This document shows positions 1 to 39,832 of a stretch of DNA of 39,832 nucleotides, in pieces. Positions within the stretch are counted from its first letter, which is position 1. Every line of letters begins with the position of its first letter. Position numbers and translations under genes: made by a program. The notes below the pieces were generated by a model. That model did not search any database. It was not told where the DNA came from and saw only the letters and a program-made list of their open reading frames with translations. Source of the DNA: an uncultured bacterium (GTDB lineage Bacteria; Patescibacteriota; Minisyncoccia; Phycocordibacterales; UBA5272). The stretch spans positions 1 to 39,832 of the forward strand of contig CAIQWN010000033.1 in the NCBI GenBank assembly GCA_903875555.1, written 5' to 3'.

Positions 1-116
1 ATAAAACAAGTTTTAGGAAAAATAGTTTCAAAAATTAAATTGATAATCCACATAAATATAAGTTTATTGTATTTATAAGAAAAATATAGTGTATAATTAA
101 TTTATAAATAATAAAT

Positions 117-1172
117 ATGTTCTCAATTTTTAATAAAACAAATAAAAAAGATGCAATCGGTATAGATATAGGTCCTTCATCTGTTAAAGTTGTTCAATTA
201 AGAAAGGAGGATGAAAGGATAGTGCTTGTTACTTATGGAGAAATAGAACTTGGTCCTTATGCTGGACTTGCACCATCTCAAGTTGCTATTTTAGGGGAAG
301 ATAAGATGACAGAAGTAATAAAAGATCTTTTAAAGGAAACAAAAGTAACTTGTAAAGAAGCTGTTATGGCTGTTGATTCTTCAGCTGCCTATGTTTCTAC
401 TATAACGGTTCCAAAACTTCCTCCAAATGAAGAGAAATTTATGATACCAATAGAAGCTAGGAAATATATTCCTATACCAATATCTGATGTTAAATTAGAC
501 TGGTGGCAAATACCAAGTAAAGAAGAAAATGACAGAACTAAGGAAATAGTTTTGGTTGCAGTAAAAAATGAAACATTAGAATCGTACGCTCGTATTGCTA
601 AGAATTTAGGTTTTGTTAATTTGGAAGTAGAAATAGAAGGTTTTAGTTTGGTTCGTAGTTTATTAAATAACAATCAAGGATTTTTTATTTTTGTTGATCT
701 TGGATCTATATATACAACAGTTAATGTGATTAAAGACGGTGTTGTTATCGATATGAATATTATAAATCATGGATCACAAGAAGGCACAGTACAACTTTCT
801 AAATCACTTTCCCTAACTGTTGAAACAGCAGAAGAAACAAAAAGAACTTTTGGATATGTTGGTGATAGTTCTAATGAGTATGTTAAAGAAATTTTAAAAC
901 TTTCGAGTTATCCACTGTTTGGTGAACTTGCTAGGCTTTTACTTATGTATGAAAGAAAGTATAATCAAGTAATAGAAGGAGTAGTTCTTTCTGGTGGAGG
1001 AGCAAAGGTCGCAGGTGTACTTGATGTATACAAAGATACAGTTCATAGTGATGCAGTTATTGCAACACCTTTTGATAAAATAGTTTATCCAGATTTTTTG
1101 AAAAATATAATTTCAAAAGTTGGACCAACTTATTCTGTGGCTGTTGGTCTTGCTCTTAAAAAACTACTATAA
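117..1172 (+). CDS. pilM: Type IV pilus assembly protein PilM (actin/FtsA-like)
   Basis: IGIDIGPSSVKVV N-terminal motif, VDLG, VLSGGGA, C-terminal AVGLALK; first gene of the pilus cluster. Confidence 0.93.
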   Translation: MFSIFNKTNKKDAIGIDIGPSSVKVVQLRKEDERIVLVTYGEIELGPYAGLAPSQVAILGEDKMTEVIKDLLKETKVTCKEAVMAVDSSAAYVSTITVPKLPPNEEKFMIPIEARKYIPIPISDVKLDWWQIPSKEENDRTKEIVLVAVKNETLESYARIAKNLGFVNLEVEIEGFSLVRSLLNNNQGFFIFVDLGSIYTTVNVIKDGVVIDMNIINHGSQEGTVQLSKSLSLTVETAEETKRTFGYVGDSSNEYVKEILKLSSYPLFGELARLLLMYERKYNQVIEGVVLSGGGAKVAGVLDVYKDTVHSDAVIATPFDKIVYPDFLKNIISKVGPTYSVAVGLALKKLL

Positions 1173-1177
1173 TATTT

Positions 1178-1948
1178 ATGTCTTTTTCTGATCCAAATAT
1201 AAATAACACTAAACAACCCACCGAAGAGGCTTCGTATAACTTCGTTAATCGTAAAAAAGATGAGGGAATGGGTTTAGTACAGCTTTTACTTGTGATAGTA
1301 ACAGTTTTTGTGATTTTATTATCTCTTGGTTTGTATGGATATTCTTTTTATTTAAAAACAGAAATAGCTAAAGATACAGATATTTTAAAAAATAATGGAA
1401 AAGCATTAGATAAATTTAATTTATCAGAAATAAAATCACTCTCTTATCGCCTTAAAATGGCAAATGGTTTAATTGCTGAACATCAATATATTGGATCTTT
1501 GTTTAATATTTTAGAAAAAAGCATTGAGGGCAGGATCGTTTATAATAGTTTCAATTTGTCTTTCGATGACTCAAAAAATAAGTACAATCTTTCTTTACAA
1601 GGTGAAGGAGCAAATTATGAGTCTGTGATTAAACAAATTGATATTCTTAAATCAAAAACTTATTCAGATTATTTTTCTAATCTTGAAGTTAGATCAATTG
1701 TAAACAAACCAAACAGTATTAGTTTTAGTTTGAATATGGATGTAAGTTTAACAGGAGAAGATAAAATGAAAGACAATCCTTTGTTTAATTTGAATAATCA
1801 ACCATCTAATTCAAGTATAGATACTGGTACATCATCTATACCAATAGCAACATCTACACAAGATATTTTTAATATAGACACCTCAAATACAGTAAAGAAA
1901 AGTAATCTAAAGGTCGAGAGTATTAATTCGGGAAGAACTAATAATTAA
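1178..1948 (+). CDS. PilN-like alignment protein
   Basis: Single N-terminal TM helix, coiled coil, ferredoxin-like LSLQGEGANYESV segment; directly after pilM. Confidence 0.65.
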   Translation: MSFSDPNINNTKQPTEEASYNFVNRKKDEGMGLVQLLLVIVTVFVILLSLGLYGYSFYLKTEIAKDTDILKNNGKALDKFNLSEIKSLSYRLKMANGLIAEHQYIGSLFNILEKSIEGRIVYNSFNLSFDDSKNKYNLSLQGEGANYESVIKQIDILKSKTYSDYFSNLEVRSIVNKPNSISFSLNMDVSLTGEDKMKDNPLFNLNNQPSNSSIDTGTSSIPIATSTQDIFNIDTSNTVKKSNLKVESINSGRTNN

Positions 1949-1952
1949 TAAT

Positions 1953-2543
1953 ATGTCAAAATCAATCGCTAATCTATTTTTAATAATCATAATTACCGCT
2001 TTATATATATTTGTAATTAATCCTTTACAGAAAGGCGATGGAACTATAGTTGGTCTTGATAAAAGTATAAGTGAACTTTCTTTTCAAAGAAACGATCTAA
2101 TAAATAATCAAGAACAAGTAAAAAATTTAACAGATAAAGCTAGTAAGTATGAATCAGAATATGAAATACTTAAAAAAGTAGAGTTAGGGAAAAGTGAAAG
2201 TGCAGAGCAGTCATTGCTGGCTATGATACCAAAATCAGTTGACCCTGTTAGAGTAGAGGAAGAGGTTTCTCGTATTTTGATAAATAGAGGATTTTCTTTG
2301 GATTCAATTTCTTATTCGCAAAATGGACAAACAATAAATAACAGGTATGGTTCTTATAATATTATTTTTACAACAAAAGGGGACTATAAAAGATTCAAAG
2401 ATCTTATAAATGATTTTGAAACAAGTAAGAGAATATATGTAATTAAATCAGTATCTTTTTCTTCACCTTCAGTATTAGATAGTAAGGCATCAACTGATAG
2501 CATGCCTTTCCAAGTTAAATTAGAAACCTATTATATGAATTAA
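1953..2543 (+). CDS. pilO: PilO-like alignment protein
   Basis: TM plus coiled coil, LLAMIP, KGDYKRFKDLINDFETSKRI (PilO-type pattern); synteny. Confidence 0.75.
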   Translation: MSKSIANLFLIIIITALYIFVINPLQKGDGTIVGLDKSISELSFQRNDLINNQEQVKNLTDKASKYESEYEILKKVELGKSESAEQSLLAMIPKSVDPVRVEEEVSRILINRGFSLDSISYSQNGQTINNRYGSYNIIFTTKGDYKRFKDLINDFETSKRIYVIKSVSFSSPSVLDSKASTDSMPFQVKLETYYMN

Positions 2544-2547
2544 TTTT

Positions 2548-2883
2548 ATGAAATCAGAAGATATATTTAGTGGTAAAAAAGAAATAATAGTTGAATTTTT
2601 TATAGGAATATTATTTGTCGTTGGTGTTTATTATTTGTTTAATATAGTTAAGGATAGTTCTTCACCAGTAACAACAAATACAGCTGGTGCAAGTTCTGGT
2701 TCCAGTTTTAATAATCTTTTGCAAGATTTGGACAAAGACAAGATTAATTTAGATGAAAAGACTTTTCAACAGAGTAATCTTTTTGGACAAATGAAAGATT
2801 TTTCTAGAACGATTTTGCCAAGTAACACCCCAGGTCGTGACAACCCATTCAATATATATGTTACTCCTAGATCTTCTAATTAG
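2548..2883 (+). CDS. Small membrane-anchored pilus-locus protein in the PilP position
   Basis: One TM helix, C-terminal GRDNPF resembling the PilP RDPF motif; between pilO and pilB. Confidence 0.5.
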   Translation: MKSEDIFSGKKEIIVEFFIGILFVVGVYYLFNIVKDSSSPVTTNTAGASSGSSFNNLLQDLDKDKINLDEKTFQQSNLFGQMKDFSRTILPSNTPGRDNPFNIYVTPRSSN

Positions 2884-4612
2884 TCAAAATAGAATAAGTG
2901 AAGATATTGCGAAAGAAATAAAAAATGACCTTGAAAAAAATAATGACGAGGTCATTGATAATTTACTTTCAAAACTATATATCACAGGTGAAGAATTAAC
3001 ACAGATTAGATCTGTTCTATATGGTTATCCAATTTATAAAGGTGAAATAAAAAAAGATGCTGAATTGTCTAAATTTATTAGTACAATACAAGCAAAGTCT
3101 TGGATGGCTCTTCCCCTTGAAGTAAAAGACGATGTTGTTTATGTTGGGGTTGTTGATCCAGACAGGGGAAATATTTTAAGTAGTTTGCAATTTTTATTTG
3201 GTGGCGAGCATCGTGCATATAAAATATTTTTAATTTCCTTTGATGATTTTAAAAATTATTTAGGTGGAGATTTTATTATTTCTGATGTTAAAGATAATGT
3301 AAATGGTAAAAATAATATAGACGATAAAGTAAAACTTTCAAAAATTAATGAGAAAGACGCCAATGAAGTTGATTTAGGTAATAATGACACTGTTGATTTA
3401 ACAGACGTAGATGCAATACTTGACGATAAATTAGAAAAGAAGGCTGTACCAATGATTTTAAATATTTTACTTCGTTATGCAATAGATCATAATGCCTCAG
3501 ATATTCATATAGAAGATTCAGGAAGCTCAGTAAGAGTAAGGTGTCGTGTCGATGGTGTTTTAAATACAGTTATTTCTTTACCAATAAAAGTTCATTCAAT
3601 GATTGTTGCTAGAGTAAAAATTCTTTGCGCAATGAAACTTGATGAAAAAAGAAAACCACAAGACGGTCGTTTTAGTACAAAATTAAATGATAGAAATATT
3701 GACTATCGTGTTTCTACTTTCCCTGGATATTATGGTGAAAAAGTCGTGATAAGAGTGCTTGATAGTTATAAAGGTGTTAGAGAATTAAAGTCTCTTGGTT
3801 TTTCTATTTCACAAATAGCACAAATTAGAGATGCCCTAACTAAACCTTATGGTATTGTTTTGATCTCTGGTCCAACAGGTTCTGGTAAAACAACAACGCT
3901 TTATTCTATGCTTAATGAAATAGATAGAGATCATAGAAATGTTGTTTCTCTTGAAGATCCGATAGAATATAACGTTCCAAATATGAATCAGTCACAAATA
4001 TTTCCAGAGATTGGTTATACTTTTGCAACAGGTCTTCGTTCTATTTTGCGTCAAGATCCAGACGTGATAATGGTTGGAGAAATTCGTGATGCAGAAACAG
4101 CAGAACTCGCAATACAAGCTGCGCTTACAGGTCACTTAGTGTTCTCGACAATTCACACCAATACAGCGGTGGGAGTTATTACTCGTTTACTTGATATGGG
4201 TGTTGAGCCGTTTTTGATTGCACCAACACTTATTTTAACTATTGGACAAAGATTAGTTAGAAAAATAGATGATACTTGTGCGAGTCCTCTTCCTATGGAT
4301 GTAGGTATGAAGGCAATGATCGATGAAGAATTTAAAGAGTTAGGCGATGAATTCAAATCAAAATTAAAATTAGACAGACCATTTAATAATGCTGTGGGTA
4401 ATGAAAATAATCCAAGTGGTCTTAAAGGAAGAATACCAGTTTTGGAAGTTTTGGAATTAAATAATGAGATACAGGAATGTATTGTTGCTAAGAAGGGTGA
4501 AGATGAAATTACAGATGTTGCTAGAAAATTTGGAATGATAACAATGAGACAAGATGCGATGTTGAAGTCTATGGAGGGTATAGTACCTTTCTCAGAAATC
4601 CACGAGTTATAA
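2858..4612 (+). CDS. pilB: Pilus extension ATPase PilB/GspE
   Basis: ASDIHIE, RVDGVL, PQDGRF, Walker A GPTGSGKTT, LRQDPDVIMVGEIRD; ATG 2858 preferred over GTG 2837. Confidence 0.95.
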   Translation: MLLLDLLISQNRISEDIAKEIKNDLEKNNDEVIDNLLSKLYITGEELTQIRSVLYGYPIYKGEIKKDAELSKFISTIQAKSWMALPLEVKDDVVYVGVVDPDRGNILSSLQFLFGGEHRAYKIFLISFDDFKNYLGGDFIISDVKDNVNGKNNIDDKVKLSKINEKDANEVDLGNNDTVDLTDVDAILDDKLEKKAVPMILNILLRYAIDHNASDIHIEDSGSSVRVRCRVDGVLNTVISLPIKVHSMIVARVKILCAMKLDEKRKPQDGRFSTKLNDRNIDYRVSTFPGYYGEKVVIRVLDSYKGVRELKSLGFSISQIAQIRDALTKPYGIVLISGPTGSGKTTTLYSMLNEIDRDHRNVVSLEDPIEYNVPNMNQSQIFPEIGYTFATGLRSILRQDPDVIMVGEIRDAETAELAIQAALTGHLVFSTIHTNTAVGVITRLLDMGVEPFLIAPTLILTIGQRLVRKIDDTCASPLPMDVGMKAMIDEEFKELGDEFKSKLKLDRPFNNAVGNENNPSGLKGRIPVLEVLELNNEIQECIVAKKGEDEITDVARKFGMITMRQDAMLKSMEGIVPFSEIHEL

Positions 4613-4720
4613 GCAAAAAATTACCACATATGCTTCGTTAAAAGAAATTTTTATTTCGTCGCCGTACTAAATGTACGACTTCTTATAAAAATTTCTTTTG
4701 CCTTGCCTCTGCTGTATTTT
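4613..4720. repeat. Nested palindromic element, copy A (CGTAC-loop-GTACG apex)
   Basis: Perfect 15-bp stem 4640-4654/4685-4699 around apex CGTAC-TAAAT-GTACG; same architecture as 36305-36426. Confidence 0.6.
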
Positions 4721-4788
4721 AATGTTTGTAAAATTCTAATTTTTGTGTTTCAATTCTAAATGAACTAACTTTGTTGAAAGGATAGAAT

Positions 4789-4926
4789 GTGAAATCTTAC
4801 GAGTGGAGTAAACCAAAGTTTGTTTCTTACTGGCCGATCATACTTGTTTATGGTTTTGCTTTGGTTGGATTGATAGACATGCTTACGATGATTCCATTTA
4901 AGTGGTTATATCATTTGTTTTTTTAA
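4789..4926 (+). CDS. Putative 45-aa membrane microprotein (not in ORF track)
   Basis: AAGGA SD-like 6 nt before GTG; MKSYEWSKPKFVSYWPIILVYGFALVGLIDMLTMIPFKWLYHLFF; followed by hairpin and T-tract at about 4946-4975. Confidence 0.5.
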   Translation: MKSYEWSKPKFVSYWPIILVYGFALVGLIDMLTMIPFKWLYHLFF

Positions 4927-4990
4927 TTTCAATATTCAGATGATAAAAAGGTGGTGTCGCCCGCATCACCTTTTTGTATTTTGTATTTTT

Positions 4991-5026
4991 TCTGCGTTGT
5001 TCTGCGTTCCGTCTGCGAGTGTCCGC
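4991..5026. repeat. Short 10-11-nt TCTGCG-unit tandem repeat
   Basis: tctgcgttgt tctgcgttccg tctgcgagtg tccgc; related copy at 24340-24377. Confidence 0.6.
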
Positions 5027-5061
5027 ACTTTGATTGTCCACAACTGACATTTCATAATGAG

Positions 5062-5070
5062 TGTTATAAT
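5062..5070 (+). promoter_or_regulatory. Extended -10 promoter of pilT (leaderless-type)
   Basis: TGTTATAAT, 6 nt, then ATG at 5077. Confidence 0.7.
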
Positions 5071-5076
5071 TTTATT

Positions 5077-6135
5077 ATGAATTATGAAACTGAACTCGAT
5101 GATTTAATAATGACTTTAGTTAAAGAATCTGGATCGGATCTACATCTTACTGTGGGGACATTTCCAACTGTTCGTATTAACGGTGAACTTATTTCTTTAA
5201 CAAGAAAAAATGAAGTTACAGCAGAAGATAATGTTGGTTATCTTAATGCTATGATTTCTGAAAAATTATTTACTAATTTTGTTATCAAACAAGAATTAGA
5301 TTTTTCTTATGAACATAAAAAGGAGTATCGTCTTCGTTGCAATGCTTCTTTCCAAAAAGGTGTTATTTCTATAGCGATGCGTTTGGTTGTTAAAGCAAAA
5401 AGTATAGAAGAATTAAATCTTCCAACACAGTTACTTGATTTTGCATCAAGAAAAGAAGGTTTCTTTTTGGTTGTTGGTCCTGTTGGCCAAGGAAAATCAA
5501 CAACATTGTCAGCAATGATTTCTCATATTAATACTTTAGAAAAAAGACACATTGTAACCATTGAAGATCCAATAGAATATGTTTATACACAAGACAAATC
5601 TTTAATAGAACAAAGAGAAGTTGGTATAGACACAGAAAGTTTCCACGAAGCTCTAAGACGTGCCTTTAGACAAGATATGGATGTGATCATGGTTGGAGAA
5701 ATGCGTGATAAAGAAACAATGGCGACCGCTGTTACCGCAGCTGAGACAGGGCATTTAGTTTTGGCTACACTTCACTCAAATTCAGCAGCGCAAACAATAG
5801 ATAGAATAATAGATACATTCCCAGGTGATCAACAAAATCAAATTAGATCACAATTAGCAGCAACTCTTATCGGCATCTTGTCACAAAGATTACTTCCAAG
5901 TATTTCAGGTGGGATGATTCCTGCTTGTGAACTTTTACTTAACACAAAAGCCGTAGCGAACCTTATTCGTGAAAACAGAACTTATGAAATAGATATGTTA
6001 ATAGAAACTGGTTCATCAGAAGGTATGATTGATATGGATAGACACTTAGCAGAACTTGTAAAGAGTGGGCAAGTTTTGAAAGATGTCGCTCGTAAATATT
6101 CAAATAAGACAAGTTTATTTGATAAACTTATTTAA
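5077..6135 (+). CDS. pilT: Pilus retraction ATPase PilT
   Basis: SDLHL, Walker A GPVGQGKST, TIEDPIE, GEMRD, AAETGHLV, AVANLIRE (AIRNLIRE-like); start moved from 4951 to ATG 5077. Confidence 0.93.
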   Translation: MNYETELDDLIMTLVKESGSDLHLTVGTFPTVRINGELISLTRKNEVTAEDNVGYLNAMISEKLFTNFVIKQELDFSYEHKKEYRLRCNASFQKGVISIAMRLVVKAKSIEELNLPTQLLDFASRKEGFFLVVGPVGQGKSTTLSAMISHINTLEKRHIVTIEDPIEYVYTQDKSLIEQREVGIDTESFHEALRRAFRQDMDVIMVGEMRDKETMATAVTAAETGHLVLATLHSNSAAQTIDRIIDTFPGDQQNQIRSQLAATLIGILSQRLLPSISGGMIPACELLLNTKAVANLIRENRTYEIDMLIETGSSEGMIDMDRHLAELVKSGQVLKDVARKYSNKTSLFDKLI

Positions 6136-6140
6136 TTATT

Positions 6141-7361
6141 ATGATTTTTAAATACATTTGTATAAATCAAGAAAATAATCGCGTTGAGGGTACTATTGAT
6201 TCCAAAAATTTAGATACAGCAATTTCAGAATTACAAAAGAAAGACCTAACAGTTATTTCTATTAAGGAAGGAATACAAAAAGGAAGGAATGAAAAAAATG
6301 TTTCGGTTGATAGTGCTTTGTTTAAACAAAAAATAACAGTAAAAGACGTTGTTATTTTTTCAAGACAGATAGCTATCTTGTTTGAGGCTGGTGTTTCTGC
6401 TCTTAAATCTTTTAGATTGCTCGCTACAGAAAACACAAATAGAACATTCGCATTAGAGTTAACAAAAATTGCAGATTTTATTGAGTCTGGTACATCTCTT
6501 TCTAATTCACTTGGAAAAAATCCAGATCTATTTCCTCCTTTTTATGTGAATATGGTGAAGGCTGGCGAAGAAAGTGGAAAATTAAATGATACTTTTATGT
6601 ATTTGGCGGATCATCTTGATCGTGAATATGAATTATCACAAAAAATTAGAAAAGCGGTAACATATCCGATATTCGTGGTCGCAACATTTATAATAGTGCT
6701 AACGATAATGCTTCTTTTTGTTGTTCCAAAAATTTCTGGTATGTTTGCTGAACAAAACATGACGCTACCTTTAGTGACTCGTATAGTTATTGGGCTATCA
6801 AACTTTGTTGTCGATTATTTTATCTACGCTTTTCCTTGTTTGATTTTCTTTTTATGGGTTTGTTATAAATATAATAAAACAGAAAACGGCAAAAGATATT
6901 TTGATTCTCGTAAATTGGAAATTCCTCTACTTAATGATTTTTATAAAAAAGCATTTCTTACAAGACTCTCTGATAATATGAATACAATGATAACATCAGG
7001 TGTGCCAATTGTTCATGCTCTAGAAATTACTGCAAATGTTTTAGATAATTTAATATATAGGGATATGGTTATTCGTATTTCTAAAAAAGTAGAATCAGGT
7101 GTTCCTTTTTCTAAAGCTTTGTACGACGAAGAAGAGATACCAAATATTTTAGTGCAAATGGTTAGAATTGGTGAGGAGACTGGTAAGATTGGTTATGTTT
7201 TGAAAAATTTAGCGAACTTCTATAAAAGAGAGTTGGATAATAGTATTGATAATCTGATTTCTCTAATTGAACCTATAATGATTGTAGGGTTAGGTATTGG
7301 TGTTGGTGGGCTTGTAGCGGCGATTCTTCTTCCAATGTATAGTTTGGCCTCGAATCTATAA
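6141..7361 (+). CDS. pilC: Inner-membrane platform protein PilC/GspF
   Basis: Two T2SSF repeats (AGEESGKL, IGEETGKI), TYP, LIEP, LLPMY. Confidence 0.95.
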   Translation: MIFKYICINQENNRVEGTIDSKNLDTAISELQKKDLTVISIKEGIQKGRNEKNVSVDSALFKQKITVKDVVIFSRQIAILFEAGVSALKSFRLLATENTNRTFALELTKIADFIESGTSLSNSLGKNPDLFPPFYVNMVKAGEESGKLNDTFMYLADHLDREYELSQKIRKAVTYPIFVVATFIIVLTIMLLFVVPKISGMFAEQNMTLPLVTRIVIGLSNFVVDYFIYAFPCLIFFLWVCYKYNKTENGKRYFDSRKLEIPLLNDFYKKAFLTRLSDNMNTMITSGVPIVHALEITANVLDNLIYRDMVIRISKKVESGVPFSKALYDEEEIPNILVQMVRIGEETGKIGYVLKNLANFYKRELDNSIDNLISLIEPIMIVGLGIGVGGLVAAILLPMYSLASNL

Positions 7362-7527
7362 CTAGTTAATAGCCAATAGCCACTAGGGTTTAGGAAATAC
7401 AAATTCAAACGCGGTTTCGCGAAGCGAAACCGCGTTTGAATTTCACTATTGGTTATTAACACATTCGGCTTGCTAGCCTCAGTGTCTTCGTCATCTTCAT
7501 TCCTCGACCTATTGGCTAACAACTAGT
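7361..7527. repeat. Composite palindromic element between pilC and pilin
   Basis: Outer inverted repeat 7362-7379/7509-7526 (16/18 match), inner perfect 20-bp hairpin 7401-7443 (loop GAA), GA-rich module about 7461-7510. Confidence 0.7.
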
Positions 7528-7608
7528 CCAGATATCCACCTTATTCCTTTGCTTTTATTTGTGTAGGTTATATACTGTATTTAATTACTAAACAAGTAAA
7601 AACAAATT

Positions 7609-8226
7609 ATGAATATATTTAATTACTCAAATAAACAAGTTCGCGGTTTTACACTTATCGAATTGCTAGTGGTGATTGCTATTATAGGTCTTCTATCAAC
7701 TGTTATTGCACAACCAGTTACACAAGCATTTAAAAAAGCTCGTGATGGTAAAAAGATTTCAGATATTCACGCAATAGAAGCAGCTCTTCAATCTTACGCA
7801 ACAGCAAATGGTGGTTATTACCCTAATACTTTAGCGGATCTTGTTACATCTAAAGATTTACCAAAATTACCAACAAATGCAGATGGTGCGACTGTATTAA
7901 GAGATAAATATATGTATGTGGTTTATCAAAATAGTGATGTTCCACCTAAAAATATGGGTTATCATTTAGGTGTTAAATTAGAAGTAAATGGACCAGCTCT
8001 TGATGATGACAAAGATTGTACTGGTTTATCTGGAACTACTCCTTGTTTGGTTTATTCAGGTACAGCAGTTGCTACAAATGTTGGTTCTACTGGTTTTTCG
8101 ACAGGTGCTAATGTGGCTTACAGTGGTTCTGCTGATTTTGATGGTGCGGATCTTGGTTCTAAAGAAAATTGTTCATCTACAGTTTTCTTTGGTACAGGTG
8201 CTTGTATCTACGATTTAACACAATAA
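7609..8226 (+). CDS. Type IV pilin, probable major pilin
   Basis: Class III signal RG|FTLIELLVVIAIIGLL, KARD motif, C-terminal Cys pairs; own promoter (TATACT 7571-7576). Confidence 0.88.
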   Translation: MNIFNYSNKQVRGFTLIELLVVIAIIGLLSTVIAQPVTQAFKKARDGKKISDIHAIEAALQSYATANGGYYPNTLADLVTSKDLPKLPTNADGATVLRDKYMYVVYQNSDVPPKNMGYHLGVKLEVNGPALDDDKDCTGLSGTTPCLVYSGTAVATNVGSTGFSTGANVAYSGSADFDGADLGSKENCSSTVFFGTGACIYDLTQ

Positions 8227-8237
8227 TAATTGTCCCT

Positions 8238-9014
8238 GTGTTTTACTTTCTTTCGTTTATTTTTGGATCAGCTATTGGGAGTTTCGTTAATGTGATAGTT
8301 GCGAGACTTGGTGTTTCGTCAATAGTTAAAGGTAGAAGCAAATGTCTTCACTGTAATACAACTCTTTCTTGGAAGGAGTTGTTTCCAGTTTTGTCTTATG
8401 TTATTCAAGATGGTAAGTGTAAAACATGTGATTCTAAATATGGATTTGAGCATTTAGTTGTAGAAATATTTTTTGGCCTATTATTTATTTGCGTCTATTA
8501 TTTCATTTTACTTGGACAAATTGATAAAACTCATCAATTATTTTGGCTTATTTATTATACTTTGTTTTTTATCACATTAGGCACTGTTACTCTCTACGAT
8601 CTTAAACATAAAGTTATCCCAATAAATTATTTTCTAGGTTTTTTTACTCTAACTCTTATTGAATTGTTTTTGAGATATCAAAGTGAGGGAAATTTAGTTG
8701 TTTTTTTGTCTCCACTTGTTGTTTCTTTCCCATTTCTTTTACTTTTTGTTATGTCTCGTGGAAAGTGGCTTGGCTTTGGTGATGTACTTATGCTTATTGC
8801 TGTGGGTTCGTTTTTTGAATTGCTTCAAGGTATCACTGTGTTTTTCTTTTCTGTTTGGATAGGGGCGATAGTTGGTTTGATTTTGAAGTTTATAAATAAA
8901 AAAGTAAAAATGAAGACAGAGATACCGTTCATTCCATTTATTGCGGTTGCGATAATAATTGTTTTATTTACAGATACTGATGTTTTTGGTTTGATTAATG
9001 GACTGTCTTTATAA
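8238..9014 (+). CDS. pilD: Prepilin peptidase
   Basis: GSFVNV, CLHC and CKTC zinc motifs, YDLKHKVIP, GFGD, IPFIPFI; start uncertain (GTG 8238 vs TTG 8169). Confidence 0.92.
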   Translation: MFYFLSFIFGSAIGSFVNVIVARLGVSSIVKGRSKCLHCNTTLSWKELFPVLSYVIQDGKCKTCDSKYGFEHLVVEIFFGLLFICVYYFILLGQIDKTHQLFWLIYYTLFFITLGTVTLYDLKHKVIPINYFLGFFTLTLIELFLRYQSEGNLVVFLSPLVVSFPFLLLFVMSRGKWLGFGDVLMLIAVGSFFELLQGITVFFFSVWIGAIVGLILKFINKKVKMKTEIPFIPFIAVAIIIVLFTDTDVFGLINGLSL

Positions 9015-9040
9015 TTTTATTACGAGATTTGTATTCTAGG

Positions 9041-9398
9041 TGTCATTCCCGTGAAAACGGGAATCTAGGTTAGAATTAAATAATGAAAATGTATTATGTA
9101 TATTTGCTCGCAAGTGGAAGAAACGGAACTTTATATATTGGAGTTACAAATGATTTGAAAAGAAGAGTATATGAACATAAACAAAAGATTATAAAAGGAT
9201 TTACAGAAAAGTATAATGTAAATAATTTAGTTTGGTATGAACAAACAGAAGATGTAAACTCAGCAATTCAAAAAGAAAAAGAAATAAAAAAGTGGAATCG
9301 TAACTGGAAAATAGAGTTAATAGAGAAAGATAATTACGAGTGGAAAGATTTGTATGATGATTTATAGAACCTAGATTCCCGTTTTCACGGGAATGACA
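9041..9398. mobile_element. GIY-YIG gene bracketed by perfect 31-bp inverted repeats
   Basis: TGTCATTCCCGTGAAAACGGGAATCTAGGTT at 9041-9071 and its exact reverse complement at 9368-9398. Confidence 0.75.
9083..9367 (+). CDS. Small stand-alone GIY-YIG nuclease (UPF0213/COG2827-like)
   Basis: YVY...LYIGVTNDLKRRVYEH, FTEKY, conserved E, EKEIKKWNRNWK. Confidence 0.92.
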   Translation: MKMYYVYLLASGRNGTLYIGVTNDLKRRVYEHKQKIIKGFTEKYNVNNLVWYEQTEDVNSAIQKEKEIKKWNRNWKIELIEKDNYEWKDLYDDL

Positions 9399-9446
9399 AT
9401 ACAGTTTTCCACCTAAATTTAATTTTTCGTGTGTTAAAATTAAATA

Positions 9447-10043
9447 ATGAAGCCGTCTCTAAAAAAAATGAAAGCGTTTACTTTGATTGAGCTTTTGATG
9501 TCCACTTCTATATTCGTTCTAATGACAACTATTTTAATGGCAAATTATCCGAATTCTTTGGTTAGATCAAATCTATTTAATTTATCAAACAACACCGTAC
9601 TTCTCCTTCGAGAAGCACAAGTTAAAGGAAGTTCGATCGATGCACAAAGAAATGCTTTGGGTGTAGATACTGTTACTGGTTATGGTATTTATTTTGATAA
9701 AATAAATAATAAAATAATTTATTTTAATGACAAAGGAAATATGTCCAGTCCTGGAAATAAAGTTTATGACGCGGGTAACGGAGAAGCTATCTCTACTGTA
9801 AATATTGTGTCTGGATATCTCATAAATAAATTACGTATTAAAAATAACGATAGTTCAAATTCATACAGTGACACAGATTCACTAACCGTAACGTTTACAA
9901 GACCATCAGTAAAAGCTTTTTTTACCCCAATAACAAAAGAAGTTTGTGTAGAATTAACAACTAAGAAAAATCCAGCTTTAGTTAGAAGTATACAAGTTTA
10001 TAGTTTGGGGAGAATAGTTTCTGGTCCAAAAGAATGTCCATAA
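9447..10043 (+). CDS. Minor pilin (FimT/GspH-like)
   Basis: KA|FTLIELL, LREAQ helix, C-terminal GRI. Confidence 0.8.
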   Translation: MKPSLKKMKAFTLIELLMSTSIFVLMTTILMANYPNSLVRSNLFNLSNNTVLLLREAQVKGSSIDAQRNALGVDTVTGYGIYFDKINNKIIYFNDKGNMSSPGNKVYDAGNGEAISTVNIVSGYLINKLRIKNNDSSNSYSDTDSLTVTFTRPSVKAFFTPITKEVCVELTTKKNPALVRSIQVYSLGRIVSGPKECP

Positions 10044-10044
10044 T

Positions 10045-10689
10045 ATGAAAAATATATTTTTAAAAATTAAAAATACGAAATATAAAGTAAACACAAAAGG
10101 ATTTACATTAATCGAACTCCTTGTCTCTCTTAGTATTTTTTCTTTTGTTGTTGTTATGGCAATTGGAGCATTGTATTCTGCTCAAAATTATTCAGCAAAA
10201 GCACAAGGTTCACAAGTTATTTTAGATGGACTTAATTTTACAATGGAAACAATGTCTCGTGAAATAAGATATGGAACAAATTTTTATTGTGACACAAATT
10301 CTAGTATTACTCTTCCTGGTAATAGTGAAAAGAAAGATTGTTCAGATTTAAATAATTTAGGAAAAACTCTTTATTTTTTACCAAACGGTAACACAGACAG
10401 GGTTTATTATTATTTATTTAAAGATCCTTTTACTGGAAATGGGATAATTAAAAGAATGCAAATAGGTAGTAGTGGACCAGAAGACGTTACCTCTCTTGAA
10501 GATATAGATGTAGAAACATTTAGTTTTTATGTTGAAGGAGCAAAATCAACAGGTCTTTCAGATTATGATCAACCAAGAGTCACTATAATCATTGCAGGAA
10601 AGACAATACCTAATAACGTGAATATTAAACCAACAATATTTAGAATTCAAAATACAGTAACTCAAAGAGTTTTAGATACGGTTCAATAA
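10045..10689 (+). CDS. Minor pilin (PilW/GspJ-like)
   Basis: KG|FTLIELLVSL, MSREIR, QPRVTI. Confidence 0.8.
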   Translation: MKNIFLKIKNTKYKVNTKGFTLIELLVSLSIFSFVVVMAIGALYSAQNYSAKAQGSQVILDGLNFTMETMSREIRYGTNFYCDTNSSITLPGNSEKKDCSDLNNLGKTLYFLPNGNTDRVYYYLFKDPFTGNGIIKRMQIGSSGPEDVTSLEDIDVETFSFYVEGAKSTGLSDYDQPRVTIIIAGKTIPNNVNIKPTIFRIQNTVTQRVLDTVQ

Positions 10690-10702
10690 ATATATCAAAT
10701 TT

Positions 10703-11347
10703 ATGTTAAAAACTTTTACAAAAAATAAAAATCAAAAAGCTTTCACATTAGTAGAAACACTAACGGCTATGACTATTATTATTTTGGCCATACTTGGTCC
10801 ACTTACGGTGGCTGTTTATTCTTTTTCTTATGCCACAGAAACACGAGATAATATAACAGCAACATATTTGGCTGGGGAAGCGATTGAATTATTAAGATAC
10901 AAAAGAGATTCAATACATATTGATGGAACATTTAAAACTGGAAGTATTTATGCGGTAAATCCTTGGAGTAGTTTTAAAAATATATTCGGTACCCAATCAC
11001 CAGTAGGGGGATGTTATATAGATCCGACAACACATATTGGAAATGGTTGTGCTTTTGATATTTTTACTATAGATGATCCGTCACCAATAGTTGCTTGCCC
11101 ATTTTTGTATCGTAATGAAGCAGTAACTAATCCAACATATTTATATAGTTGTAATAGTGGTTTGTATAGTAGTCCTGATAACGTAAAGACATCTTTTTCA
11201 AGAAATGTAAAAATGGAAAATATTGTGCAAGTAAATAATCCAATACCAGACGAAGATGATATTCGTGTAACTTCTACTGTTACTTATAAAAAAAGTAATG
11301 GTCTTTCTAAAAATATTACTGTAATTGACTTCATACACAGAAGATAA
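10703..11347 (+). CDS. Minor pilin (PilV/GspI-like)
   Basis: KA|FTLVETL, ATYLAGEAIE. Confidence 0.8.
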   Translation: MLKTFTKNKNQKAFTLVETLTAMTIIILAILGPLTVAVYSFSYATETRDNITATYLAGEAIELLRYKRDSIHIDGTFKTGSIYAVNPWSSFKNIFGTQSPVGGCYIDPTTHIGNGCAFDIFTIDDPSPIVACPFLYRNEAVTNPTYLYSCNSGLYSSPDNVKTSFSRNVKMENIVQVNNPIPDEDDIRVTSTVTYKKSNGLSKNITVIDFIHRR

Positions 11348-11350
11348 AAT

Positions 11351-11944
11351 ATGAAAACAAAATTATTTAAAATTAAACTTATAAAAGAACAAATAAATAA
11401 GAGGGGTTTCGTGATACCTTTCTCTCTTCTCATTTCTACTATTATTTTAAGTATCTCTTTAGGGGTGTCTCTTATCTTAGTTAAAGAGATTTTCTTTTCA
11501 AAATTAAATAGTGATTCATTGCTTGCTTATTATGCTGCTGATGAAGCCCTTGATTGTGCAATATATTTAAATAATAAATACGTTACAACTGGAAGTGGTA
11601 ATAGTTATGGTCTCTTCCCACATACAAATGAGTCCGAGATTAGTAATACTCTTGGGTTACCTATATATGGTTTAAGTAAAGATAATATAGTTTGTAATAC
11701 ATCACATATTTTTACAAGTCCTAATTATAAAGGGGTTGATAGTGTTAATTGTAGTAACAATATATGTGAAACAAAATATGATATGAAAATGGATTTAGGT
11801 GACGGATCTTTTAGATGTGCAAGTGTAAAGGTTACAGCTAACCCTGATGTAAATGATCCAACAATATTTAATTATTCTTATGTTGCAACAGGATATAGTA
11901 GTTGTGATTCTAGGAATAGAATAGAAAGAAGTTTATTTAAGTAA
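11351..11944 (+). CDS. Minor pilin (PilX/GspK-like, no Glu5)
   Basis: RG|FVIPFSLL lacking E5, AYYAADEALDCA, ATGY...RIERS. Confidence 0.75.
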   Translation: MKTKLFKIKLIKEQINKRGFVIPFSLLISTIILSISLGVSLILVKEIFFSKLNSDSLLAYYAADEALDCAIYLNNKYVTTGSGNSYGLFPHTNESEISNTLGLPIYGLSKDNIVCNTSHIFTSPNYKGVDSVNCSNNICETKYDMKMDLGDGSFRCASVKVTANPDVNDPTIFNYSYVATGYSSCDSRNRIERSLFK

Positions 11945-11968
11945 TTTTCTGCTTGTTAATCGCTGTGA

Positions 11969-14092
<2,124 letters not shown>

Positions 14093-14130
14093 ATATTTTG
14101 TTTTAATCTTAAGCGAACTTTATATACTTT

Positions 14131-14205
14131 TACCGCTGTACCACTCGTTGCTACTCGCGGTATCTTCCTCGCTCTTCGCTTCGTCGAACTATCACGGAAT
14201 ATTTT
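14131..14205 (-). repeat. Duplicate of tRNA-Asn 5' end interrupted by a 47-nt GA-rich insert
   Basis: ctatcacggaatatttt at 14083-14099 and 14189-14205; taccgctg at 14073-14080 and 14131-14138. Confidence 0.7.
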
Positions 14206-14235
14206 AGTTTTTATTTTAAAAAACAGTTACTACAT

Positions 14236-14282
14236 AATACACAGAAAATAACACCTTTGCAAGGTGTTATTTTCTGTGTATT
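14236..14282. terminator. 22-bp perfect hairpin downstream of the 14509 gene
   Basis: aatacacagaaaataacacctt-TGC-aaggtgttattttctgtgtatt. Confidence 0.7.
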
Positions 14283-14509
14283 TAATTTTTTGGTTTATAT
14301 GCATTTGCGAGACCGATGAGTAGTGCAAATACAGATATTGTTAATGCTTCTAGCTCATATCCACCTAAGAAAGTGAATGTTTGATTTATATACCAACGTA
14401 CATAAGTTTGTCCTGCAATTAAAACTAAAATAATAATTGAAGATATAATCGCTATTGTTAATGAAAATCTGTAAACAGTTTTTTCGTGTTTTTCTAAATT
14501 TTTATTCAT
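14282..14509 (-). CDS. Small two-TM hypothetical protein
   Basis: Two hydrophobic helices; ATG 14509 lies 8 nt after TGTTAAAAT on the minus strand. Confidence 0.7.
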   Translation of the reverse strand: MNKNLEKHEKTVYRFSLTIAIISSIIILVLIAGQTYVRWYINQTFTFLGGYELEALTISVFALLIGLANAYKPKN

Positions 14510-14611
14510 ATTATGTAATTTTAACACAGTATTTGTAAGTCTTTAGTTATTGTGGTGGATAAGTATATTGTTGTGTTATACTTAAATATATCAAGTAATT
14601 AAATTAAATAT

Positions 14612-14968
14612 ATGCACATAACAATAACTGGGGTTCATATTGAAATTACAGAAGCAATTAAATCTTATACGGAAGAAAAAGTTAGTAATCTTGAAAAATA
14701 TATCGGAAACAGAAACACAAAAGTGGATGTATTTTTGTCAAAGACTACAGAACATCATAATCATGGAGACATTTTTAAAGCAGAGGCTAATATGCATATT
14801 GATGGCAAAGCTCTTTCTGCAAAAACAACAGAAGACGATCTATATAAAGCTATTGATGGGTTAAAAGATATACTTGCCAGAGAATTAACTCATCATAAAG
14901 ATAAAAAGATTTCTGTTTTTAGAAGAGGCGCACACAAAATTAAAAATTTATTAAAAAGAGGTAATTAA
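14612..14968 (+). CDS. raiA: Ribosome hibernation factor (short HPF/RaiA)
   Basis: MHITITG..IEITEAIKSY..EK, DLYKAID. Confidence 0.92.
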   Translation: MHITITGVHIEITEAIKSYTEEKVSNLEKYIGNRNTKVDVFLSKTTEHHNHGDIFKAEANMHIDGKALSAKTTEDDLYKAIDGLKDILARELTHHKDKKISVFRRGAHKIKNLLKRGN

Positions 14969-14974
14969 ATAGTT

Positions 14975-15748
14975 ATGTATAACGAGTCAAAATCAATTTA
15001 TATCATCGTTGCATTTTTTATAGTAGTTCTAAGTGTTTCTGCATTTTTTTTGCAAGATAAAGTTGGAAATAAAACAAATACACCTGTTGCAGAAGAAGTG
15101 AAAGAAGCAACAAGTACTAATGTGTCAACGATCTCAAAAATTTTTAGTACAAAAACAGTGACAACTAAAATAAAAAGTACAACAATATTAACAGACAAAG
15201 CAAGTACAACATTAGCAACAACACAAATAACATCTATGAATGGAGAAAAGATAGAAATACCAGCAAACGTAAGTGGGGCAATATTAAAAACAAATTTAGG
15301 TGATATTGAAATTCAATTTTTAGATGCAACACCAAACACTGTTACAAATTTTATTTCCCTAGCAGCTTCAAAGTTTTACGATGGAGTTCGTTTTCATAGA
15401 GTTATCAGAGATTTTATGATTCAAACAGGCGATCCACTTTCAAAAGATATAAACAAAAAAATATATTGGGGAACTGGCGGACCAGGATATAAATTTCCTG
15501 ATGAAATAAGTGGCAAAGAAGAATATACTCAGGGGATAGTGGCCATGGCGAACTCAGGACCTAATACAAACGGTAGTCAATTCTTTATTATTACTGCTTA
15601 TCCTGGTTATCCGCTTCCTGTAAGTTATACTGTATTCGGTAAAGTTGTAAAAGGTATCGACACAGCTCTTAATATACAAAATGTAAAAACAGATAATGCA
15701 GATAGACCAATTACTGATGTAATATTGAAGGAGGTGATATTGAAATAA
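14975..15748 (+). CDS. Membrane-anchored cyclophilin-type PPIase
   Basis: N-terminal TM, Thr-rich linker, FYDGVRFHRVI..FMIQTGDP, MANSGPNTNGSQFFI. Confidence 0.95.
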   Translation: MYNESKSIYIIVAFFIVVLSVSAFFLQDKVGNKTNTPVAEEVKEATSTNVSTISKIFSTKTVTTKIKSTTILTDKASTTLATTQITSMNGEKIEIPANVSGAILKTNLGDIEIQFLDATPNTVTNFISLAASKFYDGVRFHRVIRDFMIQTGDPLSKDINKKIYWGTGGPGYKFPDEISGKEEYTQGIVAMANSGPNTNGSQFFIITAYPGYPLPVSYTVFGKVVKGIDTALNIQNVKTDNADRPITDVILKEVILK

Positions 15749-15791
15749 TAGTTTAGTAATTAGCCACTAGGGTATAGTTAATAGTAGATCC

Positions 15792-15836
15792 AAATTCAAT
15801 ACAGGGTTTCGCTTTGCGAAACCCTGTATTGAATTT
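15792..15836. terminator. 21-bp perfect hairpin between convergent genes, same family as 7401-7443
   Basis: aaattcaatacagggtttcgc-TTT-gcgaaaccctgtattgaattt. Confidence 0.75.
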
Positions 15837-15871
15837 TAGTTTCTTAGTCCCTAAAATCTATCACCTAAAAT

Positions 15872-16747
15872 CTAGTTAATATATCCTCTTTTAAAACTCT
15901 CGAAATTTATTTCCTTTTTCCCTTCTGGGATTACAGATAAAATAATTTTTTCTGATGTGTCATTGTTTTCTATTTCCGAAACAAGATCTATTTTTGTAAT
16001 TTTTACTCTCAAGTTTCTTTCATTGTGTTTAATAAAAAAATAAAGTAGAGGCCAAGGTGATAGTGCACGGAATTTATTTCTTACAATTAGTGCGTTGTCT
16101 TCTAATTTAATTTCTCCTAATTCTTTTCCTATTATTTTACAGAATGTTGCTTTCGAATGATCTTGTTCTTTTGGAATAAGTGTTCCATCAATAAAATGAG
16201 GAATTATTTGAGTCAGAAGTTCACCACCTAGTTGCCCGCAAGTTACTTTAAGTGTGCCTGCTGTTGCTTCCTTGTCGATTAAAAATTTTGTTTGTGCAAG
16301 AATTGGTCCATGATCCATTTCTTTATCTAATTTCATTATTGAAATTCCTACTTCTTTTTCTCCATCAAGTAAAGCACTTTCAATAGGGGAAGGTCCACGA
16401 TATTTTGGAAGTAGTGATGGGTGAACATTTAGTGTTCCATGTTTTGCTAAATTTAAAATTTCTTCTGGAATTATTTTCCCATATGAGGCAACGATAAATA
16501 GATCATATACATTAGGTCTTAAACTGTTAGAAAATTCAGAATCTAATTTTATTGGTTGTAATACAGGAATATTTTTCATTTCACACCAGGTCTTGATATG
16601 TGGTGCAATAAGTTCCATATGACGACCCTGTTTTGAATCAGGTTTTGTCACTAAAAGTTTTGGTATATAGCCGGCACGTACAAGTGAAGCAAGTACAGAT
16701 TCTGCAAGCGGCCCTGTTCCAAAAAAAGCAAAAGAAATATTATTCAT
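15872..16747 (-). CDS. fmt: Methionyl-tRNA formyltransferase
   Basis: FFGT, VASYGKIIP, NVHPSLLPKYRGPSP, MDHGPI, PWP. Confidence 0.97.
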   Translation of the reverse strand: MNNISFAFFGTGPLAESVLASLVRAGYIPKLLVTKPDSKQGRHMELIAPHIKTWCEMKNIPVLQPIKLDSEFSNSLRPNVYDLFIVASYGKIIPEEILNLAKHGTLNVHPSLLPKYRGPSPIESALLDGEKEVGISIMKLDKEMDHGPILAQTKFLIDKEATAGTLKVTCGQLGGELLTQIIPHFIDGTLIPKEQDHSKATFCKIIGKELGEIKLEDNALIVRNKFRALSPWPLLYFFIKHNERNLRVKITKIDLVSEIENNDTSEKIILSVIPEGKKEINFESFKRGYIN

Positions 16748-16749
16748 AA

Positions 16750-17292
16750 TTATTTTTTGTCTGTCTTGTTAGCCTCTCTAATTTCTTCTTCTGTAAATTC
16801 TTCGAAATCAAAACCAATATCAGTAAAAAGTACACCATCTAAGTGATCCATTTCGTGTTGAAAGATGTGAGCGATAAGACTAGATGCTCCATAGGAAAAT
16901 TTATTTCCATTTTCGTCGTAAGCCTCAATGGTTACATTCGTTGCTCTTTCTGTCTTTCCATATATCCAACGAACAGATAGGCATCCTTCTTGAACGATAG
17001 CTTTCTTTTTTGAAGCTTTTGTTATTTTTGGATTTATAAAAACCAAAGGTTTCCATTTTGCGTCAGTAGGGTACGATTTTTCTGCAACAACGAAGATGCG
17101 TTTATCAATTCCGATTTGCGGAGCAGCGATAGCCACACCATCATCTTCTTTAATGAGAGCTTTCTTCATTGCAGAGATTATTTCTTTCAGTTCTTTGTTT
17201 CCGAATTCATTCTTTTTAATATCACGAGAAATAATACGGAGAGGGTTATCTTTTTTATCATCGATCTGAACTATTTTATTTGAGACAGTCAT
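16750..17292 (-). CDS. def: Peptide deformylase
   Basis: GVAIAAPQIG, EGCLS, QHEMDHL. Confidence 0.97.
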   Translation of the reverse strand: MTVSNKIVQIDDKKDNPLRIISRDIKKNEFGNKELKEIISAMKKALIKEDDGVAIAAPQIGIDKRIFVVAEKSYPTDAKWKPLVFINPKITKASKKKAIVQEGCLSVRWIYGKTERATNVTIEAYDENGNKFSYGASSLIAHIFQHEMDHLDGVLFTDIGFDFEEFTEEEIREANKTDKK

Positions 17293-17306
17293 ATCTATAA
17301 TCTATC

Positions 17307-18084
17307 AATAAAAAACATAAAACACAAGGAAGTCAATGGTTTAAATATGAATGATTTACAAAATATCTGGTATGTTGTAGTGTATTAATTGAGGTTTTTA
17401 TTTTTTGGAGGACGTTATGTATATAGACTTATCTGATATGGATACATTCAACTCCTTGCCAATAGACGACAGTGTTCTTTGCGATAGGGTTGTTGAATAT
17501 TTACAAAAGTATCATTTGATTAAGGGTGACGCAACTAACTGTTCTACTCTTGCAAGATTTTTGTTTGATGGTAAGTTCGTAGAATGTTCATCTGGTAATG
17601 AATATTTTTCTTTTGAAGAAAGTTTTGTTTTTTATTCTAATCAAGAAATAAACACAGGAGACACTATATGTTTTTTATTTCACAGAAGAATTGTAAATGA
17701 TCACGAAGATATTATTACAAGGCTTTATCTTGAGATGAAAGATTCCCTCGCTAAACATTTGTTTTGTGGTGGTGGTTCTGTTTTAGTTTCTTCGTCTGAT
17801 ATAAGAACAGCTTTTAAAAATTCTCAATATGACGAGTTTCATCTTGTTGTGTGTTTGGATGGTGAGAAGAAAATGTTTATTCACCAAGATGGAATTGACG
17901 GCACGTGTTCTATTTTTACATTGAAAGATGTAAGTGGTTTTTCAAAAATCCCAGCAACTATATTATTAAGGAGGAAAAAATAAAAGACGATGTTTTTCGC
18001 AAGGTGCCACGAAGTAAATATTTATTGCGTGGCACTTATCATTTTTGTAATAAAAAACATAAAACACAAGGAAGTCAATGGTTT
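17307..18084. mobile_element. Single-gene insertion bounded by a perfect 36-bp direct repeat
   Basis: AATAAAAAACATAAAACACAAGGAAGTCAATGGTTT at 17307-17342 and 18049-18084. Confidence 0.7.
17417..17983 (+). CDS. ORFan, possible divergent NlpC/P60-like Cys-His hydrolase
   Basis: GGAGGA SD; NCS...GDTICF...FHLVVCL...FIHQ; terminator at about 18004-18035. Confidence 0.5.
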   Translation: MYIDLSDMDTFNSLPIDDSVLCDRVVEYLQKYHLIKGDATNCSTLARFLFDGKFVECSSGNEYFSFEESFVFYSNQEINTGDTICFLFHRRIVNDHEDIITRLYLEMKDSLAKHLFCGGGSVLVSSSDIRTAFKNSQYDEFHLVVCLDGEKKMFIHQDGIDGTCSIFTLKDVSGFSKIPATILLRRKK

Positions 18085-18119
18085 TAAGTTGATTGCCATG
18101 GTGTTATAATGCGCTCACT

Positions 18120-19133
18120 ATGAGTTTTTTCTCTAAAAAAATTGGTATAGATTTGGGGACGGCAAATACTTTAGTTTTTGTTCCAGGAAAAGGAATTGTT
18201 CTTATTGAACCTTCTGTGGTGGCTGTTTCTCAAACAGAAAATAAAATATTAGCTGTTGGAAGTGAGGCGAAAGATATGATTGGAAAAACCCCTGATTCAA
18301 TTATTGCTTATCGTCCAATGCGTGACGGAGTGATCGCGGATTATCGTGTCACAGAAGCCATGCTTCGTTATTATATAAATAAGGCACTGGGCTCTTATAA
18401 TTTTTGGAAGCCGGATGTGATGATTTCTGTGCCTGCGGGTGTGACAGGAACAGAACGTCGTGCCGTTATTGAAGCTGCTATAAACGCCGGAGCAAAAAAT
18501 GCTTATGTTGTAAAAGAACCAATACTTGCAGCTATTGGTGCAGGTATTCCTATTCATGAAGCAAAAGGAAGAATGATTGTAGATATTGGAGGAGGAACAA
18601 CTGATGTGGCCGTAATTTCTCTTGGTGGTATTGTTTGTTCTACATCTGTTAAATGTGCTGGGGATAAAATTGATCAAGCGATAATTGATTATATAAAAAA
18701 GACTTATAATCTTGCAATTGGAGATCAGACAGCTGAAGAAATAAAAATAAAAATTGGATCAGCTCTTCCTATTGAAGAAGAACTTGTAATGAAAGTAAAA
18801 GGTAGAGATTTTATTGCTGGACTTCCAAGAACTGTTGAGATAAGAACAAATGAGATTGTAAAAGCTATAGATAAAGAATTACGTTTAATGGTTAAAGCAA
18901 TTAAGGATGTTCTTCAAGAAACCCCACCGGAACTTGCTAGTGATATTATTGATAATGGAATAATTATGTCAGGTGGATCATCAATGCTTGCCAATCTTCC
19001 AGATTTAGTTGAGAGAAGAACTGGTGTAAAGGCAGTACTTGCTCCTGATGCATTTTATTGTGTTGTTAAGGGAACTGGAGTTGCACTCGAACATTTGGAT
19101 ACGTACAAAAAATCTATCTTCACAAAACGCTAA
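18120..19133 (+). CDS. mreB: MreB/Mbl actin-like protein (paralog 1)
   Basis: IGIDLGTAN, EPSVVA, VDIGGGTT, GGSSML; ATG 18120 after TGTTATAAT. Confidence 0.95.
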   Translation: MSFFSKKIGIDLGTANTLVFVPGKGIVLIEPSVVAVSQTENKILAVGSEAKDMIGKTPDSIIAYRPMRDGVIADYRVTEAMLRYYINKALGSYNFWKPDVMISVPAGVTGTERRAVIEAAINAGAKNAYVVKEPILAAIGAGIPIHEAKGRMIVDIGGGTTDVAVISLGGIVCSTSVKCAGDKIDQAIIDYIKKTYNLAIGDQTAEEIKIKIGSALPIEEELVMKVKGRDFIAGLPRTVEIRTNEIVKAIDKELRLMVKAIKDVLQETPPELASDIIDNGIIMSGGSSMLANLPDLVERRTGVKAVLAPDAFYCVVKGTGVALEHLDTYKKSIFTKR

Positions 19134-19136
19134 TAA

Positions 19137-19247
19137 GGGTGTCATTCCCGCGAAAGCGGGAATCCAGTGTTAAGAATTTTAAATTTGTAATTTTTTAATG
19201 AAATACAAAATGAAACCTAGATTCCCGCTTTCGCGGGAATGACACCC
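19137..19247. mobile_element. Non-coding MITE-like derivative of the GIY-YIG element
   Basis: GGGTGTCATTCCCGCGAAAGCGGGAATCCAG at 19137-19167 and inverted copy at 19217-19247 (30/31), 49-nt AT-rich core. Confidence 0.75.
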
Positions 19248-19395
19248 AAAATAGTGACACAAAAATAATTTTCTGACAACAACATTTTTTAATGCTTTGT
19301 GAACTGTTTTTAAATTTTTGTTTAAGATAAACTTTCGATTAAAGTAGTTTTCGTAATTTACAGCAGTTCGTTAATTAATTATTTGGGAGATCGTC

Positions 19396-19902
19396 ATGGC
19401 AAAGATACAAGAGTTTCAAGCGCCTAAAGATGATCTCTTTGGGTTTGATAGCAAGACAGTGAGTGTTGTTCCTGTTAGTGAAATGTTTTATGGAAAAGTA
19501 GTTGATGAAGTAATTAAAAATTATCAATCATTAATTAAAAAAATAACTGTCGACGTTGTCACAAAATATTCCATTTTATCTGGAGTGATTTTTGTTCGCA
19601 GGGGAAAGAATAGTTTTGCTTTTTATGTTCATGTTGAAACAATAAGTAAAGAAGGTATTGTAAAGTTTTCTTTCACCACTAATCGTCTTTATGGTGAGAC
19701 ATTAAGATTAAATGAATGCCTATCTTTTGTTTTACAAGAATGTGGTTTGTGTGATTTACACCAACCTCTTTCCATACACAATGGACATCTTTCTGGTTTT
19801 ATTAATATATCTGACGCTGTTTATATTCAGGAGTCAGAAAAAAGTATTGGTATGTATTATTTGAAGGATGAGATAAGTACAAAGCAAGAAGGTTTGTTTT
19901 AG
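19396..19902 (+). CDS. Hypothetical protein (SD-led ORFan)
   Basis: GGGAG 6 nt before ATG; hairpin agagtgtgg/ccacactct right after the stop. Confidence 0.7.
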   Translation: MAKIQEFQAPKDDLFGFDSKTVSVVPVSEMFYGKVVDEVIKNYQSLIKKITVDVVTKYSILSGVIFVRRGKNSFAFYVHVETISKEGIVKFSFTTNRLYGETLRLNECLSFVLQECGLCDLHQPLSIHNGHLSGFINISDAVYIQESEKSIGMYYLKDEISTKQEGLF

Positions 19903-19960
19903 AGTGTGGTTCGATATTATGTGTCGTCCACACTCTGTTTGTTTTTGTTATACTTAAAAA

Positions 19961-20614
19961 ATGAAATTAAAGGACTTACCAAATAGTCAGGTGATATTGA
20001 TTGTCGATGATGCAAGGCAAGACCTTGCAGAAAATTTTTGGAGTGAGATAAAAAATGAACACTCTCCAAATATTTTTATAAACAAAACTGTGGTTGATAT
20101 GGATACGGGTAGGAATATTATTTCTTGGGCGAATACACCTTTTAATGGAAACAAAACTTGTATAATTTCTTTTCATACAATAACTCTTCCAACCCAGAAT
20201 TCATTACTTAAGGTTTTAGAAGAAGTTAAAAACGGTATTGGTTTTATTTTAATAACAAGCAATGAAGAGGCCTTGATTCCAACAGTTCTTTCAAGATTAC
20301 ATAAAATCAAGAAGCAAGAATCAAGAAGCAAGAATCAAGAAGACGCACAAAAATTCTTTGAAACTAAATCAACAGAAAGGATGAAATTAAAAAGTGTAGT
20401 GGGGCTTTTAAATCAAGAAGATGAAGAGGGGAGAAAAGACAGAGAAGCAGTTAAAAGTTTTATTTCAGATTTAATTAAATTTGGCAGAGAAAATAATTTA
20501 GAAAGTAAAAAATTAATTAAATTAATTGAAATGGAAAATTATGCAGGTGATCCGTCAGCCAGTGGAAAAACCATCGTAGAATTTATTTCACTTTACTTGC
20601 CCGTTATACGTTGA
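19961..20614 (+). CDS. holB: Reduced DNA polymerase III delta-prime-like subunit
   Basis: TQNSLLKVLEE, FILIT, LIPTVLSRL; short, no clear Walker A. Confidence 0.7.
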   Translation: MKLKDLPNSQVILIVDDARQDLAENFWSEIKNEHSPNIFINKTVVDMDTGRNIISWANTPFNGNKTCIISFHTITLPTQNSLLKVLEEVKNGIGFILITSNEEALIPTVLSRLHKIKKQESRSKNQEDAQKFFETKSTERMKLKSVVGLLNQEDEEGRKDREAVKSFISDLIKFGRENNLESKKLIKLIEMENYAGDPSASGKTIVEFISLYLPVIR

Positions 20615-20634
20615 TATACTTTTGTGTATTCCTT

Positions 20635-21105
20635 ATGAAAAATAAAGCAACATATATTGTAATTATTACAGTTATTATTATCGGGTGTGTGGTATTTTTT
20701 ACACAAAAAAAGAAAAATGATTTATTAAAATCAAATTTAAATATTAATTCAACAACATCTATGACAACAGAAACATCAGGACTTATTATCGAAGATAAAA
20801 TTATTGGAACAGGGACAGAGGCGAAAGCTGGAGATAGTGTGACAGTTCATTATGTTGGCTCACTTTTAAATGGAACTATTTTTGATGCCTCAAGGAATCA
20901 CGGAGATCAAGGATTTACTTTTTTACTAGGTGCAGGACAAGTAATTAAGGGTTGGGATCAAGGTGTTGCTGGTATGAAAGTTGGCGGAAAAAGAAAACTT
21001 ACAATTCCTGCTGATCTTGCATATGGTAGTCAAGCTGTTGGAGGTGTGATTCCAGCTAACTCAACACTTATTTTTGAGGTAGAACTTTTGAAAGTTGGGA
21101 AATAA
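20635..21105 (+). CDS. FKBP-type PPIase with N-terminal membrane anchor
   Basis: VTVHYVG, FDAS, LGAGQVIKGWDQG, IPADLAYG, LIFEVELL. Confidence 0.95.
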   Translation: MKNKATYIVIITVIIIGCVVFFTQKKKNDLLKSNLNINSTTSMTTETSGLIIEDKIIGTGTEAKAGDSVTVHYVGSLLNGTIFDASRNHGDQGFTFLLGAGQVIKGWDQGVAGMKVGGKRKLTIPADLAYGSQAVGGVIPANSTLIFEVELLKVGK

Positions 21106-21146
21106 AGGTAACTACCCCTATGCAAAGCATAGGGGTAGTTACCTTT
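21104..21146. terminator. 20-bp perfect hairpin after the FKBP gene
   Basis: aaaggtaactacccctatgc-AAA-gcataggggtagttaccttt. Confidence 0.75.
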
Positions 21147-21332
21147 TTAACTCCTCAACTCGAAAAAGAAAAAGATTACTTTTAAATTAGTCTACGGCCA
21201 AGCCGCGAATCTGTTGATTCGTTTACGTCGTCAATAAAAAATATTTCAGAAATTAATTTTACTTGTTATAAATTAAATAGTGTGGTATTGTTTGGTGTAA
21301 GTTTCCCTAATTAATTTTTAATGGAGAAAAAA

Positions 21333-21548
21333 ATGAGCAAAGGAGAGTTTAGTGATGAGAGTGGTCTTTTTGATTCTTTTCCGGAAATTGATTTTAATCG
21401 CTTGCGTGCAAGTAAAGAAAAAGGACCTGATAACTTTTTTAGCAGAGGTGATGAGACAGATTTTGTCACACTGCCTCAGTTGTTACCAAGAAAAAAACAA
21501 GAACCATTGGATCTTGACACGATACCTTTTCTTGTGAATTTTAAGTAA
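21333..21548 (+). CDS. Small acidic hypothetical protein (SD-led ORFan)
   Basis: TTGTTA-17-TATTGT promoter, GGAG 6 nt before ATG 21333, hairpin 21573-21593. Confidence 0.6.
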   Translation: MSKGEFSDESGLFDSFPEIDFNRLRASKEKGPDNFFSRGDETDFVTLPQLLPRKKQEPLDLDTIPFLVNFK

Positions 21549-21632
21549 TATTGTGTGGTCTGTTTTTTAGTTCCGCTGCCCTTTGGGTGGCGGTTTGTGT
21601 TATAATCTAATTTATAAATTAAAAATTACACT

Positions 21633-22181
21633 ATGTATAATTTCAATCAAGTAAAAGAAAGTAAAGAGAAAATAATTGAATGGTTACTAAAAGAGTATTC
21701 TTCTATTTCAACAGGTAGAGCTTCTCCACAAATTTTAGATATCATATCTATAAATATGTATGGATCAAGAACTCAAATCGCTCATTGTTCAGCGATTTCT
21801 ATAGAGGATGCTAGAACACTGCGCGTTTCTCCTTGGGATAAAAATATAATCCACGATATCGAAAAAGCAATTAATGAAGCAGATCTTGGACTCTCTGTTT
21901 CTTCAGATGATCAAGGTTTACGTGTTCATTTTCCTATGCTTACAACAGAGACTAGAGCAAAACTTGTAAAAGTTTTAAAAGAAAAACTTGAAGATGCTCG
22001 TGTGAAGATACGTTCTTTACGTGAAGATACAAATAGAGACATTGATGCTCGTGGTAAAGATTCAGAGTTTGGTGAAGATGAAAGAATGAAATATCGTGAA
22101 GAGATGCAAAAAATAACTGATGAAGCAAATGCCGAATTTGAAAATTTATTTGAAAGAAAAGAAAAAGAAGTAATGGGTTAA
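21633..22181 (+). CDS. frr: Ribosome recycling factor
   Basis: TGRASP, YGSRT, PWDK..IEKAI, FPMLT.ETR, KEKEVM. Confidence 0.96.
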   Translation: MYNFNQVKESKEKIIEWLLKEYSSISTGRASPQILDIISINMYGSRTQIAHCSAISIEDARTLRVSPWDKNIIHDIEKAINEADLGLSVSSDDQGLRVHFPMLTTETRAKLVKVLKEKLEDARVKIRSLREDTNRDIDARGKDSEFGEDERMKYREEMQKITDEANAEFENLFERKEKEVMG

Positions 22182-22204
22182 AAAGTCAAAAATAAGAAAT
22201 AAAC

Positions 22205-22227
22205 AAGGCGAGCCTATGGCTCGCCTT
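22205..22227. terminator. Bidirectional terminator between frr and the convergent ORFan
   Basis: aaggcgagcc-TAT-ggctcgcctt. Confidence 0.7.
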
Positions 22228-22243
22228 TGTTGTCAGTGATATT

Positions 22244-22564
22244 TCAACTGAGAACATCCTTACTTTTTTTCGTTGGTTTTTTGGGATCCTCTGATAATTT
22301 CTTTTTTGCACCGTTTGCACAGTCAATAAACATTTTCTGCGGTATCTTTTCGTATTCGATATCCGCTGAAAAGTTTATTGTTATCATGCTTGGTTGACCA
22401 AATGATTTGCTTGCGACACATACAAGTGGGCCAAGCCTTTCTTCGTGAACCTGAGAAGGTGGATAGGTATATACCTGTGTAGATTGCTGGGCAAATGCTT
22501 GGTCGCCGTTTAGAAAGATCATAACCCAGTATGTAACGAATAAAACTCTAAAGATCATGTTCAT
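22244..22564 (-). CDS. Probable secreted small protein (SD-led ORFan)
   Basis: Signal-peptide-like N-terminus ending AFA|Q, two Cys; GGGAG SD; TTGACC-17-TATTAT promoter. Confidence 0.7.
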   Translation of the reverse strand: MNMIFRVLFVTYWVMIFLNGDQAFAQQSTQVYTYPPSQVHEERLGPLVCVASKSFGQPSMITINFSADIEYEKIPQKMFIDCANGAKKKLSEDPKKPTKKSKDVLS

Positions 22565-22685
22565 GTTTTACTCCCGTTGGTGATTTTGAACTTTTAAATA
22601 ATAACACTTATTTAGTTTTTGGTCAAATTAAATTTATTTTGATAAATTTTATGTTTCTTGTAAAGTTTTCTGTTATACTCTTCAT

Positions 22686-23777
22686 ATGTTCATAATTCTA
22701 TTTTTTATAATTTTACTTGCACTTGTTTTTGTTCACGAGTTTGGTCACTTTATTACAGCTAAATGGGTTGGGATGAGAGTTGATGAATTTGCCTTTGGAT
22801 TTCCTCCTCGAATTTTTTCTAAAAAAGTTGGTGAGACAGAATATTCTGTGAATGCTTTACCTCTTGGTGGTTATGTTTCTATTTACGGAGAGAATGGAGA
22901 GAAAGATGATGTTGCAAAAACTGACAAAAGAAGTTTTGGTAATCGTCCAATTTGGTCTCAGCTTTTTGTCTTGTCTGCCGGAGTAATTATGAATATTTTA
23001 TTTGCTTATTTTATTTTTGTTGTTACCTCTATTGGTAATACAGAAATAACTTTGAGTGATAATCAAAAATTTTTAGGTAAAGTTAAAGAAACAAGTGTGA
23101 TTGTTTTAGATACAAGTAAAGGTAGTCCAGTACAAATGGCAGGGATTAAAGCAGGTGACAGACTTTTGAATTTAGAAAGTCGCGGTGCAAAAATAAAAGG
23201 AGATACCGCAGAGAAAACAATTTCTTTTATCGAATCACATATAAATGAACCAATCAAAATAACTTACAAAGATTTAAATAATAAAATAAAAGATACAACA
23301 ATTACAGGTGTTTATGGAATTTTAGAAAACAAAAAAGCTCTTGGTATAGCATTGGATACAGTTGGGGTTATAGATGCTAGTTTCGGTGATGCTATTGTTT
23401 TAGGTAAAGATAAATTAAAAAATATTTTCTTTGCAGTTTTTGGCGGAATGTATCATATAGGGGATTCTGTTTTACATGGAGAAAATGTTATTAATTCTTT
23501 CGTTGGGCCGATTGGTATAGCCAAGATGGTTGATGATACAAAAGCTTTTGGTTTTGTTGCACTACTTACTTTTACTGCAGTTCTTTCTGTTAATCTTGCG
23601 ATATTTAATTCATTACCATTACCAGCACTCGACGGGGGAAGATTTTTAATTATTATTTTAGAAACAATTTTCAAAAAGAAAGTTCCAATAAAAATAATGA
23701 CAATAATGAACAGTTTCTTTTTCTTGTTGTTAATTATTATGTTGATCGCAGTTACTGTGAAGGATATTATAAAGTAG
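22686..23777 (+). CDS. rseP: Site-2 (M50) intramembrane metalloprotease with PDZ domain
   Basis: HEFGH, PLGGYV, NSLPLPALDGG. Confidence 0.93.
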   Translation: MFIILFFIILLALVFVHEFGHFITAKWVGMRVDEFAFGFPPRIFSKKVGETEYSVNALPLGGYVSIYGENGEKDDVAKTDKRSFGNRPIWSQLFVLSAGVIMNILFAYFIFVVTSIGNTEITLSDNQKFLGKVKETSVIVLDTSKGSPVQMAGIKAGDRLLNLESRGAKIKGDTAEKTISFIESHINEPIKITYKDLNNKIKDTTITGVYGILENKKALGIALDTVGVIDASFGDAIVLGKDKLKNIFFAVFGGMYHIGDSVLHGENVINSFVGPIGIAKMVDDTKAFGFVALLTFTAVLSVNLAIFNSLPLPALDGGRFLIIILETIFKKKVPIKIMTIMNSFFFLLLIIMLIAVTVKDIIK

Positions 23778-23863
23778 TTATTTATTAGACAAGTATAATG
23801 TAGTGTGTTAGTGTATTAGTGTGTTGGGTGTGAGTTGTCCTTTTAATCTATTGGGAGAGTGTT

Positions 23864-24289
23864 ATGAAAAACGCCTATGCTACAATCAATGAACTCATTC
23901 TTTTTTTGAAAGAATTGAAAAAAGAATTTGGGGAGGGTCAGTCGTTGTCGCATTTATCTATGTCTCAAATCAAAGATGTTCTATTTCTTGAAGTATTAAT
24001 GGATGCAAAAAACACAGAGAGTATTAAGAAAATTTTTGAACACAGACATCTTTTTGACGACGAGGATTATAAAGTCAAAACGCGAAGATTCTCTTTGTTG
24101 TTGCAAAAATGGGTATCGGTATGTAACACAGAAGAAGAGTTAATTCATTTGCGTTGGGCTAGTGGTATAAATAACCCAGATATGATTACCGATTATCGTG
24201 ATTTTGTTGAAAAATATTACGATCGCCTCGATCAATTTAAAAAAGAAAAAAATAAAAGTGGTCTTGGCTTCAAAGGTGTCCAAGATTGA
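23864..24289 (+). CDS. Hypothetical helical protein (SD-led ORFan)
   Basis: TAGACA-17-TAGTGT, GGGAG 6 nt before ATG, GC hairpin 24299-24328. Confidence 0.7.
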   Translation: MKNAYATINELILFLKELKKEFGEGQSLSHLSMSQIKDVLFLEVLMDAKNTESIKKIFEHRHLFDDEDYKVKTRRFSLLLQKWVSVCNTEEELIHLRWASGINNPDMITDYRDFVEKYYDRLDQFKKEKNKSGLGFKGVQD

Positions 24290-24404
24290 GACACGGTCAT
24301 CCCCGTTCGCGTAATTGCGGACGGGGATTTGTAATTTCTTCCGCGTTATTCTGCGTTACGTCTGCGTGTTTCTGTGGTTTTATTTTTTATGTTAAAATAA
24401 AACA

Positions 24405-25691
24405 ATGAGACAATCAAAATTATTTATAAAAACAAGAAAGGAAGCTCCAGCTGATGAGGTTTCGAAGAATGCAATATTGCTTACTCGCGCAGGGTTTATT
24501 CATAAAGAGATGGCTGGTGTTTATACATTTTTACCACTTGGTCTTAAAGTTTTAAATAATATCGAAAATATAATTCGTTATCATATGGATGAGATTGGTC
24601 GCGAACTTTTAATGTCAGCGTTATCTCCAATGGAAAAATGGCAGAATACAGGCAGACTTGAAACTGTTGATGTTCTTATGAAAACTTCTGGGGCCAATGA
24701 GGTATCAAAAGTAAAATCAACAAATGAATATATTTTAAACTCTACTCACGAAGAAATAATTACTCCGATCGTTGCTGAATATATTCGTTCGTACAAAGAA
24801 TTGCCGGTATCGTTTTATCAAATACAAACAAAATTTAGAAATGAGGCGCGTGCTAAGTCAGGACTACTTCGTGGTCGTGAATTTAGAATGAAAGATTTAT
24901 ATTCTTTTCACAAAGATGAAGAGGATATGAAAAAATATTACGAAGAAGCAAAGAAAGTTTACATGAATGTTTTCAATGATCTTGGAATTGGTGATGATAC
25001 TTATATAACACTTGCTAGTGGTGGAGATTTTACAAAAGAGTATTCACATGAATTTCAAACACTTACAGAGACAGGTGAAGATACAATTTATTTGGATAGA
25101 AAAAATAATATTGCTTATAACAAAGAGGTTGTGAATGAAGAGACAGAGAAAAAATTGGGTGTTAAATTTAATGATATGGAACAAGTGAATGCGTCTGAGG
25201 TTGGAAATATATTTCCACTTAATATTAAATTTAGTGAAGCTCTAAATTATACTTATGCAAATGATAAGGATGAACAATTACCAGTTTATATGGGTTGTTA
25301 TGGTATGGGTCCATCAAGAATTATGGGTGTTATCGTAGAAAAATTTGCAGATGAAAAAGGTTTGGTATGGCCAGAATCAATTGCACCGTATTCACTTCAT
25401 TTAATTTCTCTTGCAAAAAGTGATGAGACAAAAAAGAAAGCAGAAGAAATTTATGAAAAGTTATTATCCTTCGGTGTAGAGGTTTTGTTTGATGATAGAG
25501 ATGAAAGTGCTGGAGCAAAATTTGCTGATAGTGATTTGATTGGTATTCCAATGCGCGTAGTAGTTTCTGATAAATCACTTTCTGCGGGTGGTGTAGAAAT
25601 AAAAGAAAGAGTAGCTGAAAAAAGTGAAATAGTTGGAGTAGAAGAATTTTTGAAAGAGTGGAGTACTGGTGGAAGTTGTGCTTGTTGCTAA
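24405..25691 (+). CDS. proS: Prolyl-tRNA synthetase, short form without INS editing domain
   Basis: THEE, QTKFRNE.R..GLLRGREF.MKD, MGCYG.G.SR, anticodon-binding domain. Confidence 0.96.
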   Translation: MRQSKLFIKTRKEAPADEVSKNAILLTRAGFIHKEMAGVYTFLPLGLKVLNNIENIIRYHMDEIGRELLMSALSPMEKWQNTGRLETVDVLMKTSGANEVSKVKSTNEYILNSTHEEIITPIVAEYIRSYKELPVSFYQIQTKFRNEARAKSGLLRGREFRMKDLYSFHKDEEDMKKYYEEAKKVYMNVFNDLGIGDDTYITLASGGDFTKEYSHEFQTLTETGEDTIYLDRKNNIAYNKEVVNEETEKKLGVKFNDMEQVNASEVGNIFPLNIKFSEALNYTYANDKDEQLPVYMGCYGMGPSRIMGVIVEKFADEKGLVWPESIAPYSLHLISLAKSDETKKKAEEIYEKLLSFGVEVLFDDRDESAGAKFADSDLIGIPMRVVVSDKSLSAGGVEIKERVAEKSEIVGVEEFLKEWSTGGSCACC

Positions 25692-25730
25692 TATAAAATG
25701 AAAACACCTCGCAATGATCTGCAAGAGTTT

Positions 25731-26015
25731 TCATTGTGAGGTGTTGTTGTTTGGTAGAAGATTTTGGTTTTTCCAGACGGTCAATATGGCCCATTCCATT
25801 TCTCCGGTTGTATACTCTACCAAACACTCAGGATGCCTTTTTCTGAGTTTAAGTATAAAATCGTGATTTAGTAAACGTGTAGCAAGCGGAGATAAATCGT
25901 TCCTATTGCGGTGTGTGCGTAGATAACTAGCCATTCTTTCTGGAAGGTCTTGACAATTTTCCAGTAACACATTTGATATCTGTTCTGCTGTTATCTGTAG
26001 TCGAACATTATTCAT
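25731..26015 (-). CDS. Hypothetical protein (cassette-like ORFan)
   Basis: TTGACG-17-TAACTT promoter; weak SD; stop inside hairpin 25703-25745. Confidence 0.65.
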   Translation of the reverse strand: MNNVRLQITAEQISNVLLENCQDLPERMASYLRTHRNRNDLSPLATRLLNHDFILKLRKRHPECLVEYTTGEMEWAILTVWKNQNLLPNNNTSQ

Positions 26016-26155
26016 GGGTTATCTTTCTTTGTATATGTTAAAGGACAATGTATTACGACAAGTTATCACAACAAACTACTTTCGTCAATGTAAAATGAAA
26101 ACACCTGCATAGAAAAACTTTTACAGATGTTTTTTCTATGCAGGATGTTGAAAGC

Positions 26156-26413
26156 TTACGCAACACCATGTTTCGTTTTCCATGTATTGATGTAAGATGC
26201 CAAGAAACTATGTCTACTTTCATCAGTAAGGAAAAGATCAAGGATGACTTGTAGTGTAATATCTGTCGACATAGTTTTTATTTTTTCAGTGACACGATAA
26301 AGACATTTTTCTGAGCAAACCTTTCGACAGATATCCTTATCGAAAGTAATGTTTGGATTCTGATTTAACAGGCCTTCCACTGCTTCATGATGATTTACTA
26401 TTTTTGTCGTCAT
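26156..26413 (-). CDS. Hypothetical protein (SD-led ORFan)
   Basis: TTGACA-17-TATGTT promoter; GGAGG 4 nt before ATG 26413; hairpin at about 26100-26149. Confidence 0.65.
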   Translation of the reverse strand: MTTKIVNHHEAVEGLLNQNPNITFDKDICRKVCSEKCLYRVTEKIKTMSTDITLQVILDLFLTDESRHSFLASYINTWKTKHGVA

Positions 26414-26528
26414 GTTTCCTCCAGGATACAACTCATGTTATAGGTTTAGAAACTTTATAATAAAACATATCACTCGACTATATATTTGTCAAGAATACTC
26501 ATATATTTATTTATGTTAAAATAGCCGA

Positions 26529-27590
26529 ATGATTGCTAGTTATTATAAAAACTTTGTGAACAAATTCTCTAATGATATTGGTATTGATTTGGGAACAGCA
26601 AATACTCTTGTGTATCTTCGTGGGCGCGGAATAGTTATAAATGAACCATCAGTTGTTGCATTAAATATAAAAACAAATCGCATTGTTGCACTTGGCAGTG
26701 AAGCGAAAAATATGATGGGTCGCACACCAAATCATATTAAAATAGTTCGCCCTTTAGTAGATGGTGTAATTTCTGATTATGAAGTTACAGAAGAAATGCT
26801 CTCTTATTTAATTAATAAAGCAAATGAGATGACAAAGAAAGTTTTGCGTCCTCGTGTGGTGATTGGTATACCGGTTGGTGTTACAAATGTAGAAATGCGC
26901 GCTGTGTATGATGCTGCTAAGTCTGCTGGGGCACGTGAGGTTTATATTGTTGAAGAGCCAGTAGCAGGAGCGATAGGCGTTAAACTACCAATACATGATC
27001 CAGTTGGAAATATGATTGTTGATATTGGTGGTGGAACAACAGATATTGCTGTGATTTCACTTTCTGGAATTGTTCGTTCAAAAAGTTTGAAGATTGCGGG
27101 AGATAAACTCATACAAGATATCTTGTCTTATATGCGGGACGAATTTAAAATATTAATCGGAGAAAAGACAGCCGAAGAGATAAAACATATTTTAGGATCT
27201 GCAATGCCAAATGATGAAGTAGAAGAAATAAGTATTAAAGGTCGTGACTTAGTAACAGGGCTTCCTCGTGAGGCTGTTGTTACAGATACAGATATTCGTG
27301 AGGCAATGTACTCTTCTATTTCACAGTTAGTTGATGCAATAAGAGAGGTTTTAGAAACAACACCACCTGAGGTTCTCGGTGATATTATGCGCAAAGGTAT
27401 AGTTGTAGTCGGTGGTGGAGCATTAATTAGAAATTTACCAGAGTTACTCCAAACCCAACTTAAAGTTCCAATAATGGTTGCCGACGATCCACTTACTGCT
27501 GTTGCTAGAGGAACAGGCATAATCTTAGAAGATATAGATTTTTATAAACAGGTTTTAATAGAAAATACAAATGACATATCTTTTAGATAG
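26529..27590 (+). CDS. mreB: MreB (paralog 2, mreBC operon)
   Basis: IGIDLGTAN, VDIGGGTT, GGGAL, DPLTAVARG; adjacent to mreC. Confidence 0.96.
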   Translation: MIASYYKNFVNKFSNDIGIDLGTANTLVYLRGRGIVINEPSVVALNIKTNRIVALGSEAKNMMGRTPNHIKIVRPLVDGVISDYEVTEEMLSYLINKANEMTKKVLRPRVVIGIPVGVTNVEMRAVYDAAKSAGAREVYIVEEPVAGAIGVKLPIHDPVGNMIVDIGGGTTDIAVISLSGIVRSKSLKIAGDKLIQDILSYMRDEFKILIGEKTAEEIKHILGSAMPNDEVEEISIKGRDLVTGLPREAVVTDTDIREAMYSSISQLVDAIREVLETTPPEVLGDIMRKGIVVVGGGALIRNLPELLQTQLKVPIMVADDPLTAVARGTGIILEDIDFYKQVLIENTNDISFR

Positions 27591-28350
27591 AAATAAAAAA
27601 AGAAAAAATATAAAATTATTTTTTAGTATAGTTTTATTTTTGATTGTAATTATTTTTTGGTCACCAGTTAAAAAGTTTTCTTATCCAATCGTAGAGCCAG
27701 TTTTAACTTTTGTTGTATCAGTAAAAGATTTTATATTTCTTATACCGAAAAATATAGTTATTTATTTTCATTCTAAAAATTATTATGATGAGAGAGTAAA
27801 AAATTTAGAACAAAATGTGGAAGATTTAGAAAATAAATTAGCAATTAATGAAGAAATAATTAGAAGTCAAAATTTACTTAAAGATGTTAAAGATATTAAA
27901 AAAATAATAGTTGCTAATCCAGTATTAAGAGACCCAACATCAATATATAACACAGTTATTTTATCAAAAGGATTTTCTGATGGAATAAATATTTCTTATC
28001 TTGTTTATATAAGAGGGATGGAGCCGGTGGGTAAAATAGAAAAAGTTCATAGTAAAACATCAGAACTTAATTTATTTTCTGCTTCAGGAAATAAAATAGA
28101 TGGAGTTCTTATTAATGAAAAAATAATTCCTCTTGTTGGTACAGGTGGTGGAAATTTTATTGCTAATTTACCAAAAGACTTTGCAGTAAATGTTGGTGAT
28201 AATATTTATTATGCGACAAAAGGTTATGGTTTGCTTGGAACAGTTAGTGATATACAGAATGATATACAGGACACATATTCAAAAGTTTATATAAAAGGAA
28301 CATATAATCCAATGAATGTGAATAATTTTTATATAGAAAAAAATGATTAA
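27571..28350 (+). CDS. mreC: Rod shape-determining protein MreC
   Basis: TM, coiled coil, ILSKG..DGI, VGKIEKV; synteny. Confidence 0.85.
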   Translation: MTYLLDRNKKRKNIKLFFSIVLFLIVIIFWSPVKKFSYPIVEPVLTFVVSVKDFIFLIPKNIVIYFHSKNYYDERVKNLEQNVEDLENKLAINEEIIRSQNLLKDVKDIKKIIVANPVLRDPTSIYNTVILSKGFSDGINISYLVYIRGMEPVGKIEKVHSKTSELNLFSASGNKIDGVLINEKIIPLVGTGGGNFIANLPKDFAVNVGDNIYYATKGYGLLGTVSDIQNDIQDTYSKVYIKGTYNPMNVNNFYIEKND

Positions 28351-28486
28351 ATATTTTCTTATTTTTTTAGCTTTTTCTTTTGATGTTATTTTGGGAAATT
28401 TGAAGTATCCTATTTTAACAATTGTGGTTTGTGTTATAGTTTTTATATATGTTTTCATTTCGCAAAATATTAGGTTTAAAAAATAA
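28343..28486 (+). CDS. 47-aa two-TM microprotein in the mreD position (not in ORF track)
   Basis: MIKYFLIFLAFSFDVILGNLKYPILTIVVCVIVFIYVFISQNIRFKK; ATG overlaps the end of mreC (ATGATTAA). Confidence 0.55.
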   Translation: MIKYFLIFLAFSFDVILGNLKYPILTIVVCVIVFIYVFISQNIRFKK

Positions 28487-30149
28487 TAAGATTAAATATC
28501 ATGATATAAATCCAGAAGATGTATTTCTGGATTCTTATAATGTTTCAGAAATGAACCTTCATCAAATGGAAGGATCTTTAGAGAAACCTTTACCTTATCA
28601 GACATCAGTTATTGTTTCATTTTTTGTTTTGATCCTATTGTTTTCTTTTTCTTATAGATTATTTAATTTACAAATTGTTCAAGGGAAGAATTATTTAGAA
28701 ATAGCAGATAAAAACCATTTAAAGAGTACTCCTATATTTGCGTTACGTGGAACTATTTCTGATATTAATGGTACTTTACTTGCTTTCAATGAAGGTGTAA
28801 CAGATGATAAAGAGGTACCGCTTAGAAAATATATTAACTTAGGTGGCTTTTCAAATATTTTAGGTTATGTTTCTTATCCTAAAAAAGATAAAGGTGGTTT
28901 TTTCTGGCAAAATGAATATATCGGCAAAGATGGTGTTGAGAAACAATATCAGCAAAAACTTCAAGGTAAATTAGGTGAAAGAATTATTGGTGTTAATGCT
29001 CGTAATGAAATAGAAATAGAAAATATAACTTCTCCAGCGGTGAATGGTGAGAATATTAAATTAACAATAGACGCAGGTGTTCAAAATAAACTTTACGAGT
29101 CAATAAAAAATTTAGCGAAAGACACACCTTTCTTGGCTGGATCTGGTGTAATTATGGATGTGGAGACAGGGGAAATATTAGCCATGACTACATATCCTGA
29201 ATATGATAGTAATTTAATGACTAATGCAAAAACTAAAGAAGAGTTTAATCAGATATCAGATGATTTACAGGATAAAAAACATAAATTTTTAAATAGGGCG
29301 GTTTCCGGTCTTTTTACACCTGGGTCTACCATTAAACCATTTATTGCTATTGCGGCTCTTATGGAAAAAGTTATTACCCCAGAGAAAGAAATTTTATCAA
29401 CAGGAGCTCTTGTTATAAAAAATAAATACGGAGGAGAAGATTCCGTTTTTAAAGATTGGAAAGCTCACGGATTAACAGATATGAGAAAGGCGATAGCAGA
29501 ATCGTCTGACGAGTATTTTTATCAGGTTGGTGGTGGTTATGAAAATCAAAAAGGTTTAGGTATTGAAAGGATAGATAGATACGCAAAGATGTTTGGTTTT
29601 ACTTCTGATTCTGGAATTGATTTACCAAACGAAAATTCTGGAATTATCCCAACACCAGAATGGAAGAAAAAAATTTTTAATGAAGACTGGAAACTCGGGG
29701 ATACTTATCATACATCAATTGGACAGTATGGTTTTCAAATTACACCAATTGAACTTGCTAAGGCTTATGCGTCTATTGCAAACGACGGATATTTTGTAAG
29801 TCCACATATTTTGTTAGATGATAATTTAAATAAAAAGATTTCTCTTAATTTAAATATAGATGATTTAAAAGTAGTTCAAGATGGGTTACGTCAAGGGGCA
29901 ACAATTGGAACAGGACAGGTTTTAAATATACCCGGGGTTAAGGTTGTAACAAAAACAGGAACAGCTGAGCTCGGTGTAAAGAAAGATTTCGTTAATTCTT
30001 GGATAGTTGGTTATTTTCCTTATGATAAACCAAAATATACTTTCGTGGTGATTATGGAAAAAGGACCCAAAACTTATGTCCATGGAGCCATATTTGCTAT
30101 GAAGGATGTACTTGAATATCTTCGCGACAACACAGAATATATGAAATAG
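28449..30149 (+). CDS. mrdA: Class B penicillin-binding protein 2
   Basis: LQIVQG, RGTI.D, STIK (SxxK), SSD, KTGT. Confidence 0.92.
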   Translation: MFSFRKILGLKNNKIKYHDINPEDVFLDSYNVSEMNLHQMEGSLEKPLPYQTSVIVSFFVLILLFSFSYRLFNLQIVQGKNYLEIADKNHLKSTPIFALRGTISDINGTLLAFNEGVTDDKEVPLRKYINLGGFSNILGYVSYPKKDKGGFFWQNEYIGKDGVEKQYQQKLQGKLGERIIGVNARNEIEIENITSPAVNGENIKLTIDAGVQNKLYESIKNLAKDTPFLAGSGVIMDVETGEILAMTTYPEYDSNLMTNAKTKEEFNQISDDLQDKKHKFLNRAVSGLFTPGSTIKPFIAIAALMEKVITPEKEILSTGALVIKNKYGGEDSVFKDWKAHGLTDMRKAIAESSDEYFYQVGGGYENQKGLGIERIDRYAKMFGFTSDSGIDLPNENSGIIPTPEWKKKIFNEDWKLGDTYHTSIGQYGFQITPIELAKAYASIANDGYFVSPHILLDDNLNKKISLNLNIDDLKVVQDGLRQGATIGTGQVLNIPGVKVVTKTGTAELGVKKDFVNSWIVGYFPYDKPKYTFVVIMEKGPKTYVHGAIFAMKDVLEYLRDNTEYMK

Positions 30150-30168
30150 TTTATGTTATAATTAATTT

Positions 30169-30552
30169 ATGTCTACAATTTTTACTAAAATTATAAACGG
30201 AGAATTACCTTCTTATAAAATTTATGAAGATGAAATAGCTGTTGTGTTTTTAGATATTAATCCATTACAAAAGGGTCAAGTATTACTTGTTCCAAGAAAA
30301 GAAATTGATTATATTTATGATTTAGATCCAGACACATATGCGAGTCTCTTAAAAAGAACTCAATATATTGCACAAATATTGAAATCAAAATTAAATTGTA
30401 AACGTGTTTGTATGATTGTTGAAGGTTATGAGGTTCCACATGCTCATATAAAATTGATCCCAACAAACAGTGGTGCTGATTTAGATGTAAAAAATATTTA
30501 TAGTGCTAGTAAAGAAGAATTAGAAGATATTCATAAACTTTTAAATTCATAA
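30169..30552 (+). CDS. HIT family nucleotide hydrolase
   Basis: TIFTKII.GELP, FLDINP, VPHAHIKLIP. Confidence 0.9.
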   Translation: MSTIFTKIINGELPSYKIYEDEIAVVFLDINPLQKGQVLLVPRKEIDYIYDLDPDTYASLLKRTQYIAQILKSKLNCKRVCMIVEGYEVPHAHIKLIPTNSGADLDVKNIYSASKEELEDIHKLLNS

Positions 30553-30554
30553 AT

Positions 30555-30911
30555 ATGATTCACCTACATATATTTTTACGTATTGTTGCAATTCTCGTAA
30601 CAAGTTATATAACCAAAGTTGGTGTTCCTATTTCTTTCTCTGTTCATACTTTATGGATTGCACTTGTGTCTGTGATTGTTATTGCAATAATTAATCACAC
30701 AATCAAACCTGTTCTTCATATTATTACTTTGCCGATTAATGCTTTAACTTTAGGACTCTTTTCATTTGTTATAAACGGTGCGATGATTTATTTAGCAAGT
30801 TTAATTGTTCCGGGATTTTATATTCCCAGTTTGATGATGGCAATTTTCTTTTCAATCGTTTTGTCTGCTGTAAACTTCGCTCTCCACATTTTTGGAATGA
30901 AGAGGGAGTAG
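30555..30911 (+). CDS. Four-TM 'phage holin family' (YvlD-like) membrane protein
   Basis: IKPVL.IITLPIN.LTLGLFSFVING motif. Confidence 0.85.
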   Translation: MIHLHIFLRIVAILVTSYITKVGVPISFSVHTLWIALVSVIVIAIINHTIKPVLHIITLPINALTLGLFSFVINGAMIYLASLIVPGFYIPSLMMAIFFSIVLSAVNFALHIFGMKRE

Positions 30912-30951
30912 TCGTGTTATAATATATTTATTAAAAATTAATTTAATAAAT

Positions 30952-32016
30952 ATGGAACCAAATTTAAATAATCAAGTTTCTCAAAAAGTTATTCCAACAA
31001 CAAAAGATGCAATTGTTTATATTGGTATACTTATTTCGCTTATTGTGAGTGTTTGGAATATTATTAATGTTGTATTTGAAGCTATTAATAAAGCTTTCCC
31101 TGACGCTCTAAATAATAATTACAATTATATTTATTCTTTTGATAGTTTACGATGGTCAATATCAATTCTTATTGTTATTTTTCCAATTTATATAATAATT
31201 TCACATGTTGCAGCGAGAGATATTGAAAAAGATCTTTCTAAAAAAGATTTAGGTATTCGTAAGTTTACTTTATTTGGCGCTCTATTTATTTCAGGTATTT
31301 CTATTATTGGTTCATTAATTACAACAATATATTTTTTCTTAGGAGGAGAGACATCTCCTAGATTTTTCTTAAAAGTTTTGTTTGTAATCCTTGTCTCTAT
31401 TATAATTTCTAGTTACTATTACTATTTAACAAAAAGAGATTACACACAAAAAAGTTTTATCCCAAATATGTTTGCAATAGTTTCAGTTGTTTTAGTTTTA
31501 GGTTCAGTTATTTGGAGTATTTCTATTATTGGAACTCCTTCTGATGTTCGAAAGCAAAAGTTAGATACACAAAGAGTGACGACTTTGACCGCTATCAGTA
31601 ATCAAGTGCTTACGGAATATAAAAATAACAGAGAGTTACCAAAATCATTAAGTGATATAAAAATTAAATTAGGTTATGGTACATCTGTTGTTGATCCTGT
31701 AACTAATGAAGAATATGAATATAAAGTTATAGACAATGGTTTATATGATAATTCAGCAACATTTGTAACAAATGTAACAAATGTTGCAAATTGCAATTAT
31801 TTACTATCTGGTTGTGAAGTTATACAAAAGCCTGCAATATTTAAGTTGTGTGCTAATTTTGAATCAAAAAGCGACACAATGAAAAATGTAAATAATTATT
31901 ATGATAATAGGAATAGTCAAATGAATGATCATGTTGTTGGTAGAAATTGTTACATTGGAACAATTACAGATAAAGTTTTCAAAGGAACAGAATATAATTT
32001 TATGACTAAGGAATAA
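30952..32016 (+). CDS. Multi-TM protein with pilin-like C-terminal domain (DUF5671-like)
   Basis: About five TM helices, FLGGE...FFLK, IGTP...R...D..R, LPKSL, DPVT...YEY, FKLCANF. Confidence 0.65.
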   Translation: MEPNLNNQVSQKVIPTTKDAIVYIGILISLIVSVWNIINVVFEAINKAFPDALNNNYNYIYSFDSLRWSISILIVIFPIYIIISHVAARDIEKDLSKKDLGIRKFTLFGALFISGISIIGSLITTIYFFLGGETSPRFFLKVLFVILVSIIISSYYYYLTKRDYTQKSFIPNMFAIVSVVLVLGSVIWSISIIGTPSDVRKQKLDTQRVTTLTAISNQVLTEYKNNRELPKSLSDIKIKLGYGTSVVDPVTNEEYEYKVIDNGLYDNSATFVTNVTNVANCNYLLSGCEVIQKPAIFKLCANFESKSDTMKNVNNYYDNRNSQMNDHVVGRNCYIGTITDKVFKGTEYNFMTKE

Positions 32017-32025
32017 TTATTTCTT

Positions 32026-32068
32026 AAATACAAAAATGAGTCGCCTATGGCGACTCATTTTTGTATTT
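32026..32068. terminator. 20-bp perfect hairpin
   Basis: aaatacaaaaatgagtcgcc-TAT-ggcgactcatttttgtattt. Confidence 0.75.
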
Positions 32069-32101
32069 TCTAATTCCTTATATTTTTGATATTATAAATA
32101 G

Positions 32102-35100
32102 ATGTCAGAATATAACTTTAAAGAAATAGAGAAGAAATGGAAAGAGAAATGGATTGCTGAAAAAATCTACAAAACTTCTACCGACAAAGACAAGAAAAAA
32201 ATGTACGTGCTTGATATGTTTCCTTTTCCGTCTGGTGACGGTCTTCATGTTGGTCATCCAAAAGGTTATATTGCTACAGATGTTTACTCAAGAATGAAAA
32301 AGATGCAAGGATATAATGTTCTTCATCCAATGGGTTGGGACACGTTTGGTCTTCCAACAGAAGAGTTTGCTATAAAAAATAAAATTCATCCTCGTGTAGC
32401 TTCAAACAATAATATTAAAAGATTCAAAGAACAGTTAGCTTTAATTGGTTTTAATTATGATTGGGAAAGAGAGATAAATACTGCAGATCCAGAATTTTAT
32501 AAATGGACACAGTGGACAATAAAACAAATGTTTAAAAAAGGTTTAATGTATGAGAGCAATGAACCAATAAATTGGTGTCCGTCTTGTAAAACAGGTTTAG
32601 CTAACGAAGACCTAGAAGATGGTAAATGTGAAAGATGTGGAAGTATTGTAGAAAAGAAACCAATTCGTCAGTGGGTAATTAAAATTACAGATTACGCAGA
32701 AAGATTGGTTAAAGACTTAGATCAATTAAACTGGCCAGAATCAATAAAAGAAAGTCAAAGAAATTGGATAGGAATATCTACTGGATCCGAAATTGATTTC
32801 GTCATTAAAAATTTTTCTGATGAATATAAATTTACAGTGTTTACAACTCGTACAGACACTATCTTTGGTTGTACTTATTGTGTGCTTGCACCAGAACACA
32901 AACTTGTAGAAAAATTATTACAAAAAAATGTTATAAAAAATCGTGAAGAGGTAGAAAAATATATAAAACAAACAGAACAAAAAACTGACATTGAAAGAGG
33001 TGGAATAGGCAGAGAAAAAACAGGGGTGCGTCTTAATTGGGTTAATGCAATTAATCCAGCAAATGGAGAAGAAGTTCCGGTTTATATTGCTGACTATGTT
33101 CTTCCAAATTATGGGACTGGTGCAATTATGGCAGTTCCAGCACATGATGATAGGGATTTTGAATTTGCAAATAAATTTAATATTCCAATAAAGGAAGTTG
33201 TTCGTCCGTATGTTATTGATCATGTAAATGTGCCAAGAGACGATAAACCAACCAAGACAAGAAGAAATGTGCATGCGATAGTATATGATCCAAAGAATAA
33301 GAAATATTTAATATTACGTAACAGTATTCATCATTGGGACACAGTTGTGATTGGTGGTGTTGAAGAAGGTGAAGATTTGATAGAGGCTGCGAAGAGAGAA
33401 TTAAAAGAAGAGACTGGATATGTTGATATTAAATTCAAACGAATATTAGGTAATCCTGTTCAAGCTGGATATTTTGCTCCACATAAAGATGAAAATAGAT
33501 TAGCTATTGCATCAGCGGTTTATTTTGAACTCGTAAGTGATAAGAGAGAAGACATAGCTATTGATGGTGAAAATGAAGGTAACGAAATTTTATGGATAGA
33601 TGAAAGTGATTTTGTTCCAGGAAAAATGATTAATTCAGAATTATCTTTTTGGCTTACCCGTCTAAAAAATGAAAATGATAACACTCATAAAGATGATGGG
33701 ATTTTGGTTAATTCAGGTGAGTACAATGGACTTTCAAGCTTAGACGCTAGAATAAAAATTACAGAAAAAATTGGAGGTAAAATTGTAAAGAAAACAAAAC
33801 TTCGTGATTGGGTTTTTGCACGTCAGCGTTATTGGGGTGAACCATTTCCTATAGTTTTTGATGAAAACCACAAACCATTTATTGTTGCTGATAGTGAACT
33901 ACCAGTTTTACTTCCTGATGTAGAAAATTATGTTCCAACGGGGACAGGTGAGTCACCGCTTGCTAATATAAAAGACTGGGTAGATATTTATGGATATATA
34001 AATAAAGATAATGAATTTATATCATGTGGAAAGAATGAAAAAGGAGCAAGGTTGTTTAAAAGAGAAACGAATACAATGCCAAACTGGGCTGGATCATCTT
34101 GGTATTATTTAAGATATATTGATCCACATAATGATAAGGTTTTAATTGATAAAGATAAAGAAAAAAAATGGTCACCTGTAGATTTTTATGTTGGTGGAGC
34201 AGAACATGCAACTAGACATTTAATCTATGCGCGTTTTTGGCATAAATTTCTTTTTGATATCGGCTTAGTAAATTACGAAGAACCATTTATGAGATTACAA
34301 AATGTTGGTCTAATTCAAGCGGAGGATGGTCGTAAGATGAGTAAACGTTGGGGGAATGTGGTGAATCCAGATGATGTTGTAAATGAATACGGAGCAGACG
34401 CACTTCGTCTTTATGAAATGTTTATGGGTTCATTTGATCAGTCGGCAGCTTGGAATACAAAAAATATTGCAGGAGTGTATAGATTTTTAGAAAGAGTTAA
34501 TAAATTATTAGACAAGGTTTATGGTGAAAAGACAAAACTTTTATTAAAGAGTATTGATCAAAAAAAATCCACAAATAATAAAACAGTAAAAAACAAAGAA
34601 GACGAGTATCTTCAAGAAGAAATATCGTTAATAGTTAATAAAATTAATTTTATTACTAGGGTTAGTGATTCTATTCAAAAAGAAGTATCATCAATTGTTA
34701 GTAAACTTAATTTTTTCTCAAAACAAAAAAAACAAGAAGAAAAAAATGAATTTGAAAGTGATGTTGATGAAGTTTTATTGAATCAAACTATAAAAAAAGT
34801 TAGTGAGGATATAGAAAATTTTAAATTTAATACAGCTATTTCTCAAATGATGATTTTGCTTAATAATTTTGAAGAAGTGAATAACATTTCTAAAAAAGAT
34901 TTTGAAAAGTTTATTTTGATACTCGCACCTTTTGCGCCGTTTATTACAGAAGAACTTTGGTCAAATCTTGGAAATAAAGAAAGTATACATTTGAACAATT
35001 GGCCAGTATTTAATGAGAATAAATTAATAAAAAATACTGTGATTTTGGCTGTTCAAATAAATGGAAAGCTTCGTGGGACTATTGAAATCAATATAGATTC

Positions 35101-35221
35101 TACACAAGATGAGGTTTTGGAAAAAATAAAAAAAGAAGAATTCTATATAAGAAATGTTGATAGTAAAGAGACAAAAAAGGTTATCTTTGTCAAAAATAAA
35201 CTCGTTAATGTCTTAATTTGA
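32102..35221 (+). CDS. leuS: Leucyl-tRNA synthetase with inserted Nudix domain
   Basis: HVGH, KMSKR, CP1 motifs FTTRTDT and GTGAIMAVPAHD; Nudix box at 33353-33421. Confidence 0.97.
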   Translation: MSEYNFKEIEKKWKEKWIAEKIYKTSTDKDKKKMYVLDMFPFPSGDGLHVGHPKGYIATDVYSRMKKMQGYNVLHPMGWDTFGLPTEEFAIKNKIHPRVASNNNIKRFKEQLALIGFNYDWEREINTADPEFYKWTQWTIKQMFKKGLMYESNEPINWCPSCKTGLANEDLEDGKCERCGSIVEKKPIRQWVIKITDYAERLVKDLDQLNWPESIKESQRNWIGISTGSEIDFVIKNFSDEYKFTVFTTRTDTIFGCTYCVLAPEHKLVEKLLQKNVIKNREEVEKYIKQTEQKTDIERGGIGREKTGVRLNWVNAINPANGEEVPVYIADYVLPNYGTGAIMAVPAHDDRDFEFANKFNIPIKEVVRPYVIDHVNVPRDDKPTKTRRNVHAIVYDPKNKKYLILRNSIHHWDTVVIGGVEEGEDLIEAAKRELKEETGYVDIKFKRILGNPVQAGYFAPHKDENRLAIASAVYFELVSDKREDIAIDGENEGNEILWIDESDFVPGKMINSELSFWLTRLKNENDNTHKDDGILVNSGEYNGLSSLDARIKITEKIGGKIVKKTKLRDWVFARQRYWGEPFPIVFDENHKPFIVADSELPVLLPDVENYVPTGTGESPLANIKDWVDIYGYINKDNEFISCGKNEKGARLFKRETNTMPNWAGSSWYYLRYIDPHNDKVLIDKDKEKKWSPVDFYVGGAEHATRHLIYARFWHKFLFDIGLVNYEEPFMRLQNVGLIQAEDGRKMSKRWGNVVNPDDVVNEYGADALRLYEMFMGSFDQSAAWNTKNIAGVYRFLERVNKLLDKVYGEKTKLLLKSIDQKKSTNNKTVKNKEDEYLQEEISLIVNKINFITRVSDSIQKEVSSIVSKLNFFSKQKKQEEKNEFESDVDEVLLNQTIKKVSEDIENFKFNTAISQMMILLNNFEEVNNISKKDFEKFILILAPFAPFITEELWSNLGNKESIHLNNWPVFNENKLIKNTVILAVQINGKLRGTIEINIDSTQDEVLEKIKKEEFYIRNVDSKETKKVIFVKNKLVNVLI

Positions 35222-35273
35222 CTCTTTTAACAAAGTATAGTAGTATAGTATCTATTAAACAAAACCATAAATT

Positions 35274-36305
35274 ATGTCAGTTATTACCTTTAAACCAAAA
35301 GCGGTTTCAACAAAACTGCTAACAACACTTAATCCACGAACACGTGAGATTATTGTTAATCGTTATGGTTTAAATAAACCAGATAGAATGACTCTTGAAT
35401 CAATTGGTAAGAATTATGGTATCACTCGTGAACGTGTTAGACAAATAGAAAATTTTGCATTAGCAACAATTAAAAAGTCAAAAGAATACAAAGACAATCT
35501 TTTTATATTTGATGAATTAAAGAAAGTAATTAAGGATTTAGGTTTAGTCGTATCAGAAGATCATTTAATGAAACATATTTCTAAGGATCCAGTTATTCAA
35601 AATCATATTAATTTATATCTTGCTCTTGGTGATAATTTTATAAAACATAAAGGTGACGATATTTTTCATCCACATTTTTCTGTAAATAAAGAAAATGCTG
35701 AGAATGTTCGTAATGCATTAAATGGTCTTTATGAATCGATCACACCGGAAGAATTAGTAAAGGAAGAAGAAATTTATGAACGCTTCTTGAAGCATTTAGG
35801 AGAAACTTTAAAAGAATATAAAAATAACAAAGAAGTTATTTATAGATATTTAGCGCTTTCTAAAGCTATAGGTAAGAATCAATTAAATGAATGGGGACAT
35901 ACATCTTCTCCACATATTAAAGCTCGTGGTATAAAAGATTATGCATATTTGATTATGAGAAAGAAAGGTGAACCAATGCACTTCAAAGATGTGGCTTCTG
36001 AGATAAACAAAATTTTTGGAAAAAAGGCGCACGTTGCTACTTGTCATAATGAACTAATTAAAGATGATAGGTTTGTTCTTGTTGGACGTGGTATGTACGG
36101 TTTAAAGGATTGGGGACATACAGGTGGTGTTGTTCGTGATGTTATCGAAACAGTTATGAAAGAAGAAAAAAGACCTCTAGGAAAAGATGAACTTGTTAAG
36201 TTGGTTCTTGCAAAGAGAATGGTAAAGCCTAACACTGTGATTGTTAATTTACAGAATAGTAAGGAGTTTAAAAAGAATAAAGACGGCCTTTGGTTATTAG
36301 CATAA
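35274..36305 (+). CDS. Sigma70 region-4-like HTH plus C-terminal winged-helix (HARE-HTH/RpoE-like) protein
   Basis: RYGL...TLESIG..YGITRERVRQIE; PMHF..V...I, HNELIKD.RFVLVGRGMYGL..W. Confidence 0.75.
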   Translation: MSVITFKPKAVSTKLLTTLNPRTREIIVNRYGLNKPDRMTLESIGKNYGITRERVRQIENFALATIKKSKEYKDNLFIFDELKKVIKDLGLVVSEDHLMKHISKDPVIQNHINLYLALGDNFIKHKGDDIFHPHFSVNKENAENVRNALNGLYESITPEELVKEEEIYERFLKHLGETLKEYKNNKEVIYRYLALSKAIGKNQLNEWGHTSSPHIKARGIKDYAYLIMRKKGEPMHFKDVASEINKIFGKKAHVATCHNELIKDDRFVLVGRGMYGLKDWGHTGGVVRDVIETVMKEEKRPLGKDELVKLVLAKRMVKPNTVIVNLQNSKEFKKNKDGLWLLA

Positions 36306-36426
36306 AAAAGTCATAAATCATCCCATCTACTTTGTCGCAACTTCATTTTTGTCAGTCGTCGTACAGTTGTACGTCTTCTTCCAAAAATTCGTTGCTTCGC
36401 GTATCTGGAATAATTTCTGACTTTTT
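36305..36426. repeat. Nested palindromic element, copy B
   Basis: Terminal inverted repeat aaaaagtca/tgacttttt, apex CGTAC-AGTT-GTACG; shares motifs with 4613-4720. Confidence 0.6.
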
Positions 36427-36447
36427 AAGTTTTGTGATTAAAGTAAT

Positions 36448-36476
36448 TTCAAACCGCGTCTACGACGCGGTTTGAA
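36448..36476. terminator. 13-bp hairpin, related to the 7401 family
   Basis: ttcaaaccgcgtc-TAC-gacgcggtttgaa. Confidence 0.6.
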
Positions 36477-36526
36477 TCTTTTACTCTCCACTTTCTACTC
36501 TCGACTTTCCTGCTATAATATATCTA

Positions 36527-38068
36527 ATGCAATCGCAATTTTTTATAGATTTAATTTTGATATTATTTTACTCGGGTATACTTTTTTTGTTAATGGTTTA
36601 TGTTTGGCGTTTTTGGATGCTGTATTTACATCAGAGATTTTTAAATGCTTTCAATAAAGATTCTATAATGCTCGAGATTAAACTTCCTCGTGATATTTTT
36701 AAATCTCCAGAAGCGATGGAAAACGTAATTCGTTCTATGTTTCAAGGTGGAGGTGTTGGACATGTTTACAAAAGACATTTTTTAGGTAATCTGCCAGTAT
36801 ATTTTTCTTTGGAAATTGCCTCACTTGAAGGAACGATACATTTTTATATTAGAATGCATAAAAAGTTTAGGCCTCTCGTTGAGTCAAATCTTTATGCGCA
36901 ATACCCAGGGATAGAAGTTACTCTTGCTAGTGATGATTATACAAAATTAGTTCATTATCATCACAAAAGTAAAGATTCAGGTATGTGGGGTATTACTTAT
37001 GGAACAGGAGAAAGTTGGACGCCGTTTGATCCAGAAACTAAACAGCCTTATAAAAAGAAAGACGGTAAAGATTATAAAATGAAAGCAGATTTTTTGCCGA
37101 TAAAAACTTATGTCGATTATAAATTAGATAAAGATCCAAAAGAAGAATATAAAATTGATCCATTAGTTCCATTGCTTGAATTTATGGGTCAAATGGGTAA
37201 AGGAGAATTCGTTTGGTATCAAATTATTATTCAAGACGAAGCAGGGACATTTAATGGTGATAAATTTCCTGAAACTTTTGTTAATGAGCAAACACATAAA
37301 CGATTTACTTTAAAAAAACTTGCAGAAGAAAGGAAAAACCAAATTCGTAAAGTTACAAAAATTAAAAAGGGATCGATTGTTTTTGATCAATACGGTAATG
37401 TTAAAAATGATATGAAAAAAGTTGGAGAAATCTTTGTTCCAACACCCCTTACTTATGCAGAAGATCAAGAAACAAAAATAAAAGAAAACGAATTAACTGT
37501 TGAAGAAAAAGATGAGATTGAATCTATAAATAAAAAAATGTCTAAACCAACAGGTCGTGCTGTTATTCGTTTGATGTATGTCGTAAAAAATGTAAATGGA
37601 AAAAATTCTTTTAATGGAGATCACGTTCAGCATATTTTGAGCATTATGCGTCCATTTAATGGCGGTGATAACAGTATAGGTATTAGAACAATATGTGCTC
37701 CGTACGAACAACCTTGGGAAGATTTAGGTGGAAGAAGAACTAAATGGAGACAAGAAGAAATGTTTGAGGCATACGTAGAAAGAGAAGGTTTTTATCCTCA
37801 TATTCCTCCTATAAAGACAAGAAAATTTTTGGAAAGCATGGAAGATATATATTTTTGGAGATTTTCTATGAGACATAGAAAGATTTGGCGTATGTTTTAT
37901 GAGGTTTTTCTTTATCCTTTTTCTCACCCTGAATCAAACGATATAAGTGTTCTGAATACGGAAGAACTCGCGACACTTTATCACTTCCCAGGACAAGTTG
38001 CTTCAGTGCCAACACTTCCTAGAATTGATTCTGCAAAGGCTGTAGCCCCAATGAATATCCCTAGATAG
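36527..38068 (+). CDS. Membrane-anchored hypothetical protein
   Basis: N-terminal TM; LEIKLP...KSP.AME, FSLEIAS, YAQYP..E, LNTEELATLYHFP. Confidence 0.75.
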   Translation: MQSQFFIDLILILFYSGILFLLMVYVWRFWMLYLHQRFLNAFNKDSIMLEIKLPRDIFKSPEAMENVIRSMFQGGGVGHVYKRHFLGNLPVYFSLEIASLEGTIHFYIRMHKKFRPLVESNLYAQYPGIEVTLASDDYTKLVHYHHKSKDSGMWGITYGTGESWTPFDPETKQPYKKKDGKDYKMKADFLPIKTYVDYKLDKDPKEEYKIDPLVPLLEFMGQMGKGEFVWYQIIIQDEAGTFNGDKFPETFVNEQTHKRFTLKKLAEERKNQIRKVTKIKKGSIVFDQYGNVKNDMKKVGEIFVPTPLTYAEDQETKIKENELTVEEKDEIESINKKMSKPTGRAVIRLMYVVKNVNGKNSFNGDHVQHILSIMRPFNGGDNSIGIRTICAPYEQPWEDLGGRRTKWRQEEMFEAYVEREGFYPHIPPIKTRKFLESMEDIYFWRFSMRHRKIWRMFYEVFLYPFSHPESNDISVLNTEELATLYHFPGQVASVPTLPRIDSAKAVAPMNIPR

Positions 38069-38112
38069 AGAGTTAGTTGTCAGTGTTTAATTTTGTTATA
38101 ATTATAATAACT

Positions 38113-39003
38113 ATGAAGAATTTTAAATACTTTTTTACTTTTCTGTTTCTTGTGGTATTTATTTATGGTTTTAACGTTGTAAAAAATGTTCCAAAAGATT
38201 TTCCACAAAACGAAACTTTTTTGATTGAAGAAAATGAAAGTTTAAAAAGTGTAAGTGTTCGTCTTGAACAAAAACATATCATAACTTCCGCTCTTTGGTT
38301 TCGAGTCTTTGTTTCTTTCGAAGGTAAAGATAGAAACATGCAAATTGGTTTTTATAAATTTAATGAACCAATCACTCTTGGTGCGGTTGCCAAAAGAATT
38401 TTCCAATCAGGTCCAGATCAACCGCTAATAAAAGTAACAATCCCAGAAGGAAATACAAATGAAGATATCGCAAAAAAAATAAATGAAGCATTACCAAATA
38501 TTTCTGCAAGGTCTTTCCTTGCAAAAATTTCAGAAATGAATGTTTATGGGAAACTGTTTCCAGAGACATACTTCTTACTTCCATCTTATGATGAAAACAG
38601 AATCATAAATAAAATGAATGAATTATTTGATAAAAAGTATTTAGAAAATTTTGGTAACGAAAATATTCCTGTTGTATTGAAAAACAAAGAAGATGTAATC
38701 ATTCTTGCTTCTATTATAGAAGGGGAAGCGAAAACTAAAGAAGATATGCAGATAGTATCAGGTATTCTTCAAAGAAGATTAAAAGAAGGTATGAGATTGC
38801 AGGTTGATGTGGCCACAGAAACTTATAAACAAAAAGGTTTACCAAGTAAACCTGTAAATAATCCGGGATTAAATTCTATTTATGCTGTATTTCATCCAAC
38901 TACAACAAATTATCTTTATTATCTAACTGGTCATGATGGAAATATGTATTACTCAAAAACTTTTGAAGAACACAAGAGGAATATTCAGAAATACCTGAGG
39001 TAG
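38113..39003 (+). CDS. mltG: Endolytic transglycosylase MltG
   Basis: VTIPEG, LFPETY, LASIIEGE, RL..GMRLQVD, GLP..PVNNPG, YLYY, F.EH. Confidence 0.93.
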   Translation: MKNFKYFFTFLFLVVFIYGFNVVKNVPKDFPQNETFLIEENESLKSVSVRLEQKHIITSALWFRVFVSFEGKDRNMQIGFYKFNEPITLGAVAKRIFQSGPDQPLIKVTIPEGNTNEDIAKKINEALPNISARSFLAKISEMNVYGKLFPETYFLLPSYDENRIINKMNELFDKKYLENFGNENIPVVLKNKEDVIILASIIEGEAKTKEDMQIVSGILQRRLKEGMRLQVDVATETYKQKGLPSKPVNNPGLNSIYAVFHPTTTNYLYYLTGHDGNMYYSKTFEEHKRNIQKYLR

Positions 39004-39120
39004 CCGTTGGTCGTTAGGAAGTTATTCGTTAGAAAGGTAAAAATTTTCAAAGAAAATTTTTGTGTTATACTTTATGCATCAAAAAGAATTTAACGACCAA
39101 CGAATAACTACCAACTAATT

Positions 39121-39672
39121 ATGAAATTACACAACCTTGCATTTATCGATACCGAAACAACAGGAACAGATCCAGAGAAACACGAGATCATTGAACTTGC
39201 TGTGATTATTGCAAAGCAGGTTGAGAGACCAGGAAAGGGGCCTAAGCTTGAGATAATAACTGAAAAGGAGTGGAAGATCAAACCAGAACATTTGGAAACT
39301 GCAGAGGAGCAAGCGCTACGTGTAAACGGATACAATGAAGTTGATTGGATGTTCGCATCACCACTCAAAGGTGTAATGGAAGAGTTTGCAAAATTAACAG
39401 AAAGTTGTACATTTGTATCCCATAATTTAACGTTTGATTATAATTTTGTCGCGAAAGCTTTCGAAAAAACTGGAGTAGAAAATAGAATGCATTATGGAAA
39501 ATTAGATACGATCTCAATTGCATTTGCTCGTTTGTATGATGCACCACTTGCGGATAGATTTTCTCTTCGCGCACTTTGTGAATTATTAAAAGTAGATAAT
39601 ACAAAAGCCCACACTGCTCTTGCCGACACTCGAGCTTTGGTTGAGGTTTACAGAAAACTAATGGGAGCCTAA
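39121..39672 (+). CDS. DEDDh 3'-5' exonuclease (DnaQ-like)
   Basis: IDTETTG, HNLTFD, LDT, HTALAD. Confidence 0.92.
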   Translation: MKLHNLAFIDTETTGTDPEKHEIIELAVIIAKQVERPGKGPKLEIITEKEWKIKPEHLETAEEQALRVNGYNEVDWMFASPLKGVMEEFAKLTESCTFVSHNLTFDYNFVAKAFEKTGVENRMHYGKLDTISIAFARLYDAPLADRFSLRALCELLKVDNTKAHTALADTRALVEVYRKLMGA

Positions 39673-39711
39673 ATAGTTGGTGGTTTGTAGTTAATGGTTT
39701 TAAATACATTA

Positions 39712-39832
39712 GTGAGTTCAACAAGTAAGTGCAACACTTTAATATATTAAATATAATTAAAAGTGTATGAATTATAAGCATTTTACGATTGAAGAAAGAG
39801 AGAAAATACAAGAACTGTTCTGGCAAAAGAAA
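39712..39832 (+). mobile_element. Left end of a probable IS30-family element, truncated by the window end
   Basis: ORF from 39767, MNYKHFTIEEREKIQELFWQKK, resembles the IS30 N-terminal HTH; upstream TTCAA...AGTGCAACAC resembles an IS30-type IRL. Confidence 0.7.

Follow-up and report, generated by a model that had tools for sequence, protein, structure and literature searches.

Shine–Dalgarno-like motifs on lineage-specific, foreign-looking genes in a Patescibacteriota genome without an anti-Shine–Dalgarno sequence

Autonomous units of promoter, ORF and terminator that are inserted between conserved genes are known as phage morons and flexible genomic islets. In known leaderless genomes, the operon-internal genes usually keep a Shine–Dalgarno (SD) sequence, and the anti-SD sequence is present. 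In Zheng et al. 2011 (PMC3160421) the −10 box of bacterial leaderless genes is placed some 10 nt upstream of the start, and a leaderless genome class is included in GeneMarkS-2 (PMC6028130). According to Tsurumaki et al. 2022 (RNA 28:1041; PMC9297842), a subgroup of Parcubacteria has neither CCUCCU after helix 45 of the 16S rRNA nor uL1, and SD helices are probably not formed in these anti-SD-less organisms. Organisms without an anti-SD also have no recognisable SD motifs, according to Amin et al. 2018 (PMC6107228).

We analyzed a stretch of 39,832 nt (hereafter the window) on contig CAIQWN010000033.1 of an uncultured member of the Patescibacteriota, together with its source genome (G000) and two comparison genomes (G016 and G141). 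A preliminary description of this DNA had proposed inspecting the 3′ end of the 16S rRNA, and we found that the anti-SD is entirely lacking in this organism. The sole 16S gene lacks CCUCC after helix 45, its 3′ tail being GGAUUAAUUCAAUG where the canonical anti-SD would stand; CCUCC is also absent from the 246 nt of contig left beyond the gene, and a genome-wide search found no occurrence of the canonical tail. The order was sampled through 35 16S loci in 32 genomes (11 of the genus and 21 from other families), and CCTCC was found 26 nt or less from helix 45 in none of them; the helix itself varies in a compensatory manner (GGG/CUC versus GGC/GUC). The loss of the anti-SD is common to the whole order as sampled. 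The search for uL1 (PF00687) gave no match in the 96%-complete source genome, while all 14 control genomes matched, and the source is of the anti-SD-less, uL1-less Parcubacteria type.

The preliminary description had reported SD motifs before ORFans scattered among core genes, and none before the core genes themselves. Both observations held: six window ORFans have an SD-like motif 4–7 nt before the start, two more cases (26015 on the minus strand and 4789) being weak, and no GGAG or GAGG stands 4–9 nt ahead of the start in any of the 19 core genes that could be recognised from 4770 to 26500. The units are as follows.

4778..4926 (+): weak case; AAGGA at 4778–4782, GTG start at 4789, 45-aa hydrophobic ORF ending at 4926; GC-rich hairpin and T run downstream near 4947–4985; no family in Pfam or PHROGs
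17307..18095 (+): cassette 1; GGAGG at 17407–17411, 5 nt, ORFan 17417–17983 (188 aa); bracketed by a 47-nt direct repeat, 91% identical with 36 nt exact (copy A 17307–17353, copy B 18049–18095); palindrome 18004–18035 (I16) downstream of the ORFan; no Pfam or PHROGs family, no homologue among 5.8 billion proteins, missing from the def-mreB interval of 5 same-genus genomes
19385..19902 (+): cassette 2; GGGAG at 19385–19389, 6-nt spacer, ORFan 19396–19902 (168 aa); a single marginal match (E 7e-4, 26% identity) in 60 other family genomes, two homologues (77% and 43% identity) in the global protein set; no Pfam or PHROGs family; low-confidence Atlas structure model
21323..21593 (+): cassette 3; GGAG at 21323–21326, 6 nt, ATG 21333 (alternative ATG at 21321; the start with GGAG at 6 nt is 21333), 71-aa ORF to 21548; terminator-like hairpin 21573–21593; no Pfam or PHROGs family, missing in 5 same-genus relatives
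22205..22626 (−): cassette 4; promoter TTGACC-17-TATTAT at 22626–22598, GGGAG at 22575–22571, 6 nt, ORFan 22564–22244 (106 aa) with a signal-peptide-like N-terminus and GC3 of 0.37 versus 0.21 in native genes; hairpin 22227–22205; no Pfam or PHROGs family, missing in 5 same-genus relatives
23853..24328 (+): cassette 5; GGGAG at 23853–23857, 6 nt, ORFan 23864–24289 (141 aa), hairpin 24299–24328; no homologue in 60 other family genomes or among 5.8 billion proteins; rseP-proS gap of 39 nt in G016 (empty site)
25690..26106 (−): cassette 6, without an intact SD; ORFan 26015–25731 (94 aa) with only AAGAAAGA upstream, GC3 0.34, negative coding score; weak hairpin 25726–25707; 20-nt direct repeat at 25690–25709 and 26087–26106 (family D18); no Pfam or PHROGs family
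26156..26492 (−): cassette 7; promoter TTGACA-17-TATGTT at 26492–26464, GGAGG at 26422–26418, 4 nt, ATG 26413, 85-aa ORF to 26156; proS-mreB2 gap of 838 nt here versus 136 nt in G016; no Pfam or PHROGs family

The ORF at 4789 is outside the statistics below because it is too short for the gene caller. Genes and starts were taken from a simple gene caller, and a gene was classed as shared when present in both other genomes and as unique when present in neither, a definition that uses just two comparison genomes. An SD-like motif at the called start was found in 0 of 298 shared versus 42 of 333 unique genes in G000 (p = 8e-13), 5 of 304 versus 36 of 278 in G016 (p = 4e-8), and 3 of 302 versus 42 of 291 in G141 (p = 6.5e-11). 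The preliminary description would have been refuted by an equal frequency of SD motifs in core genes and ORFans; instead, conserved and unique genes differ sharply in all three genomes. The difference is also robust to the choice of start: when any candidate start was allowed, SD 5-mers were found in 0 of 417 shared versus 54 of 366 unique genes. The motifs are precisely placed. GGGAG followed by ATG at a 6-nt gap occurs 18 times genome-wide versus about 5.5 at other gaps, and 12 versus about 1.5 times when the ATG opens an ORF of at least 45 aa. GGAG or GAGG at 6–8 nt was counted 38 times in genes without a homologue in a relative, against about 4 per neighbouring 3-nt bin, and never in shared genes; the 6–8-nt peak in unique genes is seen in three genomes. 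In G000, 25 of the 38 genes have a spacing of 6–7 nt and 21 have an A after GGAG; in G016 the counts are 29 and 20 of 35. The SD-bearing class comprises about 40–55 genes per genome (5–7% of genes), six to eight of them in the window, and an averaged genome-wide motif search would overlook it.

The native genes have another kind of start. Among about 438 operon-first genes of the genome, TAnnnT stands at −12 to −7 from the ATG in 119, compared with about 20 at other offsets, and is accompanied by TG at −15/−14 and T at −1. Operon-internal genes have A-rich upstream sequence, T at −1 and no SD. Five such leaderless-type starts lie in the window.

5065..5079 (+): pilT; TATAAT at −12 to −7, ATG 5077
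19946..19963 (+): holB; TGtTATACT, 6 nt, ATG 19961; repeat family D1
22674..22688 (+): rseP; TATACT at −12 to −7, ATG 22686
24390..24407 (+): proS; TGtTAAAAT, 6 nt, ATG 24405; repeat family D8
26514..26531 (+): second mreB; TGtTAAAAT, 6 nt, ATG 26529; repeat family D8

The mark of a leaderless gene is a −10 hexamer that ends about 6–7 nt ahead of the start codon, together with the lack of an SD, and from this arrangement the core genes appear to be mostly leaderless. They would have no SD because they are leaderless, the −10 box occupying the SD position. This reason for the absence of SD motifs had been missed in the preliminary description. No complementarity was found between core-gene leaders and the organism's own 16S tail.

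For most of the ORFans, the preliminary description had claimed −35/17 nt/−10 promoters and individual terminators. In the window, the claim about promoters was borne out in part: they stand before 26413 (−) and 22564 (−), but overall the promoter-like sites are no more numerous than in shuffles (52 versus 56.5 ± 7.5 expected). Genome-wide, a TTGAC-type −35 with a −10 precedes 7 of 29 SD-bearing versus 4 of 189 shared genes in G000, and 7 of 27 versus 4 of 137 in G016 (24–26% versus 2–3%), whereas the leaderless-type −10 box precedes 0% of SD-bearing and 32–43% of shared genes. Terminator-like hairpins follow the ends at 21548, 22244 (−), 24289 and 25731 (−), and a palindrome follows 17983; with 15 such hairpins versus 5.9 ± 2.5 expected, the region is enriched in them.

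The SD-bearing genes are of foreign composition relative to their genome. Median GC3 in unique SD-bearing versus unique SD-less genes is 0.33 versus 0.22 in G000, 0.46 versus 0.33 in G016, and 0.74 versus 0.42 in G141 (p from 1e-8 to 2e-19), and GC1 exceeds GC2 in them, the pattern of real coding sequence. The motif flavour differs among the genomes (GGGAGA, AGGAGA and xGGAGG), which is expected if donor pools differ. Comparison with relatives, also proposed in the preliminary description, showed that its other refuting outcome, conservation of the ORFs in place, does not hold: the core order is kept in 5 same-genus genomes and all 8 ORFans are missing there, and a search of 60 other family genomes for two of the ORFans gave nothing beyond the one marginal match. 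The gap ORFs that relatives have at these sites are unrelated to the window ORFans and also carry GGAG-type motifs. A Pfam family is lacking for 37 of the 43 SD-bearing genes, and the class also includes clear enzymes, namely pyrC, pyrD, pyrF and purC. The nearest relatives of the pyrC-like gene, among 160 loci, are of the Gallionellaceae/Nitrosomonadales, a candidate donor group, with an identity of 68% at most. The donor search for ORFans found no homologue of two of the three tested among 5.8 billion proteins, and two homologues of the third. None of the 8 window ORFans had a phage match in PHROGs, and many of the SD-bearing ORFs have structure models of low confidence. The cassettes are unlike those of integrons or transposons, which are marked by shared recombination sites, terminal repeats or an adjoining integrase or transposase: the stretch has no integrase, and no repeat is common to its cassettes. 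Direct repeats of 12 nt or more flank 3 of the 44 SD-bearing genes, a rate like that of other gene classes. The proposal of single-gene units between housekeeping genes fits only 12 of 40 SD-bearing unique genes genome-wide; the rest adjoin further unique genes.

The best explanation, to which we give a probability of about 65%, is that the SD-bearing genes were recently acquired and kept the expression signals of their donors, which are unreadable by base pairing here. Two gene-expression architectures would then coexist in one genome. In native genes, an extended −10 (TGnTAnnnT) ends 6 nt upstream of the ATG, which would place the 5′ end of the mRNA at the start codon; such a leaderless mRNA requires no ribosome-binding site, which fits a 16S rRNA without an anti-SD. 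The minority class would have a classical −35/−10, a 25–45-nt leader, RGGAG(A/G) 6–7 nt before the ATG and a short ORF of no known family, often with a terminator hairpin around the window ORFans. Foreign genes would keep donor promoter, SD and codon composition and would be inserted in variable slots between conserved genes. Of the two partners of SD initiation, the motif is present and CCUCC in the organism's own 16S rRNA is absent; with no pairing possible between the SD and the 16S tail, any translation of the cassette mRNAs would have to do without it. The earlier proposal of a distinct class acquired from SD-using donors is thus partly supported, and is the best-supported reading. The direct repeat that brackets cassette 1 speaks for it. 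Counted against it are the lack of an excess of decayed motifs, the tight spacing, the retention of motifs on the pyr and purC genes, ORFans without a donor, and flanking repeats that are not general.

Some of these points suggest that the motif is functional, RGGAGA 6–7 nt before the ATG being kept by purifying selection in leadered accessory genes and recognised not by the canonical 16S tail but by a different stretch of rRNA, a ribosomal protein or an RNA-binding factor; we consider this possible but doubtful. If true, there would be two initiation modes, leaderless for the core and anti-SD-independent "SD" for leadered accessory genes. In a milder variant, the loss of the anti-SD would be a translational barrier to incoming SD-dependent genes, and the SD set of each genome would fingerprint its main donor, perhaps the host. 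Besides the tight spacing and the following A, decayed motifs are not in excess: one-step G>A variants at 6–8 nt number 6 (G000) and 3 (G016) versus 31 and 30 intact GGAG. Neutral relics would be expected to leave such variants behind, unless the loss of cassettes far outpaces their mutation. The genes pyrC, pyrD and pyrF all keep GGAG-type motifs despite a large AT shift (pyrC GC3 0.34 versus 0.77–0.87 in its nearest relatives), and the AGGAG of pyrC falls within the 3′-terminal part of pyrD, a junction unseen in those relatives, where pyrD is not its neighbour and the upstream sequence has a weak SD only. Across the order's anti-SD-less genomes, 9 of 11 purC-like genes have the motif too. 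However, native leadered and operon-internal genes never use the motif (0 of 298), so the translation machinery has no need of it, and no partner emerged from the 16S tail (no complementarity) or CsrA (0 matches). Genome-specific flavour and GC3 are more in line with donor pools than with a single conserved receptor; where an SD-bearing gene has a homologue in another genome, as few do, that homologue lacks the SD, the sole exception being a purC pair, only 42% identical; and the SD-bearing genes of G141, barely shifted from donor-like composition (GC3 0.74), look young.

The same genome-specific flavour, with the narrow GC3 of SD-bearing genes in each genome (interquartile 0.27–0.37, 0.40–0.51 and 0.63–0.79), could also point to a single main source of DNA for each genome, which may be the host bacterium of an episymbiont or the host's mobile elements, with uptake via the competence/type IV pilus apparatus encoded in the window (pilus genes at 117–11944). 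We regard this as improbable: a chromosomal donor should give mostly recognisable genes, which is at odds with the 37 of 43 without a Pfam family, no host is known, and the comparison covers three genomes. Its stronger form, the preliminary suggestion that the genes are tuned for host-type ribosomes, found no support, and we know of no mechanism for mRNA export or expression in another cell. It is hardly credible that the class consists of spurious ORFs in locally G-rich intergenic DNA with GGAG nearby by accident. Many of the ORFs are short, the native coding model gives them a median of 0.24 versus 0.54 per residue, many structure models are of low confidence, and 11 of the 43 unique SD-bearing genes of G000 come from a permissive second tier of the gene caller. 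Yet the positional and replication tests contradict this explanation, as do the codon-position pattern, the ATG start in 39 of 43 unique SD-bearing genes (G000), the upstream promoters genome-wide, the terminators after window ORFans, and the clear enzymes.

Compared with known systems, the cassettes resemble morons and genomic islets in that a lone ORF brings a promoter and terminator of its own, in that relatives have the two flanking genes side by side, and in the turnover of content at the same slots. They differ from them in being chromosomal, in a reduced episymbiont-type genome, in having no phage matches, and in a translation signal that is unreadable by pairing in the host. Known leaderless genomes differ in that here no native gene class uses the SD and the anti-SD is gone. 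The native genes, with TAnnnT at −12 to −7 and no SD, are like the leaderless genes of PMC3160421 and PMC6028130. The genome is small, has a 16S rRNA without CCUCCU after helix 45 and no uL1 gene that we could find, like the subgroup of PMC9297842, whose passages on the subject report the anti-SD loss and do not describe the mode of gene start or a gene subset that keeps the SD. As in PMC6107228, the SD is not the initiation signal when the genome is taken as a whole; unlike there, a discrete 5–7% of the genes, all of them lineage-specific, carry a well-placed SD.

The genome holding the window (G000) amounts to 714 kb in 45 contigs, is 96% complete with about 33% GC, and belongs to a Parcubacteria-type (CPR) bacterium; a uL1 gene was not found in it at this completeness. 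The window is contig C33 of this genome and carries type IV pilus genes, ligA, hpf, fmt, def, two mreB genes, holB, frr, rseP, proS, leuS, and others. Genes and start sites were both called with our own gene caller, which gave 744 confident genes and 51 gap ORFs. The preliminary description had reported Shine-Dalgarno (SD) motifs before eight ORFans scattered among core genes without them, and the motif positions were borne out in the sequence as follows.

SD-like motifs ahead of ORFan start codons in the window (minus strand where indicated)
17417: GGAGG, 5 nt ahead of ATG
19396: GGGAG, 6 nt ahead of ATG
21333: GGAG, 6 nt ahead of ATG
22564, minus strand: GGGAG, 6 nt ahead of ATG
23864: GGGAG, 6 nt ahead of ATG
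26413, minus strand: GGAGG, 4 nt ahead of ATG

Two further cases were weak: 26015 on the minus strand has AAGAAAGA, and 4789 is a 45-aa ORF with a GTG start and AAGGA. None of the eight ORFs matched a Pfam family or a PHROG. The absence of SD motifs from core genes was also confirmed: of the 19 genes recognisable from 4770 to 26500, none had GGAG or GAGG 4–9 nt ahead of its start.

We then used two comparison genomes, G016 from the same genus (627 kb with 41% GC) and G141 from another family (564 kb with 43% GC), neither of which has an anti-SD. Genes were classified by blastp (E<1e-5) as shared (found in both other genomes) or unique (found in neither), "shared" being defined from two comparison genomes only, and GGAG, GAGG, or longer at 4–9 nt ahead of the called start was counted as SD-like. 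The results showed that SD frequency was not the same in core genes and ORFans: the motif preceded 0/298 shared versus 42/333 unique genes in G000 (p=8e-13), and similar results were obtained in G016 (5/304 versus 36/278, p=4e-8) and G141 (3/302 versus 42/291, p=6.5e-11). When any candidate start was allowed and 5-mers were counted, the result was unchanged (0/417 versus 54/366). The placement was precise, since GGAG/GAGG occurred 38 times at 6–8 nt before the unique genes of G000 versus about 4 per neighbouring bin, and 0 times before shared genes.

The sole 16S gene of G000 has a normal helix 45 followed by GGAUUAAUUCAAUG. Inspection of the 16S 3' end, as the preliminary description had proposed, found the canonical anti-SD (CCUCC) missing after helix 45, in the remaining 246 nt of the contig, and elsewhere in the genome. 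All 35 16S loci compared across the order likewise lacked it; they came from 32 genomes, of which 11 belong to the genus and 21 to other families. Compensatory changes in helix 45 mark these loci as real 16S genes. An anti-SD displaced further downstream was rejected, since relatives showed no conserved CCTCC over stretches of up to 1.6 kb, and so was a new SD/anti-SD pair fitted to the changed tail: when upstream windows were paired with the organism's own tail, duplex energy showed no dip before starts. In the changed tail (G000 contig C39, 16S locus L001:3141-3170) and those of relatives, a mini hairpin UUCA-N2-3-UGAA can be drawn after helix 45 in 18 of 28 distinct tails. UUCC..GGAA in two tails might be a compensatory change; neither form is present in eight tails, six of them without any match and two matching only oddly.

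Core genes start with a different signal. The upstream consensus at called starts in G000 was T-15, G-14, T-12, A-11, A-9, A-8, T-7, and T-1, and TAnnnT began at -12 in 119 of about 438 operon-first genes versus about 20 at other offsets. Judged from its sequence and position, this signal should be an extended -10 promoter, with the predicted transcription start at the A of ATG and hence a leaderless mRNA. In the window, pilT, ligA, def, holB, rseP, proS, and the second mreB have starts of this type. Operon-internal genes were A-rich at -8 to -2, with T at -1 in 76%, and upstream regions were not complementary to the 16S tail of the organism itself.

SD-bearing genes differed in several respects. 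A leaderless -10 box was found in none of them versus 32–43% of shared genes, and TTGAC -35 plus -10 promoters lay upstream of 24–26% versus 2–3% of shared genes. Their GC3 was raised relative to SD-less unique genes (0.33 versus 0.22 in G000, 0.46 versus 0.33 in G016, and 0.74 versus 0.42 in G141), SD frequency rose with GC3 (lowest quartile, 1/195; top decile, 21/79), and GC1 exceeded GC2, as real genes show. A Pfam family was missing in 37 of the 43 unique SD-bearing genes of G000; the remaining six are pyrC, pyrD, pyrF, and purC, together with an MMPL-like protein and an LTD/PKD protein. The proposal of single-gene units dropped between housekeeping genes held for 12 of 40, which are singletons between shared genes, and failed for the rest. 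Two other roles for the motif were rejected, namely GGGAGA as a discriminator or transcript start directly 3' of a -10 box (the TAnnnT-to-GGAG distance was flat) and regulation by a CsrA-type protein at GGA motifs (a CsrA gene was not found). Structure prediction of the ORFans had been suggested as a check; Atlas models had pLDDT of 0.32 and 0.38 and gave no usable look-alikes.

The gene order hpf, PPIase, fmt, def, mreB, holB, frr, rseP, proS, mreB, mreC, PBP2 is retained in five same-genus genomes, and all eight ORFans are missing from them, so the ORFs are not conserved in place. The gaps in G016 are shrunk to 39 nt (rseP-proS) and 136 nt (proS-mreB), and the relatives' own, unrelated gap ORFs likewise carry GGAG-type motifs. 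The def-mreB gap (window 17293-18119) holds a 188-aa ORFan here, and in four of the five same-genus relatives (L094, L095, L097, and L098) an opposite-strand gene encoding about 620 aa, with a leaderless-type start; in the fifth (L096), an SD-flagged motif lies ahead of the 620-aa start instead. These differing occupants indicate one slot with different content in different species. A search of 60 further genomes of the family gave no match to ORFans 19396 and 23864, bar one marginal hit. Among 5.8 billion proteins, 17417 and 23864 had only self-matches and 19396 had two relatives (77% and 43% identity). Contigs from four DNA runs of one lake-water study bridge the ORFan junctions and none skips an ORFan; the ORFans appear fixed in these runs, without an empty-site variant.

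Direct repeats bracket some cassettes (47 nt at 17417 and 20 nt at 26015), but were rejected as a general insertion scar because they are not enriched. A phage origin found no support, with PHROG matches for 0/8 ORFans and no locus in viral-contig scans besides one record from the same or a near genome. That record encodes a relative of ORFan 19396-19899, so a viral collection may contain a copy of the window contig. Elsewhere in G000, 19–25-nt direct repeats resembling tRNA-gene fragments flank several genes (C2:9946-12257, C19:17925-19517, and C26:10361-18317), which suggests insertions at tRNA genes. In the window, a 25-nt direct repeat (14080-14104 and 14186-14210) overlaps the end of tRNA-Asn (14020-14092, minus strand) and is followed by a perfect 22-nt hairpin at 14236-14282; the region 14020-14282 may be the scar of an old insertion. 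Another repeat, a GC-rich hairpin (GGTGTCATTCCCG...CGGGAAT) at 9040-9070, precedes the GIY-YIG gene at 9083 and recurs at 19130-19254 as a 38-nt inverted pair just past mreB. Contig depth at these repeats was 21 and 13 versus about 5, with several assembly joints inside, and the repeat therefore resembles a small mobile or REP-like element present in multiple copies.

The nearest relatives of the pyrC-like gene are in Gallionellaceae/Nitrosomonadales, with identities not above 68%, which suggests that this CPR genome built up a pyrimidine pathway through transfer. Among 80 genome loci and 80 metagenome loci, no relative exceeded 68% identity and none was low in GC, leaving no closer relative or intermediate donor. 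Contig C11:1010-5791 is a raised-GC island (0.37–0.44) with pyrF, pyrD, pyrC, and two further unique genes.

We favour the reading that the SD-like motifs are relics of donors' expression signals. The motif is unused by native genes, and the few shared SD-bearing genes have SD-less homologues. Its flavour (GGGAGA, AGGAGA, or xGGAGG) and the gene composition differ by genome, as expected from different donor pools, and the G141 set has barely moved from a donor-like composition. Against a pure relic, one-step decayed variants showed no excess at the SD position (6 in G000 and 3 in G016 versus 31 and 30 intact), which would fit a motif kept by selection and read non-canonically. Likewise, pyrC keeps AGGAG although its GC3 went from about 0.8 in relatives to 0.34; this AGGAG sits within the end of pyrD, and the pyrD-pyrC junction is missing in the relatives of pyrC. 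The motif also precedes 9 of 11 purC-like genes in genomes without an anti-SD, copies that are 26–56% identical and may be separate acquisitions. Fast cassette turnover would reconcile most of these points, and we therefore give the relic reading a probability of about 0.65 and consider a selected motif unlikely.

The implied picture is one of small foreign genes passing rapidly through fixed intergenic slots, in which the initiation signal offers a simple marker of recent acquisition that does not depend on composition, in a major uncultured group. It raises the question of whether SD-led mRNAs, among them those of the apparently useful pyrC/D/F and purC, are translated by a ribosome without an anti-SD, and if so, how. 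A further warning is that a gene finder with training on a single start model will mis-call starts in such genomes. The literature searched gave nothing on start mode or the fate of incoming genes, with no description of leaderless use and no account of SD-bearing accessory genes in CPR lacking an anti-SD. Anti-SD loss itself is already published for some Parcubacteria, in a subgroup overlapping the uL1-less group (PMC9297842), and organisms without an anti-SD are generally without SD too, as stated in PMC6107228; here, the initiation signal alone splits native from foreign genes (0/298 core versus 42/333 unique).

Follow-up and report, generated by a model that had tools for sequence, protein, structure and literature searches.

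The closest described system is the Ssn nuclease family and its repeats, for which we draw on the main text of Chenal et al. (2025, Nat Commun 16:2388; PMC11893778). The Neisseria repeat NTS is given there as CGTCATTCCCGCGMAVGCGGGAATCYRG; roughly one in two dRS3 copies of Neisseria belongs to an NTS, which is longer and oriented, and dRS3 had originally been defined without oriented flanks, the functional unit being the oriented longer NTS. NTS flanks homologs of ssnA, a 94-aa single-domain GIY-YIG gene (CDD family cd10448), across bacteria, and with a degenerate motif (SRM) a repeat was found near 71% of the homolog genes and on both sides of 42%. In Neisseria meningitidis (Nm) only 2% of NTS lie inside genes, and Rickettsia is listed among the SRM-rich genera. 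Purified SsnA bound the motif as single-stranded DNA (ssDNA) only and cut a few nucleotides upstream of it, leaving the reverse strand, double-stranded DNA (dsDNA) and RNA uncut, and Nm SsnA showed no RNA binding. The three bases before the palindrome (GTC) matter for cutting and the C after the palindrome for binding, and four Ssn homologs proved biochemically active on their own repeats. Knocking out ssnA in Neisseria raised transformation with NTS-bearing DNA about 5-fold. In the discussion of that paper NTS-ssnA-NTS is said to resemble insertion sequences, and IS200/IS605 and the REP-associated transposases are brought in for comparison; domestication is put forward as a hypothesis, and mobilization by the nuclease likewise only as a hypothesis. 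Patescibacteria are not mentioned in its main text, and it was the only paper in a full-text literature search to tie dRS3-type repeats to GIY-YIG.

The unit described here lies in a window of 39,832 nt (the whole stretch of DNA analysed), which is contig C33 of an assembly (G000) of 714,378 bases in 45 contigs, with 33% G+C and rated 96% complete. The nearest named homologs of LigA come from Candidatus Taylorbacteria, Pacebacteria, Nomurabacteria and Paceibacterota, at 66–67% identity, and the host is thus a Parcubacteria-type bacterium of the candidate phyla radiation (CPR). The stretch is present in four metagenome runs from lake water, all belonging to a single study (word shares 0.97, 0.65, 0.42 and 0.07). 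The parts of the unit, and one gene-less repeat doublet elsewhere in the window, are as follows.

9041..9071, + strand: left arm, with the SRM/NTS-type motif forward on the + strand (TGTCATTCCCGTGAAAACGGGAATCTAG plus GTT); inverted repeat, motif match and ssDNA fold
9045-9064: left-arm hairpin
9066..9082, + strand: inner-left subterminal segment CTAGGTTAGAATTAAATA, directly 5' of the ATG
9083..9367, + strand: ssn-type gene encoding a 94-aa single-domain GIY-YIG nuclease; PF01541, homology, alignment and dN/dS
9368..9398, - strand: right arm, with the SRM motif forward on the - strand; inverted repeat, motif match and fold
9375-9394: right-arm hairpin
19137..19247, no strand: gene-less SRM doublet 3' of an MreB-like ORF; two inverted arms (GCGAAAGC variant) with a 55-nt spacer

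An inverted-repeat search found the two arms, of 31 nt each, to be 100% complementary. The ORF ends with a TAG stop codon at 9365-9367, so that the right arm begins at the next base, and 11 nt separate the end of the left arm from the ATG. Each arm contains a hairpin of its own, ATTCCCGT-GAAA-ACGGGAAT, with an 8-bp stem and a GAAA loop; as ssDNA the arms fold at -7.7 to -9.1 kcal/mol (z = -4.3 to -4.5), a value equalled by 0–1 of 200 shuffles. Both are exact matches to the search motif published for SRM, at 9041-9068 (+) and 9371-9398 (-), that is, within 500 bp on each flank, and both have the critical 5' GTC and 3' C. Exact inverted repeats beside 200 random 285-nt genome intervals reached 12 nt at most, and the hairpin 20-mer, with up to three mismatches allowed, occurs at four sites in the window against 0.01 expected (0 of 100 shuffles gave four); the bracketing of the GIY-YIG ORF by an inverted repeat is not chance. 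The ORF upstream of the unit is a prepilin peptidase, pilD (A24_N_bact and Peptidase_A24 domains), and ORFs downstream carry N_methyl pilin signals; the ssn-type gene sits between pilD and a pilin gene, co-oriented with them inside a type IV pilus operon. An initial annotation, made from the letters of the DNA, had described a perfect 31-bp inverted repeat with its own hairpin in each arm, bracketing a 94-aa GIY-YIG gene and splitting pilD from the pilins; the description of the repeat was correct in every detail and the placement agrees with the domains found. Its naming of the core as the Neisseria dRS3 motif was also right, and can be made more precise in that the arms carry the longer NTS/SRM that contains dRS3.

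Searches for signals at the transcript level gave little. Promoter consensus scanning returned three promoter-like sites against 3.8 ± 2.2 expected, nothing above chance, and a terminator scan returned no terminator-like site, with no T-tract at the hairpins. Rfam, run on 8900-9500 at E values up to 10, gave chance-level matches only, the best at E 1.2 and far below the gathering scores. By eye, a -10-like TAGAAT can be seen in the inner-left segment about 7 nt 5' of the ATG, which might conceivably belong to a promoter.

The 94-aa ORF matches PF01541 (GIY-YIG) with an E value of 7e-17 over residues 3–77 and shows no further domain; Pfam gives GIY-YIG and the related T5orf172 only, with no HUH or Y1 transposase domain, and the size of 94 aa falls within the Ssn criterion of a single-domain GIY-YIG protein of <150 aa. 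No NCBIfam family model fits, the sole match being TIGR01453 (group I intron endonuclease) at 17.4 bits against a cut-off of 56.05, and a PDB sequence search returned no chain at E values up to 0.01. At E values up to 1e-5, 5,261 relatives were found among 5,264 candidates; apart from the window's own entries, at least the best 120 of the 5,261 are 62–82% identical, and these best 120 are named from Omnitrophota, Kiritimatiellae, Ignavibacteriaceae, Rhodocyclales and several CPR groups. In an alignment of 15 sequences, four of them from the genus Neisseria, Y7, Y18, R28, H32, E65 and N84 are invariant, and Y7, Y18 and E65 would correspond to Y6, Y17 and E64 of Nm SsnA with an offset of one residue.

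Chenal et al. (PMC11893778) accept as Ssn homologs, in their main text, proteins whose BLAST match to SsnA of N. meningitidis has E < 1e-10 and covers 75% of the length or more. Measured against genomes of the genus Neisseria, not against the Nm protein by name, the 94-aa protein lies inside both limits, with a homolog in 15 of 46 genomes at E values of 1e-25 to 1e-35 and 47–58% identity over residues 1–94 or 5–93. Hairpins of the form GTCATTCCC-N8-GGGAATC occur no more than 250 nt from the gene in 7 of the 10 Neisseria-genus loci fetched. The first two Neisseria genomes searched, N. lactamica NS19 and N. mucosa, gave no match to the 94-aa protein; by Pfam they hold UvrC-type genes and one other GIY-YIG gene each, which in N. 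lactamica is 91 aa long and without flanking hairpins and in N. mucosa lies in a 388-aa open frame.

The initial annotation had led us to expect hairpins to be enriched beside homologs, and they are. Among 80 homolog loci from many phyla, at 57–72% identity, a forward hairpin lies no more than 120 nt upstream at 34 and a reverse hairpin no more than 120 nt downstream at 32; 42 have at least one and 24 have both, with no hairpin detected by the pattern used at the other 38. The outer flanks of these loci held 40 hairpins in 269 kb, about 20-fold sparser per base than beside the gene. The published gene-repeat association is thus reproduced with independent code. By analogy with SsnA, the unit at 9041-9398 (TGTCA...TGACA) is very probably a member of the Ssn/SRM system, whose nuclease would cut ssDNA hairpins 5' of the motif. 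The family has already been published (PMC11893778), so the locus reveals no new kind of system; what we report is a rediscovery in a new host, and the novelty of the repeat-nuclease unit that the initial annotation implied had been pre-empted.

The genome carries four full copies of the ssn gene, on C33 (the window), C31, C12 and C45, with 67–82% amino-acid identity among them. Three of the four lie between exact inverted repeats, which are 31, 30 and 35 nt long; the C45 copy keeps its TGTCA...TGACA ends, and its right arm is interrupted. Each of the three copies with intact arms has the same stem variant on both sides, and the variants differ between copies (GTGAAAAC, GCGAAAGC and TGCGAAGGCA). 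For three distant GIY-YIG paralogs of this genome the flanking inverted repeat is only 7 nt long. The inner-left segment is found again in the C31 copy (CAGGTTAGAATTGAATT) and in several gene-less doublets. Among the full copies dN/dS is 0.04–0.18 and synonymous sites are saturated (pS 0.60–0.68); these are old genes under purifying selection. A further copy, in two parts at the ends of C14 and C31, is near-identical to the window copy: its gene body is 100% identical to that copy over 119 nt on C14 and about 99 nt on C31, and its arms differ. The other copies stand in unrelated contexts with mixed orientation of neighbours, and the pilus location of the window copy is thus probably incidental.

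Beyond the gene copies, the SRM motif has 30 matches in the genome, compared with 0.47 ± 0.72 (maximum 2) in 30 dinucleotide-preserving shuffles, and an exact hairpin pattern finds 47 hairpins where a reversed control pattern finds none. Watson-Crick pairing holds in 362 of the 376 stem cells of these 47 hairpins, with double compensatory changes at four of the eight pairs. Most are intergenic, some lie inside ORFs, and both orientations relative to genes occur. All 14 adjacent hairpin pairs are convergent with TGTCA outward, and 11 of the 14 are gene-less doublets of 60–103 nt. In several doublets the start of the spacer resembles the inner-left segment found in the gene units (cag-gttaagaatt), which suggests that these doublets are internal-deletion derivatives; one of them, at 19137-19247, has a spacer that opens in this way with cagtgttaagaatt, and as ssDNA it folds into a single long hairpin at -40 kcal/mol (z = -12.8). 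No target-site duplication was found in the flanks of the 14 pairs, and only two 5' contexts recur, GGGT and WTT, each directly before GTCATT.

Across the genus and the order the genes keep the arrangement pilin, pilD, pilin, pilin. If the unit had been inserted here, relatives should have empty pilD-pilin sites, as the initial annotation foresaw, and none of 29 relatives' pilD loci has an ssn match, these relatives being distant (PilD identity up to 49%). The gap from pilD to the next pilin is 432 nt in G000, of which the unit makes up 358 nt, and is estimated in the relatives at -33 to 138 nt, apart from a single gap of 303 nt. Close homologs (>60% identity) occur in 3 of 25 genus genomes, namely G000, G009 (four copies) and G020 (one, interrupted). 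Doublets also lie well inside long open frames, in frame, with peptides such as VIPAKAGIQKDLDSRFRGND read through; the hosting genes, by Pfam, are of four types in five ORFs, namely a class-V aminotransferase (Aminotran_5), an MnmA-type tRNA thiolase, a small-domain methyltransferase and two reverse transcriptases. In relatives, the doublet residues are absent from the aminotransferase ortholog at 16 of 24 loci and from the MnmA ortholog at 21 of 24. Since relatives' pilD loci are empty, doublets sit in frame in conserved genes and three of the four full copies carry matched arms, insertion of the unit at the pilD-pilin junction of an otherwise conserved pilus operon is well supported. The four lake-water runs, available as contigs that break at the arms, gave no joint from pilD to pilin that skips the unit, which speaks neither for excision nor against it, and scanning metagenome contigs with PilD returned only distant relatives (nine loci at up to 36% identity) and no close strain; this material thus documents no recent movement at the pilD site. 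The Logan unitigs of the four runs likewise break at the 31-nt arms, so that only the original assembly carries the sequence through them; that the unit is an artefact of that assembly is a less likely explanation.

Hairpins also occur where the gene was not detected. Counted by pattern in 41 related genomes, G000 included, there are 47 in G000, 30 in G029, 21 in G013, 6 in G009, 2 in G015, 1 each in G020 and G003, and none in the other 34. In G029 (99% complete, 10 contigs) the only GIY-YIG match is in a 412-aa UvrC-sized frame, with 386 bases, room for one copy, outside the search, and in G013 distant small GIY-YIG genes were detected but no ssn-type gene. The 30 hairpins of G029 and 21 of G013 therefore indicate that repeats persist or arrive without the gene. 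The initial annotation had held that the nuclease both recognises and spreads the palindromes. Recognition is supported for the family, with binding and ssDNA cutting reported for four homologs in the main text of PMC11893778; spreading is put forward in that text as no more than a hypothesis, and the hairpins of G029 and G013, where no ssn-type gene was detected, speak against it.

A mechanism can be proposed in outline. The 94-aa protein would be a monomer-sized, single-domain GIY-YIG endonuclease that binds its own flanking hairpin when the DNA becomes single-stranded, for example in replication, repair or DNA uptake, and the arm is extruded. It would read the stem sequence as well as the GTC on its 5' side and the C on its 3' side, and hydrolyse the strand a few nucleotides 5' of the motif (TGTCATT). 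The arms are inverted, so at the left boundary the top strand would have the cleavable orientation and at the right boundary the bottom strand, and the predicted nicks bracket the unit. The unit would have reached the pilD-pilin junction by insertion, and the gene-less doublets, some in frame in conserved genes, have the appearance of internally deleted, non-autonomous derivatives. Tentatively, such nicks might combine with host replication or repair so that the unit and its doublets are copied elsewhere in the genome. GIY-YIG domains act as hydrolases, and neither strand joining nor strand transfer is known for them; on this footing the nuclease alone cannot be a transposase. The wider proposal, that the unit works as a mobile element by a mechanism of a new class, in which a bare GIY-YIG ssDNA nickase leaves the copying to the host, including in frame into essential genes, is speculative, and we would not presume it.

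Whether the unit still moves is where the explanations part. If Ssn moved the whole unit, and the doublets in trans, as an IS/MITE pair, one would expect the sharp TGTCA...TGACA boundaries common to the three full copies with intact arms and kept at the ends of C45, the convergence of all 14 paired arms with TGTCA outward, the subterminal segments of gene units retained in doublets, and the insertions into conserved genes and the pilus operon; a patchy distribution within the genus, about 70% identity across phyla and the one near-identical second copy, which points to a recent duplication, are also in keeping with it. Such an active GIY-YIG transposon would need strand-transfer chemistry that is not known for this fold, and its four full paralogs are old (pS 0.60–0.68) with no recent burst, target-site duplication is not evident in the flanks, hairpins are kept without the gene in G029 and G013, and no empty/filled polymorphism was seen in the four runs or the metagenome contigs; it is a hypothesis only in the main text of PMC11893778 as well, and we consider it possible but doubtful. 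The strong purifying selection on all copies could be expected of a domesticated host nuclease, for which the arms would be binding or regulatory sites, used for example in trimming incoming ssDNA during pilus uptake, and the repeats would no longer spread. The ~5-fold gain in transformation with NTS-bearing DNA in the Neisseria knock-out (PMC11893778, main text) and the co-orientation of the window copy in a type IV pilus operon lean the same way, but the unrelated contexts and mixed neighbour orientation of the other copies do not, a housekeeping gene would not usually be present in several divergent copies in a genome of 0.71 Mb, and in-frame doublets in essential genes look parasitic, not useful; domestication, too, is a reading that we hold with reserve and would not expect to be right.

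The repeats might instead be targets, not ends, if a free-standing homing endonuclease gene had homed into pre-existing palindromic doublets. Gene-less doublets do exist as possible empty targets, GIY-YIG is a classic homing-endonuclease fold, and there is the weak match to the group I intron endonuclease model TIGR01453; yet that match, at 17.4 bits, is below the cut-off of 56.05, the 94-aa protein has no DNA-binding domain, the characterised homologs leave dsDNA uncut (PMC11893778, main text), and arms that are identical within the three intact-arm copies and different between them fit co-evolving ends better than random pre-existing doublets, all of which makes homing improbable. Least credible, and in our view very improbable indeed, is that the hairpins act as RNA (as terminators, stabilisers or processing sites) with an incidental link to the gene: the mostly intergenic placement and the compensatory stem changes would suit RNA structure, but there is no T-tract and no terminator-like site in the scan, no Rfam family below E 1, hairpins run in both orientations relative to genes and occur inside ORFs, they are ~20-fold denser beside homolog genes than farther out, and Nm SsnA binds no RNA (PMC11893778, main text).

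Because the state found here is multi-copy, arm-matched and doublet-rich, the mobility question is testable, and a single 0.71-Mb genome offers a compact natural test bed for asking whether Ssn nucleases multiply their own hairpins. Four divergent copies under selection, a recent near-identical copy, eleven deletion-like doublets and insertions in conserved genes and an operon come together in it, and the related genomes with hairpins but no detected ssn-type gene add to its value. The cognate protein and arm pairs from this one genome are also ready specificity variants for the ssDNA-cutting tools proposed in the main text of PMC11893778.

Several known systems resemble the unit in part. As with REP/REPIN and RAYT, short hairpin repeats are scattered through the genome and form inverted doublets, and a nuclease gene under purifying selection is flanked by its own repeats; the enzyme here is GIY-YIG and not an HUH Y1 transposase, it is present in several copies and not one, and the covalent-intermediate chemistry is not expected for it. 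IS200/IS605 elements are likewise very small, with ends recognised as ssDNA hairpins, as by analogy the ends here would be. Their Y1 HUH enzyme, of a fold unrelated to GIY-YIG, cuts both ends on one strand and rejoins them, whereas the inverted arms here predict cuts on opposite strands. The GIY-YIG homing endonucleases (I-TevI and the Seg proteins) are proteins of about 250 aa with separate DNA-binding domains that cut dsDNA; they share the catalytic fold and the selfish-gene behaviour, and differ in that the protein here is a bare 94-aa domain, with TIGR01453 below cut-off. Rickettsia palindromic elements are short palindromic repeats that lie in frame in conserved protein genes and leave these genes unbroken, as the doublets do here; the likeness drawn here is one of description, and a full-text literature search returned no paper with both 'Rickettsia palindromic element' and 'GIY-YIG'. 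Should the unit be a working mobile element, palindromic elements like those of Rickettsia would have in Ssn the mobilising enzyme that has long been missing for them.

The nearest relations are the Neisseria repeats themselves. With dRS3 and NIME the unit shares an identical 20-nt core, ATTCCC-N8-GGGAAT, and with SsnA/NTS it shares a protein of 94 aa with a single GIY-YIG domain, the flanking motif GTCATTCCC-N8-GGGAATC with 5' GTC and 3' C, and the layout repeat-gene-repeat. It differs from SsnA/NTS in its host, a 0.71-Mb Parcubacteria-like genome, in having about five gene copies in place of one, in the perfectly matched arms, of a separate stem variant for each copy, that three of its four full copies carry, and in that many of its repeats are doublets, some of them in frame within genes.

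The SRM, the oriented hairpin repeat that flanks ssn (the gene for the 94-aa GIY-YIG nuclease), also lies within conserved genes of G000, the genome that holds the window, as single arms or as doublets (gene-less pairs of inverted arms), and itself hosts two nested modules, as follows (coordinates in this list are given as contig:positions in G000).

C11:12918-12977; C43:1116-1139; C19:21886-21963; C7:5716-5778; C20:8731-8802: in-frame SRM doublets or arms within conserved genes
C14:6954-6979; C9:7695-7720; C9:8348-8373; C12:4991-5016; C43:1168-1193: 26-nt module (CGAATTAGCAAATTYGAAGCTTGGCA), five instances
C45:51121-51206; C18:14608-14677; C18:14981-15034; C12:4954-4985; C10:195-218: second nested module, ~31 nt

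The genes hosting in-frame inserts encode an Aminotran_5 protein, an MnmA-type protein, a methyltransferase and two RVT_1 reverse transcriptases, to which the inserts contribute peptides such as VIPAKAGIQ...LDSRFRGND; in most relatives the orthologs are without the insert. Two related genomes carry SRM hairpins, mostly as doublets (30 in G029 and 21 in G013), and no ssn-type gene was detected in either, the search of G029 having covered all but 386 bases.

The position of the 26-nt module was constant in all five instances, within the 3' stem of the SRM arm, with GGG/TGG on one side and AATC on the other; one of these sites is in the second ssn copy, in its left arm. The ~31-nt module has a palindrome of its own (GTCGAC...GTCGAC) and is placed directly after the loop of the SRM arm. 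In the ssn copy on C45 it breaks up the right arm, and opposite several seemingly single SRM hairpins we found a composite arm made of SRM and this module.

At the junction of pilD and the pilin gene in the window, ssn and the pilin gene that follows it each start within one copy of a 19-nt direct repeat (9069-9087 vs. 9433-9451, 18 of 19 positions identical), which takes in the final bases upstream of the ATG and the opening codons. GTGTGTTA lies within 9399-9446 and is shared with the C12 unit, in its inner-left segment; these repeated stretches could be the leftover of an older unit. ATTCTA (9033-9038) and TAGAAT (9071-9076) are able to pair in a single-stranded fold as an outer 6-bp stem around the left arm; this stem has no counterpart at the right arm, and may be due to chance. 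Among relatives, only G007 (C1) has a long gap at this junction: pilD and the following pilin gene are ~303 nt apart, and the locus shows neither an ssn match nor a convincing hairpin. At the G010 locus (C4) the pilin-pilD pair is duplicated in tandem, and both PilD matches there share 47% identity with the query.

Neisseria lactamica NS19 encodes a 91-aa GIY-YIG protein (record L261, 1489-1764) of a different small family, to which the window protein gives no match at E 0.001. Flanking NTS repeats are absent around its gene, and it serves as a useful negative control for repeat association.
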